DNA of 58,549 bases from the NCBI GenBank assembly GCA_030650095.1, contig JAUSEE010000031.1, positions 1 to 58,549 on the forward strand. The letters run 5' to 3'. The notes beneath the pieces were generated by a model. It did no database searches, was not told the DNA's origin, and saw only the letters and a program-made list of their open reading frames with translations. Below, piece by piece: positions 1 through 58,549 of this stretch (positions are counted from its first letter, which is position 1; each line of letters starts with the position of its first letter). Made by a program: the position numbers and the translations under genes. This DNA comes from Candidatus Buchananbacteria bacterium (lineage in GTDB: Bacteria > Patescibacteriota > Patescibacteriia > 2-01-FULL-39-33).

Positions 1-5
1 TCACA

Positions 6-49
6 CTGCCCTTCATCCCCTGGCTTAAAAGCCAGGGGTATCTGGGCAG
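6..49. repeat. GC-rich nested hairpin resembling an IS200/IS605-family terminal hairpin (or a terminator)
   Basis: CCCCTGGCTT (17-26)/AAGCCAGGGG (29-38) inner stem inside CTGCCC (6-11)/GGGCAG (44-49); at window edge, no tnpA/tnpB visible. Confidence 0.4.
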
Positions 50-101
50 CAACATTATAAAAATTGATTATCCGCTGTTTATGACCTATTGTAAAACAAT
101 A

Positions 102-130
102 TTGACAAAATTATTAATATATGTTATGGT
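102..130 (+). promoter_or_regulatory. sigma70-type promoter
   Basis: TTGACA-17 bp-TATGGT with extended -10 TG, upstream of ORF 214. Confidence 0.55.
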
Positions 131-213
131 TACTTTTATTAGCAAGCTAAGTATGGCTAGCTAAGAAACTTGAAAAAGCATCAAAGCTTAAGATAAAAAA
201 GGAGAAATGAATC

Positions 214-699
214 ATGGGGTTTCTATGGTGTAGCTTGATTGTGGTTGTTTTTGTCGCTTTTGCGGTATTGACATTTATCGCGCATTTATGGAATGTGTAT
301 GATTGTCCATCAATGGTTAGGAAACTGACAAATTTGTCGTTAAAAATGGATGGCAACGACGAATATGAACGGTTGTACGCGGCTAAAGAATGGATTAGTG
401 AAATGCGCAAATCTCGTATTCTGCGCGGCAGAGAACAAAAAGTCGCCGAAGCTGAAAGACTCGTCGAGCAACTTGACGCAAAAATAAAGTCAGAAGAGAA
501 AGCTCGAGAGTTCGACAGTTCCTACTTAATCGTAAGCAGTGATAAAGTTGGTGACTCAGGTGAGTTCTTTGTCTTGAATCTTAAAAACGATTACGGTCAT
601 CAGGTTAAAGCATTTTCGTCGAGCGATCTACTTGTGGGATCAAGAGTTACTCTCAAACCGTCTATGTTATATCAAGCCGTGCCACTTTCGGCCGAATAG
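214..699 (+). CDS. hypothetical membrane-anchored protein
   Basis: 161-aa ORF, N-terminal hydrophobic segment, GGAG upstream, own promoter and terminator. Confidence 0.7.
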   Translation: MGFLWCSLIVVVFVAFAVLTFIAHLWNVYDCPSMVRKLTNLSLKMDGNDEYERLYAAKEWISEMRKSRILRGREQKVAEAERLVEQLDAKIKSEEKAREFDSSYLIVSSDKVGDSGEFFVLNLKNDYGHQVKAFSSSDLLVGSRVTLKPSMLYQAVPLSAE

Positions 700-732
700 C
701 ACGAAAAGTAGCTCATGTAGCACATTACTCGT

Positions 733-766
733 CCGCCCAGGATTTCTCTGGGCGGCGTTTTATTTT
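733..766 (+). terminator. intrinsic terminator
   Basis: CCGCCCAGGA-TTTC-TCTGGGCGG stem followed by a T-rich tract. Confidence 0.6.
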
Positions 767-911
767 GTAGTAAAAATAGATTAACTTGGATTATGGATAT
801 TTTAATGATCACATTAAAATTCCAGGATGACTGCAATAATTAATCCCTTGGATTACATAGATGTGATTCAAGGGATTTTTTTATTGAAAAAATATTTTAT
901 AACCAATATCT

Positions 912-2261
912 TTAATATTGCAAAACAGTCTCAACCTTCTTAGCCTTCTGGTATTGATGGAAAATTATGTCCTCTATATTGTAAGTGCCGAATTTAGGAG
1001 CTTCCAAAAAGCCTTGCATAGCCGCTTCGGCCAGCCAGCCGGATTTGAGCCAATCAACCAGCCATTCGTTGACATACTTAGGCTCCTCGGCTTTAATGCC
1101 GGCGCCGATTGTCCTAAGCCACCTTTGATTGAAATCTTCCTGCGAGCCTATGGGCGGAGCCGTAATAATCGGTATGCCCAAAGCGCAATAAAAAGACAGC
1201 TCGCTTGGCTTGGTCCATAAGATATCGGTTTTCCTTAAAACTTTATTGAACTTATTGAAAAAGCGATATTTGTTGCGATCAAATAAGATATTAACGCTTT
1301 TGCCCAAATGGGAAGAAATGCCTACTTTTTTGGCCTGGTCCTTAAAATACTGATTGACCGCCAAGTGGGTGCCGGCCATGAGGTTAAGGGTTATTTCTCC
1401 GCTGGCAATTTGTTTTTTTAAGCTATCCATAATAATCCCGCCCAATTCCCTTTGAGCTCCGGCCCCGCCTACGGCAAAAGTGATAGTTAGAGGTCGAACC
1501 GAATTTTTGAGTAATTTACGGCCCAGATGATGGCGCAGGGTTTTTTCATATTGTGAAATATAAAATTTATCCGGATCAAGATTAATCAATCTTTGGCCCA
1601 AATCCTCTTTGATTATTTCTAAATTTCTACCCACATTCTCCGGTGGCAAAGGAAAGCCGGTTAAAAATATCTTTTCCGGCCTAACGCCATACAAAATGAG
1701 CCTATCCACTACTCTCCTGTTAGGCGCAAAATACATTATTTTACTATTCTTAGGATCAAGTGGCACCCAAGTCCGGCTGACATCGGTATCGGTGGCAATG
1801 CAATAGATCTCTCCGGGATAACCGAAATACTCGGCCATAAAAGCCGTGATAAAAAAAGTGGTGATAAGCGGCAGTGGATTCTTTGACAGCCTCTCAATCA
1901 AATCCTGCCCCCAGCAAGATTCTTTAAACAAGCGATAAATCTGCTTAAGCTGTAAATTCGGCCGTGACAAATCGCGCCGAGGATAAAACTGGGGTATGGA
2001 TTGAAACCTGTCATAGATATTAAACAACTTGTTTCCCAAAAATGGCACTTTTTTAAAACGGGAAACAAACTCGTAAAAGCCTTTGCTGTTGACCCAAATA
2101 TCTTTATCTTTTTTGGGTATGCCTTTATAATTATTAGCCGTGATAATTCCTTCATAGGCTAAATAATTCAAAGGATGAGCGGCTCTTTGATGGCCATAGC
2201 CCATATCAACAGTAATCACCCAAGCTTTGCGCATCTTTTCTTTAGAGTTTTTACCAGGCAT
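912..2261 (-). CDS. GT-B fold glycosyltransferase-like protein (MGDG synthase/MurG-like)
   Basis: N-terminal DMGYGHQRAA motif and C-terminal DILWTKPSELSFY...PIGSQEDFN motif resemble GT28-like enzymes. Confidence 0.7.
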   Translation of the reverse strand: MPGKNSKEKMRKAWVITVDMGYGHQRAAHPLNYLAYEGIITANNYKGIPKKDKDIWVNSKGFYEFVSRFKKVPFLGNKLFNIYDRFQSIPQFYPRRDLSRPNLQLKQIYRLFKESCWGQDLIERLSKNPLPLITTFFITAFMAEYFGYPGEIYCIATDTDVSRTWVPLDPKNSKIMYFAPNRRVVDRLILYGVRPEKIFLTGFPLPPENVGRNLEIIKEDLGQRLINLDPDKFYISQYEKTLRHHLGRKLLKNSVRPLTITFAVGGAGAQRELGGIIMDSLKKQIASGEITLNLMAGTHLAVNQYFKDQAKKVGISSHLGKSVNILFDRNKYRFFNKFNKVLRKTDILWTKPSELSFYCALGIPIITAPPIGSQEDFNQRWLRTIGAGIKAEEPKYVNEWLVDWLKSGWLAEAAMQGFLEAPKFGTYNIEDIIFHQYQKAKKVETVLQY

Positions 2262-2308
2262 GTATTATAAATTGGAAATTATTAAATCGCTTAACTATAT
2301 TATAACAC

Positions 2309-2341
2309 AAAAACTCTCCCAAAAAAATTGGGAGAGTTTTG
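2309..2341 (-). terminator. intrinsic terminator of hup
   Basis: AAAACTCTCCCAA/TTGGGAGAGTTTT inverted repeat just past the HU stop codon. Confidence 0.65.
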
Positions 2342-2358
2342 AGATAGTTAGCAACTAA

Positions 2359-2640
2359 TTATAACAATGCGTCTTTAGCTGCCTTGGCTACCCTGAATTT
2401 AACTACTGTTTTGGCTGGAATTTTAATTTCCGCGCCAGTGGCTGGGTTGCGTCCCATTCTTGCTTTTCGGTTAACTTTTACCAATTTTCCGATACCGGAA
2501 ATGGTAAACTCGCCACTATTTTTAACCTCTGAATAAGCCATTTCAGTAAGGGCGTCTATTAATGATGTGACATCTTTCTTACTGATATTGGTCTTTTCTG
2601 CCAAAGCAGCCAATATTTGAGATTTGGTCATCTTAGCCAT
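2359..2640 (-). CDS. hup: DNA-binding protein HU
   Basis: MTKSQI...RKARMGRNPATGAEIKIPAKTVVKF HU/IHF signature. Confidence 0.95.
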   Translation of the reverse strand: MAKMTKSQILAALAEKTNISKKDVTSLIDALTEMAYSEVKNSGEFTISGIGKLVKVNRKARMGRNPATGAEIKIPAKTVVKFRVAKAAKDALL

Positions 2641-2791
2641 AGTGCTCTATTAGTTAATTAATAAATTATGGAATTAGTTTTCCACATACCTAGATTATAT
2701 ACCAATATAACAGGAAAAACAAGGGAAAAGGCCAATACTGTAATTTGGCAAGAATTGGCGGTAATTAAAAAACCACCTGATATTCAAGTGG

Positions 2792-3550
2792 TTAAGTTTT
2801 GATAAGCTTAATTACCATGGCAGTCAAGTTGTCTCGGCTGCCTCTTTGTGAAGCTGTTTTGGTGATTTCTTGGGAAATATCTTGAGTATTATCCCCATTT
2901 TTAACTATTGTAGCCACATCTTCGTTGGTCATTGTTTCAAAAATACCGTCGGAAGCTACTATTAAAGCCAAATCACTAGGCTTCAAAATGTATGTGGCCG
3001 TATAAGGAGTTGAGATTAAACCTAAAGAATAATACTCAAAATCGCCAATGGAACGGCTGATGGCAATTGATACGAGGTCATTTGAAAAAATACGATTGTT
3101 CATTACGACACCATCAAAATGACTTATTCTTTCTTCTTCTATCTTATTATCCGGGTGATGATCGACTGTTAATTGATCAACTTCTGATCCAATAGCCAGT
3201 ATCCTGACATCGCCGGCATTAGCCAAATAAACATCTCCTTGAGAAATGATTAAATTGGCAGCGCAAGAACCTCCGGGTAAGTCTAAAGTTTTCGTTTCAC
3301 TGGAAATTTTTTCATAAGCTAAAATGAAAGACTCGGCAAAATCAAGTCCTTCGTCCAAAAAGGACAAGAAACGCAAGTGTAATTCTTTTTCCACCAATTT
3401 TACAACCTCATCTCCGCCATGGCCGTCATAAACGCCGGCAAATAATTCGCCCTGATTTCTAAAATTAGCATCAAAATAAAAACGATCCTCCATGTACCGG
3501 CGCCGGCCACAATCGGCCGAGACTCCTATTTCAAACTTCAAAGTAATCAC
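2792..3550 (-). CDS. PP2C-family Ser/Thr protein phosphatase
   Basis: MEDR, VYDGHGG, ANAGD, SRSIGD, ASDG, DNLT motifs; true start may be the TTG at 3541. Confidence 0.9.
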   Translation of the reverse strand: MITLKFEIGVSADCGRRRYMEDRFYFDANFRNQGELFAGVYDGHGGDEVVKLVEKELHLRFLSFLDEGLDFAESFILAYEKISSETKTLDLPGGSCAANLIISQGDVYLANAGDVRILAIGSEVDQLTVDHHPDNKIEEERISHFDGVVMNNRIFSNDLVSIAISRSIGDFEYYSLGLISTPYTATYILKPSDLALIVASDGIFETMTNEDVATIVKNGDNTQDISQEITKTASQRGSRDNLTAMVIKLIKT

Positions 3551-3663
3551 CTCCTTTGTTGTTTTAAGGTTCTATATTCGATTTAGGACAGATTAACACG
3601 GCAAAAACTTTCTGTCAATTATAAAAAGCGGTTTTAAACCGTTTTTTATAATGGAATTAATTA

Positions 3664-4023
3664 TTACAAACAAGATTTAGCTTTGGCAAAGTCAATTAAG
3701 CTGGGGGAAGCACCAGCTTTAATGGCAGCTACCCTATCAGCTCCCAATTTGGCTGTAAAACAATCTTCCATGGCCGGAGTAATTTCACTGGGCAGTTTAG
3801 ACGGATCAATGCCTATTTTTTCCAAAGTGGATTCTTGGCTGGGAGTTAAAAGCGGATTTTTATCTCCTGAGACCTGGTTGGTTGAGGTGGCTTGATTAGC
3901 GCTATCAGATGATGGAGATATTAAAAATGACTTTAGAGTAAAATAAACATAAAGGCCGCCCCCGACGAGCAGTAGCATAACAATAACCAAAACGATAATT
4001 AAAAAAATCACTAATTTTTTCAT
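3664..4023 (-). CDS. hypothetical single-pass membrane protein
   Basis: 119-aa ORF with an N-terminal TM helix. Confidence 0.75.
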   Translation of the reverse strand: MKKLVIFLIIVLVIVMLLLVGGGLYVYFTLKSFLISPSSDSANQATSTNQVSGDKNPLLTPSQESTLEKIGIDPSKLPSEITPAMEDCFTAKLGADRVAAIKAGASPSLIDFAKAKSCL

Positions 4024-4072
4024 CTTATTATATTAATGAATAATTAAACAAAAAATTATCACTGTTTTCTGC

Positions 4073-4540
4073 TTACTTCAGATTTTTAATATCACTCAAA
4101 ACTTCCCGGGCATGATCAGCCGGCTTAACCTTTTCATAAATCTTAGCTATCCGGCCTTGGGGATCAATCAAAAATGACATTCTTTTAATCCCTAAATAAC
4201 TTTTACCCATAAACTTTTTCTCTCCCCAAACGCCATAAGCTTTAATCACTTTTTTATCAACATCTGCTAAAATCGGAAAGGACAATTTAAACTTACTGTA
4301 AAAATTATGGTGGCTCTCCACGGAATCAGCGCTCACGCCCAAAACAGCGGCTTGGCTTTTTTTAAAATCAGAAAAATTATCTCTCAACTGGCAAGCTTCT
4401 TTAGTGCAACCAGGAGTGTTGTCTTTGGGGTAAAAATAAAACAAAAGCCACTTGCCCTGATAATCAGACAAAGAGTGGATATGGCCGGCTTGATCCGGCA
4501 ATGTAAAATTAGGAGCTTTTTGTTTTAATTTTAGTGGCAT
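4073..4540 (-). CDS. bcp: peroxiredoxin Bcp/PrxQ
   Basis: FYFYPKDNTPGCTKEAC active-site motif. Confidence 0.95.
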   Translation of the reverse strand: MPLKLKQKAPNFTLPDQAGHIHSLSDYQGKWLLFYFYPKDNTPGCTKEACQLRDNFSDFKKSQAAVLGVSADSVESHHNFYSKFKLSFPILADVDKKVIKAYGVWGEKKFMGKSYLGIKRMSFLIDPQGRIAKIYEKVKPADHAREVLSDIKNLK

Positions 4541-4549
4541 GAAACATTA

Positions 4550-4945
4550 TTATTCCGTTGTTTTACCGTCAAAATGCTCGTCGGAGGCTTCGGCTTCGGC
4601 TTTAGCTTTAAACACCACGCCATCCTGATGATTGGCCGGAGAATAAACAGTGTAAAGTTTCATTTCTTCGCTGGCCGAAGTATTTACTATATTATGATTA
4701 GCGCCAGCCGGCACAACTACGGCCGAGCCGTCTGATAATTCGTGCTCGACACCGTCTAAAATCGCCTTGCCCGTGCCTTTTTCCACTCTGATAAACTGAT
4801 CAAGAGTGTGGACTTCTGCGCCGATTTCTTCACCCGGAAGCAAGCTCATTAAAACCAATTGGCTGTGTTTGGCGGTATAGAGAACTTTCCGAAAGTTATC
4901 ATTAGCTATAGTCTCTGTTTCTAGATTAACAATGTATCCTTTCAT
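4550..4945 (-). CDS. cupin domain protein
   Basis: GEEIGAEVH..DQF and VVVPAGANHN cupin motifs. Confidence 0.9.
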   Translation of the reverse strand: MKGYIVNLETETIANDNFRKVLYTAKHSQLVLMSLLPGEEIGAEVHTLDQFIRVEKGTGKAILDGVEHELSDGSAVVVPAGANHNIVNTSASEEMKLYTVYSPANHQDGVVFKAKAEAEASDEHFDGKTTE

Positions 4946-4994
4946 AAATTTGTGATTAATTATTAAATATTTTTCATCTAATTAAAATTAGAAC

Positions 4995-6479
4995 TTATTC
5001 ATCGCTTTTCTCCGGCCTCATCAGAGGGAATAAAACCACATCCCGCAGATTGGACTGCTGGGTTAGGAGGGCGACAATCCTTTCTACGCCCATGCCCCAA
5101 CCGGAAATAGGCGGCATACCGTATTCCATGGCCTTGATATACTCGTCATCTTTGGACATAGCTTCTTCATCACCTCTTTCTTTGTCTTGGGCTTGTTTTT
5201 CCAGGCGTTCTTTTTGGTCCAGAGGATCAATCAATTCGCTGTAAGCATTTAATATTTCCCAGCCGTTGACAATCAGTTGGAATCTATCGGCAACGGTTGG
5301 ATCATCATTATTTTTTCTGGCCAAAGGAGATAAATCAATGGGGTGATGCAATAAGAATGTCGGATTGATGATTTTGGCTCTAGAAACTTCCTTATAGAGC
5401 GCATCAATCAGATTGCCTCGCCCTAATTTATCCATGTCTTCGATTTTTATTTTCTTTTTCTTGATTTCCTGACGCAAAGACTGGGCATCAGAAAACTTAT
5501 CAATATCAATGCCGCAATCGGTTGTGATTAAATCCTTAAAAGAAACCTTTTTCCAAGGTGGCTTGAAATCAACCGTTACGGACTTGCCCTCTCGATTGAT
5601 AATTTCTATTTTGGTAGTGCCCTTTAACTTTTTTATAATGGAAGAGAGCATCTCCTCGGTGAATTTCATATTATCCTGATAATCCCAATAAGCGCAGTAA
5701 TGTTCGACCATGGTGAAATCCTGCAAATGGCCCGGATCCATGCCTTCGTTTCTAAAAACTCTGGCCACTTCAAATATTTTTTCATAACCGCCGATAATCG
5801 CCTCTTTCAAATAAATTTCCGGGGCAATCCGCAAATAAACATCCAAATCTAAAGAATTATGGTGGGTGATAAACGGCTTAGCCAAGGCCCCAGAAGCGGA
5901 ATTGCAAAGCACCGGAGTTTCAATCTCATAAAATCCCTGATCCTTATAAAATTTTCTAAGTTCCCAAATAAAATCGCTCCTAAAATTAAACCGGTCGCGC
6001 GTGTCTTGACTAGTAATCAAATCCAAATATCTTTGGCGATACTTGGCTTCCTGATCCTTGAGACCGTGCCATTTTTCCGGCAGAGGCCTTAGAGCCTTGC
6101 TTAAAAATTGGTATTTTTCCACCAAGACAGATACTTCGCCTTTTTGTGTTTTAAAAACTTTGCCGGCCACGCCGATGAAATCGCCCAGATCAATCATTTT
6201 GGTGATATTTTTATAATCATCCTGATTTAAAACATCATTTTTAAACACCACCTGCAATTTGCCGGAAAAATCCTGGATATGAGCAAAGGCGATTTTTCCC
6301 ATATTGCGAAACAACATCACTCGGCCGGCTACTTTGACGGCCGTGTCCAATTTTAAATTTTTGATATCGGTGGCCTGATGAGTTTTGGCAAATTTATCAG
6401 CATAAGGATTAAGGCCTAAATCCTGGATTAGCTTTAATCTTTTTAACCTATCCTCCTGTTCGTTTATATTTTTGTTCAT
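4995..6479 (-). CDS. lysS: lysine--tRNA ligase (class II)
   Basis: OB fold, YRQRYLDL, YLRIAPE, FRNEG, YGMPP..GWGMGVER motifs. Confidence 0.97.
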   Translation of the reverse strand: MNKNINEQEDRLKRLKLIQDLGLNPYADKFAKTHQATDIKNLKLDTAVKVAGRVMLFRNMGKIAFAHIQDFSGKLQVVFKNDVLNQDDYKNITKMIDLGDFIGVAGKVFKTQKGEVSVLVEKYQFLSKALRPLPEKWHGLKDQEAKYRQRYLDLITSQDTRDRFNFRSDFIWELRKFYKDQGFYEIETPVLCNSASGALAKPFITHHNSLDLDVYLRIAPEIYLKEAIIGGYEKIFEVARVFRNEGMDPGHLQDFTMVEHYCAYWDYQDNMKFTEEMLSSIIKKLKGTTKIEIINREGKSVTVDFKPPWKKVSFKDLITTDCGIDIDKFSDAQSLRQEIKKKKIKIEDMDKLGRGNLIDALYKEVSRAKIINPTFLLHHPIDLSPLARKNNDDPTVADRFQLIVNGWEILNAYSELIDPLDQKERLEKQAQDKERGDEEAMSKDDEYIKAMEYGMPPISGWGMGVERIVALLTQQSNLRDVVLFPLMRPEKSDE

Positions 6480-6642
6480 AATTTTGTTGGCTTTATTGTT
6501 ATCATAATATCATATAAGATTGCATAATTCAACGCTATTATCAGCTAAACCGGCCGCTGGTTTAATTATAACTTAACAATTAAAAAACACCTGGAAATGG
6601 TGTATTTTGACAATATTATTATAAATAAAAATTATTTAGAAA

Positions 6643-7689
6643 CTATTGATGCCTAATAACATCTTCATATATTTCTTTTAATTCTCTATTGTCAGGATCG
6701 AGTTGAGTAGCTTGTTTAAAATTTAAGATAGCCTTATCAACTTGATTAAGCACCCAATAATAATTTCCTAGCGCAACATAACACCAAGCATAATTCGGCT
6801 CGTATTCAACACAATATTTGGCATGACTTAATGATTTTTCATATTCTTTTTCAACTAGATAAACATATGAAAGTGAAGCATGGGCTGCGGCATATTTAGG
6901 AATTAAACTGATTGCTTTTAATTGGTATTCTTTTGTTTTTTCAATATTACCTTTTCGACTTTCTGAAATACCAAGCCAATAATACGCAATTGCCCTTTCC
7001 TCATCTGTTTCTGCATCTTCTAGCGCCTTTTTAGCGTTATCATTTTGTTGATTCCAATCTTGCTTTATCCAGCTAGCTCGAGTTTCATAGGCTCTTGCAT
7101 CAAAATTACTACTATTATTAATAAGCCCAACAACTACTACGGTCAAAATAATTAAAATAATTTCGACAACCTTTTCAATACCATTTTTATACTTATTAAT
7201 AAGAAATAAAAGAGGAATTACTAAAATAATCAGAACAATAACAGAAAAAAGCGCGTCATATCTTACAAAAGCATAATTAAAATCTGCCACATCCGACTCA
7301 TTAAATGTTTCTTGAAAAATTGGTCTTATCGGCATCGTTATAAGTATTGAAGAAAGGATAATAAATGAATCACTCAGAAGAGATAATTTAAAATTAGTTT
7401 TTTGATCTTTAGTTTTACTATTAAATCTGGCATAGACTAAACTAGACAAAAAAGAGAAACGATTTCTTAAAATGCTATAAATAAACACGAAAGAAAAAGT
7501 AACAGAAATTGATCTGACAAAAATTATTAGTAGCAGTTCCAAGTTGATATGTTTTTCAATAAAAATTAAACCTCTGGTGTATGACTCAAAAATTAACCCT
7601 ATAAATACCAACAAAAAAACTAATGTTGCTTCAATAATGAATCTACTAATATTTTCCTTATAAACTATACTTCTGTTTTTATTTTTCAT
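6643..7689 (-). CDS. multi-pass membrane protein with C-terminal TPR repeats
   Basis: About 5 hydrophobic segments, then TPR-like repeats (AYYWLG, AHASLS, CYVALG). Confidence 0.8.
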   Translation of the reverse strand: MKNKNRSIVYKENISRFIIEATLVFLLVFIGLIFESYTRGLIFIEKHINLELLLIIFVRSISVTFSFVFIYSILRNRFSFLSSLVYARFNSKTKDQKTNFKLSLLSDSFIILSSILITMPIRPIFQETFNESDVADFNYAFVRYDALFSVIVLIILVIPLLFLINKYKNGIEKVVEIILIILTVVVVGLINNSSNFDARAYETRASWIKQDWNQQNDNAKKALEDAETDEERAIAYYWLGISESRKGNIEKTKEYQLKAISLIPKYAAAHASLSYVYLVEKEYEKSLSHAKYCVEYEPNYAWCYVALGNYYWVLNQVDKAILNFKQATQLDPDNRELKEIYEDVIRHQ

Positions 7690-7765
7690 ATTTTTAATTA
7701 TATCACAATTTAAACCATAATATTTAATAATTAAAAAACACCCCTTTCGGGGTGATTTTTAATTG

Positions 7766-7836
7766 CAGGCGATGAGAGAATCGAACTCCCGCCATCGGTT
7801 TTGGAGACCGATGTTCTACCACTAAACTAATCGCCC
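7766..7836 (-). tRNA. tRNA-Trp(CCA)
   Basis: Cloverleaf GGGCGAT...ATCGCCT-G, anticodon loop CTCCAAA, GTTCGATT T-loop. Confidence 0.95.
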
Positions 7837-7877
7837 AAACAAGCAAACGGCCAACAAATTGCCAGCCGTTTTACCAG

Positions 7878-8033
7878 TTACTTAGTTTCTTTATGTAGGG
7901 TGTGTTTTTTGCAATGCTTACAATACTTTTTAAGCTGTAATCTCTCTTTTAAAAGCTTTTTGTTTTTGGAAGAGAAATAATTAACACGTTTACACTCCGT
8001 ACACTCGAATTTAATCATATTTTCCTGTGACAT
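7878..8033 (-). CDS. rpmG: 50S ribosomal protein L33 (Zn-binding type); not in the ORF track
   Basis: Manual translation [51 protein letters not shown]; lies next to tRNA-Trp as usual. Confidence 0.95.
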
Positions 8034-8063
8034 AGCTGTACTTAGATTAATAATTTATTGATC

Positions 8064-8140
8064 TGGAGCCACCCTTCGGATTCGAACCGAAGACCTGCTG
8101 TTTACAAGACAGCTGCTCTAGCCAGCTGAGCTAGGGTGGC
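8064..8140 (-). tRNA. tRNA-Thr(UGU)
   Basis: GCCACCC...GGGTGGC-T-CCA, anticodon loop CTTGTAA. Confidence 0.95.
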
Positions 8141-8256
8141 AAAATAAAATAAAAGCGTTTACGGGCACACTTTAGTGTGGTTATATTAGCATAAAACGCC
8201 CAAAAACACAAGTTCACGATTACACGGCATTTACTGGCATTAAAAAACAGAGATTT

Positions 8257-8469
8257 TTAATCTCTGTTTAAATTCAAAGCTAATATTTTAGCCATGGTAG
8301 CGCTGATGGCCGGGCGGTGTTTCTCTACGGTTCCTATAATTTCATTTAGATCATCAACGCTTGAGAGTTCCAAATCCAAGAAAATGCCCCAAGCCTCATT
8401 ATCGCTAAAATTGTCGGTGTCAATTATGACTAATTTAGCTCTTTCCAGTGAGTTTAATTCATCAGACAT
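8257..8469 (-). CDS. small hypothetical protein
   Basis: 70-aa ORF with GGAGG SD and an upstream TTGACT-17-TAATCT promoter. Confidence 0.65.
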   Translation of the reverse strand: MSDELNSLERAKLVIIDTDNFSDNEAWGIFLDLELSSVDDLNEIIGTVEKHRPAISATMAKILALNLNRD

Positions 8470-8612
8470 GTTTTGTCCTCCAAGTTGGATTTAATGTGCT
8501 GATAAGAGATTAACAGACAATAATCTATAAGTCAATAGTAACCAGAATAATATCTATATAACAAAAAGAGCGGCTTGTAGCCACTCTTTTTGCTGGTGAT
8601 AATTTCACCTCT

Positions 8613-8696
8613 TTATTTAATAAATCCGCCGGCCTGAAGCTCCCACAATTTCTTGTATATGCCGTTTTCTTTTTTAATCAATTGTTCATGATTGCC
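8613..8696 (-). pseudogene. C-terminal remnant of an ABC transporter ATP-binding protein
   Basis: Reads GNHEQLIKKENGIYKKLWELQAGGFIK*, the typical end of ABC exporter NBDs; 5' part is missing and the remnant abuts the repeat at 8699. Confidence 0.7.
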
Positions 8697-8698
8697 TT

Positions 8699-8785
8699 AC
8701 TCACTGCCAACCCGTTCGAATCTCAACTTGAACAACTCAATTAAATTAAAAGAACGGGAATAAATTCCCGTTCTTTTAATTTAAT
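8699..8785. repeat. truncated copy of the tRNA-Tyr-associated mini-element (conserved 23-mer plus perfect palindrome)
   Basis: 8699-8721 matches 11979-12001 at 22/23; perfect 22-bp-arm palindrome 8740-8785 ends at the GTGG junction. Confidence 0.75.
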
Positions 8786-8878
8786 GTGGAGGATAATGGA
8801 CATAGCTCGAACGCATTTTCGGGCCGTCGCCGACGGCACTGATTTCCCCCCAAAAAAAATTAAGCCCGAATTCTGAAC
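8786..8878. repeat. inverted repeat A, left copy (93 bp)
   Basis: Reverse complement of 10136-10228 apart from a few substitutions in an internal hairpin. Confidence 0.95.
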
Positions 8879-8930
8879 TTTGACAATTTCCAGTTTTTCA
8901 ATGATTTTTATTAAAAAATCATTTCAATAT

Positions 8931-10040
8931 TTATTGATTTGGTGGCAAATTATTTTTTTCTTCAGATTGCCATTGTACTTGGTGATCATATTGTCTAGTA
9001 GAATGACTATAACTAAGTCCTAGGTCAACGCCAGTTCTTAAGGTTATGACGATATAATTCAATTGTTCTGCAATCACCACATCATTAAGGTGTTTATCGT
9101 AAATATCCTTTAATATGCCATTAACGATTTCTTTGGATTGACTCTCATTGTCCAATATTTCACTTGGCACCCAACCCTCTATATATAAAATTTTTGTGTT
9201 GCCTACAGTACCAATTGTACTTTGGGTTTCAAAAGAAATGCCAATATTCTTTAAGCCATGACCAATCCGTAATTCATTATATAAAGAAATGTAATCTGAT
9301 TTAATAAATTTTTTCATTAGAATCCCAGCAAAAAAACTATTCATTAAAACGATGGCAATAATACCAATAATGGTAACAATGGTTACTGCGGTATATAAAA
9401 ATTTATTCTTTTTATCTTTTACATCATTATTAATCTTAGAAAAGTCCAATGTATGATTTTCTTGTAAAAAATATTGGTTAACAACATAAGATCCAGTAAT
9501 TATGTCAACTAATCCCCTTTTTTGATAATGGAATAATGGAAAAATAAAATAACCAATTAAAATAAATAGATCAATTATAGCTATCACATAACTAACTACA
9601 ATTTGATTCTGAATGACATTATTTAAAGAAATTGATATTCCAGAACTAAAGACAACAAAAACTAATGGGATAAATCTTATTAATGCAATTAGTGGATTAA
9701 CAAAATTACCATTTTTATTTACAACTGATATTTTAAATATCTTTTTACCTATTGTTTGGCCTTTATCTATAAAACTATCTGAAACTATGAAATAACCAGC
9801 CATTATTATCGCCGATATCCACCATAAATTTTCACCCAAACCATACAAAAATACCCCACCAAGCATTGCAATCAAAATTAATAGAATGGCTAAAGCAATT
9901 TCGTCGATTAAAAATGCAAAAAATCTATTGGGTAAGCTGGCAAATTGGGTTTTAGGAATTTTAATTGGTTTTTTACTCTTTCTCACTTCTTCATTTTTTT
10001 CATCTTCGTCAATGCTTTTTAAAAAATCGTTGTTTTCCAT
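8931..10040 (-). CDS. RDD-family membrane protein
   Basis: NRFFAFLID, GQTIGKKIFKISVV, RGLVDIITGSYVV RDD motifs. Confidence 0.85.
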   Translation of the reverse strand: MENNDFLKSIDEDEKNEEVRKSKKPIKIPKTQFASLPNRFFAFLIDEIALAILLILIAMLGGVFLYGLGENLWWISAIIMAGYFIVSDSFIDKGQTIGKKIFKISVVNKNGNFVNPLIALIRFIPLVFVVFSSGISISLNNVIQNQIVVSYVIAIIDLFILIGYFIFPLFHYQKRGLVDIITGSYVVNQYFLQENHTLDFSKINNDVKDKKNKFLYTAVTIVTIIGIIAIVLMNSFFAGILMKKFIKSDYISLYNELRIGHGLKNIGISFETQSTIGTVGNTKILYIEGWVPSEILDNESQSKEIVNGILKDIYDKHLNDVVIAEQLNYIVITLRTGVDLGLSYSHSTRQYDHQVQWQSEEKNNLPPNQ

Positions 10041-10135
10041 ATATTATTTTATTATTACAATATATTTAAAAATTTTCTTTTACCCAAAATGCGGTTCGAC
10101 CCGATATTTTTTCTGGCTCTTTGGCAGTCTTGGAT

Positions 10136-10323
10136 GTTCAGGATTCGGGCTTAATTTTTTTGGGGGGGAAATCAGCGCCACCTGTGGCGGCCCGAAAATG
10201 CGTTCGAGCTATGTCCATTATCCTCCACCAGTTCGGAAAAGTCAAATTTTGTTGGTCATTTTGGCCGCCTTCGGCGACCAAATCATACGGAATTTTAAAG
10301 TCCAAAAGCAATTAGCGGTTTTG
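10136..10323 (-). repeat. internal attP-like site: repeat A (10136-10228) fused to repeat B (10225-10323) through a shared CCAC/GTGG core
   Basis: 10225-10323 is the reverse complement of 11743-11841 (97/99); 10136-10228 is the reverse complement of 8786-8878. Confidence 0.85.
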
Positions 10324-10380
10324 AATTATGGTAAAAGAAAATTTTTAAATTCTAAATTATTAATCATTAATTAATCCCAA

Positions 10381-11901
10381 ATGAAATACTTTATTTACGC
10401 TCGCAAGAGTACAGAGGAAGAGGATAGACAAATATTATCTATCGAAGCTCAATTAGTTGAATTAAAAGAATTTGCCGCCAAAGAAAAACTGGAAATTGTC
10501 GCTTCCTTTCAGGAAGCCAAGACTGCCAAAGAGCCAGGCCGAATAATATTCGGCGAAATGCTAGCCAGAATCGAAAAGGGCGAAGCTAATGGCATTATTT
10601 CGTGGCACCCAGACAGATTGGCCAGAAATAGCGTTGACGGGGGCAAGATTATACACATGATCGACAAAGGAGTAATAAAAGCCCTCAAATTCCCAACCTT
10701 TTGGTTTGAGCCCACGCCACAAGGATTATTCATGCTTAGCATTGCTTTTGGCCAAAGCAAATACTATATCGATAACTTGCGCGAAAATGTTAAACGAGGT
10801 ATGAGGCAAAAGCTGAGAAATGGCGTCTGGCCTTCGCTTGCCCCGATCGGCTACTTGAATAATCCTAAAACCAGAGGCATTGATGTTGACCCTATTAAAG
10901 GGCCACTTGTTAGGCAGATATTTGAGCTCTATGCCTCTGGGGATTATTCATTAGGCGATTTAGAGAGATTCTGCGAAGAAAACAGTTTGGCAGGCTTTCA
11001 GGGCAAGCGAATCAGGACGAGCTACTTCTTCACGCTTTTGCAAAACATTTTCTATATTGGGCTCATGAAATTCGGAGGGGAAGTATTTGAGGGCACTCAC
11101 GAGCCGTTAATTTCTAAGAAACTTTTTGAAGATGTAAAAAATGTCATGAGGCAAAGAGGCAAGAAACGAGGCAAGATAAAAAAACATGATTTTCCATATA
11201 TTGGACTGCTAAAATGCTCGTGCGGGTGCGGTATCACGGCCGAGATGCAAAAGGGCCACCATTATTATCGCTGCACCAAGAAAAAACAAAATTGCCTCGA
11301 AAAACATTTTTTACGGGAAGAAGAACTGGAAAATCAAATCAAAACTTACTTTCAAAAAGTTTCAATTACAACCCAAGAAACCGAGAAAATATTGTTTGAG
11401 CTGGACAAAGAGGAAACGCAAGCAAAGGAAGAAGTAATCATTATTGTTCAAAATCTGAAAAGTGAGTTAGAAAATATAAACATAAACCTTGAGAAATTAC
11501 TCGACGTTTATTTAAGCGAGGCAATCACAACCGAGGAATACACCACCAGAAAACAAAAAATCCTAACTCGAAAGTTAGAACTTAATGAGAGAGTCCAAGA
11601 TTTTGAACAAAATGGTGTTTCTTGGGTCGAACCGGCTCGTGAGTTTATTTTATCGCTCAATCAAGCCAATATCCTAACACAGAGCACGGAGAAAAAAGAT
11701 CTGGCTGCATTTCTAAAAAATATCGGGTCGAACCGCATTTTACAAAACCGCCAATTGCTTTTGGACTTTAAAATTCCGTATGATTTGGTCGCCGAAGGCG
11801 GCCAAAATAACCAACAAAATTTGACTTTTCCGAACTGGTGGGCCGGGAGGGATTTCCGCCATAAATCGCCAACAGAAACTTGGCGATTTATTTTGTCCTA
11901 G
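10381..11901 (+). CDS. large serine recombinase (resolvase + recombinase + Zn-ribbon + coiled coil)
   Basis: YARKST catalytic Ser, DRLARN, PIGY, GTHEPLIS, LKCSCGC...YYRC; last ~19 codons come from tRNA-like/flanking DNA. Confidence 0.95.
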   Translation: MKYFIYARKSTEEEDRQILSIEAQLVELKEFAAKEKLEIVASFQEAKTAKEPGRIIFGEMLARIEKGEANGIISWHPDRLARNSVDGGKIIHMIDKGVIKALKFPTFWFEPTPQGLFMLSIAFGQSKYYIDNLRENVKRGMRQKLRNGVWPSLAPIGYLNNPKTRGIDVDPIKGPLVRQIFELYASGDYSLGDLERFCEENSLAGFQGKRIRTSYFFTLLQNIFYIGLMKFGGEVFEGTHEPLISKKLFEDVKNVMRQRGKKRGKIKKHDFPYIGLLKCSCGCGITAEMQKGHHYYRCTKKKQNCLEKHFLREEELENQIKTYFQKVSITTQETEKILFELDKEETQAKEEVIIIVQNLKSELENININLEKLLDVYLSEAITTEEYTTRKQKILTRKLELNERVQDFEQNGVSWVEPAREFILSLNQANILTQSTEKKDLAAFLKNIGSNRILQNRQLLLDFKIPYDLVAEGGQNNQQNLTFPNWWAGRDFRHKSPTETWRFILS

Positions 11902-12065
11902 GTTGGCGCCCAATGCTCGCACTTGCTCGCATTGTCCGATCATTCGTTTCGTCGTTTTCGCTTCCGCTAAAACTCCTCACTCACTGCCAACCTGTTCGAA
12001 TATCTCCAAACAAATCAAAAAACAGGACTATGTCCTATTTTTTGATTTGTGGGCCGGGAGGGATT
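11838..12065. mobile_element. 211-bp non-coding structured mini-element between 17-bp direct repeats of the tRNA-Tyr 3' end
   Basis: GTGGGCCGGGAGGGATT at 11838-11854 and 12049-12065; several internal hairpins. Confidence 0.7.
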
Positions 12066-12131
12066 CGAACCCCCGAAGGCGTAGCCAAGAGATTTACAGT
12101 CTCCCCCATTTGACCGCTTTGGTACCGACCC
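12050..12131 (-). tRNA. tRNA-Tyr(GUA)
   Basis: GGGTCGG...CCGGCCC-A, anticodon loop CTGTAAA, long variable arm. Confidence 0.95.
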
Positions 12132-12155
12132 TTAATAACTATTAACAATTAACAC

Positions 12156-12518
12156 TTAACTATTGACATTATTCAACTTTTTTATAAAACCACCTAATTG
12201 TTTAGCCACTAATTCTGATGATTTAAACAATTCAACATATAATATTTTATCCAAATAACCGATATTGTATATTAAATTCAAGCAAGCAACTAATTCATTA
12301 ACCGATCCTAAAGAGATTTGTAAATACCTGGCAAAATCTTTATCCGATTTTTTAGCTGAACCTTCTGCAATATTTAGAATAATAGATAGAGCTGATCTAG
12401 TAGTTTGATCTTTTAATGAATTGTTATTTTTGATTTTTTCAGATGCTATTAATACTTTTTTATACAAATCTTTAGCATCATTATAAACCTGAAACTGAAA
12501 AAATCTAAATGTGTCCAT
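12156..12518 (-). CDS. four-helix-bundle protein (23S rRNA IVP/bAvd-like family)
   Basis: LKDQTTRSALSIILNIAEGS...FARYLQISLGSVNEL family signature. Confidence 0.9.
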   Translation of the reverse strand: MDTFRFFQFQVYNDAKDLYKKVLIASEKIKNNNSLKDQTTRSALSIILNIAEGSAKKSDKDFARYLQISLGSVNELVACLNLIYNIGYLDKILYVELFKSSELVAKQLGGFIKKLNNVNS

Positions 12519-12562
12519 TCTGCTTGTTAATTGTTAAAAGTAAATTGTCAAATGTTAACTTG

Positions 12563-12619
12563 AGCCGTTGTCCAGGATTGAACTGGAGACCTTCCCGATT
12601 ACTATCGGGACGCTCTACC
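12563..12619 (-). pseudogene. degenerate tRNA-Thr fragment with the anticodon arm replaced by a TCCCGAT-N4-ATCGGGA hairpin
   Basis: GGTAGAGCG + hairpin + AGGTCTCCAGTTCAATCCTGGACAACGGCT; 5' acceptor strand absent. Confidence 0.75.
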
Positions 12620-12648
12620 TGTTTATTACAGATACATACAACTGCCTA

Positions 12649-12690
12649 AGCCGTTGTCCAGGATTGAACTGGAGACCTCATCCTTACCAT
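12649..12690 (-). pseudogene. 3' half of intronless tRNA-Thr(GGU) = left att junction
   Basis: ATGGTAAGGATGAGGTCTCCAGTTCAATCCTGGACAACGGCT; identity to tRNA begins exactly at the anticodon loop. Confidence 0.9.
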
Positions 12691-13183
12691 CAATTTAGTA
12701 TAGGATATTTACCCTGACAACAGCTAAATTTAAATAATAAATAGAAGGTTTATGACAATTTTATCGATCACCTGGATGACCTACTCCTTGCAGCTCAAAG
12801 AATACTTTTTCGAAATCTATTATTAATTAAGTAATGTAACTTTATCAAAAATTGTCTAAAAAATCAAGCATAGATATTATCTTTCAAAGTATGGGTATTC
12901 CTAAAAAAATATCTATTTTTTTGACCAAAGTATACTTATATGATTTTTATCGAACATAGCCAGTAGGAGGTAGCTTAAAATCGTTAGCTGACTAAGATGA
13001 CCTGTTAGTGGTTATCTAATAAAATTTCCTATCATAATATCCTTTCCTCTCTAAATAACTCAAAACATCATTGCTTCTGTTAATATCAATGACTCTCAAA
13101 TCACGCATATTATATTTGGAAAAAATAATTAATAAATAATTAACAATTGGTCTGCTTGTTAAGAGCATTATTTTAGAACTATA

Positions 13184-13852
13184 AGTGCCACCAGGTGGCA
13201 CTAGTGGCACTTTATTGCCAGAGAAATATGGTGATCCTGACTAGTAACCACACACAGAAAGGTTAGAGTTAAAACCTAATAATCCCCTTAACTTATCTTT
13301 GGTTAAATAATATTCTTTTAAAATATCAAAATTTAAATTATATAAAAAGTAAATACAATTAAATCGTTCATCTTCCCATAGTTTTTAAGATTTTTATCTG
13401 ACATATTATTGTTTATTTAAAACACCGATATAATCATTACCCCAATCATCAAAAACAGTAGACGCTGAAATCCCAGAAATGATATGTCAATAAAAATAGT
13501 TGCGCATTGGCGATAACTTTTTCAAGTCACCCTACACAATTTCAAACATAAACCGTGCCACCCAAATAATAATAGTTTGGGTTGTTATAATTATTTCTTC
13601 TTTATATCAAAAATCGGCGAAAAATGCCAGTAGGCTAACCAATCAGCGAACCGCACCTTAATGAATAGAAAAGCCCTTTTTATTGGGGAAATCTATTTCA
13701 GGAAACAAAAACAGGCACTAAAATACCTGTCTTGTCCAGTCAGCTCCGCGCTATAAACGTCTATATTTAGGTGTTTTTAATTTTATATCTTTGCCACCTG
13801 GTGGCAAACATAATAACTTTTCTAACTATAGGGTGTTCACCTGGTGAATACC
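13184..13852. promoter_or_regulatory. cluster of CACC-W-GGTG palindromes (putative protein-binding sites)
   Basis: AGTGCCACC-A-GGTGGCACT 13184-13202, TTTGCCACC-T-GGTGGCAAA 13790-13808, GGTGTTCACC-T-GGTGAATACC 13832-13852; a fourth copy at 27183-27205. Confidence 0.5.
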
Positions 13853-14043
13853 TTGATAATATTTTTTCTAAACTTTTAGCCGTATCCCATGCAGTCATAG
13901 TGTTGTGATGAATATTTTCAATCACTTGTCGCATAAATCTATAACGGACTTAAAGAAGCAAAATAACTTAGAATGACGATTAATTAACCAGGACTGACAA
14001 AACCGTAATTAAATGATATGATTTTGATAATAACCCATTAATT

Positions 14044-15189
14044 ATGCCTTATCTTTCAACTGAAAGCCTGTGTCTGGCAAAAATGCTCTTGATTAAGGGT
14101 GATTATTTAAGTAACTCACCAGTTACAATCGACTTAATTGAAAAAACTACTGGCATAAAAGCTCCATATATCGCCAAAGCATTAGGTCATTTATTGAAAC
14201 TACGGATTATTACTATCCAGAATCTTCAATTAGATAAAAGATGTGTTGCCACAACAACCCTAGTCACCTGTAAAAAAACTGGCAACATTATAGAGCTGGT
14301 TAACAAAAAATTGCCGAAGGTAATTAAAGCAGTTAATGATTATCTGGAGTACGTCGAAACTTGCTACGATCCTTATAGTGGTGAACACTTAAAAGATAAA
14401 CCGACTGAAGCAACATCTTTTCTTCTAAATTTTAATAAAAACAAATTGAGTGAATTTATAGACAGCTACCTTGCTGACTATCGCGCAAACATGTTTGCGA
14501 CGAAAAACAAATTATTTTTTAAGGGCAGAAAAGAAGGAGTTCGATCTTTTTTAGTAAATACTGTTAATGCTGAAGTCTCTAAATTAAAAGCAAAAGAAAA
14601 AAAATTATCAAATATCAGTTTAGTCCTAAACTGCAATAGTGATGATCAACTGCCTCATGATATAGTAGAGATATTAATGTTAATGGAGAATGATAATAAT
14701 ATTATCATTACCAGTATTGATATATTTACTCATATTGATGTTGACCCAGAACAAGGTAATGCAACGATCAGTAGGCGCTGTAATAAAGTAGGACTAATCA
14801 TTACTGATTGGATGAATAATAAACTGCTTGAAAAAGATAATAACAATGACCTATCTTTTAGACACAGATTTATAGTCGAAAACGGAATGTCCAAAAGCTA
14901 CTTGCAAATTAATGATTATCAGGAAATACCACACACTAAGAAACCAGCCCTTATTATCAATTATTTTTATAATAAAATTAAGTACGATAAAACTTTTAAG
15001 AACTTTCATGATTTCAATAAATCTTTACCAAAGACTGAGAAAGACATTACCTCAGATGATTTCACTGATCGGATTAATAATATCAATAAAAGGGTGCGCA
15101 AAGTAACCGATGGAGTAATAGACGAGATTATCATTAAGGGCGAAAACGATGCCAGGGAGGCCAATATTTACCGCTGGTTAATTGATTAA
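14044..15189 (+). CDS. hypothetical protein, possibly with winged-helix domains at both termini
   Basis: 381-aa ORF; HTH-like N-terminus (IDLIEKTTGIKAPYIAKALGHL) and OmpR-like C-terminal pattern; weak. Confidence 0.7.
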   Translation: MPYLSTESLCLAKMLLIKGDYLSNSPVTIDLIEKTTGIKAPYIAKALGHLLKLRIITIQNLQLDKRCVATTTLVTCKKTGNIIELVNKKLPKVIKAVNDYLEYVETCYDPYSGEHLKDKPTEATSFLLNFNKNKLSEFIDSYLADYRANMFATKNKLFFKGRKEGVRSFLVNTVNAEVSKLKAKEKKLSNISLVLNCNSDDQLPHDIVEILMLMENDNNIIITSIDIFTHIDVDPEQGNATISRRCNKVGLIITDWMNNKLLEKDNNNDLSFRHRFIVENGMSKSYLQINDYQEIPHTKKPALIINYFYNKIKYDKTFKNFHDFNKSLPKTEKDITSDDFTDRINNINKRVRKVTDGVIDEIIIKGENDAREANIYRWLID

Positions 15190-15428
15190 ATCCAGTCGGT
15201 ATTTTGGTAGGTGTTAATAACTTAAAATAAAATGGCTGTAATTAGCCATTTTTAATTTTTTTAATTTTTGCAAACACCCACCCAAAAGTCAATAGATTCA
15301 ATATTTTTATAATAGTACAATTAGCTTATCGATTAGCGCTAAATGAACATTGACAACTAAATAACAAAAAGTCAGAACAACAAACAACAGTTTGTCCAAA
15401 TTAAATAATTAACTTAACAATTAAATTT

Positions 15429-15836
15429 ATGAAAAACACAACTTTCAACAACCAGTCAGTAAAATTATTCAACATATTATTTGCCTTTAACGATGCTGTT
15501 AAGCATGGGGCGATAATTGATGCCGATTTGATAAACAGAATAAATAAAGTCAGTAAAAAAATAGCAAAAGCCGCTAGTGAAGCTATGAATATCGGCATAA
15601 AGAAAAATCTGACATATGATACGCCAAGAAGAAAAGTATTTCCTAAACAATATGCCGATCAAAAGACTAGGCTAATATTGGATATCGGCTCAGCGTTTAC
15701 AGATGCTATCTATGTTAAAGCTTTAACTGACAAAAAAGTAATAAAAGAAATGAGTGAGATCAATGATAAGTTATTAGACTATCTCAGAAAATCCCCTGCA
15801 AAAACAAAGGCCAGTAACAAATCAAAGAAACAATAA
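15429..15836 (+). CDS. hypothetical protein
   Basis: 135-aa ORF with two similar helical halves; AT-rich leader. Confidence 0.7.
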   Translation: MKNTTFNNQSVKLFNILFAFNDAVKHGAIIDADLINRINKVSKKIAKAASEAMNIGIKKNLTYDTPRRKVFPKQYADQKTRLILDIGSAFTDAIYVKALTDKKVIKEMSEINDKLLDYLRKSPAKTKASNKSKKQ

Positions 15837-15842
15837 TCAAAT

Positions 15843-16019
15843 ATGAACAATAACAGAAAAAAGAAAATCATCGGCTGGATTGATATGTCTGGCAATAATC
15901 GTTGCCTAGCATGCGACGATGGTGACGGTAATGAAACAATCACTGTTGCTGATCTTGAAAAAGCAGAATGCCAGATAAAGTGCGACATCTGTGGTCACTT
16001 GATCAAAGAAGACTACTAA
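15843..16019 (+). CDS. small Zn-finger-like protein (58 aa); not in the ORF track
   Basis: Manual translation MNNNRKKKIIGW...RCLACD...KCDICGHLIKEDY*; followed by a terminator. Confidence 0.65.
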   Translation: MNNNRKKKIIGWIDMSGNNRCLACDDGDGNETITVADLEKAECQIKCDICGHLIKEDY

Positions 16020-16028
16020 TTAATTACA

Positions 16029-16066
16029 AAACCCCTCGGGGGCATTAATTTTCCTCGAGGGGTTTA
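16029..16066. terminator. probable bidirectional terminator
   Basis: AAACCCCTCGGGGG...TCCTCGAGGGGTTT between convergent genes. Confidence 0.65.
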
Positions 16067-16275
16067 TTAGTAGCTTCAGTATTATTCGCCTGATAAATAA
16101 TTCTCATTAATTGAATAAGTTTGAGACCCTGGATCAAAGCATCCTCTCTGCATCCTCTCTGCTAATTTCCTTATAAGGTGGCTTAAAATCGTTAGATGGC
16201 TAAGATGACCTCTTGATAATTTAAATATCTTTAAGTGGTTGTGAACACGTTTAAATAACTCAGGATTTATCTCCA

Positions 16276-16689
16276 TTATTTATCTAATGCTTTCAGAACA
16301 GCAATATAATCGCATTTACACCATACATTACTACATGATTGAATTGGTAGTGGTTGTTTTTCCAGTATTTCTTTTAAATTATATATCCCATGAGCTTGGG
16401 CGCATTCTTCGCAGCAACCAGGATTATTTATAATCTCCACATTATCAACTACCTCGCTATCAATATATGATTTTAATATTTCTGATAATGCTATTTTATG
16501 GAATTTAATATAATTGCTAAATATAAGTGATGCATCAATATTTCTCTCCCTTTTAAACTTAACCATTTCGGCATAAATATATGCTATCTGAAAATTGTCA
16601 TTATTTTTCATTGCTTTTTCTAATTTTTCATGAAGAGACTTCCATTTATAATCATCTTTACTCCAGTTCTTATTGTTTAACTTAGACAT
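16276..16689 (-). CDS. hypothetical protein with Cys-rich C-terminus (MuF/phage minor-head-like motif)
   Basis: CCEECAQAHG...PLPIQSC..VWCKC resembles the CxxC...PxHxxCRC motif. Confidence 0.6.
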   Translation of the reverse strand: MSKLNNKNWSKDDYKWKSLHEKLEKAMKNNDNFQIAYIYAEMVKFKRERNIDASLIFSNYIKFHKIALSEILKSYIDSEVVDNVEIINNPGCCEECAQAHGIYNLKEILEKQPLPIQSCSNVWCKCDYIAVLKALDK

Positions 16690-16830
16690 ACATATTAAAT
16701 TAATTTTTTCTACTCATAATCTCATTATGGTTATAGTGATCAAATCTAGTGTCTGATTCAAATAATATGGCCAGGGCCATTAATATCTTTTTATCAATGT
16801 TAATAATATTTTATCCCACTTCCCTATTAT

Positions 16831-17397
16831 TTATTTCAGTAAATCAATATCAATTATATCAATTAGGGGGATACAAAATTTTCTGCTAGATTCTTCGTAG
16901 CCGTAATATCCACAATCTAAACCTCTAAATTTTCCTATTACTAAATAAATATCTCTTTCAGAATCAATTTGATCACTAGTCAATCCATCATATCTTTTAA
17001 GTATATAGCTAACCCACTTACCTTTGTGCTGATAAGCGGTTATGTCTAATAAGTCCTCTGGTGATGCCCAAAAAAACTCGTAGTCTTTTCTTTCTCCTTT
17101 GATAAACTCATCATCATAAGGCCAAAATTTTATTCCATCAATTTGGCTTTGATTGCTAATTTTTCCCTCCCATTTAATAATTTTTTCAATACTAGTTGAG
17201 GTTGCTATATTATTTGGGTTGCTTAAATCATTAAAAGTTAAATCTGTAATTAATTTTTCATCGACTATTGGTTCTGAATAAACAACATTTGGCTCATCTT
17301 CTGTTGCTGTAATATTTAATTTATTATTCGTCTGTAAATTACTACTACAGCCAGATAAAACAAAGATAAAAATTAATAGTGGTAATATTTTTATCAT
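16831..17397 (-). CDS. putative lipoprotein
   Basis: Signal peptide with lipobox LSGC. Confidence 0.75.
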   Translation of the reverse strand: MIKILPLLIFIFVLSGCSSNLQTNNKLNITATEDEPNVVYSEPIVDEKLITDLTFNDLSNPNNIATSTSIEKIIKWEGKISNQSQIDGIKFWPYDDEFIKGERKDYEFFWASPEDLLDITAYQHKGKWVSYILKRYDGLTSDQIDSERDIYLVIGKFRGLDCGYYGYEESSRKFCIPLIDIIDIDLLK

Positions 17398-17449
17398 ATT
17401 ATTTTTTTTAAATAATCCATAAGAAACCCGCTAGCGAATACATTATCTT

Positions 17450-18649
17450 TTATTCTTTAGTTGTATCAGCATTGGGGAGCTCTTCAAATTTAACTGACAT
17501 TGTAGGATTCCCTCGGGTTAGCTTTTTAATTGTCAAATCTTCTATTTTATTATTGGCTATACGAAGATTATTTTCTGACGACAGGAGAGCATCTTTGGTT
17601 TTTTGGAGATGATCTATGGTTTTATCTATTTCTTCGATGGCGGTTTTAAATTTACGACTGGCTAGATCATAATTTTTTGCAAATCCTTCTTTAAATTTAT
17701 TTACATTATCTTCAAAGTTTGTAATATCAATATTCTGATTCCTTACTAAAGCAAGCTCAGCCTTGTATTTAAGCGAATTCATAGCTGCATTACGTAGCAA
17801 GGTTATTATAGGAATGAAAAATTGTGGACGAACTACATACATTTTTTGATATTTATAAGAAACATCAATAATACCAATATTATATAGCTCATTTTCGGCT
17901 TCCAGAAGCGTCACAAGCACGGCGTACTCACACTTCTTCTCTATGCGATCTTTATCAAGCTCACGCAAAAAGTCTTCATTTTTATGCTTTGTGGCGGTCT
18001 CATCGCCTTCATTTTTCATTTCGAACATAATGGAAATGATTTCATTGCCAGAATCATCTGTTTCGCGATAGATATAGTCACCCTTACTGCCTGACTTGGA
18101 ATTATTGTCCTTTTCAAAATATGCTCGCTGGAAACCAGTAGCACGGAGTTTATTAAATTCAGTCTCACAATGTTGCTCCAAAGTTTCGCCAACCATTTTT
18201 GTACTGAGTTTTAATTTCATGTCCTTATAGCGTTCGATCATCTCGTCCTTTGACTTCAATTCGTTTTCATATTTATTCCTCAATGAAGTTTCAAGAAGGT
18301 GTTTTTCGTGTTCTTTACTTTGAAGTTTGGCAGTGAGACCATCACGCTCTTTCTCGATTTTATTGACCGCCTCAGTGACAGCAAGTTTTTTCTGAAGTTC
18401 TGCGTTATTGATTTTTGATTTTATTTCAGCTAATTCGGATTCCTTGTATGCAAGATCTTTTTGTAATATATTGGTAATATTTGCTTCAGCAAGTTTAATT
18501 GCATTTTCTTTTTCATTTTCTGCAATGTTTAATCGCTCTCGTAATTCTTCCTCAAATTGATGATCTCGAACTTGCTTAAGAATATCAGCAAAACCAGCCT
18601 CATCGACTTTGAAAACTTTTTTACAATTTGGACATATAATTTCTTTCAT
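17450..18649 (-). CDS. DUF2130-family coiled-coil protein
   Basis: CPNC N-terminus, [45 protein letters not shown] motifs. Confidence 0.85.
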
Positions 18650-18719
18650 ATTGGTTTTTTAATCTTATAATGGTTTTGTTTTGAAATAAAAGGTAGTTAA
18701 CTCCGTTTCCATAAATTTT

Positions 18720-19457
18720 TTAAAATCTTCTACGATAACCGCCTCGGCCCTTCCAGTTTGGGGCTTCCATGATCATAGAATTAGCTAAATTTTGTTTAGG
18801 TTTATCAAATGCAAAATCTTCTAACAATTCCGCTCCTTGAATTCTGTCTAGTCTAAATGTTCGTAAATCATGAGCCAAATGACAATTAGCAACTACATAA
18901 GTCTTATTCAAAGAATATGGATCAACTATCCTCCAAATCCCCTTATAACGAATCTTTATTGACCGACTCTTATTTATACCAGCTTCCAAGACTGAATAGT
19001 AATTCACTTTTGTCTCGACTGGTTTTGCATGATCAATAACCACCTCATTATATTTTTTACGTGCAGTATTATATGAAGCTAATTGTCCCTCACTAAATTT
19101 TTGTTTAATACTTTCTAAATAATTAACTTTCTCTTGTGCCCTACTTGTTCCTCTGGAATATTTTAATGGATCACCAGTAAAAGAAAGTAATTTATTTATA
19201 TCACTCTTTGACGCCTCAAGCTCACGCCTCGTGCGACGCCCACCGCTAACCGAAATATACTCTGAAGAATAAGATTTTGTTTTACATACAGAACAAAATC
19301 TGCCAAAGCCAGTAATTAGCGCCTTATCTTTAAAATCTGATAACAATTTTATTTCTCCACAACGAGGACAAATCTTGGAATTACCGCTACGTAAATCATG
19401 AATAGTATCCTGTATATTATTGACTATTTCATGATTTATAATTTTTTTTTTACTATT
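18720..19457 (-). CDS. Zn-ribbon + WYL-domain reading frame (probably translated as a -1 frameshift extension of the helicase)
   Basis: Frame is open from 19457 with no ATG before the track start (TTG 19346); CPRC...CSVC; WYL motif RIVDPYSL...YVVANC..RTFRLDRI. Confidence 0.8.
   Translation of the reverse strand, partial: NSKKKIINHEIVNNIQDTIHDLRSGNSKICPRCGEIKLLSDFKDKALITGFGRFCSVCKTKSYSSEYISVSGGRRTRRELEASKSDINKLLSFTGDPLKYSRGTSRAQEKVNYLESIKQKFSEGQLASYNTARKKYNEVVIDHAKPVETKVNYYSVLEAGINKSRSIKIRYKGIWRIVDPYSLNKTYVVANCHLAHDLRTFRLDRIQGAELLEDFAFDKPKQNLANSMIMEAPNWKGRGGYRRRF
19392..19451 (-). promoter_or_regulatory. putative programmed -1 ribosomal frameshift signal
   Basis: A_AAA_AAA heptamer in an A10 run (19442-19451), 6-nt spacer, 15-bp stem (19423-19438 with 19392-19406). 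Confidence 0.7.
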
Positions 19458-22400
19458 TCATATATTCTAGAATCTAATGTGCTGATTGGATTTTCCCCTA
19501 AATTAAACTTGTTTATTCTAATGAATTTATAACCATAACTTTCAAGAATATATTGTCGATATACATCTTCTGGAGAATAATATTCTTGATAATTTGACTC
19601 GTTAACCAAACCAATATAATCACCAAAATGCTCAAGGAAGCCATCATATTCAATAATGATTTTATATTGTTTTCCGTCATTATCGTCGTAAATAAGAAGA
19701 AAATCCACTCTATAATTTGGATGATTATAGCTTTTATCCAGTTGCTTTAGATACACGCCCAATTTAAACTGAGGCAAAATTTCTGCTGAATCTTTGTTTT
19801 CCTCCCAAAATTTAGTTTGATAAAACCAGTCAAGAACCAATGGTTCCATGGCAGATTTTTTATCAACAGCACTACTATCAAGCTCTTTCTGTCCATCAAT
19901 AAGTATATTGGAATAGTGTTGTAAAAATTCCTTGGTTGTTCCACTATACTGATCTATTGGCTTGCTTAGAACAAAATGCATACATTCTTTAGCACGACTT
20001 AAACCAACATTAAGACGTTGTGCTTTAATTTTTCCTTCATCGTCGTCTTGATCAATACTATTTAAATCACTAATAAATACATAATTTAATTTATCGTCAC
20101 TCAATGTTGCGACCATCGAATAAAATATTATATCCATTTCCTCTCCCTGACAGGTATCAAAAGTCATTATTTTTAGCTTTAGAATATCAAACAAATAATC
20201 CGCCTCTGGTAGATCGCTGATTTTCTTATATAATAGCTGCTGTTGATTTGTATGAGGAGTAATAATACCAACGGTACACTTCTTGCTATGATTCTTAATT
20301 TCTATAAGCTGTAAAATAATATAATCAACCTCTGGAGTGTTGGTATTTTTTATTATCTCCTCTAAACCATCGTGTTTTATTTGACTAAATTTTATAACTG
20401 AGTTAATTGAAACTCCCCTAACTTTCATGACCTGAAGACTACCTTTATAAAAATATTTATTTGAATAAGAGATAAGTTCTCTATAGCCACGAAAATGTTT
20501 TACTAGACGGATTTGATAATTATTAATAAAACCAAAGAAATCTAAAATTGAAACCTTAATATTAAACTTTTCTAATCGAACAACCTTATCAGTCTCAGAA
20601 GATATATGATTTAAAAATACATCCTTCAAATTAGATAGATATTGTTTATTTATGTCACCACGGGCTAACGCAGACTTAACATTACTGAATTGCAAACTAT
20701 CTCCGAGGACGACTACCTTCTTGGCTCTCAAAAGAGCGGGAAAAGCTTGGGCAATACTTACTTGAGAAGCTTCATCAATAACAACTAAATCAAAAATCTC
20801 AGGTTCTAATGGTATATACTCGGCATAATCACGAATCCCAGACAAAATACAGGGGAATGCGCTCTTTAACTTTATAAACTGCTCCTTGGGAAATTTCTTT
20901 TTATCTTTTATTACCTGTTTAAGTGCTTTTGCATCACCCTTATAGTCATTAGTAAAGCCAACAAACCGCTCATCCATTAGATAGGTCATTTGCATTGTTA
21001 CAATATTTTCTATCTGTCTTGTTCTGTCTCCATAGTTTAGATCCTTAATTTCATCAAACTTTGATATTAAATCTTGATGAATAGAAATTAGTCTAACTAA
21101 TTTTTCAAATTCAAGATCTGAAATACTTGTCAGTTTATTTTCACATAAAGATTTAAACAAATTATCATTAATGCCAGCGGCGGTAAAACTAGACTCATGG
21201 TTACATGATACCCCTCTTAGATAATTGATATCATCATCAATTTCTATCAGAGAATCAACATATTCCTTGCAGACACTTATTCCTTCTATTATTTTTTTTA
21301 AAAAAATTGTTTGTAGTAGTACATCAATACTTATGTCTTTTTTCAGGTTAATATTTGCATTAATTAAATCACTCTCTTCTGATATTAATTTAATTATATT
21401 TTCGTATAAAGAGTTTAATTCATAAACAACCGATAAACAATTCAGATCTTTAAGAGTTAAAATATTAATTGATCCCTCTCTTAATTTTTCAGTAAGTATT
21501 TCTGCCTTAGACAATCCTGCAGTTAAATGATTTAGTTTTGATAGTTGATCTTCAGATAAATAAACGTCTTTATTTTTTAAAATTGACGTTACTAAAAATA
21601 TAAAATCAATATTATCAAAAAAACTTAAATCACTCTCAACTTTAAGCTCAAGAATATACTTATAAATACCCATAATTGTTTCCAATTCCTTGATTTTTTT
21701 ATGAGGATTTTCGATGTTTGAAAGTACAAATTTTTTAAGAAAACCTTGATTTAGCTTCTCTATCTGCTTCGTCTTACCAAAATAGCCAAAAAGAAAACCC
21801 TTTAACTCCTTGGCTGATTTAATATACTTATCTAAAGAAGCTAAATCATCGGAGTGAGATTCGTTGAATAAATTTAATAATGATAAATCATCCTTAATGT
21901 AATACCTGGATTTTTTTACAACATCATTAAGTATTAGCGAAAACTTAATAACTTCTCGAATGATTTCTAGTGAGTTTAGATGATTTTTTCTCACGCCCAA
22001 GATACTTATATATTCTTTTTTGCCATCTAAAATATCGACAATTTCAAAAATATCTGTCAAATAACCAAGCAACTCACTAACAATCGATTCATGACTCTTG
22101 ATTAACGGCTGATATACCGTAAATAATTCATCAATTTGAAACTGAGAATTTTCTGCTATAATTCTCTTCATATCTATAAGATCAGTAATAACCTCTTCTA
22201 AATTCTTTGAATTATCTATATTTAGTTCTTTTTTGAAATCAAAATTAAAAGAAATAGATCTATTTGATTGAATTTTTTCTTTAATTTTTAATAGAATGCT
22301 CCTTATTTTGATTAGTTCTTCCACTGAATTAGTATTTTTAACCGCCTCATCAATATCAATACATAAACCATCATGATCAAAATGTTTTTTTAATAACACG

Positions 22401-24199
22401 AGCTCATTGATTTCATTAATAGAAATTTTATTATATGCGCTCACCTGATCCTCTACTCCATTCCTTAATGCAGCTATTGCAGTGTCAATTTGTTCATTTA
22501 AATTGGGATATTTACTTCTAACGGCTCTAAACTGCTCAGTTATCCCAGCAATAGATGATTGTGTTAGTAATTGGCTATATGTATTGCCAGTCTTACCCAA
22601 TCTTAATAATGGATTTTGAAATTTTTCATCAACCCTAACTTTATTGAGTGTATTAACTATATTTTTTTCTACCACGTCTAAAGCTTCCTTTTTATCGGAC
22701 AACACCAAAACTGATTTATCTTTAAGGATAGTATCAAAAACAATTGCTGTTATGGTGTGACTTTTTCCAGTTCCAGGGGGACCTTCTACTAATAAATATT
22801 TACATTTATCATTATTAATTGCCGAAAGAATCTGCTGCTGTTCACTATTTAATGGTATTGGACTTTTACAAACTAGTCGTTCATCGATATTCTTCTCGTC
22901 CCATTCATCAATAATAACCATATTAACAGATTCTGGATTCTTATGAATAAAATCATCAATTAAAATCTGAAATCCATTCATTAATGAGCTACCTTCTGGA
23001 GCATTAAGAATATCTTCATAATCATTAAGAAGTGCCTCATCCGACTTGTCAAATAAAGCTACATAAACATTTGAACTCACGGACACGTAAAGATTTTTTG
23101 TTGCTTGAATATCTGGATTGGATACTTGGATTTTACCGTCAAGATTAAAAAAATTAGTAATGTCTGTCAGTGTTTCCTGTAAGACTAAATGAAGATCTTT
23201 TTTATGGTCTGCCAAATAAATAATACGCTCCGCAATTGTTTGAAGAGAACCCTTTTTATCGCGTTCCAAATTATATTCCTGAGCGATATAGGCTAACGCT
23301 TTTTTATTAATGTATATCTGAGAATCAAAAATAATATAAAATATATCGCTCTTGCGCTCAATTGAGAAGGGTATATAAAATATCGGATATTTATTTTTCT
23401 GATAACTTATATCATAAAAATAAAAATAAAATTCTTGCTTATCCTCTGTTTTAAAATTTTGATACAACTCATGTAGATCATTAAATAAATCAGAAACCTT
23501 AAACATGTCAAAAAATTTGGTTAAACTATCACATACATCATTCAAATTTAATGCACCTATTAATAATTTTTTTGTATTTGATTTTTCTCCACTTAATTTC
23601 TGTCTAATAGCCTCAGATACAGAATCGCTGATTTTCATCTTTAAAATCTCAGTTAACTCTTCTTCTATTTGAAATATAGCATTTTCATCGGCAAGCTTAT
23701 TGTTATCTAAGGATTTTTCTAAACTTTTCACCAAATCAAGCACAATGCGTTTTTTAAATACCTTATCGGCATCAGCCATAACACAATTAAAGGCCTGCAA
23801 ATAATCGTCACTATACTTAAGAGCCGATTGCTTAATAGATTCATCAAGATCTTTAATTAAATTAACAATATCAGATTCTGACACCTTAGCTATTTGTTTT
23901 TTTATTAAGTCAAGCAATGACTTGGGTATATCAGCCTTGTATACGCTCTTCTGTACTGAGCTCAATATATCGCTATTAAAACAATTATTAACTAACTTAT
24001 AGGCTACTTTATAGAAGCTTGGGTATTTACTCAAATTAATACCAGTAAGCAACCCCTTATCATTATGAAGTTTTACGCTTCGACGGGGTAATTTTCTTTT
24101 ATGGAAATCGGTTTCTAAAAATTCCATAAAATAACCGCCAACTTCTTTAATAAAGCAAGATAGTGAGTTGGGCTGTTTTTCTATAGATTGTTTAGCCAT
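19436..24199 (-). CDS. SF1 (DNA2/NAM7-like) helicase with C-terminal Vsr/DUF559-like PD-(D/E)xK nuclease
   Basis: EGPPGTGKS, IDEASQ, GDSLQ, CQGEE, RLNVGLSRAK helicase motifs; YRVDFLL...IEYDG...RQYILESYGYKFIRI nuclease; ATG at 24199 preferred over TTG 24262. Confidence 0.9.
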   Translation of the reverse strand: MAKQSIEKQPNSLSCFIKEVGGYFMEFLETDFHKRKLPRRSVKLHNDKGLLTGINLSKYPSFYKVAYKLVNNCFNSDILSSVQKSVYKADIPKSLLDLIKKQIAKVSESDIVNLIKDLDESIKQSALKYSDDYLQAFNCVMADADKVFKKRIVLDLVKSLEKSLDNNKLADENAIFQIEEELTEILKMKISDSVSEAIRQKLSGEKSNTKKLLIGALNLNDVCDSLTKFFDMFKVSDLFNDLHELYQNFKTEDKQEFYFYFYDISYQKNKYPIFYIPFSIERKSDIFYIIFDSQIYINKKALAYIAQEYNLERDKKGSLQTIAERIIYLADHKKDLHLVLQETLTDITNFFNLDGKIQVSNPDIQATKNLYVSVSSNVYVALFDKSDEALLNDYEDILNAPEGSSLMNGFQILIDDFIHKNPESVNMVIIDEWDEKNIDERLVCKSPIPLNSEQQQILSAINNDKCKYLLVEGPPGTGKSHTITAIVFDTILKDKSVLVLSDKKEALDVVEKNIVNTLNKVRVDEKFQNPLLRLGKTGNTYSQLLTQSSIAGITEQFRAVRSKYPNLNEQIDTAIAALRNGVEDQVSAYNKISINEINELVLLKKHFDHDGLCIDIDEAVKNTNSVEELIKIRSILLKIKEKIQSNRSISFNFDFKKELNIDNSKNLEEVITDLIDMKRIIAENSQFQIDELFTVYQPLIKSHESIVSELLGYLTDIFEIVDILDGKKEYISILGVRKNHLNSLEIIREVIKFSLILNDVVKKSRYYIKDDLSLLNLFNESHSDDLASLDKYIKSAKELKGFLFGYFGKTKQIEKLNQGFLKKFVLSNIENPHKKIKELETIMGIYKYILELKVESDLSFFDNIDFIFLVTSILKNKDVYLSEDQLSKLNHLTAGLSKAEILTEKLREGSINILTLKDLNCLSVVYELNSLYENIIKLISEESDLINANINLKKDISIDVLLQTIFLKKIIEGISVCKEYVDSLIEIDDDINYLRGVSCNHESSFTAAGINDNLFKSLCENKLTSISDLEFEKLVRLISIHQDLISKFDEIKDLNYGDRTRQIENIVTMQMTYLMDERFVGFTNDYKGDAKALKQVIKDKKKFPKEQFIKLKSAFPCILSGIRDYAEYIPLEPEIFDLVVIDEASQVSIAQAFPALLRAKKVVVLGDSLQFSNVKSALARGDINKQYLSNLKDVFLNHISSETDKVVRLEKFNIKVSILDFFGFINNYQIRLVKHFRGYRELISYSNKYFYKGSLQVMKVRGVSINSVIKFSQIKHDGLEEIIKNTNTPEVDYIILQLIEIKNHSKKCTVGIITPHTNQQQLLYKKISDLPEADYLFDILKLKIMTFDTCQGEEMDIIFYSMVATLSDDKLNYVFISDLNSIDQDDDEGKIKAQRLNVGLSRAKECMHFVLSKPIDQYSGTTKEFLQHYSNILIDGQKELDSSAVDKKSAMEPLVLDWFYQTKFWEENKDSAEILPQFKLGVYLKQLDKSYNHPNYRVDFLLIYDDNDGKQYKIIIEYDGFLEHFGDYIGLVNESNYQEYYSPEDVYRQYILESYGYKFIRINKFNLGENPISTLDSRIYEIVKKKL

Positions 24200-24318
24200 A
24201 AATTTAAATAAATTCTCATAAATATTAATTTTAATAATACCACTTTTCACTTGATAAGTCAAAAGAAAAACAGGAGCAGTTTTTATGTCTGCTCCTGTTT
24301 TTATAACAATAATTTATC

Positions 24319-24861
24319 CTAAATTACCCATTCACGAGGTAGTCCTACAAATGAAAATCCAAAAGTAATTAATAGTGAAATAACAGCAATAACAGCGACC
24401 GGTACCAGCAGCTTCTTATTGGTCAAAATGGGCTTCTTCAAAGTCGAGATAAACCAGCGTTCTAAAACCGATAGGGCCAATAAAGTGATAGATAATTGCG
24501 CCAACAAGCTGGCAATACTATAAATTGACCATTGAAGATTATATGACAGATTTTGGTCAGCATGCCATATCTCCCCGTAAGGCAAGCTACCGCTTATGGT
24601 AAGCAAGATTACTGCGGCTAACAGCAACTTATATCCTAAATCACGATATTTCTTAGGCATTATCAGTATCAGCAATAATGCAGCGATCCAACATCCAATC
24701 AACTGGACGAAAAACAGCTGGTTATTGCTTAGGAAGTTATTGCTGACATTAATGCCTACCAAGAGATCACTGATAAATATAAATAACCAAAAGAATACCA
24801 CCAAGTAAGCGCCCCCGATTATTACTGAGATGAATTTTTTGAAGTCGTTGGATAAGGTCAT
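24319..24861 (-). CDS. multi-pass membrane protein
   Basis: 180 aa, about 5 hydrophobic segments. Confidence 0.75.
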   Translation of the reverse strand: MTLSNDFKKFISVIIGGAYLVVFFWLFIFISDLLVGINVSNNFLSNNQLFFVQLIGCWIAALLLILIMPKKYRDLGYKLLLAAVILLTISGSLPYGEIWHADQNLSYNLQWSIYSIASLLAQLSITLLALSVLERWFISTLKKPILTNKKLLVPVAVIAVISLLITFGFSFVGLPREWVI

Positions 24862-24892
24862 AAAATTATAAATTTAATATGTGAATGATTAT

Positions 24893-25708
24893 TTAACGAC
24901 AAACAACTGCTTCTTCGCCAATTACATCACTTAAATATTTCTCTACATCAAAGGAGTCACCAAGTTGATCTATTAAGCCATTATCCAAAGCCTTCTGACC
25001 ATCCATAGAATTGCCATCAGCTAATTGTTTTACCTTCTCAATATCCAGTTTTCTATTTTCTGCAACATTTCTGACAAATATATCATAGCCAGTTTGCAAA
25101 TTAGCTATGAGCATATCTTTCTCTTCTTTAGTTAATTTTTTATCTGAATTTCCAGTATCCTTATACTTGCCAATGCTTAATTGATTAAATGTTAATCCTT
25201 CTTTTTGGTTTTTATTAACATTATCCAAATATGACATAGTTATTCCAATCGATCCAACATCAGATAAATCAGAAGCAAATATCCTGTCAGCTCCACTGGC
25301 GGCAAAATAAGCTGCTGAAGCTCCCATGTCCCTGATTAAAGCCACTGTTGGTTTTTCCGATCGCTTAAGAGCATTGGCAATTTCTTGACCTGTGGTAGGC
25401 CAGCCCCCACCAGAATCTATGCTTAATAATATGGCTTTAATATTTTCATTGGCATCGGCGTCTTTGATTTGATTCACTATTTCTTCTGAAGATGAGCAGT
25501 CGGCACACTCCTCGTTCTCTTGGATGTAGGTATAAAGATCGCCATATAAATTTATTTTAGCGACATTGCAATCGCCATAAACCAAGGAATCATCATCAAA
25601 CCACATAATCACAGCGATAGACCAAAAAGCTATAACAGTTACTATTAGAATAATAACAGATATAGCTTTGGATATTTTTTTGATTTTTGGTGGTAGATGA
25701 AATTTCAT
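24893..25708 (-). CDS. sppA: signal peptide peptidase SppA (S49)
   Basis: IDSGGG, GASAAYFAAS, VGSIGI, GKYKD, GLIDQLG motifs. Confidence 0.9.
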   Translation of the reverse strand: MKFHLPPKIKKISKAISVIILIVTVIAFWSIAVIMWFDDDSLVYGDCNVAKINLYGDLYTYIQENEECADCSSSEEIVNQIKDADANENIKAILLSIDSGGGWPTTGQEIANALKRSEKPTVALIRDMGASAAYFAASGADRIFASDLSDVGSIGITMSYLDNVNKNQKEGLTFNQLSIGKYKDTGNSDKKLTKEEKDMLIANLQTGYDIFVRNVAENRKLDIEKVKQLADGNSMDGQKALDNGLIDQLGDSFDVEKYLSDVIGEEAVVCR

Positions 25709-25718
25709 AGATTATATC

Positions 25719-26060
25719 TTATTTTTTATTCTTTTTACTAAAAACCACTTTATTAAATATCATAGTAATAATAATTGCCAGAAAAGCATAGCCAACAATC
25801 TCCCCAAAAAAACCAACAAGCCCATTGCTCTCAGTAAAATTAATATAAATTGATCTACTTTGAAGCAAAAGAACAATAATAAAAATAATCATGAACATTT
25901 TCCATGTTCTCCGACTATTATTGTCATCTTTATTTTTTGATAAGACGGTTGAATCTTTCGGAGTTGAAGCAACATCATCTATTTGTTTGACTTTAACGCC
26001 ACACCCACCACAAAAACGGCTATTTTTTTCTATGACCAGCCCACACCTTGAACAAAACAT
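25719..26060 (-). CDS. zinc-ribbon membrane protein
   Basis: MFCSRCG...FCGGCG plus two TM helices. Confidence 0.8.
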   Translation of the reverse strand: MFCSRCGLVIEKNSRFCGGCGVKVKQIDDVASTPKDSTVLSKNKDDNNSRRTWKMFMIIFIIVLLLQSRSIYINFTESNGLVGFFGEIVGYAFLAIIITMIFNKVVFSKKNKK

Positions 26061-26089
26061 AAATTTATTATTTATTATTTTTTAAGAAT

Positions 26090-26911
26090 TTATTTACATG
26101 TTCCCCAAAAACCTCTTTTAGCGGCTCTAGCGACCTCTTGTTCATTATTTTGCAATCCTAACGCGTAATTAAAATCGCCAATATGGTAATTTGCAACAGC
26201 ATAACCTGCGTATACTAAATTTTTTTCGACGCTTATTTGTTCATCAGATTTAAGTTTACTAAAATCAAGAACTAATGGATCTACATCACTGCTTAGAATC
26301 GAAACATATCTCAAAAGACGTGGCTTCAACTTATCCACCGATTTATAATCTTCGGGAGTCGCTAAATAGACATATTTATGCTCGATAAACCTCTTTAAAA
26401 AATCAGTAGCCAATCTTGATCGACAATCATTACTACCTATGTCATAGATCCCAGTAATCTCTATGGTTCTAAAAGTTATAAAATTTTCATTTCCTTTTAT
26501 AATTAAATAGGATACGATAATAGTATTATTATCAACAACTTTCTCTACCCAAACTGATTTATTGTCATCTGGATCATTAGAAATTTGTTTTTCACTATCA
26601 ATTATAAAACCGTTTGGGTTAGAGAGGTAGACTGGATTAGTCGTCGAAGGCACATTATTAGCATTCCTATCTTCATCTGCTATCCTCTGTTTTTCGATTA
26701 AGTTATTAATAACATCTTTAGCAACCAAAAATCCAAAGGCTATAGCTATAATTACGACGACAATAATAATTATTTTAACCAAAGTTGAAAAACTTTTATT
26801 CTCTCCCATACTAATATCACCTACTGTCACCGTACTACCACAGCTAATACAAAATTTATTACTTGGTTTAAATTTTTGTCCACATTTTGGACAATTTTTT
26901 GGTTTTTCCAT
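26090..26911 (-). CDS. zinc-ribbon + TM + thermonuclease (SNase)-like protein
   Basis: CPKCG..FCISCG, TM helix, then VEKVVD..TI, RLLRYV, LVYAGYA, ARAAKRGFWG SNase pattern; ATG 26911 preferred. Confidence 0.75.
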   Translation of the reverse strand: MEKPKNCPKCGQKFKPSNKFCISCGSTVTVGDISMGENKSFSTLVKIIIIVVVIIAIAFGFLVAKDVINNLIEKQRIADEDRNANNVPSTTNPVYLSNPNGFIIDSEKQISNDPDDNKSVWVEKVVDNNTIIVSYLIIKGNENFITFRTIEITGIYDIGSNDCRSRLATDFLKRFIEHKYVYLATPEDYKSVDKLKPRLLRYVSILSSDVDPLVLDFSKLKSDEQISVEKNLVYAGYAVANYHIGDFNYALGLQNNEQEVARAAKRGFWGTCK

Positions 26912-26935
26912 ATTTTTAAATAATTTTAAGTAATC

Positions 26936-27054
26936 AAAAAAGGCCACCCGTACTGGTATGGCAATCTTTCAACTGCCCTATGACCTTTCGGACATAGGCT
27001 CACACAAGCAAAACCAGACGGAATGGCCGTCTCTGTGCTCGTGTGAGTCTTTTT
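26936..27054 (-). ncRNA. candidate structured 5' leader/attenuator
   Basis: Several GC-rich stems with GAAA-containing loops and a competing long-range helix ending in a U6 tract, upstream of the 26911 gene. Confidence 0.45.
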
Positions 27055-27214
27055 ATAATCATGCCCGAAGCTAAAGCAACGAGTTTAGATTATCTACTAG
27101 ATTGTATCTGTAATCTACCAAAAAACGGCTCAAAAATCAAGCCAGTGGGCTAACCAGCTAAATAACCAATTAGCCCACAGTAACTCTGTCACCTGGTGGC
27201 AGAGTACATTATTA

Positions 27215-27418
27215 TTAAACCGACCGTGAATATTTTGCTAACCTTAAACAACTGAGGCATAACACTTTTTCTGGTTTTTTTATATGCGGAAAGGAAAGAA
27301 AAACGCGGTATTTAATGAATAATCGAAGGCACCGATTACATCGCCAGCAATTTGCATTCTCCCTTATCTGATATTTTTCTAAATAATAAATAACCTGCCC
27401 ATTAATTCGTTTCAACAT
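27215..27418 (-). CDS. small Cys-rich hypothetical protein
   Basis: 67 aa, CNRC...CLSC, directly follows the 27422 gene. Confidence 0.55.
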   Translation of the reverse strand: MLKRINGQVIYYLEKYQIRENANCWRCNRCLRLFIKYRVFLSFPHIKKPEKVLCLSCLRLAKYSRSV

Positions 27419-27421
27419 AAG

Positions 27422-28195
27422 CTACTGGTTTAATAACTCCTCTATTAGTTGGCTAGCCTCAAATTTGGATAATCCTTCTGAAGTTTTAAGATGTTCTTCC
27501 AGTTCTTCTTTTTCAAAATATCTTTGACTGATTAAATTATAAAGAAACCTCTTTTGCTTGGCAGTGGCTGGAATAAAGCCAAATTCATCCCCCTGATCAG
27601 CTACAAAAGCGTTATTCACGGCGTCTGGGAAGCGCTGGGAGCTATTCTCTATATCAACCTGAACATTATGACCTCTTGAATAATCAACAGCCTCTGAGCG
27701 ACTGCTATCTAACGCTTCTGACAAATTTTCGATGTCTTGAGTGAAAATATCAGACAAGCCAGTTGTTCTGATCACAGCGTCTATGTAGGATGACTTTTGG
27801 CTCATCTTGATTGTCTTGTTCACATCCCATTGGTTTTTAGAAAGAGTGGCGGCTCCTCTGCCTTGCCCAACCACTTGATTATTTCGACAAAGATTACAGA
27901 CATAAGCGATTATATCTTTGACCTCACTAAAAGCGTTCATGGTGTCGTCATCTCTCTTAAAAGTGGCAGTTAAATTATAAATGTTTGCTAATTTTTCAGC
28001 TCCACCTTTCGCCAAAGATTTTCTGCCTTTTATTTCATAATAATCCTGATTCTCCTGCAGTTTGGGCAGTACTTGAGAAATAAAATAACTTCGCTTCGCC
28101 AGCAGATTATCCACTCCTTGTTTAAATGCCTCCAAAGTATCGGCCATCGGTTGAGCAATATTATCGGACATTGTTGTTGATAGTGCTTGAGTCAT
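27422..28195 (-). CDS. phage-type protein, probable single-strand annealing protein (Rad52/Redbeta-like)
   Basis: KSLAKGGAEKL...NKTIKMSQKSSYIDAV...SDIFTQD motif and a C-terminal ATxKQ helix pair. Confidence 0.65.
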   Translation of the reverse strand: MTQALSTTMSDNIAQPMADTLEAFKQGVDNLLAKRSYFISQVLPKLQENQDYYEIKGRKSLAKGGAEKLANIYNLTATFKRDDDTMNAFSEVKDIIAYVCNLCRNNQVVGQGRGAATLSKNQWDVNKTIKMSQKSSYIDAVIRTTGLSDIFTQDIENLSEALDSSRSEAVDYSRGHNVQVDIENSSQRFPDAVNNAFVADQGDEFGFIPATAKQKRFLYNLISQRYFEKEELEEHLKTSEGLSKFEASQLIEELLNQ

Positions 28196-28380
28196 ATGAT
28201 TTTAGTTATGATTAATTTGTTTAACTCATACTCAACATTTATTTTGTCACCAGTGTTGAAGCCACAAGCTAATAAGTAATTATTGACTATGCGAATATAC
28301 GGGATAATTCGACGATTATGATTGAGATGACTGACAGTCATTGTTCTGACTGCGCTATCGTTATTGATTGTTTCTGACAT
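28192..28380 (-). CDS. SymE/AbrB-fold small protein
   Basis: PYIRI...LLACGFNTGDKINVE resembles the SymE signature. Confidence 0.65.
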   Translation of the reverse strand: MSETINNDSAVRTMTVSHLNHNRRIIPYIRIVNNYLLACGFNTGDKINVEYELNKLIITKII

Positions 28381-28398
28381 AAAAATTGATTAAGTTAA

Positions 28399-28566
28399 TT
28401 ATTGATCCATTTGGCCGCACTTCTTGCACACGCCGATATAAATCACCTTGTCATTTTGAATATCAAGCATGGATATGGTTTTATAGCGATGCTTGCATTC
28501 GGCTTTTCTAAGATGATTGACGACTTCTTGATTGAGGCCAATTTCTCGCAGATTAGTCTTAGACAT
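28399..28566 (-). CDS. small hypothetical protein (55 aa); not in the ORF track
   Basis: AGGAGGTG SD, MSKTNLRE...CKH...CKKCGQMDQ*. Confidence 0.6.
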   Translation of the reverse strand: MSKTNLREIGLNQEVVNHLRKAECKHRYKTISMLDIQNDKVIYIGVCKKCGQMDQ

Positions 28567-28741
28567 GTTCTCTCACCTCCTGTTTGACTTTAGGTTTATT
28601 GTTTTGAGGATTTGGTCCGACTGGACACGGTTCTCCTCCTAAATCCAACCACCTGAAAATACGGTTAAAGTAGCTTGATCGTCTGTAAGCTGACAAAGAA
28701 ACCAATGGAGTTATATCCATATTGGTAATTGAGTTAAACAT
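28559..28741 (-). CDS. small hypothetical protein
   Basis: 60-aa ORF filling the gap in a co-oriented gene run. Confidence 0.4.
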   Translation of the reverse strand: MFNSITNMDITPLVSLSAYRRSSYFNRIFRWLDLGGEPCPVGPNPQNNKPKVKQEVREHV

Positions 28742-28755
28742 AGCTGATTTGGTTA

Positions 28756-29055
28756 TTAATTAATTGGTTCAACTTGCAGATAGTAAAACAAATTGACTCG
28801 TTTGGGATAAGTGCTGATAACCTCGCCGTGTTCATCTTTGCGATCAACATAAGTAATACTTGGTATGGCACGTTCCCCGCGTTTGACTCTAAAGTTATTA
28901 GCCAACCATTGCTTGAAAGTAAGGCAATTATAATATGGGTCATAGTTTTTAACTTCTGCCTCGCCATACCTTCTGGCTATTTCTTCGGCCACCATTTTGG
29001 CAGTAGCCGTCGATCCTTTGTAGTTGGATTTAATAATGGATTTGATTGATTCCAT
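28756..29055 (-). CDS. ArdC N-terminal-like ssDNA-binding protein
   Basis: LTFKQW....RVKRGERA...VNLFYYLQV matches the ArdC/DUF1738 N-domain pattern. Confidence 0.75.
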   Translation of the reverse strand: MESIKSIIKSNYKGSTATAKMVAEEIARRYGEAEVKNYDPYYNCLTFKQWLANNFRVKRGERAIPSITYVDRKDEHGEVISTYPKRVNLFYYLQVEPIN

Positions 29056-29653
29056 AAATTTGTTTGATTAATAATTTAGTAAATAAAAAAGCCACCAGTC
29101 GACTTTTAAACACTGACGGCTTGAGAAAGATTTAGCTATTAAACTAAATCAGAGATGGGGTATTTAATTATTAAATTAGGGCTTGGGGGAGCGGTTGATT
29201 AAGGAATCATCTATCAATATGGGAACTAGGACATAAAGGAATCATCTTCTTCTGCGACCAAATTTAAAGCTTGGGGGTGGTTTGGAAATAATTTCAAAAT
29301 AAAAATAATCTTGGTTAAAAAAATTCCACCAAATTTTTTAAACTTTTTTAACATCTAGTAAATTACTATTACTCTGCCAACCCTACTAAGTAGATATGAA
29401 AAAAAATAATTTCTTGTTAATAAACATATTTTATCCAATATACGCTTGTCTTGTTTAAATGATTAATAGTAAAAAATAATAAAAAATGTAACTTTACATC
29501 TAAATTTAGTGTTTTTTTGCGATGTGTCTTGACATTTAATTTCCCCACTAAGAATCATCATTAAAAGATGTTATTTCGACAAAAAAACAGAGCTTTTTTG
29601 TGATAAAAAATATCGTTTTCTTGTCTAAATTTATTATTTTTTCACAACGACAC

Positions 29654-29682
29654 TTGACAAAATGAAAATACTCGTCTATAAT
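29654..29682 (+). promoter_or_regulatory. consensus sigma70 promoter
   Basis: TTGACA-17 bp-TATAAT upstream of 29805 and the first integrase. Confidence 0.75.
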
Positions 29683-29804
29683 TATATTTAATAAGCATCA
29701 CAACTAAATAAAAAACAAAGACGCAGCCAAGGGCTGTGTTTTTTGTTGCTGTCTGACTAAATGTTGGCAAAAAAAGCTTATTAAAAGATTAACTTAGATT
29801 ATTT

Positions 29805-30302
29805 ATGGCAAAAAAATTAAAATTCACTCCACTTACTGCTATCAAAATGAAATGTCTGAACTGCCAGGGATTCAATAAGATGGGCGTCAGGAGGTGCGGA
29901 CATCAAAATTGTCCTAATTTTCCCTATAGATTAGGCAATAATCCTAACCGTAAGGGAATCGATAATGGAATAATGACCAAAAACAATCATGGACTGGAGA
30001 AATCCTTAATTGAGTCGATAAAAAACAGGCAAAACAAGGCTGATAACACACTCATACCAAGGCCACTCTCAACTATTAGACAAGAGTGTCTTGATTGTTG
30101 TTTGGATCAGCCAGGAGAAGTATCTTTTTGTCCAGCTCTAGAATGTCCTTTTTACTTATTTCGTTTTGGACGCAGACCGACAGACAAAGAAATAAGTCAG
30201 TTCCTTATTGATTGCCATGAGCCAGAGATATTGAATGAAGCATATATCGACCTAGCAACTCAAGTCAAGAAAATCCTTAATTCAGTCAAAGAAAATAAAT
30301 AA
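29805..30302 (+). CDS. protein with a duplicated 4-Cys domain
   Basis: AIKMKCLNC..VRRC...NCP.FPYRLG and TIRQECLDC..VSFC...ECP.YLFRFG. Confidence 0.75.
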   Translation: MAKKLKFTPLTAIKMKCLNCQGFNKMGVRRCGHQNCPNFPYRLGNNPNRKGIDNGIMTKNNHGLEKSLIESIKNRQNKADNTLIPRPLSTIRQECLDCCLDQPGEVSFCPALECPFYLFRFGRRPTDKEISQFLIDCHEPEILNEAYIDLATQVKKILNSVKENK

Positions 30303-30317
30303 ATAACAATAAAAATT

Positions 30318-31340
30318 ATGAACAACAAAAACATCAAAGAATTATTTGATGATTTTATTAAACAATGCCGCTACATCACAAAGTTATCTGAATCATCAAT
30401 TGACGGCTATAATTCAACTTTTGAGCTTCTGCTTAAAATCTATCCTGATTTGACAGTCGAAATGCTGACTCCAGCACTAATGACAGAATTCTTTGAAAAA
30501 TTAGAGAAGAGAGCCAGAATAGTTGGGCGAAACAAAACAGTTAAAGTCGGCATTAAAAGCTCAACTGTGGCCACCTATCGATCAAAGCTTAATAAGTTTT
30601 TCAATTGGCTGGTAAGCAATGGATATCTTAAAAGCGATCCCTTTGGGGGGATGGCGTACCCAGATGTCGATTACGACGACAAAAAATTCCTCCGTAAAGA
30701 GGAGTTGGAAAAGATTGTTGCTGCTATTTCCACCAGATCGAATAATCTTCTTGTTAGAAAACGCGATCTAGCCATGTTTTACACTCTGCTTTATTGCGGC
30801 TTAAGGCGCGGGGAATTAATCGGTCTTAAGGTATATGATATTAATCTCGAAAAAAGAGAAATGACTGTGGCAGCAGAAACATCTAAAAGTAAGAATTCTA
30901 GAATTATTCCAATCCACCTAGAGCTAGTAACACTGTTTAAAGATTATTTGGCAGAAAGAAAAAAACTTAGATATCAAACATCATCTCTGTTCGTTTCCAA
31001 TAACAGGGACGCTGGTATTACTTTTAACGGGCTTAAACATTTTGTTGATAACATAAAAAACGCGTCGGGGGTGAATTTTCATCTACACCAACTGCGACAC
31101 ACATTTGCGGTCAATCTATTAAACAATCACAGCGATATAGCAAAATTAAAACAACTAATGGGCCACAGAGATATCAGAATGACTGCCAGCTATCTGCGTT
31201 GCCTGCCCACCGAGTCTATGAGAGCTGATGTAGAATCACTGAGATTAGATAAGATGTGTTGGAGATATTTCAGATATGATTCAGAGGATGTTTGCCAATC
31301 TGCGACCGTAAATGTTCGGCAGAAGCGGCCAAATAAATAG
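30318..31340 (+). CDS. tyrosine recombinase (XerC/D-like)
   Basis: GLRRGEL, HQLRHTF, MGH, TASY: catalytic R-H-R-H-Y intact. Confidence 0.95.
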   Translation: MNNKNIKELFDDFIKQCRYITKLSESSIDGYNSTFELLLKIYPDLTVEMLTPALMTEFFEKLEKRARIVGRNKTVKVGIKSSTVATYRSKLNKFFNWLVSNGYLKSDPFGGMAYPDVDYDDKKFLRKEELEKIVAAISTRSNNLLVRKRDLAMFYTLLYCGLRRGELIGLKVYDINLEKREMTVAAETSKSKNSRIIPIHLELVTLFKDYLAERKKLRYQTSSLFVSNNRDAGITFNGLKHFVDNIKNASGVNFHLHQLRHTFAVNLLNNHSDIAKLKQLMGHRDIRMTASYLRCLPTESMRADVESLRLDKMCWRYFRYDSEDVCQSATVNVRQKRPNK

Positions 31341-32163
31341 TAGTGGTCTTAATATCGCTGTGACCCATCATTTTAGAAAGAGAAAATATGTCACTGCCTC
31401 CTTCCAACATCAGAGTGGCAAAAGTATGACGAAGTTTATGAACACCAAAATTCTTACCCATAGCTCTGGTGATATTCAGCATCAAGCGCTTTAAGCCGTC
31501 TTCGCTTAAATCCAAATTTTTATTTAGAGCAGTGAAAAAACCAGGACAAGATTTACCCAGATTTTGGCGTTCTGCCAAATAACGTTTTAAAATTTCAGCC
31601 AGTTTATCACAGATTGGAACCACTCTGTCTTTGCTACCCTTACCCATTCTGACAAAAATTGACCTGTTCAATAAATCAACATCAGCATATCTAAGATTCA
31701 ACAATTCTTTCTTTCTTAATCCAGCAAAGAGAAAAACAGACAACACAGCTTGATTTCTGTACTTTGAAAATTTATTTTGATAAGGATAATTATAGGCAAT
31801 TTCCAAGAGTCGCATAGCTTCTTGCTTAGTAAGCCTGGGTGGCAATTTTTTCTCCACCTTGGGCAATTCCATATCTTCTGCTGGGTTGATCTCAATATAT
31901 TTTTCTTTTTGGCACCAGCGAAAGAAAACCACTAATGATTTAAGAAAGGTAATGAAAGAATTGGCTGACCAATGCCTTACTGTGCGGCCATAGAGAAAAA
32001 ATTCCCTGATATTTTTCTCATTAGCTTCTTCAACATGACTAATGCCAGAAAACTTGACATAAATGCTAATGGAATAACGATAGCGTTTTATGGTGCAGGG
32101 GGAATAACCGCGAATAAAAGAAGAATGCTCACAGAATTGATCAGTTAAAGTTTTTATTTCCAT
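31270..32163 (-). CDS. tyrosine recombinase (XerC/D-like)
   Basis: GLRKKEL, GKGSKDR, HKLRHTFAT, MGH, TTIY: catalytic residues intact. Confidence 0.95.
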   Translation of the reverse strand: MEIKTLTDQFCEHSSFIRGYSPCTIKRYRYSISIYVKFSGISHVEEANEKNIREFFLYGRTVRHWSANSFITFLKSLVVFFRWCQKEKYIEINPAEDMELPKVEKKLPPRLTKQEAMRLLEIAYNYPYQNKFSKYRNQAVLSVFLFAGLRKKELLNLRYADVDLLNRSIFVRMGKGSKDRVVPICDKLAEILKRYLAERQNLGKSCPGFFTALNKNLDLSEDGLKRLMLNITRAMGKNFGVHKLRHTFATLMLEGGSDIFSLSKMMGHSDIKTTTIYLAASAEHLRSQIGKHPLNHI

Positions 32164-32206
32164 AAAAATAACACCTCCGAGATTTCAAAAGTGTTATTCT
32201 TGATTG

Positions 32207-32477
32207 AGCCGTTGTCCAGGATTGAACTGGAGACCTCATCCTTCGATTACACCTCTATTTCAAAATATATTAGAGGACTAGACTGTATATCAAGCATGGC
32301 CTTTCGGCTTTAGCTTCCCTTGTCAGTCGTTCGGGCGTGTCAGAGTGAGTGACGCCACGGTCTTAACCATTACTGGCCTTTGACCGTTATTGGGGATTCA
32401 ACAACCAGTTTCCTGATTGAAGGGCGAAGCCTTTTCGGCTCACCATGGATGCGCTCTACCAACTGAGCTACAACGGC
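32207..32477 (-). tRNA. tRNA-Thr(GGU), intron-containing (exons 32442-32477 and 32207-32243)
   Basis: Joined exons give a perfect 73-nt cloverleaf with anticodon arm CATCC-ATGGT^AA-GGATG. Confidence 0.92.
32244..32441 (-). ncRNA. group I intron, 198 nt, no ORF
   Basis: Exon ends in U and intron ends in G; P1 with U.G pair (GGU/GCC); P3 CCCUU/AAGGG; P7 GACUG/CAGUC; P9 CCUCUA/UAGAGG. Confidence 0.88.
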
Positions 32478-32594
32478 ATAATTTTTTAAATTGTCATGTG
32501 TCTATCAGACCTACTCCAGTAAAGAGTTGGTCTATGTTTTCTACTTTATAGCTAAATTTAGAATCAAAACAGGGTTATGCACAGTCCCATATCA

Positions 32595-32632
32595 TTACCA
32601 TGGATGCGCTCTACCAACTGAGCTACAACGGC
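32595..32632 (-). pseudogene. 5' half of intronless tRNA-Thr(GGU) = right att junction
   Basis: GCCGTTGTAGCTCAGTTGGTAGAGCGCATCCATGGTAA, with identity ending exactly after the anticodon loop. Confidence 0.9.
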
Positions 32633-32693
32633 GTAATTTAAAATAAAAACTAGGAAAAGTCTAGTTATTAGCTTTGTTATACTAACAAATTTT

Positions 32694-33548
32694 TTATAAA
32701 TTTTCAATAGCTTTCTGTAAATCGGCTAATTTAGCATTATCCGGATTAATCTTCTTTAAATTATTAAAAGCGTCCTTGGCTAAACCGCGATCTTTCATTT
32801 TTAGGCTCATGTCCAATAATTTATCCAGGTATTTAGGATTATTGGGATCAATGGAAGTGGCTTTTAAATAAGAATCCAGGGCCCTATTGTCTTTCTTCAT
32901 AGCCTCATAAACCTGCCCCAAATCTTCGTAATAAACGGCTATTTTAGAATCAATATCCAATTTAGACAAAGCCTCGGCCTCTAATTCTTCCATTTTATGG
33001 CCTCTGATAATTTTCTTGCCGCCATCGCCAACTAATTTTAGCTTTAATAAATATTTGTAAATCTCCTCGGCTTGATCATAGCTTTTGGTAGAAAAATAAA
33101 GATCACCCAGCATTTCATAGGCCTGGATATTTTTATTATCTTTGGCAATTATTTCAATTAATGATTTTTCGGCTTCGGCTGATTGATTTTCGTCAATGAA
33201 TTTATCCGATTCTTTAAAAAGTTCTTCGATTGTTTTTGGTTTTAAATTTTCATCTTTATTTGCTTCATATTTCTTTTCCAGTTCGACCACAATTTTCTGA
33301 ATCTGTTTTATTTTGCCCGATAGCAACCCGCTTCTAACAGAAGTAACTTTGCTGATTTTGGCTTTTAAATTATGGCTCAATCTTAAAAATTTGGCTTCCA
33401 ATATTTTATTTTTAATCAATCCCTGTTTCTCTTCTGTTAAAGATTCAATATTAAGATTCTTCAAATCCGGAATCTTCTTAAAAATCATATAACCCAAAAC
33501 AACTACGCCCAGAATTACTACTGCTAGTGAAATTATAAATATAATCAT
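32694..33548 (-). CDS. membrane-anchored TPR protein
   Basis: N-terminal TM helix; TPR motifs AYEMLGDLY and YYEDLGQVY. Confidence 0.85.
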   Translation of the reverse strand: MIIFIISLAVVILGVVVLGYMIFKKIPDLKNLNIESLTEEKQGLIKNKILEAKFLRLSHNLKAKISKVTSVRSGLLSGKIKQIQKIVVELEKKYEANKDENLKPKTIEELFKESDKFIDENQSAEAEKSLIEIIAKDNKNIQAYEMLGDLYFSTKSYDQAEEIYKYLLKLKLVGDGGKKIIRGHKMEELEAEALSKLDIDSKIAVYYEDLGQVYEAMKKDNRALDSYLKATSIDPNNPKYLDKLLDMSLKMKDRGLAKDAFNNLKKINPDNAKLADLQKAIENL

Positions 33549-34300
33549 AAAGATTTAACAATTTCTTTGAACTTATTAATTTCCAAGCTGGCCCCGCCCA
33601 CCAAGAAGCCATCCAACAATTTAAGCTGGGAAAAGCCGACAGCGCCATCAGAATCAACACTGCCACCGTACACCATCCTGACATTATTTTTAACAACTGT
33701 CAATGGATAGATATCAATCAAAACTTGCTGTATCAATTCAAAAACTCTGGCCACTTCTTCCGGCTCGGCTATATCGCCGGAACCAATAGCCCAAACAGGC
33801 TCGTAAGCAATTACAATATCTTCATTGTCAACAATATTTACGCCATCTAAACATTCCTTTAACTGATGGTACAAAACATTGTCAGTAAGGCCTTCATGCC
33901 TTTCGTCTTTGGTTTCGCCAATGCACAAAATAGGTGTTAAATTATTTTCTAAACAAATATTTACTTTTTTATTCACCATTAAATTCGTCTCGCCCAAATA
34001 TTTACGCCTTTCGCTGTGGCCGACTATAGTATACTGGCAACCGATTTCCTGTAAAACGGCTGGCGATGTTTCACCGGTATAAGCGCCGTTTTCTTCCCAA
34101 AAAACATTTTGAGCGCCCAGTTTAAGATTGGTATTTTTAATCAGGCCAGCCACAGATGAAAGAGCCACAGCCGAAGGGCAAACAATAATATCTTTATCTT
34201 TTATTTCACTTAAATCGTCTTTAACTTGAGAAGTTAAATCAAGCGTCTTTTGAAATGACAAATTCATTTTCCAATTAGCTATGATGATAGGTTTTTTCAT
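33545..34300 (-). CDS. tpiA: triosephosphate isomerase
   Basis: ANWKMN, GHSERR, AYEPVWAIG, LVGGASL; start at the ATGA overlap (34300) preferred. Confidence 0.97.
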   Translation of the reverse strand: MKKPIIIANWKMNLSFQKTLDLTSQVKDDLSEIKDKDIIVCPSAVALSSVAGLIKNTNLKLGAQNVFWEENGAYTGETSPAVLQEIGCQYTIVGHSERRKYLGETNLMVNKKVNICLENNLTPILCIGETKDERHEGLTDNVLYHQLKECLDGVNIVDNEDIVIAYEPVWAIGSGDIAEPEEVARVFELIQQVLIDIYPLTVVKNNVRMVYGGSVDSDGAVGFSQLKLLDGFLVGGASLEINKFKEIVKSL

Positions 34301-35241
34301 ATATTTGACCAATTAAAATTATTAAAAACCCAATAAGCCAAGCTTTTGGTATCGGTAAACCGGCTGTTAATAGTAGAACTGCCTAAAACAATCACTAGAA
34401 TCCGGCGATTACCGCTGTCACTAACTCGGCTGGCAAAATTATAGCCGGCTATTTCCAAATAACCTGTTTTGCCATTTTCTACTTTGTAACTTTGATCTCC
34501 CAAACCAAATTCCTGGTTTAATATTTTATCAGTACTTTTTATATTTCGAGTTAAGCCTCTATTTATTATAGTAATGGTGTAAGATTCAGTGCCGGTGACT
34601 TCTTTAATGCGGCTACTATCAAAAGCGGCTTTAGATAGAATAGCCAGATCCACGGCAGTAGATTTATTGTAATTGCTCAAACCCGTCACATCCGAAAAAG
34701 AGGTGCTGTTCATACGAAGCTCCTTAGCTTTTTCATTCATTTTACTGACAAATTCATCCAAACTTAAACCGGTTGATCTGGCCAAGGCCACTGTGGCTTC
34801 ATTGGAAGAAGAAATTAAAGAGGCATGAAAAAGATCAGAAACGCTAATCACTTCTCCATTGATCAGATACTGAATGCCGCCATCGCGGTAATCCAAATCA
34901 GATATTTTTACCGAACTATCCCAACCGGGGTTATAATCCAAAAATACCAAAGCGGTCATTAATTTGGTAAGGCTGGCAATGGAACGGACTTCCTGTGAAT
35001 TTTTATCATAAAGAATTTTATTGGTTTTATCATCAACCACCAAAACGCTTTGAGCCGAAACATTTACTCCTAAACTGTATTTAGAATCATCTTTTTGTGG
35101 AGCCTTTTTTTCTAAAGACCTCACTTCAGCCTGCTCGAGGCGGTATTCCGGCCGGATTAAACTATCCAGGGTCATTTGCCCGCCCGCCTGTGATTTTAAA
35201 AACAAACTGGTTAGTATTAAATTGACTAAGAGTTCAAACAT
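34297..35241 (-). CDS. D-alanyl-D-alanine carboxypeptidase/endopeptidase (S11)
   Basis: SLTK (SxxK), SSN (SxN), KTG motifs. Confidence 0.92.
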   Translation of the reverse strand: MFELLVNLILTSLFLKSQAGGQMTLDSLIRPEYRLEQAEVRSLEKKAPQKDDSKYSLGVNVSAQSVLVVDDKTNKILYDKNSQEVRSIASLTKLMTALVFLDYNPGWDSSVKISDLDYRDGGIQYLINGEVISVSDLFHASLISSSNEATVALARSTGLSLDEFVSKMNEKAKELRMNSTSFSDVTGLSNYNKSTAVDLAILSKAAFDSSRIKEVTGTESYTITIINRGLTRNIKSTDKILNQEFGLGDQSYKVENGKTGYLEIAGYNFASRVSDSGNRRILVIVLGSSTINSRFTDTKSLAYWVFNNFNWSNI

Positions 35242-35255
35242 GGAAATTAATATTA

Positions 35256-35849
35256 TTATTCGCTTATTTCTTGACTGTTTATTGTCTCGCCGGTATTTTT
35301 ATTGTCGTTTATGCCGGATAATAATTTATCCAGATTATTATTACGGTTCAATTTTTCAAAATCAGGCAAATCTTCTATCTTCTTTAGTCCTAAATATTTT
35401 AGAAAATCAAAAGTAATGCTATAAAAAACAGTCATCTTTTTGGCATCTTCTTTGGCCTCAATCAAGCCCCGAATCAGCAGATTGCGCAAGATAACACTGC
35501 AATTGACACCTCGGATTAATTCTAATTCCGCTTTGGATATAGGCGCGCGATAAGCGATAATGGTGAGTGTTTCAAGCGATGGCTTGGTTAGTTCGCCTGT
35601 CACCTCGCTTTTAATGAATTTTTTGACCGCTTCGCTGGAATCATTTGAAGTGGCTAGCTGATACTTATCATCTATTTTAATAATAACAATTCCGCCGTCT
35701 TTAGCCTGATATTCCTTTTCCAAATCAGCTAAAACATCAGTTACTTCTTTTAAGTTAGCCGAGATGGACTTAGATAGCTCCTTAATAGATAAAGGCTTAT
35801 GAGAAATGAAAAGCAAGCTTTCAATATTATTTTTCAATTTCTTATTCAT
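35256..35849 (-). CDS. scpB: SMC-Scp complex subunit ScpB
   Basis: LETLTIIAYRAPISKAELELIRGVN...FLKYLGL signature. Confidence 0.95.
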   Translation of the reverse strand: MNKKLKNNIESLLFISHKPLSIKELSKSISANLKEVTDVLADLEKEYQAKDGGIVIIKIDDKYQLATSNDSSEAVKKFIKSEVTGELTKPSLETLTIIAYRAPISKAELELIRGVNCSVILRNLLIRGLIEAKEDAKKMTVFYSITFDFLKYLGLKKIEDLPDFEKLNRNNNLDKLLSGINDNKNTGETINSQEISE

Positions 35850-35871
35850 TATTATATATGATTATTAATCT

Positions 35872-36570
35872 TTAGGCTTTTTCCACAAAAATATCATCAA
35901 ATACCCCGCCTTGGTTCACAGCCACCTCCCCTGATTTTATCAGCTCCAAGAGAGCCATAAAACTGATAACTATTTCGGTCCTATTTTTAGCATCAATTAA
36001 GACATCGCGAAAATTAATTTTTTTCAGTTTCAAAATTGCGTCCCTGATACTGGTGACTTTTTCTTTCAAGGTAACCGTTTGCTGCATTACTTTCTGCGGC
36101 AGATTAACCACATAATCTATACGCGCTAGTATCTCCGCATAAATGGCGCCCAGATCACCGGCAATTAGCGCTTGGGGCGGTGAAAATGCAGTTTCCACAC
36201 TAAAAGAAATCTTATCTCGGCTAAACAAAAAATTATTGCCGGCGATTATTTTTTCAATATTTTTGGAAGCATCCAAATAATCCTTGTACATTTTCAGCTG
36301 GGCTTCCAATTGCTCGGCACTATCCTCTTCGTCATCGGCTAATTGAGGTATTAAGGTCTTGGATTTTATGACTAAGAGTTTAGTGGCTACTACCAAAAAA
36401 TCAGCCAGTTCAGTGGCGCTGATTTCTGGATGATTATCTAAATAAGCCAAATACCCATCAGTGACTTCGGCTAAGGCAACTTGGGAAATATCCATTTCCC
36501 GGCTTTCTATAAGCTGCAGGAGCAAATCCAAGGGGCCCTGAAATTTTTCCAAAGCTATTTTATAATCCAT
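35872..36570 (-). CDS. scpA: segregation and condensation protein A
   Basis: FQGPLDLLLQLI...FMALLELIK signature. Confidence 0.95.
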   Translation of the reverse strand: MDYKIALEKFQGPLDLLLQLIESREMDISQVALAEVTDGYLAYLDNHPEISATELADFLVVATKLLVIKSKTLIPQLADDEEDSAEQLEAQLKMYKDYLDASKNIEKIIAGNNFLFSRDKISFSVETAFSPPQALIAGDLGAIYAEILARIDYVVNLPQKVMQQTVTLKEKVTSIRDAILKLKKINFRDVLIDAKNRTEIVISFMALLELIKSGEVAVNQGGVFDDIFVEKA

Positions 36571-37167
36571 TTATCTTTTTTTCTTTTTGGCCGCTGTTTT
36601 CTTTTTAGCCGGTTTTTTCTTAGGAAAAGATTTCTTCTTGGCTGCTGCCTTTTTCTTAACCTTGATCATTTTTCTTTTGGTATTTTTGGGTATCTTATAA
36701 CCGCCTTTCATGGCAATATCGGCCATTTTCGCTTCCTCCATTTGAATAAAATCCTTCACCTTGATAAAAACACTGTCGGTAACGCTGCCGGTGCTAAAGA
36801 CCGCTTTTTTGGTGCCAAGCATGGCCTTATCCACTAACATTTCTAATTTGTGCAGTTTGCCAAAAGAAGAAACTGCGCCCGGTTTTATCTTTAAAACTTT
36901 AATTATGACTTTTTCACTGGGAATAGACACCTTCTTGGCTTTCAAGGCCTTTTTTATCTTGTTTAAATCCAGCTTTTTGTCAGCCGGCACGACCACTAGA
37001 GCATAAGTGTTATCGGCTTTGATGATCAAATTCTTGGCGATTTCTTTTAATTCTTTTTTAAGTGTTTGAGCGGCATCATAGGCGGTATAAACAGTTTTAT
37101 GGGCTATTTCCTCATAATCAATATTCTGCTTATCCAAATAACTTTTTATTTTTTTGGGAATTGACAT
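36571..37167 (-). CDS. YbaK/EbsC-family aminoacyl-tRNA editing protein with Lys-rich tail
   Basis: H..VYTA, IAKNLII, PGAVSSFG motifs. Confidence 0.85.
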   Translation of the reverse strand: MSIPKKIKSYLDKQNIDYEEIAHKTVYTAYDAAQTLKKELKEIAKNLIIKADNTYALVVVPADKKLDLNKIKKALKAKKVSIPSEKVIIKVLKIKPGAVSSFGKLHKLEMLVDKAMLGTKKAVFSTGSVTDSVFIKVKDFIQMEEAKMADIAMKGGYKIPKNTKRKMIKVKKKAAAKKKSFPKKKPAKKKTAAKKKKR

Positions 37168-37199
37168 ATTAAATTATTTAATTAATAGTTATGGCAAAA

Positions 37200-38126
37200 T
37201 TACCTGATAATCGCAGCCCCCGGCTTTTGCAAGTCTAATAAATTAGTAACCTCCTGTTCAAAGCATTGTCGTCCGCTTTGATGATAATACCAATTCTCTC
37301 CGGTCACAAAGTTATTATTATCCGAAGTGTCAGCCGTCAGTTCAAAATCAGCGCATAATTCATATTTGGTTTCGCTGATCACCCGGTATTCATAGAGCTG
37401 TTTGGTTGTGGGATCAATCATATTAGAAAATTTAGGAGCTGATAAATCGCCGGGCAGAGATTTGGTGGAAACATAATCAGAAGCGATCATGTTTTTGATA
37501 TTGTCCAATTTATAAACCCTGTCCTGATCGCGTTTTTGTTTTCTGGTATTTTGAGGTGAATCAATCAAGAAAAATCCGCCCACCACCGAGGCGATGACAG
37601 CCACAACCACTACATAAAAAAATATCTTGGAAACCGAGCTTCTGGAGCCATAATCAGTGCGCTTGAGATCATACCAATAATAGCCGAAGATGCCGCTGGC
37701 AATTAACAATACGACTAAAATCTTTAAAATAGACGCCCAGGTATAACTGCCATCTAAAAATTGGAAAATTAATTGAATCAAACGGCCGATAATATTTAAG
37801 GCGGCAGCTAAAAGAACCAAATAAGTCAGCCAGCGATAAACGCCGCTTTGGTGGTTTAAAACATTATTCTTGTAATGCTTGTGCAAAAAGCCGATTACCA
37901 AGAGAAATATTGGTGCTACAATCAAAGCCGAAGCAATACCAAACTTCAAGCCTGACTGGGAAAAGGAATTATAGAGATAAAGTTCTTTCGGACTAAGAAA
38001 TTTATCGATGATCTGAAAAAGAATTATGCCGATAGAAATCGACATCCAGCTTAAAGTAATCAAGCTGAAAAGGTTGAGGAAAGCGTCCAGCGCCCCCTTG
38101 CCTTTATAATGATCTTGTTCTTCCAT
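37200..38126 (-). CDS. membrane protein (DUF5671-like) with pilin-like C-terminal domain
   Basis: 5 TM helices, then R..KRDQDR...DPTTKQLYEY...YELCADF. Confidence 0.75.
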   Translation of the reverse strand: MEEQDHYKGKGALDAFLNLFSLITLSWMSISIGIILFQIIDKFLSPKELYLYNSFSQSGLKFGIASALIVAPIFLLVIGFLHKHYKNNVLNHQSGVYRWLTYLVLLAAALNIIGRLIQLIFQFLDGSYTWASILKILVVLLIASGIFGYYWYDLKRTDYGSRSSVSKIFFYVVVVAVIASVVGGFFLIDSPQNTRKQKRDQDRVYKLDNIKNMIASDYVSTKSLPGDLSAPKFSNMIDPTTKQLYEYRVISETKYELCADFELTADTSDNNNFVTGENWYYHQSGRQCFEQEVTNLLDLQKPGAAIIR

Positions 38127-38150
38127 ACATTTAGGTGGTTAAATAATTAT

Positions 38151-38798
38151 TTATTTAATAGAATTATATATTTTTTCAAAAATTACAAATAAATCATCAT
38201 AACCGCCTCCTGACAGCTGACAAGATTTTTGAAACTCATCGTTTTCACCACTGCCAATAAATATTAATGCGATTGGATTTAGATCATTTAAAGGTGTGCC
38301 GAGCCAAAGCTTAACAGTTTTACTTTTATTTTCAGAAATAATTTGACGCTGACTAGTTTGAAAGTTCCAAGCCTCATATCCAATTTCTAAAATTGGACAT
38401 TTTAATTCCATTTTTACATCTTTGCCATCAAAAAATAATATGTACCCGCCATTAACAGCTGTTGTCCAATGATTAGGATATAAAAAACTATAACCATAAT
38501 GTTTATATTCCAACCAATTATCTGTTGAATCACCACTTTCCGGTAATTGATTGTTATTTTCATCTATTTTTGATAATAATTCTTCTTGAGTGCTCTTCAA
38601 CTGAGTTTGCAAATCAGTAATTTGATTCTGCAGTGACTTATAACTTTCACTATTGCTATCAATGATTGTTTTTTGCCAAAAATAAACGCCTCCACCAACC
38701 AAGACCGCGGTAACAACTACACTAATAATAACTGCCAGCCAAATATTAATTGATCCTTTTCCAATTACATTAAATTGCTGTGGATCTTGTTCTTCCAT
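38151..38798 (-). CDS. membrane-anchored surface protein, paralog 1
   Basis: TM + GGGVYFWQ + coiled coil + W..Y....YSFLYP motif. Confidence 0.8.
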   Translation of the reverse strand: MEEQDPQQFNVIGKGSINIWLAVIISVVVTAVLVGGGVYFWQKTIIDSNSESYKSLQNQITDLQTQLKSTQEELLSKIDENNNQLPESGDSTDNWLEYKHYGYSFLYPNHWTTAVNGGYILFFDGKDVKMELKCPILEIGYEAWNFQTSQRQIISENKSKTVKLWLGTPLNDLNPIALIFIGSGENDEFQKSCQLSGGGYDDLFVIFEKIYNSIK

Positions 38799-38818
38799 AA
38801 ATTTAGGTGGTTAAATAA

Positions 38819-39658
38819 TTATTGAATGAATTTAAAACTGTCGGCCATTTCATCATCAAAAGTGGTATAAGCATCGGTATTGTTGTTTTCATCATAAGTC
38901 ATGAAAAGAAAAGATTGGCCCAGATCCCAAATAGCTGCCCTTTTTAAGGTGGGCGAATATCTAATCACGAAACGAAAATTTATATGGCAATTGCTTTTCT
39001 CTAAATCCAAACCATCGCCATTAACTCGAACATCATAAGTATCATAACTGCCTATCTTACTTTTACTGCCAATAGAACAACCGCTGCCGTAGCGGCTTTT
39101 GATTAAAGAGGACAACTCTAAATCATTATTGACTGTTCTAACCATAATACCCCATTGTATGCCTTTGGTTTTATCAATATCGCTTAAATTACCTGCGCTT
39201 CTGGTTAAAATGTCGTTATAATCATAACTTGTCTTATAGGTAACATAAACGACATTTTCCGATTCAATGATTGTAATTTTTTCCGATGGAGTATTAACAT
39301 TTGATATTGTTTTTGGAATTTTAAGTGAAAAGCCTAAATCATTATTGGTATATAAATCCCAAGTTTGATCTATGCCAGTTATGGTTGAGTTACCACCTAT
39401 TGATTGATCACTATTATCCTGGTCTGTTTTTTCAGACAGTTCTTTTTGAGATTCAAGTAACAGTATTTGTAACCCATTTATTTTATTCTGCAGAAATCTA
39501 TAACTTACATTATTCCTATCAATGATTGTTTTTTGCCAAAAATAAACACCTCCGCCAAATAAGACCGCGGTAATAACTACACTAATAATAACTGCCAGCC
39601 AAATATTAATTGATCCTTTTCCAATTGGATTAAATTGCTGTTGATTTTGTTCTTCCAT
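38819..39658 (-). CDS. membrane-anchored surface protein, paralog 2
   Basis: First ~47 aa nearly identical to paralog 1; C-terminal domain unrelated. Confidence 0.8.
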   Translation of the reverse strand: MEEQNQQQFNPIGKGSINIWLAVIISVVITAVLFGGGVYFWQKTIIDRNNVSYRFLQNKINGLQILLLESQKELSEKTDQDNSDQSIGGNSTITGIDQTWDLYTNNDLGFSLKIPKTISNVNTPSEKITIIESENVVYVTYKTSYDYNDILTRSAGNLSDIDKTKGIQWGIMVRTVNNDLELSSLIKSRYGSGCSIGSKSKIGSYDTYDVRVNGDGLDLEKSNCHINFRFVIRYSPTLKRAAIWDLGQSFLFMTYDENNNTDAYTTFDDEMADSFKFIQ

Positions 39659-39668
39659 TATTTTATGA

Positions 39669-39986
39669 TTATTTTTTATCTTTATATTTTTTGAAGGGCA
39701 ACTTTTGTTGCCGGCCCAGAAGTTCTTTGGCCTTTTTTGTCCCCTCTTTAGTCAAAACAACCTCTTTGATAAACCATTTTTTGGCCGTTTTAATGCCCAC
39801 GCCCCTGATCAAGCCTCTTTTTATAAGCTTATCAACGCTTTTGGTAATGATATTAAGCTTATCTTCCTCGCTGGGGCTGATTTTTTGGCCAACATAAAAC
39901 CTCTTCAAAACAGCTTTGTTAACTGTATTCTTTTCACCCTCCAACCCTTTTTTCAGGATATATTTTTGCAAGCCAGAGAGCACCAT
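39669..39986 (-). CDS. hypothetical basic protein, winged-helix-like
   Basis: 105 aa; SVDKLIKRGLI...LTKEG wHTH-like pattern. Confidence 0.7.
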   Translation of the reverse strand: MVLSGLQKYILKKGLEGEKNTVNKAVLKRFYVGQKISPSEEDKLNIITKSVDKLIKRGLIRGVGIKTAKKWFIKEVVLTKEGTKKAKELLGRQQKLPFKKYKDKK

Positions 39987-40092
39987 AAAACTATAATTTA
40001 TGGTTATATTATACTAAAATAGTCATTTTAATACAAACTTGGCCACACTAAAACCGCTACCGATTAAATCGGGAGCGGTTTTAAATAGGTGA

Positions 40093-41874
40093 TTAATCTT
40101 CTTTAACTATTTTAATATGCAATTCTTCCAATTGTTTAGGCTCCACTTCGCTGGGGGCGTTTAACATAGCATCTCGGCCTTGGCCGTCTTTGGGGAAAGC
40201 ATAAATATCCCTAATGGACTCCCAATCATTTAAAACCATTAAAAGCCGATCAATACCAGGGGCATTGCCGCCATGGGGTGGAGCGCCATACTCAAAGGCT
40301 CTAATCATATGGCCGAATTTATCATCAACCTGCTTTTTGCTATAGCCGGCAAGTTCAAAGGCTTTATACATAATCTCTGGGTTGTGATTTCTAATCGCTC
40401 CAGAAGTCAGTTCGTAACCGTTTAAAACAAAATCATACTGATAGGCCAAAATATCCAATGGATTTTTGTTTTCCAGAGCTTCCAAGCCGCCTTGGGGCAT
40501 AGAAAAAGGGTTGTGGGCAAAATCCAGCTTACCATCCTCTTCATGATACATTGGAAAATCGGTAATCCAGGCCCAAGCAGCCTGATTATTGTCTTTCAAA
40601 CCCAGCATCTGGCCGCATTTGTCTCTAACCGCTCCCAAAGATTGAGAAGCCACCAGCCATTTATCAGCCGTAAAGAAAACTATATCGCCCGCTTGGGCTT
40701 CAACCGCTTTAATGATTTCAGCTGATTTTTCCTGGCTTAAGAATTTTAAAATGGGAGATTTCGGCCCTTCTTCCGCCATAATGATATAAGCCAAGCCTTT
40801 AGCTTTGTATGTTTTGGCAATTTCGGTTAACTCATCTATTTCTTTTCTAGAAAATTTAGCTCCGTCTTCAACTTTCAGCGCCTTAACCGCTCCGCCGCTT
40901 TTTATGGCCTCATCAAAAATACTAAAACCGCTATCGGTTGCCAAATCGGTTATATCCTTTAATTCCAAAGCAAACCTCAAATCCGGCTTGTCTGAGCCGT
41001 ATCTGTTTATAGAATCAATCCAGGGCAATTGGATAAAGCGGCCATTTTTGCCAAGATTAACAATTTTTTTATGGCTGAATTTTTCTGTTAATTCTATCAT
41101 TAAAGGTTCCATAATCTGGAAAATATCATCCTGCTCCACAAAACTCATTTCCATATCTAGTTGATAAAACTCGCCGAAATGCCTGTCGTTTCTGGGGTCT
41201 TCATCTCTAAAACAAGGGGCGATTTGAAAATACCTGTCCACGCCCGCCACCATCAAAAGTTGTTTGAACTGTTGTGGCGCCTGGGGCAGAGCATAAAACT
41301 TGCCTGGATAAAGCCTGGAGGGCACCAGCCAATCGCGAGCTCCTTCCGGAGAAGAGTTGGCTAAAATAGGAGTTTGGACTTCTCGAAAATCATGCTTATG
41401 AAAATAGGCTCTAATGTGGGTGATGAGATCATCTCTGACTTTTAACATTTCCTGCAATTTCGGACGACGCAAATCTATAAAACGATATTTAAGCCGTATA
41501 TTTTCTCCGGCCTCAAAGCCTTTTTCGGCGTTTACTTCAAAAGGCGGAGTTTTTGATTTGTTCAAAACATTAATGCCGGTAGCTTCGATTTCAATCTCGC
41601 CGGTAGAGATTTTTTTATTGATCATTTTTTCCGGCCGAACAGCTACTTTACCAGTCACTTGTATAACCCATTCGCTTCTAACTTCGTCGGCTAGCTTGGT
41701 AACTTTTTTTTCTGTTTCCGGATCAAAAGTGATTTGAGTTAAGCCGTAACGATCGCGTAAATCAATAAAAATAATTCCGCCATGATCGCGCCGGCTATTA
41801 ACCCAGCCCGACAAAGTGACTTCTTGGCCTTCATTTTTTTTAGTTAATTCGCCGCAGGTGTGTGTTCTAAGCAT
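40093..41874 (-). CDS. aspS: aspartate--tRNA ligase
   Basis: RTHTCGEL, RRDHGGIIFIDLRD, YALPQAPQQFKQ, YGAPPHGG motifs. Confidence 0.97.
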   Translation of the reverse strand: MLRTHTCGELTKKNEGQEVTLSGWVNSRRDHGGIIFIDLRDRYGLTQITFDPETEKKVTKLADEVRSEWVIQVTGKVAVRPEKMINKKISTGEIEIEATGINVLNKSKTPPFEVNAEKGFEAGENIRLKYRFIDLRRPKLQEMLKVRDDLITHIRAYFHKHDFREVQTPILANSSPEGARDWLVPSRLYPGKFYALPQAPQQFKQLLMVAGVDRYFQIAPCFRDEDPRNDRHFGEFYQLDMEMSFVEQDDIFQIMEPLMIELTEKFSHKKIVNLGKNGRFIQLPWIDSINRYGSDKPDLRFALELKDITDLATDSGFSIFDEAIKSGGAVKALKVEDGAKFSRKEIDELTEIAKTYKAKGLAYIIMAEEGPKSPILKFLSQEKSAEIIKAVEAQAGDIVFFTADKWLVASQSLGAVRDKCGQMLGLKDNNQAAWAWITDFPMYHEEDGKLDFAHNPFSMPQGGLEALENKNPLDILAYQYDFVLNGYELTSGAIRNHNPEIMYKAFELAGYSKKQVDDKFGHMIRAFEYGAPPHGGNAPGIDRLLMVLNDWESIRDIYAFPKDGQGRDAMLNAPSEVEPKQLEELHIKIVKED

Positions 41875-41890
41875 ATTATTATTATTTTAA

Positions 41891-42090
41891 ATAAAAAAGC
41901 CGAAACAGCTTTCCAAGAGCCTTAAACAGGCGGTGCCATCTCGGTATTTACTTAATTATGGCAATAACGGGCCTACCCGGCGAGTTCTACTGGCTCGGCT
42001 AAAAACCTGAATTAGATTTTTAACTTAACTTTCTTCCCGCGCCTTCTTTAGTGTTGGCTAAAGTAAAAACGGCTTTAAATAACTTGTCTC
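41891..42090 (-). promoter_or_regulatory. T-box-like leader of aspS
   Basis: Antiterminator GAGA-UGGCACC-GCC-loop-GGC-UCUU (41915-41942), downstream U tract, upstream TTGACT-17-TAAAAT promoter (42098-42126). Confidence 0.7.
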
Positions 42091-42176
42091 TGGGTTAATT
42101 TTAAGAAATAATCGACAATTAGTCAAGATTGACAAAAACAACTAATCGTATTTAAGTAAAAAATAATAACTTATAT

Positions 42177-42743
42177 CTAATCAAATAACTTGGACAACAT
42201 AACATAGCTTTTTACCTGCCGATCCGCTATTTCCGTAACAATCTTATTAAATTCCGCTATGAGCCCTTTTTGTTTGTTGGATTTTATTTCCGGCTTATAA
42301 CCCAAATGATCCAGAAGTTCAAAGATATTTTTATTTAAACACAGCAAATCATCCTGCTTGGACTTACCATCATCCAATAAGCTTAGGAACCTGGTTATTA
42401 TTTCAAAAACAACATCATCTTCAAAATCATATTTAATCAGTAAATTGACTACCTCTAAAAAATACAAAGCAATGATAGTCTTGGAAGTGCTGCTATTTAT
42501 ATTTTTATATTTCACTTCCAGCTGGGCGCCAGCTAATCTATTAAACGAAGCTCCTTTGGCAACCATGATCTTAACAACCGAGAAAAACTCCAAATGGGAA
42601 TTAAGTTTGGAAGTTATCTTCTTAGCCCCTCTTAAAATGGCCGAGATTTTGCCATGCCCAAGAGTATAAATAACAAATTTTGCATCGTAATCTTTGTGAT
42701 TATCTTTGTTTAAAATTACGCCATGAGTGAGATAGGTGGACAT
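42177..42743 (-). CDS. recO: DNA repair protein RecO (short form)
   Basis: D....IYT..HGKISAILRGAKKITSKL..HLE N-terminal OB signature. Confidence 0.9.
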   Translation of the reverse strand: MSTYLTHGVILNKDNHKDYDAKFVIYTLGHGKISAILRGAKKITSKLNSHLEFFSVVKIMVAKGASFNRLAGAQLEVKYKNINSSTSKTIIALYFLEVVNLLIKYDFEDDVVFEIITRFLSLLDDGKSKQDDLLCLNKNIFELLDHLGYKPEIKSNKQKGLIAEFNKIVTEIADRQVKSYVMLSKLFD

Positions 42744-43136
42744 TTATTTGCTGAAAGAATCAAAATAACCTTGCAGAATAAGCATAGCCGAAACATCATC
42801 ATCTTTGGATTTTCTTTTAGCTATTAACTTTTGCGCCTCCTGGGTGGAAAATCTTTCATCTTGCCCGATTATCTCCAAGCCGGTTTCAGTCCTAAGCTTA
42901 AAAATAAAATCTTCTATTTTTTTAATCTGCTCTGATTCAATGACCATAGGATTAACCGGCACGCCCACGATTATTTTTTCGATTCTTTCCTTTTCGCAAA
43001 CGCTTTTTATCTGATGAATGGCATTATTCCAGCCCAGGTTTTTGATAACGCCATAGGGCGTGGCTACGCCGCTTTCTATATCGCCGATAGCTAAGCCTAT
43101 CTTGGAATCGCCATAATCTATGCCTAATAATTTCAT
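42744..43136 (-). CDS. ruvX: pre-16S rRNA nuclease YqgF/RuvX
   Basis: LGIDYG..KIGLA, DERFST, DDVSAMLILQ motifs. Confidence 0.93.
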   Translation of the reverse strand: MKLLGIDYGDSKIGLAIGDIESGVATPYGVIKNLGWNNAIHQIKSVCEKERIEKIIVGVPVNPMVIESEQIKKIEDFIFKLRTETGLEIIGQDERFSTQEAQKLIAKRKSKDDDVSAMLILQGYFDSFSK

Positions 43137-43137
43137 A

Positions 43138-43905
43138 TTATTTAGTAATTATTTCGTATCCTTTATCAGTTACTACTATGGTATGCTCAAAATGAGCCGA
43201 GATGCTCTTGTCATGGGTTACTATGGTCCAGCCATCTTCCAGACTGTCAACCTCCCAACCACCGACATTAACCATAGGCTCAATAGCCAAAACCATGCCT
43301 TCTTTTAACTCTATATCGGGAACGCTGCGGTCAAAAAAATTAGGAATCTGGGGGTCTTCATGAGCACTGTAGCCAACACCATGTCCCACCAGTTGACGCA
43401 CTACTGAAAAACCATTTTTTTCCACATGCTCTTCAATGGCTTTGGATATATCAGAAATATGACGACCGGGTTTGATTTGCTTTATACCTTTCATCAATGA
43501 TTCATAAGTCACCGAAACCAATTTGCTTAAGCCCTCTTTGGCTCGCCCGACAATTATGGTCCTGGCCATATCGGTAAATAAGCCTTGATACTCCAAACCG
43601 CAATCAATGCCCACAATATCGCCCTCTTTGATAATTCTGTTGGGCACCGGCAGGCCGTGAACAACCTCCTCATTTATAGAAACGCATAAGGCTGAAGGAT
43701 AAACGCTATCGGCCCAAGCCGCCTTGTAACCCTTGAAGCTGGGCCGTCCACCTTTTTGCTTGATGAGGTTTTCCGCCAATTGGGTGAGTTTTTCGGTAGA
43801 AGCTCCTGGTTTAACTTCTTTGGCCACTTCACTTAAAACCCACGACAAAACATGCCCGCCCAAGCGGAGTTTTTCTATATCTGATTTAGTTTTTAATCTG
43901 ATCAT
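43138..43905 (-). CDS. map: methionine aminopeptidase type I
   Basis: CVSINEEVVHG, GHGVG..HEDP, AIEPM, SAHFEHT. Confidence 0.97.
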   Translation of the reverse strand: MIRLKTKSDIEKLRLGGHVLSWVLSEVAKEVKPGASTEKLTQLAENLIKQKGGRPSFKGYKAAWADSVYPSALCVSINEEVVHGLPVPNRIIKEGDIVGIDCGLEYQGLFTDMARTIIVGRAKEGLSKLVSVTYESLMKGIKQIKPGRHISDISKAIEEHVEKNGFSVVRQLVGHGVGYSAHEDPQIPNFFDRSVPDIELKEGMVLAIEPMVNVGGWEVDSLEDGWTIVTHDKSISAHFEHTIVVTDKGYEIITK

Positions 43906-43946
43906 GGAATTATTATATAGAAATAAACGATGACTGACTATTTTTA

Positions 43947-44621
43947 CTACAAATTAATTTTGCTTCTTAAATCATCTACCAAATATTTAATCGTATCCTG
44001 GAAGACTTTCTCAATATGCTGATCGCCGTTAACTTTAATCAATTTATTCTGCTCTTGATAGTAATTTAAAATAGGATCATTATTCTTATGGTAAATTTCC
44101 AGGCGATCTTTTATTTTCTCCGGCGTATCGTCATCCCTAACATAAAGCGCTTCACTGCAAACATCACAAATGCCATCCACTTTAGTGGGCGAATACTTGA
44201 TATGCCAACTATGTCCGTTTTTGCAAGTCCGACGGCCTGATATCCTTTCAATGATAACCTCATCTTTAATTTCAATTAAAAAAACATAATCAATATTAGA
44301 AATACCATCTAAAAATTTAACTTGTTCCTCGGTTCGAGGAAAGCCGTCTAAAATATAGCCAACTTGGCAATCGTCTTTTTTAATTCTTTCTGATACCATT
44401 TGATTAACCAGTTCATCAGACACCAACCGGCCGTTATCAATTAAATCAGCAATCTGTTTAGCTAAATGATTATCTGAGTCCGCTTTTATCTCCCTTAGTA
44501 AATGACCGGTGGAAATATGAGGAATAGTAAAAGTATCGGCTAATAACTTAGCTTGCGTGCCCTTGCCTGAGGCCGGCGGACCAAATAGAATGATTTCAAA
44601 CGGCTTGTTGTTTTTGCTCAT
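43947..44621 (-). CDS. adk: adenylate kinase
   Basis: GPPASGKGTQ, ILDGFPRT, lid RDDD. Confidence 0.97.
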   Translation of the reverse strand: MSKNNKPFEIILFGPPASGKGTQAKLLADTFTIPHISTGHLLREIKADSDNHLAKQIADLIDNGRLVSDELVNQMVSERIKKDDCQVGYILDGFPRTEEQVKFLDGISNIDYVFLIEIKDEVIIERISGRRTCKNGHSWHIKYSPTKVDGICDVCSEALYVRDDDTPEKIKDRLEIYHKNNDPILNYYQEQNKLIKVNGDQHIEKVFQDTIKYLVDDLRSKINL

Positions 44622-44729
44622 AAAGACATTTTACATAATTAATTACTAATCTATTTTAACTTATTTTGAAGAATAAAAAAAGGTAAAAACGTGGGAGTAC
44701 CGCGTTTTTACCATATAAACAAATAAACT

Positions 44730-46004
44730 TTATATTTCTTCGTAATCCCTCATTGACAATTGGGCATTAATCTGGTTAAACATTTCAATGACAACCGAAA
44801 CTACGATAAGTAAACTGGTACCTCCAACCACTAACGATTGAGTATTGGTAATTTGAGCCGTAACTAGGGGTAAAATAGCAATAATGCCCAAAAACAAAGC
44901 ACCAGTAAAGACTATTCTGGTAACTATTTTCTGCAAATAAGCGGCCGTATTTTTACCCGGTCTTATGCCTGGGACAAAGCCACCTTGCTTTTGCAAGTTT
45001 TCAGCAATCTGATCCGGATGGAAAATAACCGCAGTATAAAAATAAGTGAAAGCCACCACCATGACAAAATATATAATGCCATAAAAAAGTTGATTTTGGA
45101 AAAGTTGAACCACCCATTGGGAAGCCGCAGCGATCCAATCGGTTTTAACTCTCAAAAAAAGCTGGGCGATTATTGGCGGAAACATCACCATGGCAATGGC
45201 AAAGATAATCGGAATAACACCCGCCTGGTTAACCCGAAGTGGCAAATGGGTATCTACGCCGCCATAAACTTTATTGCCCCTTATTCTCCTGGCATAAGAC
45301 ACCGGAATATTCCTTTGACCTTCAGTAATAATAACTACGCCGATTATGGTAACAAGAGCAATGGCAGCGAATATAACCATGTTAATTATTTGCGCCTGAT
45401 CATAAGTATAAAGAGTGCTGCCCACGCTAGTTGGCAAAGCTGATATAATGCCGGCAAAAATAAGCAGCGAAATGCCGTTGCCGATATGCTTTTCCGAAAT
45501 CAATTCTCCTATCCACATCAAAAATATAGTACCGGCTGTGATGGTTAACATCGCCACAAAAATATCCCAGGAAGTGAAATTAGGCAGAACATTAACGGCT
45601 GATTGCCTAAGCAGGGTAATGGTGGCAAAAGATTGGAAGAAAGCCAAAGGAATTGTTAGCCATCTGGTCCATTTATTTATTTTATTACGGCCATACTCGC
45701 CTTCCTTGGAAATTTCTTCCAATTTAGGCACCACCATAGTCAGGAGTTGGAAAATAATGGAAGCGGTGATATAAGGCGCAATGCCCAACATGACAATAGA
45801 AAAATTTTCCATGCTGCCGCCGGAAAAAACATTAATTAATCCTAAAAACTGATTGCTCTGGAAAAGATTCTTAAGAGCCACGGTATCAACACCCGGTATT
45901 GGAATATGAGCAGCTATCCTAAAAATTATAAGCATAGCCAAAACGAACAAAATGCTTTTCCTTAAATCTTTAATCTTCCAAATTTGGATGATTTTATTCC
46001 ACAT
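44730..46004 (-). CDS. secY: preprotein translocase subunit SecY
   Basis: LGIAPYITASII, IGNGISLLIF, GVIPIIFA, PGIRPG. Confidence 0.98.
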   Translation of the reverse strand: MWNKIIQIWKIKDLRKSILFVLAMLIIFRIAAHIPIPGVDTVALKNLFQSNQFLGLINVFSGGSMENFSIVMLGIAPYITASIIFQLLTMVVPKLEEISKEGEYGRNKINKWTRWLTIPLAFFQSFATITLLRQSAVNVLPNFTSWDIFVAMLTITAGTIFLMWIGELISEKHIGNGISLLIFAGIISALPTSVGSTLYTYDQAQIINMVIFAAIALVTIIGVVIITEGQRNIPVSYARRIRGNKVYGGVDTHLPLRVNQAGVIPIIFAIAMVMFPPIIAQLFLRVKTDWIAAASQWVVQLFQNQLFYGIIYFVMVVAFTYFYTAVIFHPDQIAENLQKQGGFVPGIRPGKNTAAYLQKIVTRIVFTGALFLGIIAILPLVTAQITNTQSLVVGGTSLLIVVSVVIEMFNQINAQLSMRDYEEI

Positions 46005-46068
46005 ATTTTATGGGTTAATTTTCTGGAGTAAAATTTCTAACCAGAAAAAATATATTTATTTGTAAAAT

Positions 46069-46515
46069 TTATTTAACGATAATTTCTGCCTGACCGCCGG
46101 CTTTTTCAATAGCCGCTTTAGCTGAAGCAGAGAAAGCATTAGCTGAGACGCTTATTTTTTTGGACAATTTTCCAGAACCCAAGACCTTAACTCCGTTTTT
46201 AGCGGAAGTGATCAGGCCTGTTTTAATCAGTTCTTTGGCTGTAACTTTATCACCCTCTTTAAAAATTTTATCCAAATCAGACAAATTAACAACAGCCAAC
46301 TTGGCTTTTAAACTCTTAAAGCCGCGTGATTTGGGAACTCTTTGCATAGTTTGTTTGAAACCCAAAGCTTTCAAACCGGATCGTCCTCCGCTTCTGGCTT
46401 TTTGTCCTTTCATGCCTTTGCCTGAATAAGAACCGCGTTTGCCGCCTCGGCCGACACGCTTTCTTCTTTTAGTGGAGCCTTGGGCCGGTTTTAAATTTGA
46501 TAAAGTTAAATTCAT
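46069..46515 (-). CDS. rplO: 50S ribosomal protein L15
   Basis: RVGRG...KGQKARSG, KVLGSG; synteny. Confidence 0.96.
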   Translation of the reverse strand: MNLTLSNLKPAQGSTKRRKRVGRGGKRGSYSGKGMKGQKARSGGRSGLKALGFKQTMQRVPKSRGFKSLKAKLAVVNLSDLDKIFKEGDKVTAKELIKTGLITSAKNGVKVLGSGKLSKKISVSANAFSASAKAAIEKAGGQAEIIVK

Positions 46516-46535
46516 AATATTTTAGTATATAGATA

Positions 46536-47087
46536 TTATTTTTTATCCTCTTGGATTATTTCTTCATCTTTAGGCTTGGCTGGAACATTCTCTGTTTTCA
46601 CTTTACGATTAACTTTTTTTAGAGAACTAAGGGCTTTAATGGTAGCGTCCACATTATTAACCTTGCTATTGGTGCCCATGATTTTAGAAACAACATTTTT
46701 AACACCGGCCAGTTCCAAAACTATTCGGACAGCGCCGCCGGAAATAATACCGGTACCTTCGGGAGCTGGTTTCAAGAACACTTTAGCAGCGCCAACTTTG
46801 ACATAAATCTCATGAGCGATAGTGCCGCTGGAAACATCCACTTTAATCAAGTTCTTTTCCGCTTTCGCCACTGCTTTGCTGACAGCCAAGGAAACATCTT
46901 TGCCTTTGGCCAAACCAACGCCAACCCGGCCCTTTTTATCGCCAATCACAACGCAGGCCCTAAAGCGCATTCTTTTTCCGCCGGCCATAACCCTGGTAAC
47001 ACGAGCCAAATCAACAATCTGCTGTTCGAATTCAGGCTGTTCTTTTTTGGGTCTCATTTTTCTCTTGTGGTTATCTTTTTCTGCCAT
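46536..47087 (-). CDS. rpsE: 30S ribosomal protein S5
   Basis: RVTRVMAGGKRMRF, PAPEGTGII. Confidence 0.97.
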   Translation of the reverse strand: MAEKDNHKRKMRPKKEQPEFEQQIVDLARVTRVMAGGKRMRFRACVVIGDKKGRVGVGLAKGKDVSLAVSKAVAKAEKNLIKVDVSSGTIAHEIYVKVGAAKVFLKPAPEGTGIISGGAVRIVLELAGVKNVVSKIMGTNSKVNNVDATIKALSSLKKVNRKVKTENVPAKPKDEEIIQEDKK

Positions 47088-47101
47088 ATTATCTTTAAAA
47101 A

Positions 47102-47458
47102 TTAAATTTTTAGTCCGGCTGCTCTAGCGCCTTCAGCTATAGCCTTAACTCGGCCATGATACTTAAACATGCCCCTGTCAAAAACTGCTTTTTCTATTTT
47201 TTTAGCCAAGGCTTTTTGGGCGATTAATTTGCCGACGACAGCCGCTTTTTCAGTTTTTGTTTTTCCTTCTTTAACATCTGCATCACTAGCGCTAACTAGG
47301 GTTTTACCGCTTTGATCATCAATAAGCTGGGCATAAATATGATTTAAGCTTCGATAAACCGAAAGCCTGGGACAATCAGGAGTTCCAAAAACTTTGGCTC
47401 TAACTCTTTTGTGCCTTCTGGCTCTAGCTTCATTTTTTATTTTCTGTGACTTTTTCAT
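47102..47458 (-). CDS. rplR: 50S ribosomal protein L18
   Basis: [25 protein letters not shown]; ATG 47458 preferred. Confidence 0.96.
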
Positions 47459-47481
47459 ATTATACTTAAACTTCAATTAAT

Positions 47482-48024
47482 TTATTCTTTACCCGCTGCC
47501 TTACCGGCCTTCTTTCTTACTTCTTCACCGGTATACCTGATGCCTTTGCCTTTATACGGCTCTGGTTTTTTTATTTTTCTGATTTGAGCAGCCACTTCTC
47601 CGACTAATTGCTTATCAATGCCGGAAACATTTATGGTGTTACCTTCGGTTTTGACTTCTATGCCGTCAGGGATATTATATTCCACCGGATGAGAAAATCC
47701 AACATTCAAAACTAATTTCTTACCCACAGCATTGGCTTTAAAGCCCACGCCATTGATTTCCATTTGCTTGGAAAAACCAACTGTAACGCCTAAAACCATG
47801 TTATCCAACAAACTGGCGAAAAGACCCCAAAGAGACCTTTGTTGCTTGTTATTTTCGTCTTGTACCTTAACGGTAAGAAAGCCACCTGCGATTTCAACTG
47901 AAACAACTGGATGAAGCTCTTGCTTTAAGAGCCCCTTTGGACCTTTGACACTAACAACTCGGCCGTCGATCTTAACTTCAACGCTGCTAGGAATTTTAAT
48001 TTGTTGTTTTCCGACTCTGCTCAT
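47482..48024 (-). CDS. rplF: 50S ribosomal protein L6
   Basis: MSRVGK, PEPYKGKGIRY. Confidence 0.97.
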   Translation of the reverse strand: MSRVGKQQIKIPSSVEVKIDGRVVSVKGPKGLLKQELHPVVSVEIAGGFLTVKVQDENNKQQRSLWGLFASLLDNMVLGVTVGFSKQMEINGVGFKANAVGKKLVLNVGFSHPVEYNIPDGIEVKTEGNTINVSGIDKQLVGEVAAQIRKIKKPEPYKGKGIRYTGEEVRKKAGKAAGKE

Positions 48025-48029
48025 ATTAT

Positions 48030-48431
48030 TTAGTAAATTTCACAAATAATTTCTCCGCCCAATCCTAGCTTCTTGGCTTTTTTATTGGTCATAATACCCT
48101 GGGAAGTAGATAAAATAGCAATGCCCAGATTGTTTAAAACTTTAGGCAAATTATCGCTCGTGGCATAAATCCTTCTGCCCGGCTTGGAAATCTTTTTAAT
48201 ACTAGTGATAGCCGAACTGCCGTCTTCATATCTCAAATCAACTTCAAGACCGCCAAACTTCTGATCATTTGATCCCGGCTTGATTTCATTGAAACTAGAA
48301 ATAAATCCTTCAGATTTTAAAATCTTAAGAATTTCCAATTTTATTTTGGAAAACGGAACATACACCTGCTTTTTCTTAACAGCAGAGGCATTTCTGATTC
48401 TAGTTAGCATGTCAGCAATTGGATCTGTCAT
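48030..48431 (-). CDS. rpsH: 30S ribosomal protein S8
   Basis: DPIADMLTRIRN, SKPGRRIY. Confidence 0.97.
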   Translation of the reverse strand: MTDPIADMLTRIRNASAVKKKQVYVPFSKIKLEILKILKSEGFISSFNEIKPGSNDQKFGGLEVDLRYEDGSSAITSIKKISKPGRRIYATSDNLPKVLNNLGIAILSTSQGIMTNKKAKKLGLGGEIICEIY

Positions 48432-48468
48432 ATTTCAATATTAAAAGTTATTTTAAATTTATAATTAA

Positions 48469-48654
48469 TTACCAAGACGATTTAGTGACTCCGGGAATCT
48501 GGCCATTGGTGGCTAATTCTCTAAAGCAGATACGGCATAAATTGAATTGCCTCATATAGCCATGCCTTCGTCCGCAACGCCAACAACGGTTAATCGTTCG
48601 TGTTGATTGACTTGGTGTTCTTTTTGATTTTGCGATTTGCGCTTTAGTTGCCAT
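48469..48654 (-). CDS. rpsN: 30S ribosomal protein S14 (Zn-binding type Z)
   Basis: RCWRCGR...LCRICFRE...PGVTKSSW. Confidence 0.96.
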
Positions 48655-48705
48655 ATCTTTATTAATCGGCGGGAAACAGCCCTAGAGAACCATTTCCGGC
48701 TTACT

Positions 48706-49260
48706 TTAATTATCTATATTTTTCTTAAATGGAAATCCTAATGTTTTAAACAGCTCCAAACCTTCTTCATAGGTTTTAGCGGAAGTGGTTATAGAAATTT
48801 CCAAACCATAAATCCTTTCGACTTCATCAGATTTTATTTCTGGAAAAACATTATGTTCTTTAAGACCCAGGGTTAAATTTCCCTGTTTATCAATATTTTT
48901 AGGATCCAAACCTCTAAAATCCCTAATTCTAGGAATAGCCACTAACACCAATTTATCTAGAAAATCATACATCCTCTGTCCGCGCATTGTAACCTTGGCG
49001 CCCACCACCATGCCTTCTCTTATTTTGAAAGCGGAAATCGCTTTTTTAGCTTTGGTTTTAATTGGTTTCTGGCCGGTGATTCTGGTTAGAATATTTTCAA
49101 TATTATCGGCGTAGTTGCTTTCAGAATTTCTGGCATTAATGCCAATATTAACACTTACCTTTTCCACCTTAGGCACAGCATTGCTATTCTTATAATCAAA
49201 CTTGGCCTTAAGCGCAGGAATGGAGTCAGTTTGATATTTTTGATATAATATTGATTTCAT
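48706..49260 (-). CDS. rplE: 50S ribosomal protein L5
   Basis: ITGQKP, PRIRDFRG. Confidence 0.97.
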   Translation of the reverse strand: MKSILYQKYQTDSIPALKAKFDYKNSNAVPKVEKVSVNIGINARNSESNYADNIENILTRITGQKPIKTKAKKAISAFKIREGMVVGAKVTMRGQRMYDFLDKLVLVAIPRIRDFRGLDPKNIDKQGNLTLGLKEHNVFPEIKSDEVERIYGLEISITTSAKTYEEGLELFKTLGFPFKKNIDN

Positions 49261-49269
49261 AAGTATTAT

Positions 49270-49593
49270 TTATATAACTTCTTTACATTTTTTACAAACC
49301 CTGTTGTTTGATGTTTTAGTTTTATCTTCTGAAACAGTCTTTTTTGATCCAACTCTGACAGCTTGACCGCATTTGGGACAAACAAGAGCAATATTGGAAA
49401 TATTAACCGGTGATGGAAATTGGATTCTTTGTCCTTTTTCACCTTGTTTTTTTGGACGTTGGTGCTTGATCATCAAATTAAGGCCTTCAACTACAATTCT
49501 TTTTTCTTTCACGAAAACTTGCAAAACCTTGCCGGTTTTACCCTTGTCTCTGCCTGACAGCATTTTTACTTTATCGCCTGTTTTTATTTTCAT
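49270..49593 (-). CDS. rplX: 50S ribosomal protein L24
   Basis: KOW motif GDKV..LSGRDKGKTG. Confidence 0.96.
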   Translation of the reverse strand: MKIKTGDKVKMLSGRDKGKTGKVLQVFVKEKRIVVEGLNLMIKHQRPKKQGEKGQRIQFPSPVNISNIALVCPKCGQAVRVGSKKTVSEDKTKTSNNRVCKKCKEVI

Positions 49594-49605
49594 AAATTTA
49601 TTCTT

Positions 49606-49977
49606 TTATAATACTTCTGGAGCTAAGCTAATAATTTTTTGATAACCTAAATTCCTTAATTCCCTGGCGACCGGACCAAAAACACGGGTTCCTTTCATAT
49701 CCTTATTTTTAGTGTCAATAATCACAGCGGCATTATCATCAAACCTGATATAAGAACCGTCTGATCTTCTGACTTCTTTTTTGGTGCGAACCAAAACAGC
49801 ATGAACCACATCACCCTTTTTAACCATGCTATGGGGAGTCGCTTCTTTAACAGTGACTGTGACAACATCGCCCAATCTGGCATATCTTTTCCTGTAACCG
49901 CCCAAAACCCTGATGACCTTTAATCTTTTGGCACCGGTGTTGTCAGCTGATTTTAATGTTGATTCTGCTTGAACCAT
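49606..49977 (-). CDS. rplN: 50S ribosomal protein L14
   Basis: ADNTGAK, IRFDDNA, SLAPEVL. Confidence 0.97.
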
Positions 49978-50004
49978 ATGTTTTTGATTTAGCTATTTAG
50001 TAGA

Positions 50005-50080
50005 TTAGCTTATTAGCTAATTAGGACTTATTTATAAGATATTTTTATAAACAACCCCTAACAAGCTAAAAAGCTACAAC
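50005..50080. repeat. intergenic palindromic repeat, copy 1 (rpsQ-rplN)
   Basis: TTAGCTTATTAGCTAATTAGGA...CCTAACAAGCTAAAAAGCTACAA. Confidence 0.9.
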
Positions 50081-50084
50081 TTGA

Positions 50085-50336
50085 TTATTTTTTATAAACT
50101 ACTTTCCATCTCTTATCCTTGCTAATAGGCTTGGATTCAACTATTTCTATGACATCGCCAATTTTATATTGATTCTTAGGATCATGAGCCTTGTATTTCT
50201 TGCTTACTCTGTATCTTTTTTGATAAGTCGGATGAAGCTTGAATTGATCAACTCTAATCACGACAGTCTTTTCCATTTTGTCGGAAACTACCTCGCCTTT
50301 GAGTTTTCTTTTGATTGTCTTATTTTCTTTATCCAT
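50085..50336 (-). CDS. rpsQ: 30S ribosomal protein S17
   Basis: GEVVSDKMEKT, KPISKDKRW. Confidence 0.96.
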   Translation of the reverse strand: MDKENKTIKRKLKGEVVSDKMEKTVVIRVDQFKLHPTYQKRYRVSKKYKAHDPKNQYKIGDVIEIVESKPISKDKRWKVVYKK

Positions 50337-50358
50337 ATAAATCAGTTATTGTGATATA

Positions 50359-50553
50359 TTATTTTACTTTTTTATTTTCGCCTAAAGCGGTCATGACCTT
50401 GGCAATATCCTTTTTGATAACTCTGACTTCCCTGATATTCTTCAATTGATTCTGAAAAACTTTGAATTTCAAATCAGCCAACTTTTTCCTTAAATCATCA
50501 AGGAGTTGATTCAACTCAGCTACCGGCTTGTTTCTAATTTCTTTAATATCCAT
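50359..50553 (-). CDS. rpmC: 50S ribosomal protein L29
   Basis: L29 pattern (KKDIAKVMT); synteny. Confidence 0.93.
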   Translation of the reverse strand: MDIKEIRNKPVAELNQLLDDLRKKLADLKFKVFQNQLKNIREVRVIKKDIAKVMTALGENKKVK

Positions 50554-50557
50554 ATAA

Positions 50558-50968
50558 TTAATCCTTGACGATGAATTTAGTTTTAACTGGTAATTTATAG
50601 CCTGCCAATTTCATGGCTTCTTTAGCTTCCGCTTCGCTGATACCGTCCATTTCAAAAATAATGGTGCCTGGTTTCACTATAGCCACATAATATTCCGGAA
50701 CGCCCTTGCCTCCGCCCATGGTGGCCTGAGTGCCTTTTTGAGTTATCGGCCGATGAGGAAAAATCCTAATCCAGATTTTGCCGCCGCGCTTAAGGAACTT
50801 AGTAATCACCCTTCTGGCTGATTCTATTTGTGCAGCGCTCACCCAAGCACCGGTTGTCGCTTTAAGAGCAAAGGCGCCAAAAGCAATAGTGTTGTTTCTG
50901 GCAGCAACACCTTTAACATTGGGACGATGCGGTTTTCTCATTTTTAATTTCTTTGGTGCTAAAGACAT
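50558..50968 (-). CDS. rplP: 50S ribosomal protein L16
   Basis: KIWIRIFP, MGGGKG, KLPVKT. Confidence 0.97.
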   Translation of the reverse strand: MSLAPKKLKMRKPHRPNVKGVAARNNTIAFGAFALKATTGAWVSAAQIESARRVITKFLKRGGKIWIRIFPHRPITQKGTQATMGGGKGVPEYYVAIVKPGTIIFEMDGISEAEAKEAMKLAGYKLPVKTKFIVKD

Positions 50969-50982
50969 ATTTTGTTAGCTAG

Positions 50983-51057
50983 TTAGCTTATTAGCTAATT
51001 AGGATTTATTTATAAGATATTTTTATAAACACGCCCTAACAAGCTAAAAAGCTACAA
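50983..51057. repeat. intergenic palindromic repeat, copy 2 (rpsC-rplP)
   Basis: Near-identical to 50005-50080. Confidence 0.9.
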
Positions 51058-51070
51058 TCTAAATTATTAA

Positions 51071-51781
51071 TTATTTCAATCTCTTAGCCAATTCCGGTTT
51101 TTGGGCAGGCTCTTGATTATTATCATAATTAAACACTTCACCGCGATAAATCCAAACCTTAACTCCGATTTTTCCGTATATGGTCATAGCGGCGTCTCGG
51201 CTGTAATCTATATCAGCGCGTAAAGTGTGTAGCGGAACCTTGCCGGTAGAAAAAGTTTCTCTGCGGGCAATTTCTGCTCCATTCAACCTGCCGGCAACAA
51301 TAACCTTGATGCCTTTGGCACCGGCTTTTTCCGATCGGCCCATGGCTTGCTTGACCGCCCGCCTGAAAGGAATTCTTTTTTCCAAATCGGCAATAACCTG
51401 TTGGACAATAACAGCCGAATCCAAACTGGGGTTTTCAACTTCAATGATATTAATATTAATATTCTTAATGCCCTTTTTGCGAGAAAAAGAATCTTTCATA
51501 AACTTGTTATGAATTTCTTTCTTCAGCTCTTCGGCGCCTTGGCCGCCTCGGCCAATAACAATGCCAGGCTTGGCGCAACGAACATTAATACTAATGCCAT
51601 TATTTGATCTCTCGATATCAACTCGAGAAACTCCAGCGGCTTTGAATTTCTTCAAAATAAATTTTCTTATTTTTATATCATGTTCCAAAAGCTGAGAAAA
51701 ATCACGATCAGAAAACCACTTGGAATCCCAAGTTTTGTTAATATTCAATCTAAAGGCTTTTGGATGAACTTTCTGTCCCAT
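51071..51781 (-). CDS. rpsC: 30S ribosomal protein S3
   Basis: MGQKVHP, GRLNGAEIAR, PLHTLRADID. Confidence 0.97.
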   Translation of the reverse strand: MGQKVHPKAFRLNINKTWDSKWFSDRDFSQLLEHDIKIRKFILKKFKAAGVSRVDIERSNNGISINVRCAKPGIVIGRGGQGAEELKKEIHNKFMKDSFSRKKGIKNININIIEVENPSLDSAVIVQQVIADLEKRIPFRRAVKQAMGRSEKAGAKGIKVIVAGRLNGAEIARRETFSTGKVPLHTLRADIDYSRDAAMTIYGKIGVKVWIYRGEVFNYDNNQEPAQKPELAKRLK

Positions 51782-51801
51782 ATATATTAATTTTTAGCTG
51801 G

Positions 51802-51874
51802 TTAGCTTATTAGCTAATTAGGATTTATTTGTCTTCCTTTACAAACGATCCCTAACAAGCTAAAAAGCTACAAC
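51802..51874. repeat. intergenic palindromic repeat, copy 3 (rplV-rpsC)
   Basis: Same arms as copies 1 and 2, different central loop. Confidence 0.9.
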
Positions 51875-51887
51875 CTGTTATAATTAT

Positions 51888-52406
51888 TTAACTGCCAGTT
51901 CTTCTATTAAAAATTTTATTGCCTGTTTTCTTGCTGGTGCTGCCGCTTCTCTTACTGCCTGTGTCTGATTTTTTATCTTCTTTCTTGTCTTCGTGGCCCA
52001 GACTGCCTAAATCTTCTATTTTAATCAAATCATCTTTAGTATCTTCTTTCTTAACTTTCTTGGAAGTAGTCGGCACCCTTTCTCCTAAAACAACAGTAAT
52101 GTGAGAAGATCTTTTAATCAACGGGGTGGCTCGGCCCATGGCTCGAGGCATCCACCGCTTTAGGGTTGGGCCGCCATCAACTGTAATTTCCTTAACAAAC
52201 AAATTATTTCTTTTTAGATCTTCATTTTCTTCGGCGTTAGCCACGGCTGATTTCAATAATTTTCCCAGAGGTAATGTAGCCAGTTTTTTATTAAACTGAA
52301 GCTGAACCAAAGCGTCTTCCACGTTTAAACCACGGACTAAATTAGCTAGTAATCTAACCTTCTTGGGAGACATTCTTATAAATTTTGCTTTAGCTTTAAC
52401 TTCCAT
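51888..52406 (-). CDS. rplV: 50S ribosomal protein L22 (with C-terminal extension)
   Basis: SPKKVRL, PRAMGRA, SHITV. Confidence 0.96.
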   Translation of the reverse strand: MEVKAKAKFIRMSPKKVRLLANLVRGLNVEDALVQLQFNKKLATLPLGKLLKSAVANAEENEDLKRNNLFVKEITVDGGPTLKRWMPRAMGRATPLIKRSSHITVVLGERVPTTSKKVKKEDTKDDLIKIEDLGSLGHEDKKEDKKSDTGSKRSGSTSKKTGNKIFNRRTGS

Positions 52407-52417
52407 AATGTTTTATC

Positions 52418-52711
52418 TTATTTAGCTGGTTTGGCTGATTCGATTGATTTTTGAATCTTACCGCCATGTCTGACAAATTTTTTGGTAAGTGAAAATTCGC
52501 CCAACTTATGTCCAACCATGTTTTCAACTATCAATACCGGAATATGATCCTTGCCGTTATGAACGCCAAAAGTAAACCCGACCATTTCTGGGGTGATAGT
52601 GCTTTCCCTGGCCCAAGTTTTAATAATGACTTTTTCTCCTTTTTGGATTTTAGCCATTTTTTTCAATAATTTTTGGTCGACGTAAGGACTTTTTTTAGAA
52701 CTTCTGGACAT
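52418..52711 (-). CDS. rpsS: 30S ribosomal protein S19
   Basis: MVGHKLGEF. Confidence 0.97.
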
Positions 52712-52799
52712 ATTTTATTAAGAGTTATGACAGGCAGTGAACGGTCGGCGGAACTTTTTAATTTTCTACCTACTGTTCACTACCCGTTTAACTTATTTA

Positions 52800-53648
52800 T
52801 TATTTATTTCTTTTTTTAGCGTTTCTTCTGGAAATGATCATAGCATCTGATTTCTTGCCGCGCTTTCTGGTCTTAACTCCCAGTGCCGGTTTGCCCCAGG
52901 GAGTTTTCGGATTCTTCAAACCGATAGGGTTGCTGCCTTCACCGCCGCCATGAGGATGATCTACTGGGTTCATGGCTTTGCCTCTGACTGTCGGCCTAAT
53001 GCCTCGGTGGCGCATACGGCCAGCTTTGCCCCAACGGATATTTTTGTAATCAGCATTGCTAACCGAGCCGATGGTTGCCAGGCATTTGTCGGAAACGAAT
53101 CTAACCTCGCCGGAAGGCAGCTTGAGCTGGGCGTTGCCGCCATCAATGCCCATTAAATAAATGGAATTACCGGCGCTTCTGGCCAACTGGCCGCCTTTGC
53201 CCGGAGTTATTTCCACATTATATACAAACATGCCGGCCGGAACAAACTCCAGAGGCATAGTATTGCCAACTTTCAGCTCAATCAATTTTTGAGAACTCAA
53301 CAGTTTTTCTCCAACTTTTAAATCAGCCGAAGCAATGATATATCTTTTTTCTCCATCGGCATAATTAAGCAAAGCAATGCGGCAATTCCTGTTTGGATCA
53401 TATTCAATGGTGGCCACTGTGGCCGGAATATCAAATTTATCCATTTTATAATCAATGATTCTGACTTTCTTTTTGTTGCCGCCGCCTTGATGTCGAACCG
53501 TGATTTTACCTTGGTTGTTACGACCAGCCATGTTTTTACCGGAAACAATCAGCTGTTTGTGAGGCTTGCTAGTGGTAATATCATAACTAGTCAGCACGGA
53601 AGTGTGACGCCTAGAGGGAGAAGTTGGTTTGTAGATTTTTACTGCCAT
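52800..53648 (-). CDS. rplB: 50S ribosomal protein L2
   Basis: [20 protein letters not shown]. Confidence 0.98.
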
Positions 53649-53657
53649 ATTTTTTAC

Positions 53658-54116
53658 TTATACGCCTTCATGAATCTTAATATTTTTTCCTTCAGGCAAG
53701 GTAACGATAGCTTTCTTCCAATCTTTGGTTTTACCGGTGTTTCGGCCATGCCTGACTATCTTGCCTAAATTATTCAACACATTAACCTTAACCGGCTTAA
53801 CGCCGTACTTGGCTTCAATGGCTTGAGCTACTTGAATCTTGTTAGCCTGATTTGATACTTCAAAAACATATTTATTGCTTTGTCCCAAGTTAGTCGCTTT
53901 TTCAGTGATAAGCGGTCTGATCAAAATGCCATGAAGCTTTGAAGCTCTTAGGGCAGTAATTGGGGTAGAAACAGATTTTTCTTTCTTTTCTTTTTTAATT
54001 ACAGCTTTAGCCTCCGAAGAATCAACTTCATTTTTAGCAACATCAACTCGAGCGGTTTCTTTTTCAGAAATTGCTTCATCTTCTTTTGATTTTTTAAACT
54101 TATCAAAAATGCTCAT
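53658..54116 (-). CDS. rplW: 50S ribosomal protein L23 (with N-terminal extension)
   Basis: RPLITEK, WKKAIVTL. Confidence 0.95.
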   Translation of the reverse strand: MSIFDKFKKSKEDEAISEKETARVDVAKNEVDSSEAKAVIKKEKKEKSVSTPITALRASKLHGILIRPLITEKATNLGQSNKYVFEVSNQANKIQVAQAIEAKYGVKPVKVNVLNNLGKIVRHGRNTGKTKDWKKAIVTLPEGKNIKIHEGV

Positions 54117-54135
54117 AGCTTTCTATCTAAATATA

Positions 54136-54819
54136 TTATTTTTTATCTTTAATCTGGCTTCTTTTAACGCTCACCTGCTTGTAATGCTTATCAATCTTAT
54201 CAACGGCTTTCTCGGAAGCAAACATCGTATCGTGATTTAAGATATCAACGCAATTCAAACTGTCGGCTAAAATAACATCAACTTTATCTAAATTTTTTAC
54301 TGCTCTGATTAAGTTATCATCGTTCTTATCCAGTACCAATAAAAATTTCTTGCCGTTTTTAATATCAGTTATCTTTGATTTAAGGCTCTCAAGCCAATCC
54401 TTTAAATCTTTGGTCTTGCCACTGGCCAGTTCTATTTTTTCAAAGACTAAAAATGAACGGTCTATAACCTTATCAGACAAACACATGGCCATGGCCAATT
54501 GCTTTTGCTTTTTATTGATGCCTTTGGTGAAATTCCTGTCGCTGGTCGGGCCGAAAGTAACGCCACCGCCCACCCAAATAGGAGAACGGCTGGAACCATG
54601 CCTGGCTCGGCCGGTGCCTTTTTGCGCCCAAGGCTTTTTACCGCCGCCTCTGACTTCGCTTTTATCCTTGGTATCGGCTAAAACTCGTCTGGCATTGGCT
54701 TGTTGGGCTACCACCACTTGGTGGATAACTTCTGTTTTCGGCTTCACGCCAAAAAGACGCTGGCTGATTTCGATATCCTTGGTTTTATCACCATTTGAAT
54801 TGTAAACTGATATCTTCAT
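54136..54819 (-). CDS. rplD: 50S ribosomal protein L4
   Basis: GGGKKPWAQKGTGRARHGS. Confidence 0.97.
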   Translation of the reverse strand: MKISVYNSNGDKTKDIEISQRLFGVKPKTEVIHQVVVAQQANARRVLADTKDKSEVRGGGKKPWAQKGTGRARHGSSRSPIWVGGGVTFGPTSDRNFTKGINKKQKQLAMAMCLSDKVIDRSFLVFEKIELASGKTKDLKDWLESLKSKITDIKNGKKFLLVLDKNDDNLIRAVKNLDKVDVILADSLNCVDILNHDTMFASEKAVDKIDKHYKQVSVKRSQIKDKK

Positions 54820-54824
54820 ATTAT

Positions 54825-54904
54825 TAGTAATCAGTAAATCGTAATCCGTAATCCGTAATTTTCCATAAAATTACGAGTTACGAGTTACGAGTTACAAATT
54901 GTAA
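54825..54904. repeat. inverted arrays of 7-bp micro-repeats (rplC-rplD spacer)
   Basis: (CGTAATC)n left arm facing (TTACGAG)n right arm. Confidence 0.85.
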
Positions 54905-54907
54905 AGA

Positions 54908-55645
54908 TTATTTATTTTCTTCCTTAATCTCTGGTATCACGTCTTCTGCTATTTTTTCACTGGTAACTTCTGGTTCGACTTTAATTTCCGGTTCAACTTT
55001 TACTTCTGGCTTAACTTCTTTTAAAATCATTTCTCCTGGAGCGCTAATGATAAGCAAGCCGTTTCTGGCGCCTGGCACAGCTCCTTTGATGTACAATATG
55101 TTTTTTTCTTGATCAATATCGACTATAGTCAAGCCGGAAATGCTGATTTGGTCGTTGCCCATTCGGCCGGCCATTCTCATGCCCTTAAAAACCCTGGCTG
55201 GATCGGTAGCTCCGATAGAACCTGATTTTCTTAACTGATCTTTATGTCCATGAGAAGCCGGGCTGCCATGGAATCTATGCCTTTTAACCACGCCCTGATA
55301 ACCTCGTCCCTTGGATGTGCCGGTAACTTTAACCTCATCATCTTTGGCAAAAACACCCACCGTAATCTGATCGCCTCTTTTTATCTGGGCAACTTCCTTG
55401 GAATCCACTCGGAATTCCTTCATGGTTTTAACAGAAGCCAAATCCTTAAGATGTCCGGCTTGTGGTTTTTTAATATGCTTACCTACGCCAAAGCCAACTT
55501 GGACAGCGCTGTATTTATCTTTATCTTCAGTTTTTATTTGAGTCACAACATTGGGCTGGGCTAAAACGGCAGTCACAGGAACAACTCTTCCATTTTCTTG
55601 GAAGATTTGAGTCATTTCTAATTTTTTACCTAATATGAATTTCAT
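54908..55645 (-). CDS. rplC: 50S ribosomal protein L3
   Basis: KGRGYQGVVKR, RVFKGMRMAGRMG, KGAVPG. Confidence 0.97.
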   Translation of the reverse strand: MKFILGKKLEMTQIFQENGRVVPVTAVLAQPNVVTQIKTEDKDKYSAVQVGFGVGKHIKKPQAGHLKDLASVKTMKEFRVDSKEVAQIKRGDQITVGVFAKDDEVKVTGTSKGRGYQGVVKRHRFHGSPASHGHKDQLRKSGSIGATDPARVFKGMRMAGRMGNDQISISGLTIVDIDQEKNILYIKGAVPGARNGLLIISAPGEMILKEVKPEVKVEPEIKVEPEVTSEKIAEDVIPEIKEENK

Positions 55646-55822
55646 TATCTTGTGATACTTTTCTATTTAAAATAAAAAACCTGGCTATATCCTAATATAC
55701 CAGATTACAACAGAGCCCGGGCTTTTAAAAAGCCTTACTCAATTAATCTAATTTTACTAAGATATTTTTATCCTTATCAATCAAAATTACATCGATGGAG
55801 GTTTTCCCCTTTTTGCTTCTAT

Positions 55823-55986
55823 TGAGACCATGGGAGAATATCATTCAGACTGAAATCTCCATATTCCGGTTAAATTTTTTAAAAATTTTCTTAGCTTACT
55901 ATCCAGTAGGCTGCAAAAATTATTTAATAAATTTGCCTCGGAATCTGAAAATTTCATCTCAGAAGCATATTCTCCTATGGTCTCAT
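55823..55986. repeat. long imperfect inverted repeat (~80-bp arms)
   Basis: TGAGACCATGGGAGAATAT...ATATTCTCCTATGGTCTCA, with pairing continuing to a short central loop. Confidence 0.85.
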
Positions 55987-56025
55987 TGCCCGGGATCTTT
56001 TTCCATTTATGAAAATGATTGCATT

Positions 56026-56160
56026 TAAGAACCGAAGATAGAAGGAGAGAGAACGCTCAACTGTTCACACGCTTCGCCGTAGCGTATAGTGCAATTCGTT
56101 CAGCTGAGCCCAGGCGAGCTCTCTCTCCAAAAATAGAAAATGTTCTATCTTCGGCTCTTA
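56026..56160. repeat. MITE-like nested hairpin element
   Basis: Terminal IR TAAGAACCGAAGATAGAA/TTCTATCTTCGGCTCTTA; inner stems GGAGAGAG/CTCTCTCC and GCTCA/TGAGC. Confidence 0.65.
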
Positions 56161-56168
56161 ATTTTAAT

Positions 56169-56513
56169 TTACATTTTAATCTCAATGTTCACACCCGCCG
56201 GAAGATTCAAATTCATCAAAGCATCAACTGTCTTGGCATCCGGATCAATGATATCCAATAATCTTTTATGGATCCTCATTTCAAACTGCTCGCGGCTGTC
56301 TTTGTGTACAAAAGTCGACCGATTGACTGTGTATTTCTTTTTTTCGGTCGGCAGTGGTACTGGACCAGCCACCTTGATGCCGTTTCTCTCACAAGTCTCA
56401 ATGATCTTTTTGGCAGAATTATCAATAACCTTATGATCATAAGCCTTGATCTTTATTCTGATCCTCTGATGAGTCTTATCTTTCTCTTTGGTTGCAATAT
56501 TTGTACTTGCCAT
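56169..56513 (-). CDS. rpsJ: 30S ribosomal protein S10
   Basis: [29 protein letters not shown]. Confidence 0.97.
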
Positions 56514-56594
56514 GTTTTTTATTTCAATCTATTTTCGGGATGCCGAGAGGCAAGCTCTTTCAAGCCTGCCTTTCAACCCCTGACTTAAATAGTT

Positions 56595-57782
56595 TTATTT
56601 TATAATCTTGGTTACTGAACCGGCGCCAACGGTATGGCCGCCTTCACGAATAGCGAATTTCATTTTGTCTTCCATGGCCACATCTTTACCCAACTTGATC
56701 TTCAAATTAATGGTATCGCCCGGCATAACCATTTCGGTGCCCTCTGGCAAATCAATTTCACCTGTTACATCAGTAGTTCTAATGTAGAACTGCGGTTTAT
56801 AGCCTTTGAAAAATGGTTTGTGTCGGCCGCCTTCTTCTTTGCTTAAAACATAAACTTCGGCTTCAAATTCGCTGTGAGGAGTAATAGTACCCGGTTTAGC
56901 CAAAACTTGGCCTCTTTCAACATCATCTTTCTTAACACCTCTTAGCAAAATACCAGCATTATCACCGGCCCTACCTTCGTCCAAATTCTTGTTAAACATT
57001 TCAATGCCGGTTACAACTGTCTTTTGGGTTGGAGCCAAACCGACGATTTCAACTTCTTCGTTCAATTTAACGATGCCTCTGTCGATTCTGCCGGTCACAA
57101 CAGTGCCGCGGCCTTCAATAGAGAAAATATCTTCGATAGGCATCAAAAATGGCTTATCAACAGCTCTTTCTGGAACTGGGATATAGCTGTCTAAAGCTTC
57201 CATTAATTTCATAACCGGTTCAGCATCAGCGCCATTTGGATCCTGCAAAGCTTTCAAAGCTGAGCCTCTGATAACTGGGGCATTATCGCCGTCAAATTCA
57301 TATTTCTTTAATAGATCCCTGATTTCTTCTTCTACCAAATCAACCAGTGAAGGATCATCAACTTGATCTACTTTGTTAATGAAAACTACAATGTAAGGCA
57401 CGCCCACCTGTCTTGAGAGCAAGATGTGCTCTTTGGTTTGAGGCATGGGGCCATCGGTAGCAGAAACAACCAAGATAGCTCCGTCCATTTGAGCGGCGCC
57501 GGTAATCATGTTTTTGATATAATCAGCGTGGCCAGGACAGTCAACGTGGGCATAGTGCCTGTTGGCAGTTTCATACTCAACGTGAGCAGTAGCGATGGTA
57601 ATTCCTCGCTCTTTTTCTTCTGGAGCTGCGTCAATCTGATCAATAGATTTATTTTGTGAAGAAAAACCTTTAGCTCTAAGCACCTGCAAAATAGCAGCAG
57701 TTAGAGTGGTTTTACCGTGGTCAACGTGACCAATAGTGCCTACATTTACATGAGGCTTGCTTCTGTCGAAATTTTCAGCCAT
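56595..57782 (-). CDS. tuf: elongation factor Tu
   Basis: [21 protein letters not shown]. Confidence 0.99.
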
Positions 57783-57963
57783 TTTGGTTAATTCCTTCTC
57801 GAGACCCTCACCTTTGAGTAAGGGAGTTTTACCCAGGCCTCGATAACTTATTTATTTTATTAAATTAAAATCGTTAAAAAACGAAACTTTTTGCTTAGAT
57901 GCAAAAATGCTTAATTATTATAACAAAAATTATAATTTTTGCAAGAGCTGTAATTATCTACAG

Positions 57964-58359
57964 TTATTCCACTGGTTCAAAATAGTATCTGTCTTCGTCT
58001 TCTTCGTCAGAATTGTCTAAATTTAGCGAAAAATCTCCATTAAGAGCAGAAACTGGTATATCGTTAAAATTAGGATCAATCATGAACTCATCATTTTTGT
58101 CTAATTCTTGCGAAAAATCATGTTGTTCAATGGGCAAATGATCATTTTCCTGAGAATCTTTCCAAATTTCAATATCACGATTTATTTTATCTAATAATTC
58201 ATCTTCTGTCAAGCCTTTTATTTCCGACCTGCCTAAGACCAGTTTTTCGTAATCACTGATGGTCATAATGACGCAGTCTAAGTTGTCGTTTTTGTCTAAA
58301 ATTACAACTTTATCCCCTGTTTTCTTAATTAAGTTGATGACTCTTTGGATGGATTCCAT
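57964..58359 (-). CDS. hypothetical protein with acidic tail
   Basis: 131-aa ORF; LIKKTGDKVVI N-terminus, ends YYFEPVE. Confidence 0.8.
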   Translation of the reverse strand: MESIQRVINLIKKTGDKVVILDKNDNLDCVIMTISDYEKLVLGRSEIKGLTEDELLDKINRDIEIWKDSQENDHLPIEQHDFSQELDKNDEFMIDPNFNDIPVSALNGDFSLNLDNSDEEDEDRYYFEPVE

Positions 58360-58440
58360 ATTTTTGGGAGATTTTTAATTTATGGCTTAATATGGGTTAA
58401 TTCTAATGGAAAAAGGATAATTTATCAAGTTTTAGATACC

Positions 58441-58549
58441 TCTTGTTACTTTTGTACCGCCAAAAGTAACCAAAAGCTCGCGAACGTAAAAAATCATATC
58501 ATTTGGCCTCCCGATATATCGGGAAGCACAATATTTTTTAATGTTCGCC
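58441..58549. repeat. palindromic interspersed element (partial, at window edge)
   Basis: GTTACTTTTG/CAAAAGTAAC stem and a TCCCGAT-AT-ATCGGGA hairpin. Confidence 0.5.

Follow-up and report, generated by a model that had tools for sequence, protein, structure and literature searches.

Why should a small integrative element keep, between its two genes, a second and inverted copy of its own attachment site? The question is raised by positions 8786 to 11841 of the DNA analyzed here (the window, 58,549 nt from a Candidatus Buchananbacteria bacterium), where a single member (3.06 kb) of a large family of small integrative elements has become integrated.

Architecture of the element

Two pairs of long inverted repeats frame the element. 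The first (8786-8878 and 10136-10228; 93 nt, 91% identity, blastn E 4e-31) flanks a cargo gene, and the second (10225-10323 and 11743-11841; 99 nt, 98%, blastn E 1.6e-42) flanks a recombinase gene and can be extended to 106 nt at 95% (10225-10330 and 11736-11841). The two inner copies overlap in CCAC at 10225-10228, and GTGG stands at both outer ends (8786-8789 and 11838-11841). These flanking repeats, and the GTGG/CCAC core at inner and outer junctions, had been described in a sequence-only reading of the locus and were all reproduced; absent from that reading were four shorter, perfect inverted repeats (8882-8899/10483-10500, 10064-10084/10330-10350, 10086-10112/11715-11741, and 10113-10133/10517-10537).

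The host-side flank on the left, the B arm of attL (8740-8785), is a perfect 22+22-nt palindrome and probably the displaced terminator of the tRNA. The element then opens on the plus strand with the core (8786-8789) and P' arm (L, 8786-8878), which carries the motif GCTCGAAC and is abutted by A' (8882-8899, plus strand), a perfect inverted copy of recombinase codons 35 to 40; this layout recurs in relatives. The cargo gene (8931-10040, minus strand) encodes an RDD-family membrane protein of 369 amino acids (PF06271, E 4e-17). Upstream of it lie three plus-strand segments: S1 (10064-10084), 24 nt from the cargo start codon, is the inverted copy of a leader segment, S1' (10330-10350, plus strand), itself 30 nt upstream of the recombinase ATG; S2 (10086-10112) copies recombinase nt +1334 to +1360 in perfect inversion; and S3 (10113-10133) does the same for nt +136 to +156. 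Next comes the inner inverted attP (attP*, 10136-10330, minus strand), in which the core CCAC joins an inverted P' arm (10136-10228) to an inverted P arm (10225-10330). attP* splits the element in two: a cargo arc with inverted P' arms at its ends, and a recombinase arc that inverted P arms enclose.

The plus-strand gene at 10381-11901 encodes a large serine recombinase (LSR) of 506 amino acids, identified by Pfam domains, conserved residues, and an AF2 model. Within it, a stretch ultraconserved at the nucleotide level (10483-10537; word depth 2107 in run X1) comprises A (10483-10500), the 17-nt hairpin g (10501-10517), and S3' (10517-10537), and the plus-strand segments 10555-10572 and 11697-11712 pair as the 5' and 3' strands of a long-range helix. 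Its last coding stretch within the element (11715-11841, plus strand) consists of S2' (11715-11741) and the P arm of attR (11736-11841), with the core at 11838-11841. On the host side of attR lie a displaced 17-nt tRNA-Tyr 3' end (11838-11854, plus strand; a direct copy of 12049-12065), a module of ~155 nt followed by a hairpin at 12010-12048 (together 11855-12048, plus strand), and, 211 nt on from the displaced copy, an intact tRNA-Tyr(GTA) gene (12049-12131, minus strand). The module lies outside the element, codes for the rest of the recombinase tail, and recurs beside other tRNA genes of the same genome. The recombinase ORF ends ...TFPNWWAGRDFRHKSPTETWRFILS, and the 3' coding part that lies inside the element is indeed the right outer repeat copy, as had been proposed; the accompanying proposal of tRNA-derived codons holds for only 13 nt past the core and fails for the rest of the tail.

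Target and integration

A single query retrieved 205 relatives in genomes and 321 in metagenomes, and 80 loci from each collection were analyzed (160 in total); at least 6 records are common to both, so that counts over the 160 loci are not fully independent. The family occurs mostly in Patescibacteria, with some members in other phyla, and much of the exchange of single-gene cargo among Patescibacteria appears to travel on these elements. Junction comparison shows that the LSR inserts family elements at the discriminator/CCA end of tRNA genes: an opposite-strand tRNA gene begins at +1420 to +1490 in 109 of 135 loci, and 13 isotypes are represented. In related loci attR reads P-core-tRNA end, the inner site P-core-P', and attL flank-core-P'; both there and in the window, the sequence common to the three at the junction is only 4 to 6 nt. 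No conserved second half-site was found in the tRNA targets. The T-loop TCGAAC of a tRNA stands 4 to 5 bp closer to the core than the P' arm motif GCTCGAAC does, which fits the attP/attB spacing rule of serine integrases. A paralogue in the same genome (C33; 70% nucleotide identity), inserted at tRNA-Ser, has an identical layout and a different sequence.

Judged by these junctions, the final ~100 nt of the recombinase coding sequence serve as the P arm of attP, and the P' arm is the opposite element end, which bears out the earlier suggestion that attP lies inside the 3' end of the recombinase gene. Integration therefore swaps the last 20 to 30 codons for tRNA-antisense codons.

Conservation and orientation of the inner attP

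By sequence, attP* is a complete inverted attP between divergent cargo and recombinase genes, and it is conserved. Of the 115 loci whose sequence reaches at least 350 nt upstream and includes the 3' end, 107 have the inner P arm (S4), and the L/X pair is found in 66 of the 78 loci with at least 2.5 kb upstream. The inner site is therefore no relic, in agreement with the sequence-only reading. Each arc is bounded by identical inverted arms, and flipping either would leave the make-up of attL, attP*, and attR unchanged.

Flipped or alternative states were found in 4 of the 160 loci. In L082 the cargo arc is flipped (flank-core-L-S3'-S2'-S1'-cargo(+)-A-X-core-S4-recombinase); in L148 a tRNA-Leu ending ...CACCA is joined to the inverted P arm, followed by the recombinase and then core-P'; in L022 a pair of inverted tRNA-Ala sequences encloses the recombinase arc; and L168, a deletion derivative, combines flipped cargo with a deletion between two direct A copies. 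The exact joining of the P arm to a tRNA CCA end in two loci, and the flipped cargo arc in one, show at the sequence level that attP* is a live site. All the same, >95% of informative loci have the orientation of the window; same-strand upstream tRNAs and direct S3'/S2' copies are each confined to 2 of 160 loci. Between loci, both orientations are thus not common (4/160) in the way expected of Hin/Gin segments, and, given the near-uniform orientation, attP* is not a balanced phase switch. The inverted isomers that had been predicted do exist in nature (L082, L148, and L022), but the predicted freely flipping double switch is not what the loci reveal.

The recombinase and its exchanged tail

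The LSR comprises a resolvase-type catalytic domain (PF00239, E 1.7e-20, residues 4 to 150) in which the serine nucleophile S10, in YARKS, is invariant among 62 sequences, a Recombinase domain (PF07508, E 1.1e-10), and a zinc ribbon (PF13408, E 2.3e-6) whose C279, C281, C298, and C305 are invariant in the same 62 sequences. The AF2 model predicts a coiled coil of long helices at 331-378 and 384-411 (pLDDT 78 to 90). Against NCBIfam the protein falls below every cutoff (best match XisF, 81.5 bits against a cutoff of 375); phage records gave only matches of <30% identity, and a search of the viral_contigs collection found no relative. The element holds the RDD and recombinase genes only, with no replication functions, and an ORF and Pfam scan yielded no candidate gene for a directionality factor.

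The exchanged residues fall in the tail (464 to 506), which has a pLDDT of <50 and is predicted to be disordered. The alternative in-frame tail from the inner site, also anticipated earlier, was recovered: the minus-strand ORF at 10138-10311 reads ...TFPNWWRIMDIARTHFRAATGGADFPPKKIKPES; this ORF (57 amino acids) has TTG as its start and no Pfam match. Homologues do end in RIMDIARTHF-like tails, as the sequence-only reading had asked, the family consensus of the attP form being (S/C/R)IL(K/E)(I/V)VRT(H/F)F. The peptide was nevertheless rejected as proof of protein function. VRT, its conserved part, simply spells out the DNA motif GTTCGAAC in codons, and AACGGE translates a GC hairpin, so tail conservation does not demonstrate a function of the protein.

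A candidate promoter across the inner core

A candidate sigma-70-like promoter spans the core of attP* on the minus strand (10217-10245) and points to the cargo gene, with -35 TTGACT in the P arm, a 17-nt spacer that includes the core, and -10 GATAAT in the P' arm (10 of 12 consensus matches). It is a consensus match, and the 3.6-kb region holds 17 such matches against 12.1 expected. The best -35/-10 pair spanning the core was scored out of 12 in 108 distinct attP* sites: 50 reached at least 9 and 87 at least 8, and a single register (-35 at -21, 17-nt spacer) is common to 60 sites, with hexamers TTGACT, TTGCAA, or TTGACA and TATTCT, TATATT, or GATAAT. The best score in the reverse direction never exceeded 8, a value attained in 7 sites. 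In 68 of 80 distinct cargo arcs the ORF adjoining attP* is directed away from that site, and the strand so directed holds 89% of cargo coding bases. The candidate joint promoter reads outward from the recombinase 3' end and not into the recombinase gene, and its inner copy faces the cargo. For the recombinase itself, a plus-strand promoter scan of 10136-10380 gave nothing above threshold.

Two considerations weigh against the promoter as the purpose of attP*. First, a promoter does not require 100-nt arms matching the element ends. Second, a clade targeting tRNA-Ser, which includes the paralogue C33, keeps attP* with no good promoter in that register, and the promoter therefore cannot be its universal reason. 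The TTGAC-type motif may instead be a recombinase binding motif.

Complementary segments

The short inverted copies are widespread. Of the same 115 loci with sufficient flanks, S2 was found in 101, S1 in 81, and S3, by BLAST, in 73, and an ungapped search recovered S3 in 111 of 116 distinct loci. Where the recombinase gene varies synonymously, S3 matches its own gene's variant (186 of 235 variant positions). Covariation was examined in 94 sequences over 187 pairs, including the repeat arms, the short copies, hairpin g, and the long-range helix. Paired cells made up 94.3%, compared with 78.6% in shuffles and 39 to 52% with partners slid; both-sided changes numbered 134 pairs against 95.9 in shuffles; and the covariation score of 0.376 (0.110 in shuffles) was reached by none of 500 shuffles. 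The S1:S1' helix was paired in 92% of cells, hairpin g in 97%, and the long-range helix in 91%. Mismatch types in the repeat arms and S2, used as a test for the RNA strand, showed no consistent G:U excess on either strand, and DNA-level conversion could therefore explain the covariation without an RNA role.

Relation to known systems

The large serine integrases that phages and integrative elements encode, such as phiC31, Bxb1, A118/LI, and SPbeta SprA, resemble the present enzyme in having Resolvase, Recombinase, and zinc ribbon domains with a predicted coiled coil, and in converting attP and attB into attL and attR with a common core of only 4 to 6 nt. Such an integrase acts unidirectionally on its own, and excision needs a directionality factor. 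Unlike these systems, the element targets the 3' ends of many tRNAs with no conserved second half-site, has its attP in a gene together with a second, inverted attP, and has no evident directionality factor gene. An attP within an element gene, so that integration alters the product, is also known from SSV1-type integrases and from integration-dependent immunity in mycobacteriophages; those, however, involve tyrosine integrases or an attP in the repressor gene, whereas in the present element the exchange affects only a tail of predicted disorder.

In Hin/Gin invertible segments, too, a serine recombinase gene lies within a segment bounded by inverted sites, but that recombinase is a small invertase with a C-terminal helix-turn-helix, in contrast to the 506-residue protein, full attP sites with 100-nt arms, single dominant orientation, and mobile context found here. 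The yeast 2-micron plasmid, in which FLP, a tyrosine recombinase, acts on inverted FRT repeats to give two isomers, resembles the circular form of the element in that inverted recombination sites split two unique arcs; the element differs in its serine recombinase, its lack of replication genes, and isomers that are far from equal. Promoters that are assembled only when ends join are described for Tn4451/Tn4453 (TnpX, likewise a large serine recombinase; Lyras & Rood 2000, cited in PMC13023037), ICEclc (Pcirc), and ICEKp1 (P3'end), the joint promoter driving the recombinase gene in the circle (PMC13023037). Compared with what is described there, the candidate joint promoter of the present element points away from the recombinase 3' end, and a fixed inverted joint facing the cargo is kept while the element is integrated.

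In the literature searched, no description of this layout was found, and the conserved design with an inverted spare attP is apparently undescribed. New here are the candidate sigma-70-like promoter across the attP* core and the compensatory changes in the short copies, the long-range helix, and the hairpin of the coding region. Genome engineers value serine integrases because two short sites suffice, yet to our knowledge only a few phage enzymes are understood in how their direction and expression are controlled. The present family is unusual in combining 3' end targeting of many tRNAs, a site in its own gene, a second, inverted and usable site, and covarying gene copies.

Proposed role of the inner attP and alternatives

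The explanation that we consider fairly likely as a whole joins what the comparison shows, an LSR element of tRNA ends with a live attP* that is not a balanced switch, to an inferred role for the joint promoter and the complementary copies. In such an element, attP* would keep the promoter permanently assembled from a -35 in the P arm and a -10 in the P' arm; integration would split the promoter at attL and attR, and the attP* copy would stay whole, facing the cargo. Its everyday job would most likely be cargo transcription with P', S3', S2', and S1' as the leader, and it may also serve the excised circle as a second usable attP. Selection or conversion would preserve the complementarity of A', S1, S2, S3, hairpin g, and the long-range helix; these parts would link the leader of the cargo to the recombinase gene or its mRNA and most likely keep recombinase expression low. 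If the attP copies were equally usable, about half of insertions would be expected in the other configuration, of which one or two were seen among >100 loci; the explanation thus needs the added assumption that such states are unstable. Were the inner site a permanently assembled joint promoter, it would show cargo expression by a minimal two-gene element in genomes of ~1 Mb.

The complementary segments could alternatively constitute an RNA device, a reading that we hold to be unlikely. S1, S2, S3, and the inverted attP would pair with the recombinase leader, codons 46 to 52, and 3' end, so that read-through or circle transcripts are folded shut or cut and the recombinase is turned off, much as fold-back inhibits expression in IS10. 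Compensatory changes in all six helices argue for it, hairpin g and the long-range helix lying wholly within the ORF, as does the suppression of synonymous variation at codons 26 to 60 and 441 to 485 (top-codon share 0.79 to 0.95 against a baseline of about 0.55 to 0.65). The long-range helix, S2:S2', and S3:S3' nest correctly and would form a three-way junction, and hairpin g has 10 U:G against 3 C:A cells on the plus strand. However, S1:S1' and S4:S4' cross other helices, which makes simultaneous formation of all impossible; S2 and the long arms have no plus-strand G:U excess; no promoter is known upstream of S1; and the region matches no Rfam family, a search of 7500-13500 at E up to 1 having returned only three tRNAs and chance-level matches.

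An unlikely, more elaborate possibility is a factor-free toggle, in which attP* and the still-targetable tRNA half-site in attR let the integrase alone turn its own gene over, the joint promoter coupling cargo expression to arc orientation. In the off state, which would be the resting state in >95% of loci, the gene would face the tRNA, be read against tRNA transcription, and bear a foreign tail; in the on state it would be turned over, receive read-through from the tRNA, and regain its P'-coded end, with the covarying segments acting as an RNA or DNA latch. If true, this would be a self-contained, factor-free switch of directionality and expression for a serine integrase.

The double inversion switch of the sequence-only reading, in which the recombinase inverts either the cargo arc or, by recombining attP* with the occupied tRNA site, the arc that holds its own gene, and thereby alternates between tRNA-coded and P'-coded tails to alter activity or directionality without excision, seems to us distinctly improbable. 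The architecture permits it, since flipping regenerates identical sites, and the three isomers exist. An occupied tRNA site also remains targetable, as shown by tandem arrays in which the recombinase 3' end is joined via the core to the P' arm of the next element (L040, L069, L074, L140, L158, and L161). Contigs often end at the repeats (of 160, 34 stop less than 500 nt upstream of the gene and 41 less than 200 nt past it), yet repeats common to many elements also predict such breaks; contigs of run X1 compared with 8600-12100 likewise break at the repeat borders, and orientation and the circle junction are not readable from contigs of this kind. Against the switch stand the single orientation of nearly all informative loci, the low-pLDDT position of the exchanged residues, and a tail conservation that tracks the DNA motif GTTCGAAC; moreover, we know of no canonical serine integrase that recombines attP with attR or attL.

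We give little credence to the idea that S1', A, S3', S2', and attP* are homology borders for exchange of cargo arcs and repair of ends through homologous recombination or gene conversion, complementarity being a by-product of conversion and not of pairing. It would account for cargo arcs that vary greatly (80 distinct, 617 to 5604 nt) between constant borders, for borders that copy the most nucleotide-conserved parts of the gene, and for the deletion between direct A copies in L168. Three loci (L082, L088, and L037) with S4/S4' at only 76 to 85% but L/X at 96 to 100% also look, from sequence identity, like chimeras. Segments of 20 nt, though, fall short of or at most equal the length that RecA-dependent exchange usually requires; S3 follows its own gene's synonymous variants and not a family-wide sequence, and hairpin g and the long-range helix are left unexplained.

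Finally, that the inner block is the relic of a second, deleted element or a misassembly is hardly credible and is already refuted by comparative data: beyond its resemblance to a shortened inverted recombinase gene copy plus joined ends nothing speaks for it, and the layout recurs with covarying sequence in the same-genome paralogue, and in >100 loci of independent assemblies, one of them an isolate genome (L078, Schleiferia thermophila DSM 21410); in addition, both arcs and the attL junction are covered by contigs that were independently assembled from run X1.

Organization of the element

Both long inverted repeats proposed by the sequence-only reading are found where it had placed them: 8786-8878 with 10136-10228 (93 nt, 91% identity; blastn E value, 4e-31) and 10225-10323 with 11743-11841 (99 nt, 98%; E value, 1.6e-42), the latter extending to 10225-10330 with 11736-11841 (106 nt, 95%). 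The left pair encloses the gene for an RDD-family protein (8931-10040, minus strand), and the recombinase open reading frame (10381-11901; 506 amino acids) has Resolvase, Recombinase, and Zn-ribbon domains. The proposed core also holds, with CCAC at 10225-10228 forming the meeting point of the inner copies and GTGG at 8786-8789 and 11838-11841. Read in reverse, 10136-10330 runs P arm (right end, the recombinase 3' coding end), core, P' arm (left end); since the block thus joins the right end via the core to the left end in reversed orientation, it is an inverted attP. Around it lie four further short perfect inverted repeats, in which "ghost segments" copy pieces of the recombinase leader or gene: S1 (10064-10084 with 10330-10350), S2 (10086-10112 with 11715-11741), S3 (10113-10133 with 10517-10537), and A' (8882-8899 with 10483-10500).

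The codons beyond the right core had been taken as tRNA derived, which is correct for 13 nt only; the remainder up to the tRNA is a module and a hairpin. Positions 11838-11854 are a 17-nt direct copy of the tRNA-Tyr 3' end (12049-12065), and the ∼155-nt module and hairpin between the two recur beside other tRNA genes of the genome. The element is a standard, intact-looking member of its family. That it is an older copy is suggested by two features: the two P' arms share just 91% identity, compared to 98 to 100% in most relatives, and its tRNA-side flank has been parted from the tRNA by the later module insertion.

Target site and conservation across the family

Searched with the protein, species-representative genomes yielded 205 relatives and metagenome contigs 321; the best 80 loci from each set were analyzed (at least 6 records are in both sets). 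The hosts are in the majority Patescibacteria metagenome-assembled genomes; other labels are Omnitrophota, Nitrospira, Thermodesulfovibrio, Dehalococcoidales, and Kiritimatiellia, and one relative comes from an isolate genome, that of Schleiferia thermophila DSM 21410. A tRNA gene starts 1,420 to 1,490 nt from the recombinase start, on the opposite strand, in 109 of 135 loci. Thirteen isotypes are represented, including Leu (31), Ser (19), and Arg (17). The core corresponds to the complementary strand of the discriminator and CCA. The P' arm carries GTTCGAAC at a distance from the core that is 4 to 5 bp greater than that of TCGAAC in the tRNA T-loop. Junctions in related loci read P-core-tRNA 3' end, P-core-P' (inner site), and unrelated flank-core-P', with no conservation of the far-side host flank among loci.

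In six loci (L040, L069, L074, L140, L158, and L161), the recombinase 3' end is joined via the core to the P'-like arm of another element, and an occupied tRNA end therefore remains a target. The second element, often a different one, sits between the first and the tRNA, forming tandem arrays. At the left ends of L014, L040, L053, L066, L078, and L081, the A' copy is split by an insert of 30 to 65 nt, which is self-complementary in most of these loci.

The inner site is conserved in homologous elements, as the earlier reading required. Of the 115 loci that have a complete 3' end and ≥350 nt of upstream sequence, 107 keep the inner P arm, 101 have S2, 81 have S1, and 73 have S3 by BLAST (111 of 116 distinct loci by ungapped search); all four are absent only in L066, L074, and L168. 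The left-end/inner P' pair is present in 66 of 78 loci with ≥2.5 kb upstream. A paralogue of the same layout occurs in the source genome itself (1.16 Mb, 62 contigs), on contig C33 at tRNA-Ser(GGA) (C33:7911-11157); the DNA is 70% identical, and every repeat is in the same place with a different sequence. Its left end (C33:7911-8011) matches its inner copy at 100% over 101 nt, and its cargo encodes an XRE-type 70-amino-acid protein and a protein of at least 304 amino acids. A full-text literature search covering main texts found no description of this layout.

Use of the inner site

The sequence-only reading proposed an inversion switch. A balanced switch is argued against by the rarity of alternative states: nearly all loci have the arrangement of the window, and only four of 160 are odd. 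In L082, the cargo arc (bounded by inverted P' arms) is inverted and reads flank-core-left-end arm, direct S3', S2', and S1' copies, a cargo ORF of 260 amino acids on the same strand as the recombinase, A, and inner site. L168 has the same cargo orientation plus a deletion between two direct A copies, through which the inner site and recombinase codons 1 to 28 are lost. In L148, the end of tRNA-Leu (...CACCA) abuts, to the nucleotide, the inverted P arm that precedes the recombinase, whose gene extends past the core into P' arm sequence; the inverted partner of this P' arm reaches the contig end. In L022, the recombinase arc (bounded by inverted P arms) lies between two inverted tRNA-Ala sequences. 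Because homology could not produce the exact tRNA-to-inner-arm joints in L148 and L022, these joints show that the inner site serves as an attP. In sequencing run X1, Logan contigs over the element end at the repeat borders. Inversion seems to happen occasionally and not as a routine, and we regard the inner attP as a functional, selected part of the element and a usable second attP.

A putative joint promoter across the core

A consensus scan of the window placed a putative promoter on the minus strand at 10245-10217 (TTGACT, 17 nt, GATAAT; 10 of 12 matches), with the −35 element in the P arm, the core in the spacer, and the −10 element in the P' arm. At attL and attR (the left and right outer junctions) it is split; only the inner site holds it intact, directed toward the cargo. 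Across 108 distinct inner sites, the best core-spanning pair scores ≥9 of 12 in 50 and ≥8 in 87, one common register accounts for 60, and the common −10 hexamers all carry A in position 2 and T in position 6; for the reverse direction, the top score is 6 to 7 in 101 sites and 8 in 7. In 68 of 80 distinct cargo arcs, the ORF adjoining the inner site is directed away from it, and 89% of cargo coding bases are on this outward-reading strand. Elements of the tRNA-Ser clade, the C33 copy among them, retain the inner site with no good promoter match. Joint promoters are known for Tn4451 and integrative and conjugative elements, in which they drive the recombinase gene (PMC13023037). We take the inner attP of most clades as a candidate permanently assembled joint promoter for cargo.

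The exchanged recombinase tail

Tails resembling RIMDIARTHF do occur in homologues: 79 distinct sites give the attP-form consensus (S/C/R)IL(K/E)(I/V)VRT(H/F)FAA.GG, with a median tail of 31 amino acids, compared to 29 for the integrated form, often containing ..RDSNP... Both motifs are the TCGAAC motif read in different frames and are therefore no evidence of selection on the protein. An AlphaFold2 prediction based on 62 members of the family (mean pLDDT, 76.8) reproduces the expected domain set, with a coiled coil in helices 331-378 and 384-411; the exchanged part is within a tail (residues 464-506) with pLDDT below 50.

Covarying helices

Covariation was counted over 187 named pairs in an alignment of 94 sequences (−340 to +1480 relative to the recombinase start). 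Pairing cells reached 94.3%, compared to 78.6% in shuffles and 39 to 52% with partners slid; two-sided changes occurred in 134 pairs (95.9 in shuffles), and the covariation score of 0.376 (versus 0.110) was reached by none of 500 shuffles. S1, S2, S3, and the long P arm are each 92 to 96.5% paired. Two further covarying helices lie wholly within the ORF: a 17-nt hairpin at codons 41 to 46 (97% paired; one pair is G:C in 59, C:G in 30, and T:A in 19) and a long-range helix of +175 to +192 with +1316 to +1331 (91% paired; mean duplex energy, −22.2 versus −12.9 kcal/mol in control windows). The pairings S2:S2' and S3:S3' nest with the long-range helix, an arrangement that would create a three-way junction.

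Codons 26 to 60 and 441 to 485 show suppressed synonymous variation, as do codons 241 to 255 and 321 to 335 (about 11101-11145 and 11341-11385). Partial complementarity of 11095-11122 to 11617-11644 hints at further internal helices. In run X1, word depth in the bin 10472-10588 is 2,107, compared to about 10 in the flanks, and this stretch is therefore common to many elements of that community. S3 matches the synonymous variants of its own gene at 186 of 235 variant positions, and mismatch types single out no RNA strand; pairing in RNA and DNA-level conversion are both possible sources of the covariation. Both the ghost segments and the internal helices suggest a further layer, be it of control or of conversion.

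Other observations at tRNA ends

The module (120 to 155 nt) lies directly 3' of at least eight different tRNA genes in the source genome, followed by a hairpin and, at its far border, a 17- to 19-nt copy of that tRNA's own 3' end; it is in tandem at tRNA-Gln. Sites include 11855-12048 and 8695-8727 in the window and C11:75887-76214, C33:50929-51399, C40:12597-12712, C49:22335-22478, and C34:3919-4040 on other contigs. It has no match in Rfam and resembles a miniature insertion targeted to tRNA ends, with a long target duplication. Two identical 30-nt direct repeats (12563-12592 and 12649-12678), at which ARAGORN called no tRNA, resemble a tRNA T-arm/acceptor end in reverse complement and adjoin a gene for a 23S rRNA intervening-sequence protein (12156-12518, minus strand). 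On the minus strand at 8600-8700, a short remnant (…GNHEQLIKKENGIYKKLWELQAGGFIK*), cut off at the module remnant, reads by eye like the possible C terminus of an ABC transporter ATPase.

What the first reader, a model, noticed from the sequence alone, without database searches (positions are those of the whole stretch)
12649..32632. Integrative element that splits a tRNA and supplies an intron-protected replacement
Seen: an intronless tRNA-Thr(GGU) is present as two halves 19.9 kb apart (5' half 32595-32632, 3' half 12649-12690) that share only the anticodon loop ATGGTAA. At 117 bp inside the right junction lies a complete tRNA-Thr(GGU) with identical exons and a group I intron inserted within that same 7-mer (ATGGT^AA), directly upstream of a co-oriented integrase. 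Known: many tyrosine integrases cross over in the 7-nt anticodon loop and normally restore the tRNA by carrying its 3' half in attP. Inference: here the gene is not restored at the junction. The element complements it with a copy whose DNA lacks an intact attB (immune to self- or super-integration) but whose RNA is repaired by self-splicing. This would also make the host depend on the element until precise excision. Alternative: ordinary 3'-half duplication, later intron gain, and a separate 5'-half duplication.
Basis: partly seen in the sequence, partly recalled or inferred. Interest (0 to 1): 0.92.

Follow-up and report, generated by a model that had tools for sequence, protein, structure and literature searches.

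The report
Integrase element carrying intron-interrupted replacement tRNA
A mobile DNA element in a small-genome groundwater bacterium has inserted into and broken a threonine tRNA gene, and it carries its own copy of that tRNA, interrupted by a self-splicing-type intron at the position where the element's integrase recombines.

Summary
A 19,911-bp element lies between two copies of ATGGTAA, the anticodon loop of an intronless tRNA-Thr(GGU). The gene is split into a 5' half (32632->32595) and a 3' half (12690->12649). 117 bp inside the left junction sits a complete tRNA-Thr(GGU) with a 198-nt intron at position 36/37. Two tyrosine recombinase genes follow. Rfam does not recognise the intron, but covariation in 26 homologues supports a group I fold. 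Three same-genus genomes have the intact intronless tRNA at the empty site. Homologous elements with the same layout occur in 8 other genomes, and the metagenome scan brings the non-redundant integrated loci to 39. One metagenome contig holds the joined attP form. This is not a chance duplication. It is a bacterial, non-phage relative of "tRNA-dependent lysogeny" (mycobacteriophages, 2024), with an intron in the spare tRNA added. The protective role of the intron is inferred, not shown. Supporting it, intron-bearing spare tRNAs usually keep the host's anticodon stem (20 of 28), while intronless ones never do (0 of 11). Against a strict requirement, intronless versions exist, and many genomes of the class carry this intron in the chromosomal gene. 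Splicing, excision in this genome and host dependence are untested.

The parts
32595..32632 (-). 5' half of the host tRNA-Thr(GGU), positions 1-38, ending in the anticodon loop ATGGTAA; left junction (attL)
   Evidence: Sequence. 41 of 42 identical to the intact tRNA of G003, and contiguous with the TPR/TIM flank shared with G001-G003.
32595..32601 (-). Left copy of the 7-bp core (ATGGTAA on the minus strand)
   Evidence: Direct repeat with 12684-12690. The same 7-mer bounds homologous elements in G016, G362, G314, G054, G261 and G141.
32478..32594 (-). 117-bp spacer, the integrase-proximal arm of the attachment site; holds GGAGTAGGTC at 32508-32517
   Evidence: The exact 10-mer occurs only twice in the 58.5-kb window: here and at 12778-12787, both on the minus strand. 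The spacer is conserved with the G016 element. Spacers measure 100-230 bp in the integrated relatives.
32442..32477 (-). Exon 1 of the element-borne tRNA-Thr(GGU), positions 1-36
   Evidence: Identical to the 5' half (family D1).
32244..32441 (-). 198-nt intron between tRNA positions 36 and 37, with a group I-type fold (P1-P9, P3/P7 pseudoknot); no ORF
   Evidence: Manual fold checked on 26 homologues: 94.8% of cells paired against 32-46% when slid, 40 of 74 pairs with changes on both sides, U.G at the 5' splice site in 25 of 26. The last intron base G is invariant. No Rfam hit.
32207..32243 (-). Exon 2 of the element-borne tRNA-Thr(GGU), positions 37-73; no encoded CCA
   Evidence: Anticodon and acceptor stems pair across the intron in 26 of 26 homologues (helices 1 and 3).
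31270..32163 (-). intA, tyrosine recombinase (297 aa), 43 bp downstream of the tRNA
   Evidence: Pfam PF00589 E=5e-32 and PF13495. 49-69% identical homologues sit beside the same tRNA in other genomes.
30318..31340 (+). intB, a second tyrosine recombinase (340 aa), convergent with intA and overlapping its 3' end by 71 bp
   Evidence: Pfam PF00589 E=1.6e-33. 77% identical copy in the same arrangement in G016. In the 3-kb loci around the other intron tRNAs, intB gave only a weaker hit over the intA gene and no separate copy.
12691..30317 (.). Variable cargo: 1608-aa SF1 helicase (19436-24262), WYL protein (18720-19346), DUF2130 (17450-18649), S49 peptidase (24893-25708), zinc-ribbon/SNase-like protein (26090-26947), LOOT RNA (26960-27091) and unassigned ORFs
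   Evidence: Pfam. PADLOC hits of the helicase to PDC-S37, MkoA, MkoC and Hhe, and of the WYL protein. No PHROG match with a known structural function. Rfam LOOT 69.7 bits. Absent from G001-G003 at this site.
12691..12870 (-). Integrase-distal arm of the attachment site; holds GGAGTAGGTC at 12778-12787
   Evidence: 71.7% identical to the distal end of the G016 element, which lies next to that genome's 3' half. Motif found.
12649..12690 (-). 3' half of the host tRNA-Thr(GGU), positions 32-73, starting with ATGGTAA; right junction (attR)
   Evidence: Sequence. 42 of 42 identical to the tRNA of G003.
12560..12620 (-). Third partial tRNA-Thr copy (about positions 18-73) with a different anticodon arm, joined to the chromosomal downstream flank; unexplained scar
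   Evidence: Its anticodon-arm motif was found in no other of 401 genomes at 0 mismatches.

Best explanation
This is a site-specific integrative island of a small-genome bacterium. The organism is probably a Patescibacteria/Paceibacteria-type, judging from the names on the records that hold the closest integrases. Shown by comparison: the island's tyrosine recombinase module (intA, here paired with intB) recombined an element site with the anticodon loop of the host's single-copy intronless tRNA-Thr(GGU). Element and host sites share only the 7-bp loop ATGGTAA, so the host gene is cut into two dead halves and neither junction rebuilds it. Between the attachment site and intA the element carries a complete tRNA-Thr(GGU). 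This stands in for the broken gene, and precise excision would restore the host gene. That spare gene is interrupted between positions 36 and 37, inside the 7-bp crossover segment, by a 198-nt intron with a group I fold. Inferred: the intron self-splices, so the RNA is a normal tRNA. At the DNA level the spare copy lacks the right half of the attachment site. It therefore cannot recombine with the element's own attP/attL about 120 bp away, and cannot be used as a landing site by a second element. Relatives without the intron seem to reach the same end by recoding the anticodon stem.
For: Anatomy. Empty site: G001, G002 and G003 (same genus) have TIM-TPR-tRNA-Thr(GGU, intronless)-tRNA-Tyr, with no element and no 5' half. 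Same layout in 8 further genomes: G016 and G362, G314, G141, G349, G385, G054 and G261. Both ends bounded by ATGGTAA in G000 (19,911 bp), G362 (13,605), G314 (13,530), G054 (8,550), G261 (9,210), and across two contigs in G016 and G141. In G016 the element's tRNA differs from the split host tRNA in the anticodon stem and T arm, so it is not a local duplicate and only the 7-mer is shared. attP form: in metagenome contig L246 the arm left of the 7-mer is 74% identical over about 365 bp to the distal end of the G141 element. The arm right of the 7-mer matches G141's attL spacer. The intron tRNA and integrase follow. Arm sites: GGAGTAGGTC occurs only twice in the window, 88 and 78 bp inside the two junctions and in the same orientation. 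Relatives show a repeated AAACAGGTC-type motif in both arms and beside the core. Group I fold: details under parts. Sole copy: in G314, G054, G362, G016 and G261 (98-100% complete), no tRNA-Thr(GGU) was found apart from the element copy and the halves. Immunity inference: among 39 non-redundant integrated loci, the anticodon-stem 5' strand of the spare tRNA equals that of the host half in 20 of 28 intron-bearing copies and 0 of 11 intronless ones (Fisher p=4.5e-5, no phylogenetic correction). Ten of the 11 intronless stems lie outside the stems seen in targeted hosts. Cargo type changes about 9 times on the intA tree, with at least 3 changes forced by well-supported branches. None of 28 element-borne introns begins with AA, which would recreate ATGGTAA, against 6 of 16 chromosomal ones (p=0.001).
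Against: No RNA data exist, so expression and splicing of the spare tRNA are untested, and Rfam's group I model does not match it. The intron is not needed for this element design: 11 integrated relatives carry an intronless spare tRNA (10 Thr-GGU, 1 Thr-CGU). One of those (L234) has a stem that also occurs in a targeted host. The same intron sits in chromosomal tRNA-Thr(GGU) genes beside TPR/TIM, with no integrase in the 3-kb loci, in 16 genomes. It may therefore be a passenger picked up with the gene. The association tests are not corrected for relatedness. Nothing in the contigs of the one run that holds this DNA shows a circle or an empty site for this element. No attP form of the G000/G016 subtype was seen. 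Contig C37 of this assembly has another intronless tRNA-Thr(GGU). I read it as bin contamination: it duplicates the L33 gene and has no counterpart in the relatives searched. If it is genuine, this host does not depend on the element. The roles of intA and intB are not separated.
Confidence: 0.7

Rival explanations
1. The architecture is as above (the element splits the tRNA and brings a spare), but the intron is a neutral passenger. The element family captured tRNA-Thr genes from hosts that did or did not have the intron. The spare copy is safe from the integrase for other reasons, such as a need for arm sites or poor recombination over about 120 bp, or it is not safe at all.
For: Intronless spare tRNAs occur in 11 of 39 integrated loci. 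The intron is common in chromosomal genes of the class: 16 of the 23 other genomes that matched, out of 400 other genomes searched. Intron and intronless cargo interleave on the intA tree. The intron tree does not separate element-borne from chromosomal introns: 7 changes, as in shuffles. In locus L250, two 5' halves lie in tandem upstream of one element. This could mean that spare or host copies are hit repeatedly anyway.
Against: A passenger model does not predict that intronless spares always differ from the host's anticodon stem (0 of 11 the same) while intron-bearing spares mostly match it (20 of 28). Nor does it predict that element-borne introns never start with AA (0 of 28 against 6 of 16). 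The intron lies inside the 7-bp crossover segment.
Confidence: 0.22
2. This is an ordinary tRNA-restoring island. The integrase duplicated the 3' part of the tRNA as usual. The restored gene later gained an intron, and the 5' half arose by a separate duplication.
For: In this window alone, the exons of the complete gene are identical to the two halves. The order tRNA-then-integrase resembles classical islands.
Against: The 3' half carries ATGGT upstream of the intron site, and the 5' half carries AA downstream of it, so both derive from an intronless gene. The same 5' half-7-mer-spacer-complete tRNA-integrase layout recurs in 39 non-redundant loci. In G016, G362, G141 and G349 the complete gene differs from the host half. 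Contig L246 has the two element arms joined at the 7-mer with the intron tRNA inside the element.
Confidence: 0.03
3. The locus is a dead remnant: integration happened long ago and the element can no longer excise, so the layout has no present function.
For: Decay is seen in relatives. intA is cut to 121 aa in G022, where the host flank runs straight into the intron tRNA, and to 180 and 238 aa in G141 and G385. No circle or empty-site contig was seen for this element.
Against: In G000 intA (297 aa) and intB (340 aa) are full length. Residues matching the recalled tyrosine-recombinase set are invariant. Both 7-mers and both arm motifs are intact, and the halves are 97.6-100% identical to the intact gene of G003.
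Confidence: 0.05

Closest known systems
tRNA-dependent lysogeny of actinobacteriophages, e.g. Fionnbharth and Cluster L (Guerrero-Bustamante & Hatfull, mBio 2024, PMC10865867; I read the abstract, passages of the introduction and results, and the discussion)
   Same: A tyrosine integrase recombines attP with an attB inside a host tRNA gene. The common core is short (about 10 bp there, 7 bp here), so no functional tRNA is rebuilt. [quoted passage not shown]
   Different: Those are temperate phages of Actinobacteria with arm-binding, lambda-like integrases, and their tRNA has no intron ('intron' occurs only in a reference title). Here the element has no PHROG match to a known phage structural function and no close relative in IMG/VR or GenBank phages. 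The host is a small-genome bacterium. The spare tRNA sits directly between attP and int, and in most members it carries a group I-type intron inside the crossover segment.
Prophage Lj965 of Lactobacillus johnsonii (known to me only from the discussion of PMC10865867)
   Same: Reported there as failing to rebuild the tRNA at the junction while encoding a cognate tRNA.
   Different: I did not read the original papers. No intron is mentioned in the passage I saw.
tRNA-Thr(GGU) locus of the archaeon Caldiarchaeum subterraneum (Sugahara et al., PLoS One 2012, PMC3293823; abstract read)
   Same: A 5' fragment of tRNA-Thr(GGU) lies upstream of an intron-containing tRNA-Thr(GGU), with a recombinase-encoding insertion between them. 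The authors propose that intron gain and fragment scattering came from integration of a mobile element.
   Different: That case is archaeal. By my recall its introns are of the protein-spliced archaeal kind. The recombinase lies between fragment and gene, and no 7-bp core, attP form or family-wide survey is given in the abstract.
Randau and Soll's proposal that disrupted (intron-containing or split) tRNA genes are kept as protection against integrating elements (seen as cited in Kanai, Life 2015, PMC4390854)
   Same: The same logic applies: an interruption in the anticodon loop removes the recombination site at the DNA level while the RNA is repaired.
   Different: That proposal concerns host genes of archaea. 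Here the protected copy belongs to the mobile element itself, the organism is a bacterium, and the intron is a ribozyme type.
Bacterial group I introns in tRNA anticodon loops: cyanobacterial tRNA-Leu(UAA) and tRNA-fMet (references listed in Hausner et al., Mob DNA 2014, PMC3984707), and proteobacterial tRNA-Ile and tRNA-Arg (recalled)
   Same: A small ORF-less group I intron in the anticodon loop of a bacterial tRNA, with P1 formed with the 5' exon end.
   Different: tRNA-Thr is not mentioned in that review (0 occurrences). The review states that all phage introns known then were in protein-coding genes despite many phage tRNA genes. Rfam RF00028 does not detect this intron.
IStrons, group I intron plus IS element (abstract of PMC4227781 in the listing)
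   Same: A mobile DNA element uses a group I ribozyme so that its presence costs the host no gene function.
   Different: In IStrons the intron splices the element itself out of the host transcript. Here the intron interrupts the element's own spare gene, and the host gene stays broken.
Classical tRNA-restoring genomic islands and prophages with anticodon-loop crossover (recalled general knowledge; also described in the introduction of PMC10865867)
   Same: Tyrosine integrase, with crossover in a tRNA gene using the stem-loop symmetry.
   Different: Those carry the tRNA's 3' part in attP (30-45 bp common core) and rebuild the gene at a junction. Here the identity stops after 7 bp.

Membership tests
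Group I intron | P1 helix pairing the 5' exon end with an internal guide, with a U.G wobble at the splice site | tested here: met
   Exon GGU pairs with the invariant GCC of the intron. U.G is present in 25 of 26 homologues, and the P1 extension covaries (helix 4).
Group I intron | Conserved core P3-P8 with the order P7(5')-P3(3')-P8-P7(3') (pseudoknot), plus P4-P6 and P9 | tested here: met
   74 pairs in 14 helices, 94.8% of cells paired against 32-46% when slid. P2, P3, P5, P6, P8 and P9 each have pairs changed on both sides. P4 (5 of 6 pairs) and P7 (5 of 5) never vary, which is uninformative. I proposed the structure from this sequence, which favours it over the slid controls.
Group I intron | Terminal G at the 3' end of the intron | tested here: met
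   The last intron base G is invariant in 26 of 26 (G234).
Group I intron | Match to the curated covariance model (Rfam RF00028) | tested here: not met
   No hit at the gathering score on the whole window, nor at E<=10 on 32100-32750.
Group I intron | Guanosine-dependent self-splicing | not testable with these tools
   No RNA run holds this DNA; it needs an in vitro assay.
Tyrosine recombinase / phage integrase family | Catalytic domain with the conserved Arg-Lys-His-Arg-His/Trp-Tyr set | tested here: met
   PF00589 E=5e-32 (intA) and 1.6e-33 (intB). R150, K175 or K178, H242, R245, H268 and Y277 are invariant in 7 intA homologues. Assigning these to the catalytic roles is from recall.
tRNA-dependent-lysogeny type integration | attB inside a host tRNA gene, with a core too short to rebuild the tRNA at attL or attR | tested here: met
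   A 7-bp core. Neither junction forms a tRNA. The same holds in relatives.
tRNA-dependent-lysogeny type integration | [quoted passage not shown] | tested here: met
   Complete tRNA-Thr(GGU) at 32477-32207. Cargo tRNA matches the split tRNA in all 39 integrated loci (38 Thr-GGU, 1 Thr-CGU).
tRNA-dependent-lysogeny type integration | The host tRNA is non-redundant, so the element's tRNA is needed for viability | tested here: inconclusive
   No other tRNA-Thr(GGU) in 5 near-complete element-bearing genomes. In G000 a second copy sits on contig C37, probably contamination. Essentiality itself is not testable here.
tRNA-dependent-lysogeny type integration | The element is a temperate phage | tested here: not met
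   No PHROG match to a family with a known structural function among 10 ORFs. Best intA identity is 33% in IMG/VR and 33% in GenBank phages. The cargo resembles defence helicases and WYL proteins. It works like that system but is not a phage by the evidence here.
Classical tRNA-restoring integrative island | attP carries the tRNA's 3' part, so an intact gene is rebuilt at one junction | tested here: not met
   Identity between the 5' half's junction and the tRNA ends after ATGGTAA. ARAGORN finds no tRNA at either junction.

The most novel reading that the evidence does not exclude
Interrupting or recoding the anticodon arm is a general anti-recombination device used by mobile elements themselves. 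This integrase family must carry a whole spare tRNA next to its own attachment site, and it keeps that spare from being recombined either by a group I intron placed inside the 7-bp crossover segment or by a recoded anticodon stem. As a by-product, the elements deliver introns. Recombination between the short exon repeats would lock the element (as in G022, where the host flank now runs straight into the intron tRNA beside a truncated integrase). In the end this would leave a chromosomal, intron-bearing tRNA-Thr gene that is immune to integration. That would explain the patchy spread of an ORF-less intron across the class, and would give a bacterial, testable case of the idea that tRNA introns exist to defeat integrases.
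Probability: 0.4. Interest if true: 0.9.

Novelty: new variant of a known kind. Interest (0 to 1): 0.8.

Why it matters
Integration that destroys a tRNA gene and compensates with an element-borne copy was first shown experimentally in 2024 for mycobacteriophages. This finding shows the same strategy in a large family of non-phage islands of small-genome, apparently uncultured (metagenome-assembled) bacteria. Across the scans there are 39 non-redundant integrated loci and one verified attP form. It also adds a new component: a ribozyme-type intron sitting within the recombination core of the spare gene. That gives a concrete DNA-level job to a tRNA intron, which is an old open question. It also offers a natural contrast (intron against recoded stem against host-type stem) that can be tested directly with a purified integrase and short DNA substrates. 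Finally, it adds tRNA-Thr(GGU) to the bacterial tRNAs known to carry group I-type introns, exposes a blind spot of the Rfam model, and suggests a homing-endonuclease-free route for the spread of such introns.

Tried and rejected
Rfam: no group I hit for the intron, so the fold had to be argued by hand and by covariation.

Reads: the only run holding this DNA is kept as contigs and may be the source of the assembly. Laid on 12645-32640, its contigs cover the element at depth of about 12. The few joints listed lie in tRNA-like repeats or come from the two runs that do not hold the element. None is evidence of a circle or an empty site, so excision of this element is untested.

Collections: viral contigs and GenBank phages hold no intA relative above 33% identity, and the intron tRNA has no match in phage records.

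Intron tree: mostly unresolved, with element-borne and chromosomal labels no more clustered than in shuffles. No direction of transfer can be read from it.

Third partial tRNA copy (12620-12560): I tried to explain it by looking for its anticodon-arm motif in 401 genomes and found it only in G000. It remains unexplained.

Promoter scan around the spare tRNA: 2 sites against 1.5 expected by chance. One lies upstream of the 5' half, which hints that the spare gene may be read from the host tRNA's promoter, but this is not evidence.

Tandem 5' halves in L250: I tried to fetch more of that metagenome record, but the record is not held, so I dropped it.

Considered and rejected: that the intron tRNA is the native gene and the halves belong to the element. 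That would need two separate insertions, and the same-genus empty sites are intronless.

Considered and rejected: that L250 and L252 show one element in two hosts. They are the same locus, and I removed L252 from the counts.

Supplementary files of the papers were not opened, and the att-site figures of PMC10865867 may hold detail I did not see.

Full report
1. OBSERVATION

- The first 38 nt of a tRNA-Thr(GGU), acceptor strand through anticodon loop ATGGTAA, lie at 32632->32595.
- Positions 32-73 of the same tRNA, starting with the same ATGGTAA, lie at 12690->12649.
- The two pieces overlap only in that 7-mer, and the two 7-mers are 19,911 bp apart.
- 117 bp inside the left junction lies a complete tRNA-Thr(GGU) gene at 32477->32207. 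Its 36-nt and 37-nt exons are identical to the halves, and a 198-nt insert separates them between positions 36 and 37.
- ARAGORN in default mode misses this gene. With introns allowed it finds the right ends but mis-places the intron and calls it tRNA-Arg.
- 43 bp downstream begins intA, a 297-aa tyrosine recombinase. A second one, intB (340 aa), converges on it and overlaps its end by 71 bp.

2. IS THE INSERT A GROUP I INTRON?

Rfam says nothing. There is no hit at the gathering score, and none at E<=10 on a 651-base stretch. By hand, the sequence folds into the group I order of helices:
- P1, made of the exon's GGU and an intron GCC, with a U.G at the splice site;
- then P2, P3, P4-P5-P6, P7(5'), P3(3'), P8, P7(3') and P9;
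- and it ends in G.

I collected 26 homologous intron-containing tRNA-Thr(GGU) genes from other genomes, with introns of 178-241 nt, all at position 36/37. I aligned them and counted pairs for my structure.
- 94.8% of 1887 cells form standard pairs, against 32-46% when the partner is slid by 1-3 columns.
- 40 of 74 pairs change on both sides.
- None of 500 shuffles reached the observed value on any of the five measures.
- P2, P3, P5, P6, P8 and P9 each have pairs changed on both sides. P4 (5 of 6 pairs) and P7 (all 5) never vary.
- The tRNA's own anticodon and acceptor stems pair across the intron in all 26.

The structure was derived from one of these sequences, which favours it over the slid controls, but the number of double changes does not depend on that. 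I take the insert to be a group I-type intron that the Rfam model misses. Self-splicing itself is untested.

3. IS IT AN INTEGRATED ELEMENT?

The window is contig C46 of a 1.16-Mb, 62-contig genome. Three genomes of the same genus (G001-G003) have the same flanking genes on one side (triosephosphate isomerase, a TPR protein) and tRNA-Tyr on the other. G002 and G003 also have a 23S-IVS protein gene before tRNA-Tyr. Between these flanks lies an uninterrupted, intronless tRNA-Thr(GGU). It is 97.6-100% identical to the two halves, with no element and no extra 5' half.

A genome of another genus in the family (G016) has a homologous element at the same site.
- About 71% nucleotide identity over intB, intA, the intron tRNA, the spacer and the 5' half.
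- 72% identity over the 220 bp next to the 3' half, which lies on a second contig.
- There the element's tRNA differs from the split host tRNA in the anticodon stem and the T arm. It is therefore an independent gene, and the only sequence shared by the two junctions is ATGGTAA.

In a sample of 401 genomes of the class, 24 (including this one) hold an intron-containing tRNA-Thr(GGU). Of the 23 others:
- 7 have intA right behind the gene and a separate 5' half ending in ATGGTAA upstream of it;
- 16 have the gene at the ordinary chromosomal place beside the TPR gene, with no recombinase in the 3-kb loci.

In three of the seven, one contig also shows the far end: non-tRNA sequence, ATGGTAA, then the 3' half whose acceptor strand fits the 5' half. 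Element sizes are 13,605, 13,530 and 8,550 bp. A fourth, G261, measures 9,210 bp.

4. THE ATTACHMENT SITES

A metagenome scan with an alignment of seven intA proteins returned 80 loci at 57-71% identity.

In most loci with enough upstream sequence, a tRNA gene lies 29-75 bp in front of the integrase. I classified 92 rows: 78 metagenome loci plus 14 from genomes.
- 33: intron tRNA-Thr(GGU) plus a 5' half.
- 10: intronless tRNA-Thr(GGU) plus a 5' half.
- 1: tRNA-Thr(CGU) plus a 5' half.
- 8: intron tRNA with no 5' half.
- 7: intronless Thr(GGU) with no 5' half.
- 2: Thr(CGU) with no 5' half.
- 5: tRNA-Lys(UUU) with no clear 5' half.
- 16: no tRNA called.
- 4: could not be parsed.
- 6: too little upstream sequence.

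After removing five duplicates, 39 integrated loci remain. The host loop at the junction was ATGGTAA in 35, TTGGTAA in 4 and TTCGTAA in 1 of the 40 loci counted before the last duplicate was removed.

In several no-half contigs the 7-mer is preceded by non-tRNA sequence instead of a 5' half. It is often flanked by an inverted repeat of the GACCTGTTTA / TAAACAGGTC type, with further AAACAGGTC-like copies about 100 bp to either side.

I tested one of these, L246.
- Its left arm is 74% identical over about 365 bp to the element end that abuts the 3' half in genome G141.
- Its right arm matches the spacer behind G141's 5' half.
- Between the two arms lies the 7-mer, and the intron tRNA and integrase follow.

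That is the attP arrangement of an element whose attL and attR are seen in G141 and whose kind of attB is seen in element-free genomes. It also shows that the intron tRNA travels with the element. I cannot tell whether L246 is a free circle or a tandem copy.

In the window itself, the exact 10-mer GGAGTAGGTC occurs only twice in 58.5 kb. The copies lie 88 and 78 bp inside the two junctions, both on the minus strand, as expected for integrase-binding sites in the two arms. In G000 and G016 the sequences directly flanking the core are not inverted repeats. In the 3-kb loci around the other intron tRNAs, the intB query gave only a weaker hit over the intA gene. A heteromeric pair, one recombinase per arm, would fit this, but that is my inference.

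5. DOES THE ELEMENT'S tRNA REPLACE THE BROKEN ONE?

In five element-bearing genomes that are 98-100% complete, a search with an intact tRNA-Thr(GGU) found only three kinds of hit: the halves, the element's copy, and other tRNAs that ARAGORN assigns to other anticodons. There the element's copy is the only tRNA-Thr(GGU) found.

In this assembly ARAGORN finds 42 tRNAs, including a second intronless tRNA-Thr(GGU) on a 2.7-kb contig, C37. That contig also carries a second L33 gene, only 48% identical to the one in the window. Apart from the tRNA and L33 themselves, it has no counterpart in 25 relatives, including the three of the same genus. With 3% estimated contamination, I read C37 as a stray contig from another organism, but I cannot prove it.

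6. WHY AN INTRON?

The spare gene lies about 120 bp from the element's own attachment core, in the same orientation. If it offered a good attB, the integrase would be expected to delete the spacer or let another element land in it.

The intron begins after ATGGT, so at the DNA level the 7-bp overlap and the whole right arm of the site are gone. Two comparisons bear on whether that matters.

First comparison. Among the 39 integrated loci, the 5' strand of the spare tRNA's anticodon stem is identical to that of the host's 5' half in 20 of 28 intron-bearing spares. The whole of exon 1 is identical in 11. Among intronless spares the stem is identical in 0 of 11 (Fisher p=4.5e-5).
- Intron-bearing spares use the same stems as the targeted hosts: CATCC, ACTCC, CTTCC and so on.
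- Ten of the 11 intronless spares use stems not seen in any targeted host: CCACC, ACGCC, CCGCC, CTCGC, CACGC, TAGCC and so on.
- One further intronless spare, L296, not among the 39, has C instead of U at position 33, a mismatch inside the overlap.

Second comparison. None of the 28 element-borne introns starts with AA, which would recreate ATGGTAA. Six of the 16 chromosomal ones do (p=0.001).

Neither test is corrected for relatedness. However, intron and intronless cargo interleave on the intA tree: 9 changes in all, with at least 3 forced by well-supported branches.

I read this as two routes to the same end, a spare copy that the integrase cannot use. It remains an inference. Intronless spares exist, one of them (L234) has a host-like stem, and the intron is also common in chromosomal genes.

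7. DECAY AND A POSSIBLE ROUTE FOR INTRON SPREAD

In G022 the TPR flank runs straight into an intron tRNA that is followed by an intA cut to 121 aa. There is no 5' half and no spacer. This is what recombination between the 5' half and the identical exon 1 would leave. In G141 and G385 intA is cut to 180 and 238 aa.

In G000 both exon repeats are perfect (36 and 37 bp), so the same decay paths are open. Carried to the end, they would leave a chromosomal intron-bearing gene. The intron tree is too poorly resolved to test this, and the 16 chromosomal loci show no integrase remnant.

8. WHAT KIND OF ELEMENT IS IT?

The cargo between the arms is not shared with G016 as far as its contigs reach. In G000 it holds:
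- a 1608-aa SF1 helicase that matches PADLOC models PDC-S37, MkoA, MkoC and Hhe;
- a WYL protein, DUF2130, an S49 peptidase and a zinc-ribbon/nuclease-like protein;
- a LOOT RNA.

No ORF matches a PHROG family with a known structural function, and no close integrase is found in IMG/VR or GenBank phages. I call it an integrative island with variable, partly defence-like cargo and a conserved module of attP, spare tRNA and integrase.

The records holding the nearest integrases are named Candidatus Parcubacteria, Paceibacteria, Paceibacterota or Minisyncoccia, and the one run that holds this DNA is labelled a groundwater metagenome. That is the basis for my guess at the host's phylum.

9. COMPARISON WITH WHAT IS KNOWN

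The nearest described system is tRNA-dependent lysogeny (PMC10865867): a short core, no rebuilt tRNA, and a phage-encoded cognate tRNA required for viable lysogens. The present family works like it but is not a phage. It places the spare tRNA inside the attachment region, and in most members it interrupts the spare with an intron. That paper does not mention introns in its text.

Three other points of comparison:
- An archaeal locus with a 5' fragment, a recombinase and an intron-containing tRNA-Thr(GGU) was interpreted in a similar spirit in 2012 (PMC3293823, abstract).
- The idea that disrupted tRNA genes resist integration goes back to Randau and Soll (seen as cited in PMC4390854).
- A 2014 review of bacterial group I introns does not mention tRNA-Thr. 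It states that all phage introns then known were in protein genes (PMC3984707).

My searches were: 'group I intron' + 'tRNA-Thr' + 'integrase'; 'group I intron' + 'tRNA' + 'Patescibacteria'; and tRNA intron, integration, mobile elements, protect and split tRNA. They found no description of an element-borne intron-containing replacement tRNA. The library covers open-access papers and preprints only.

10. VERDICT

The protective role of the intron is a reasoned inference with comparative support, at about 0.55. Host addiction is plausible but open. Overall this is a new variant of a recently described kind of system, in a little-studied phylum, with a clear set of bench tests.

Noticed in passing
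window 12560-12620 (minus strand): A third partial tRNA-Thr copy (about positions 18-73) lies 28 bp downstream of the 3' half and is joined to the chromosomal flank. Its D-stem 3' strand, T arm and acceptor strand equal the host tRNA. Its anticodon arm is a different perfect 6-bp palindromic stem with a 6-nt loop (18 nt instead of 17). The motif was found in no other of 401 genomes. It may be the scar of an earlier event with another element.
   Followed up: partly
G000 contig C37, 2604-2676 and 2375-2536: A 2.7-kb contig of the same assembly carries another intronless tRNA-Thr(GGU), about 83% like the window's in the aligned part, followed by a second L33 gene that is 48% identical to the window's L33 at 7881-8030. 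The rest of the contig has no counterpart in 25 relatives. It is probably bin contamination. If it is genuine, the host has a second target and a second source of this tRNA.
   Followed up: partly
window 26960-27091 (minus strand): A LOOT RNA (Rfam RF03000, 69.7 bits, full length) lies inside the element's cargo, between a zinc-ribbon/SNase-like ORF and a 257-aa ORF.
   Followed up: no
window 10381-11901 (plus strand): A 506-aa large serine recombinase (Resolvase, Recombinase and zinc-ribbon domains) sits between tRNA-Tyr and tRNA-Thr(UGU), just outside the element. G002 has only a 36-aa fragment of it next to its tRNA-Tyr. This tRNA cluster looks like a general hot spot for mobile DNA.
   Followed up: no
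loci L064, L068, L282, L291/L292, L309 (tRNA-Lys UUU); L243, L244, L274, L298 (tRNA-Thr CGU): Close intA homologues (57-63% identity) carry a complete tRNA-Lys(UUU) or tRNA-Thr(CGU) in the same place in front of the integrase. L298 has a matching 5' half ending in TTCGTAA. L064 and L068 have degenerate 5' fragments of the Lys tRNA upstream. The 'whole spare tRNA' design is therefore not limited to tRNA-Thr(GGU).
   Followed up: partly
locus L250 (same locus as L252 and L254), upstream region 318-470: Two different tRNA-Thr 5' halves, each ending in ATGGTAA, lie in tandem 75 nt apart upstream of one element with an intron-bearing spare. The second may be the spare tRNA of an earlier element that was itself hit by a later one. 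The record could not be extended.
   Followed up: partly
loci L264 and L270: Two sister elements on the intA tree carry each other's host type. The spare of one has the anticodon stem of the other's split host tRNA, and vice versa. This suggests exchange of exon sequence between spare and host copies.
   Followed up: no
locus L280, about 130 nt upstream of the spare tRNA: The 7-mer appears in reverse orientation (TTACCAT) between otherwise symmetric arms of an attP-like site.
   Followed up: no
window 32679-32707 (minus strand): The only promoter-like site near the spare tRNA that lies outside the gene is upstream of the 5' half, where the host tRNA's promoter would be. No such site lies in the 117-bp spacer. 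The spare may be transcribed by read-through from the host promoter after integration. The scan found 2 sites against 1.5 expected, so this is only a hint.
   Followed up: no
locus L055 (G261:C13), positions 10590 and 12772: Two candidate 3' halves (ATGGTAA followed by a stem and GGTC-like sequence) lie downstream of one element in G261. The second may be another scar or a tandem element.
   Followed up: no
window 12156-12518 (minus strand): A 23S rRNA intervening-sequence protein gene (PF05635) lies between the tRNA-Thr site and tRNA-Tyr. It is present in G002 and G003 but absent in G001, where the two tRNAs are 1 nt apart.
   Followed up: no

Follow-up and report, generated by a model that had tools for sequence, protein, structure and literature searches.

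An SF1 helicase gene of Candidatus Buchananbacteria, an ultra-small groundwater bacterium, ends on a run of ten adenines at which a change of reading frame would append a Zn-ribbon/WYL module to the helicase. Judged by comparison of orthologous loci, the locus appears to be a real and selected case of recoding with unusually clean comparative support. The gene lies on the minus strand of contig JAUSEE010000031.1 (assembly GCA_030650095.1), the 58,549 nucleotides of which are referred to here as the window; all features below are on this strand, with coordinates counted along the forward strand. Recoding at the A run, by whichever mechanism, is very probably real and selected. Given recoding, transcriptional slippage is somewhat the likelier main route, and the complete reading, that of the A10 run as a selected site of recoding by RNA-polymerase slippage, is evenly balanced between true and false.

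The zero-frame helicase gene (19436..24199; an ORF with Pfam matches) encodes 1587 aa from the ATG at 24199, or 1608 aa from the TTG at 24262 taken by the ORF finder. The ATG is preferred because it aligns with the starts of homologues (the N-termini of L084 and L085). The 3′ end of the ORF reads ...GAA ATA GTA AAA AAA AAA TTA TAA. The A10 run, the proposed recoding site, occupies 19442-19451, and the TAA stop that ends the short isoform (19436..19438) is located two codons past it. In the -1 frame, the run reads AGT AAA AAA AAA A. This frame stays open over 245 codons (19457 to 18720, measured between stops) and translates as NSKKKIINHEIVNNIQDTIHDLRSGNSKICPRCGEIK...FCSVCK..., and its stop codon (18720..18722) would end a long isoform of about 1826 aa. 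The first ATG, GTG or TTG in the frame is a TTG at codon 38 (19346). The initial annotation had described this helicase end, the open -1 frame and the lack of an early ATG, and all of these sequence statements are correct.

The extension starts with a linker (19386..19441, IINHEIVNNIQDTIHDLRS..) that has no start codon of its own and is read only after the frame change. The linker is predicted to be an α helix; in the AF2 model, residues 2-24 form one. A four-cysteine Zn ribbon (CPRC ... CSVC; 19278..19379, -1 frame) follows, for which the AF2 model has strands at residues 27-38. The cysteines C30, C33, C55, and C58 are invariant or nearly so in 20 sequences. The TTG used by the gene caller (19344..19346) falls between the two CxxC pairs (30-33 and 55-58), as had been claimed. 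Annotation of these loci is in error here: the called 208-aa protein (P0002, 100% identity), taken for a stand-alone WYL protein, is a truncation that starts at an internal TTG and splits the Zn ribbon. A WYL β-barrel domain (18816..18998) is detected near the end of the extension by Pfam, AF2, and Foldseek.

In the proposed mechanism, standard decoding would end two codons past the run and yield the helicase of about 1587 aa, with its putative PD-(D/E)xK nuclease end. Part of the expression events would instead involve a move to the -1 frame at the run. The shifted product would gain about 240 aa, comprising the helical linker, the four-Cys Zn ribbon, a helical bundle, and the WYL barrel, so that the long isoform of about 1826 aa would carry a barrel of the ssDNA-binding DriD/CapW/BrxR type. 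Most likely, RNA polymerase slips on the stretch of at least nine A's, and one extra A in the mRNA brings the downstream ORF into frame. Ribosomal -1 slippage on A_AAA_AAA or A_AAA_AAC may contribute too. Both isoforms, of about 1587 and 1826 aa, are probably made. A search for RNA runs containing the locus listed none.

We compared 23 orthologous loci (the window, L002-L007, L082-L094, and L096-L098). A run of nine or ten A's is present at the junction in 22 of them, and the Zn-ribbon/WYL ORF is in the -1 frame in 20. The helicase ORFs of the loci with the -1 relation are 1591-1640 aa long where the contig permits, and the zero-frame stop, about 5-7 codons past the run in orthologues, is close to the run at every locus. 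There are 21 distinct junction sequences, 19 of them among the frameshift loci. The remaining three loci are in-frame fusions, which shows the fused protein to be a genuine product. L084 (1839 codons) and L085 (1830 codons) are single in-frame ORFs with an extra T ahead of an intact A9, and the distant L098 (1762 codons) is fused in frame without a run. Pfam finds AAA_11, AAA_12, and WYL together in the L084 and L098 polypeptides. In addition, the linker and Zn ribbon are in frame in helicases of the wider family (P0070, P0075, P0090, P0093, P0103, P0125, and P0140). A word search had given the impression that fusions do not occur (0 of 1574 longer candidates scored). This impression was weak, and the in-frame fusions found among the loci and by an exhaustive search overturn it. 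That a frame change at the run appends the Zn-ribbon/WYL module is thus strongly supported by the 20 loci, the three fusions, and the coding character of the linker, and the homologues do not all prove to be simple fusions, nor are they independent genes with starts of their own.

In the tree, the A-run clade is monophyletic (100/100), the outgroups are all in frame, and L084 and L085 are nested within the clade. This topology fits one origin of the run, long retention, and one reversion. Since the loci are kin and the tree suggests a single origin, the 20 loci do not represent 20 independent events. The coexistence of frameshift-requiring, secondarily fused, and ancestrally fused forms provides a natural experiment on the benefit of two isoforms.

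Between the run and any possible start, the sequence changes over evolution in the manner of a coding region read in the -1 frame. The 18 codons from the run to any start show coding periodicity in this frame: the diversity of the linker is 0.505 at third codon positions, compared with 0.18 at first and 0.206 at second positions, a pattern like that of the flanking genes. In all 19 distinct frameshift loci, the interval from the upstream -1 stop to the run is free of ATG, GTG and TTG. Ten of the 19 have their first start past the first Cys codon, and in L004 it comes only at codon 213 of 247. The locus thus has what the -1 frameshift class has, a long -1 ORF that lacks an initiation signal of its own and is coding from the shift site.

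All 9 shared A columns of the run are invariant in the 21 distinct junctions, compared with none of the 56 flanking third-codon columns, and in these genes AAA accounts for only 61% of Lys codons and GTA for only 26% of Val codons. The four A10 loci owe the tenth A to a C-to-A substitution that leaves the frame relation unchanged. If a single heptamer were the selected element, at least one synonymous position of the run would be free. The invariant run of at least nine A's, two beyond what a heptamer needs, is therefore at least as good a sign of transcriptional as of ribosomal slippage. In the window's genome (1.159 Mb), which our census covered, there are 1271 A/T runs of length 7, 262 of length 8, 8 of length 9, and 1 of length 10. 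Under an iid expectation, there should be 36 runs of at least 9 (9 found) and 11 of at least 10 (1 found, this site). We take the run, unlike the stem discussed below, to be beyond chance. A/T runs of nine or more are selected against in the host genome, with a genome-wide cliff at 9.

Length 9 is also where selection against slippage is seen in many genomes, according to Baranov et al. 2005 (PMC1088944). They take functional use to be indicated by conserved ORF organisation and a conserved 9A shared by two or more homologues that are not identical; here, 20 loci with 19 distinct junctions have both the run and the -1 relation. According to Atkins et al. 2016 (PMC5009743), RNA-polymerase slippage on 9 A/T is efficient in vivo and is used in Thermus thermophilus dnaX. 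The locus has the homopolymer of at least nine inside a coding region that defines programmed transcriptional slippage of the 9A/9T class. The invariant stretch and the genome-wide cliff at 9 are the reasons why transcriptional slippage is favoured over hairpin-stimulated -1 frameshifting.

Ribosomal -1 programmed frameshifting on A_AAA_AAA or A_AAA_AAC, helped by a hairpin, the near stop or both, would produce an identical long isoform while leaving the mRNA unaltered. It is a serious but less probable reading. The heptamer is in the zero-frame register in all 19 distinct frameshift loci (A_AAA_AAA in the window, placed as GT[A AAA AAA] AAA, and A_AAA_AAC in most orthologues, placed as GTA AA[A AAA AAC]), and two tandem heptamers could together account for the 9 retained A's. 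A single heptamer requires fewer than nine invariant A's. The genome assembly has one tRNA-Lys(UUU). The same is true of E. coli, where A-rich heptamers are shifty (PMC5009743). IS1 frameshifts on A_AAA_AAC without a known stimulator (PMC4066793).

The initial annotation had proposed the canonical layout of heptamer, spacer, and stem-loop. The heptamer part of this proposal holds; the structural part is not supported. The window does contain the described stem-loop (19392..19438), which has 15 pairs, a single bulged A, a 16-nt loop, and the TAA stop as its first three pairs. It starts 6 nt past the first heptamer. The stem is A-U rich, with a folding energy of -11.9 kcal/mol (z = -1.29). Because an equal or better fold is reached by 18 of 200 dinucleotide shuffles, the stem alone is not beyond chance. 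Against synonymous recodings, the window segment (-11.2 kcal/mol) is borderline, with 7% of recodings equally stable. Among 21 sequences, the hairpin beats synonymous recodings (at most 5% as stable) in only 4, with a mean z of -0.60. L006, L007, L088, and L089 have, at the right spacing, a hairpin that surpasses synonymous recodings in stability; folding is weak (-2 to -5 kcal/mol) in L002, L003, L083-L086, and L090.

Covariation is not detected in the stem in the 21 sequences (70.2% of cells paired versus 69.8% in shuffles; 182 of 500 shuffles as good), and RNAalifold does not predict the stem from the orthologues. The stem register is kept, with 70.2% paired versus 23.8-43.8% in shifted registers, a control that is biased toward the structure, since one of the sequences supplied it. 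At third codon positions, the stem region is no less diverse (0.505) than the flanks (0.517 and 0.581). The lack of covariation, the lack of an RNAalifold prediction, and the small number of sequences with a significant hairpin (4 of 21) rule out the stem-loop as a conserved stimulator. Of the proposed family-wide pattern, the slippery run (22 of 23) and the -1 ORF (20 of 23) are thus borne out, and the stem is not. By eye, an upstream Shine-Dalgarno-like element is not conserved either; CAGGAG (encoding Gln-Glu) occurs in some alignment rows only, and not in the window.

RNA-polymerase slippage also has to be weighed against slippage at the DNA level. The run could be a contingency tract at which replication slippage toggles between short and long genotypes, with assemblies showing the commoner state. 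Tracts of 9-10 A's mutate readily, and the genome-wide depletion of A/T runs of at least nine fits selection against indel-prone as well as slippage-prone tracts, both of which PMC4066793 names. However, a change of run length that restores the frame is found in none of the 22 run-bearing loci, the only in-frame forms among them carry an extra T beside an intact A9, and the four A10 loci arise by substitution with the same frame relation. Indel variants are absent from the Logan contigs, which drop rare variants. We consider such phase variation very unlikely.

Equally improbable is a separate WYL gene, whose expression would use a non-canonical start or depend on reinitiation past the stop of the helicase, or else a frameshifted pseudogene remnant. 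Gene callers do predict stand-alone proteins of about 220 aa (41 matches), and a TTG is present at the Leu of DLRSG in 7 of the 19 loci. However, this TTG is missing in the other 12 (the window has TTA there), canonical starts are lacking in L004 before codon 213, and peptide conservation and codon periodicity start at the run, 16 codons upstream of the DLRSG TTG. The in-frame fusions in sister and outgroup lineages also speak against these readings, as do the two sides of the junction, which are intact and under purifying selection across a WYL-module divergence of about 50-60% identity.

A homopolymer error in a gene that is truly a plain in-frame fusion is scarcely credible. Some platforms do make errors in homopolymers, and the metagenome-assembled genome that holds the window is in 62 contigs. 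Still, the same frame relation recurs in 20 loci from separate assemblies and collections, a zero-frame stop follows soon after the run at every locus, and a 982-nt Logan contig (run X1, depth 16) spans 19200-19597 with 0 differences and 0 gaps. This contig reproduces A10 and not the A11 that such an error would imply; the comparison is between assembled contigs, and X1 may itself be the source sample. Logan runs X2 and X3 have only short pieces of 90-95% likeness, which come from relatives and are uninformative.

Among known systems, the locus most resembles T. thermophilus dnaX and the IS-element genes with 9A/9T. These likewise have a homopolymer of at least 9 A's inside the coding region, two products that share the N-terminal part and come from one gene, and a run and ORF organisation conserved in non-identical homologues while the host avoids such runs elsewhere. 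Slippage in T. thermophilus dnaX truncates the product, whereas here the slippage deduced from sequence would extend it by about 240 aa. In addition, dnaX and the IS genes encode replication proteins or transposases, and the gene here encodes a defence-like helicase in Patescibacteria. With E. coli dnaX, IS3-family elements, and IS1, the locus shares an A-rich X_XXY_YYZ heptamer in register, a close zero-frame stop, a startless -1 ORF, and, in the window, a hairpin after 6 nt. Unlike those genes, it has no conserved downstream structure or Shine-Dalgarno-like element, and its run is 9-10 nt, not 7.

To our knowledge, selected recoding in bacterial genes beyond transposases and phage is limited to a handful of cases, including dnaX, copA, csoS2, cdd, and mxiE. 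Our search, mostly outside subscription journals, found no report of recoding in helicase-WYL genes, Patescibacteria or anti-phage helicases; the family could still be listed among the GeneTack clusters or in supplementary tables of Sharma et al. 2014 or Baranov et al. 2005. In the literature searched, the locus is the first case for a defence-like SF1 helicase and for Patescibacteria. The cliff at 9 A/T offers a handle on whether the RNA polymerase of uncultured bacteria slips like that of model bacteria.

The helicase is of the SF1 (Upf1/DNA2-like) type, with an AAA_11 and AAA_12 core above the Pfam cutoffs (52.1 bits, 1e-13, and 58 bits, 1.3e-15, respectively; cutoff 27 for both). Among PADLOC models it matches PDC-S37 (5.1e-39) and also MkoC, MkoA, and Hhe (Hhe 3e-19). 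The NCBIfam scores are 85.4 bits for Hhe (cutoff 2000) and 129.7 bits for ProA (cutoff 1500). The NCBIfam matches to Hhe and ProA and the PADLOC match to Hhe are confined to residues ~1134-1433 of the helicase. Membership in the Hhe/DUF4011 anti-phage helicase-nuclease family was rejected, the score being far under the cutoff and the match of partial length only. Hhe (a DUF4011 helicase with a Vsr-like nuclease), PDC-S37, MkoA/MkoC of Mokosh, and ProA are large single-protein SF1 helicase defence candidates, and the window helicase has in common with them the AAA_11/AAA_12 core, the large size, and, putatively, a C-terminal nuclease-like region. Unlike Hhe and ProA themselves, it scores far under the family cutoffs, and its anti-phage role is a candidate one, drawn from sequence likeness. 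A recoded WYL tail was not seen in Hhe, PDC-S37, Mokosh or ProA in the literature searched.

Of the label helicase-nuclease in the initial annotation, the helicase half stands on AAA_11 and AAA_12, and the nuclease half is only suggestive. The C-terminus of the window protein has no Pfam nuclease match, and a nuclease search against PDB profiles returns one chance-level match, to ribosomal protein S8 (E 0.21). In L098, the C-terminus matches MTES_1575 at E 0.0046, under the Pfam cutoff. The AF2 model of the region has a pLDDT of 64.6. Its best Foldseek matches are BstEII, TnsA, and cap-snatching endonucleases, all at E of at least 0.012 and none at E of 0.001 or below. These weak fold matches are only suggestive of a putative restriction-endonuclease-like, PD-(D/E)xK nuclease end.

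For the WYL domain, the assignment is firm. Pfam PF13280 matches the -1 frame ORF over residues 154-210 with 39.5 bits (gathering cutoff 21.8; 5.8e-10), and the AF2 model has an Sm-like barrel fold with pLDDT above 90 over residues 165-214. A six-frame search of 40 relatives and the genome itself with the 245-aa module gives a match in 1 of 41, the own genome only, and a search of viral contigs gives 21 matches, all to the generic WYL domain (residues ~140-214) and none to an orthologue.

A helicase-WYL fusion is known from bacterial PIF1, in which the WYL domain binds ssDNA. Judged by its structural neighbours solved with ssDNA, the WYL tail may bind ssDNA or another nucleic-acid signal and thereby tune or target the helicase. 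A bolder idea, for which we see only a small chance, is that the A run is a tunable switch: slippage, set by transcription speed, nucleotide pools or infection state, would fix the share of helicase with an ssDNA-sensing tail, perhaps in mixed complexes. The tau and gamma subunits, which assemble as mixed subunits in the clamp loader, provide a model for complexes of sensor-bearing and sensor-less helicases. If true, ultra-small bacteria would have an immune or genome-surveillance enzyme under the control of recoding, a kind of regulation undescribed for helicase-nuclease defence proteins in the literature searched.

The Foldseek matches of the barrel in the PDB are PafBC, DriD (ssDNA-bound), CapW (ssDNA-bound), and BrxR, with E values from 3.9e-6 to 1e-3. 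These four are transcription factors with an N-terminal HTH. In the protein described here, the WYL domain instead comes after a Zn ribbon, both being C-terminal to a helicase, and no HTH was found. The barrel of the extension aligns with the C-domain of DriD with ssDNA over 74 columns (rmsd 2.5) and with CapW with ssDNA over 75 columns (rmsd 2.2).

On the minus strand of the window, the helicase ORF that opens at a TTG (19436..24262) ends in GAA ATA GTA AAA AAA AAA TTA TAA. The ATG that aligns with the N-termini of the homologues, at 24199, gives a protein of 1587 aa. The A10 run occupies 19442-19451. In the -1 frame, an ORF extends from 19457 to 18720 and translates as NSKKKIINHEIVNNIQDTIHDLRSGNSKICPRCGEIK...FCSVCK..., with a WYL domain at its end (Pfam, 39.5 bits; cutoff 21.8). 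Sequence and Pfam are in agreement with the initial annotation, which described this helicase end followed by an open -1 frame with FCSVCK and WYL. The same annotation proposed that the annotated TTG start splits the CxxC pairs, and the earliest ATG, GTG, or TTG of the frame is indeed a TTG at codon 38, between both pairs. P0002 (208 aa), the protein on record for the window, begins at this codon. The A10 is the same in a second assembly, with 0 differences over 19200-19597 at a depth of 16; this assembly comes from one sequencing run containing the locus, possibly the source sample itself, and consists of contigs, not raw reads.

Protein searches return 41 "stand-alone" homologues of the module (the linker, Zn ribbon, and WYL encoded in the -1 frame after the run), with lengths of 160-285 aa. 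Most of them start MRSG or LRSG, which corresponds to the Leu of DLRSG (19 of 41 aligned). Scans of genome and metagenome contigs yield six and seventeen close loci, respectively. The comparison covers 23 junctions (the window, L002-L007, L082-L094, and L096-L098), omitting L095 and L099, whose contigs end before the junction. An A run is present at 22 of the 23 (A9 in 18, A10 in four), and the Zn-ribbon/WYL ORF is positioned in the -1 frame of the helicase in 20 of the 22 run-bearing loci. What separates the A10 loci from the A9 loci is a C-to-A substitution rather than an indel, and the frame relation is therefore the same. L096 and L097 share one junction sequence, which leaves 19 distinct junctions with the frameshift and 21 in total. 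The helicase ORF is 1591-1640 aa where the contig contains all of it; contig ends truncate it in six loci. In L006 (Kaiserbacteria), the helicase is broken up over three ORFs (3142-5262, 5259-6347, and 6307-8037) with the A9 junction and the WYL ORF intact, which could reflect a decaying copy or assembly errors.

Three loci encode the helicase and the module in a single in-frame ORF. L084 (1839 codons) and L085 (1830 codons) keep the A9 intact and carry an additional T before it (GTT AAA AAA AAA CTT). L098 (1762 codons; module identity 33%) has no run (..LVKNGVSRHSRINRIYETIEGLQSG..). Pfam finds AAA_11, AAA_12, and WYL in the L084 and L098 polypeptides alike. An exhaustive profile-free search adds seven long helicases from the wider family (P0070, P0075, P0090, P0093, P0103, P0125, and P0140), in all of which the linker and Zn ribbon are read in frame. 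In several, a topoisomerase-type zinc finger then takes the place of WYL.

All nine shared columns of the run are invariant in 21 of 21 junctions, as compared with 0 of 56 flanking third-codon columns. In these genes, Lys is encoded by AAA in only 61% of cases and Val by GTA in only 26%. In each of the genes, the junction run is the sole run of 9 or more A's. The host genome (1.16 Mb, 62 contigs) contains 1271 A/T runs of length 7, 262 of length 8, 8 of length 9, and one of length 10, which is the site in the window. The iid expectations are 389 (7 or more), 118 (8 or more), 36 (9 or more), and 11 (10 or more). A/T homopolymers are thus above expectation up to length 8 and then collapse at 9. 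Of the nine runs with a length of at least 9, six sit within intact ORFs without a frame change, and single long G/C runs (C10, C8, G9, and G8) are found on other contigs.

The stretch between the run and any possible start is under selection as protein. None of the 19 distinct frameshift loci has an ATG, GTG, or TTG between the run and the preceding stop of the -1 frame, which is 2-49 codons upstream of it; this bears out the earlier claim that the -1 ORF has no ATG of its own near its start. After the run, the first canonical start is a TTG that coincides with the DLRSG Leu in 7 of the 19; in 10 of the 19 it lies past the first Cys codon, and in L004 it is codon 213 of 247. The peptide is conserved from the run onward, as SKKK(L/I)YNHEIVSNIQ.TIRDLRSG. 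Mean pairwise diversity per column at codon positions 1, 2, and 3 is 0.073, 0.214, and 0.517 at the helicase end in the zero frame; 0.18, 0.206, and 0.505 in the 18 codons of the linker in the -1 frame; and 0.165, 0.223, and 0.581 in the Zn ribbon. Because diversity splits by codon position in the same pattern in all three regions, the alignment indicates that the selected reading frame switches exactly at the run.

The initial annotation interpreted the junction as a canonical -1 ribosomal frameshift signal, in which a heptamer is followed by a spacer and a stem-loop. Folding reproduces the stem-loop in the form drawn there: a stem of 15 pairs with one bulge, closed by a loop of 16 nt and with the stop codon at the foot of the stem. 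This A-U-rich structure folds at -11.9 kcal/mol (z = -1.29), and 18 of 200 shuffles fold equally well. In the 21-sequence alignment, 70.2% of the cells in the window's stem are paired, versus 69.8 +/- 0.7 after partner shuffling; 182 of 500 shuffles reach the observed pairing, and there is no excess of double changes. Slid registers pair in only 23.8-43.8% of cells, below the stem, but this control is biased toward the stem, since the structure comes from one alignment row. RNAalifold does not predict the stem on the junction alignment. As a further test, the stability of each sequence was set against that of 300 versions of its 19 codons recoded synonymously. Only L006, L007, L088, and L089, which form a close group, are more stable than their recodings at 5% or less; the stem of the window is at 7% (-11.2 kcal/mol), and the mean z is -0.60. 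Folding energies are just -2.0 to -5.0 kcal/mol in L002, L003, L083-L086, and L090. Because pairing is no better than in shuffles, RNAalifold is silent, and the recoding test is mostly null, the hairpin does not count among the conserved elements of the signal. Among the homologues, therefore, the slippery run and the -1 ORF of the original proposal are conserved, but its stem-loop stimulator is not.

Recoding of one kind or the other, transcriptional or ribosomal, very probably takes place at this junction. Given recoding, we lean toward transcriptional slippage as the main route. Bacterial RNA polymerase slips efficiently in vivo on nine A/T, and T. thermophilus dnaX uses RNA polymerase slippage on such a run (Atkins et al. 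2016, PMC5009743). Baranov et al. (2005, PMC1088944) describe selection against slippage-prone runs that appears at nine nucleotides in many bacteria, and take a conserved ORF organisation with a conserved 9A in non-identical homologues as a sign of functional use. Ribosomal -1 frameshifting may also operate here, and the two routes can act together. The run also offers ribosomes a favourable slip site in the correct register, with A_AAA_AAA at run positions 1-7 and A_AAA_AAC at positions 4-10; the assembly contains one tRNA-Lys(UUU) among 42 tRNAs; and A_AAA_AAC of IS1 is described as working without a known stimulator (PMC4066793). Either heptamer would leave one synonymous run position free, and that position never varies across the 21 junctions.

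Standard expression would yield the tail-less helicase. An extra A in the mRNA, or a ribosomal -1 slip, would yield the helicase extended by a rigid helical linker, the Zn ribbon, and a WYL barrel presumably of the ssDNA-binding type. In the zero frame and in the +1 frame alike, a stop is reached within about ten codons of the run (read for L005), so every non-productive event would give nearly the same short form. In the wider family the Zn ribbon is constitutively fused, and the run-bearing clade would instead have made the tail sub-stoichiometric. The re-fused L084 and L085, still with A9, would produce the reversed isoform ratio. The signal is of a type already described. As far as we could see, the novelty lies in the gene family, the host group, and the natural variants that occur side by side: full-text literature, covering few subscription journals and no supplements, returned no recoding in helicase-WYL genes, Patescibacteria, or anti-phage helicases, and earlier genome-wide lists of frameshift clusters may include the family.

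Pfam AAA_11 and AAA_12, each scoring above its cutoff, mark an SF1 helicase core in the zero-frame protein. Matches in PADLOC (PDC-S37, 5.1e-39; MkoC; MkoA; Hhe) and NCBIfam (ProA, 130 bits, cutoff 1500; Hhe, 85 bits, cutoff 2000) are confined to this core; therefore, we do not assign the protein to any of these defence families. The "nuclease" label for the helicase C-terminus is only suggestive. Pfam gives no nuclease match for the window helicase, a PDB profile search with the C-terminal region found nothing, and the L098 helicase has a sub-threshold MTES_1575 match. The AF2 model of the C-terminus is mediocre (pLDDT 64.6), with restriction-endonuclease-fold proteins as its best Foldseek matches (E 0.012 or more). 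The AF2 model of the module (mean pLDDT 78) comprises a long helix (residues 2-24), the Zn ribbon (about 27-60), a disordered stretch (64-77), a helical bundle (about 84-143), and the WYL barrel (165-214, pLDDT above 90). Its structural neighbours in the PDB are WYL domains, namely those of PafBC, DriD, CapW, and BrxR, those of DriD and CapW including structures with single-stranded DNA bound. In P0014 and P0022 (the latter from L007), an insertion with an extra CxxC...CxC zinc-binding-like segment (columns about 65-165 of the module alignment) is placed between the Zn ribbon and the helical bundle. In comparisons of window positions 18720-20008 with orthologues, the recoded part evolves faster than the helicase C-terminus: identity is just 48-63% in the module, as against 72-84% over the final 190 aa of the helicase.

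In a maximum-likelihood tree built from the C-terminal 450 aa of the helicase (29 rows, duplicate L097 omitted), the run-bearing clade (21 rows) is monophyletic (100/100), and every outgroup is in frame. L084 and L085 nest within this clade next to L003, L083, and L086 (94/78). The simplest reading is an in-frame ancestor, a single origin of the run with the -1 arrangement, retention, and one re-fusion; the tree is rooted at midpoint only, and the direction of change rests on the seven plus one in-frame outgroups. In this reading, the module diverged to about 50-60% identity while the run arrangement was kept.

Among the host genome and 40 relatives, the module occurs in one of 41 genomes, the host itself. 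The named hosts of the orthologues (Minisyncoccia, Andersenbacteria, and Kaiserbacteria) are Patescibacteria. The L007 contig is titled an uncultured Gammaproteobacteria bin, unlike all other named hosts, which could reflect mis-binning or transfer. The window encodes a large serine recombinase on the plus strand (10381-11901; Resolvase, Recombinase, and Zn_ribbon_recom domains), relatives of which are encoded close to the helicase, though not at a fixed position, in six other loci. The helicase locus looks like a mobile island, in keeping with the lack of the gene in close relatives and its spread across several Patescibacteria classes. In 10 of 21 loci, a protein of roughly 496 aa directly follows the WYL ORF (e.g., L003:1942-3438 and L087:6745-8241), with a PD-(D/E)XK/Cas4-like N-terminal part and a DUF2779/RNase_H_2 (RNase-H-like) C-terminal part. 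In the window, its place is occupied by a DUF2130 protein (17450-18649, minus strand).
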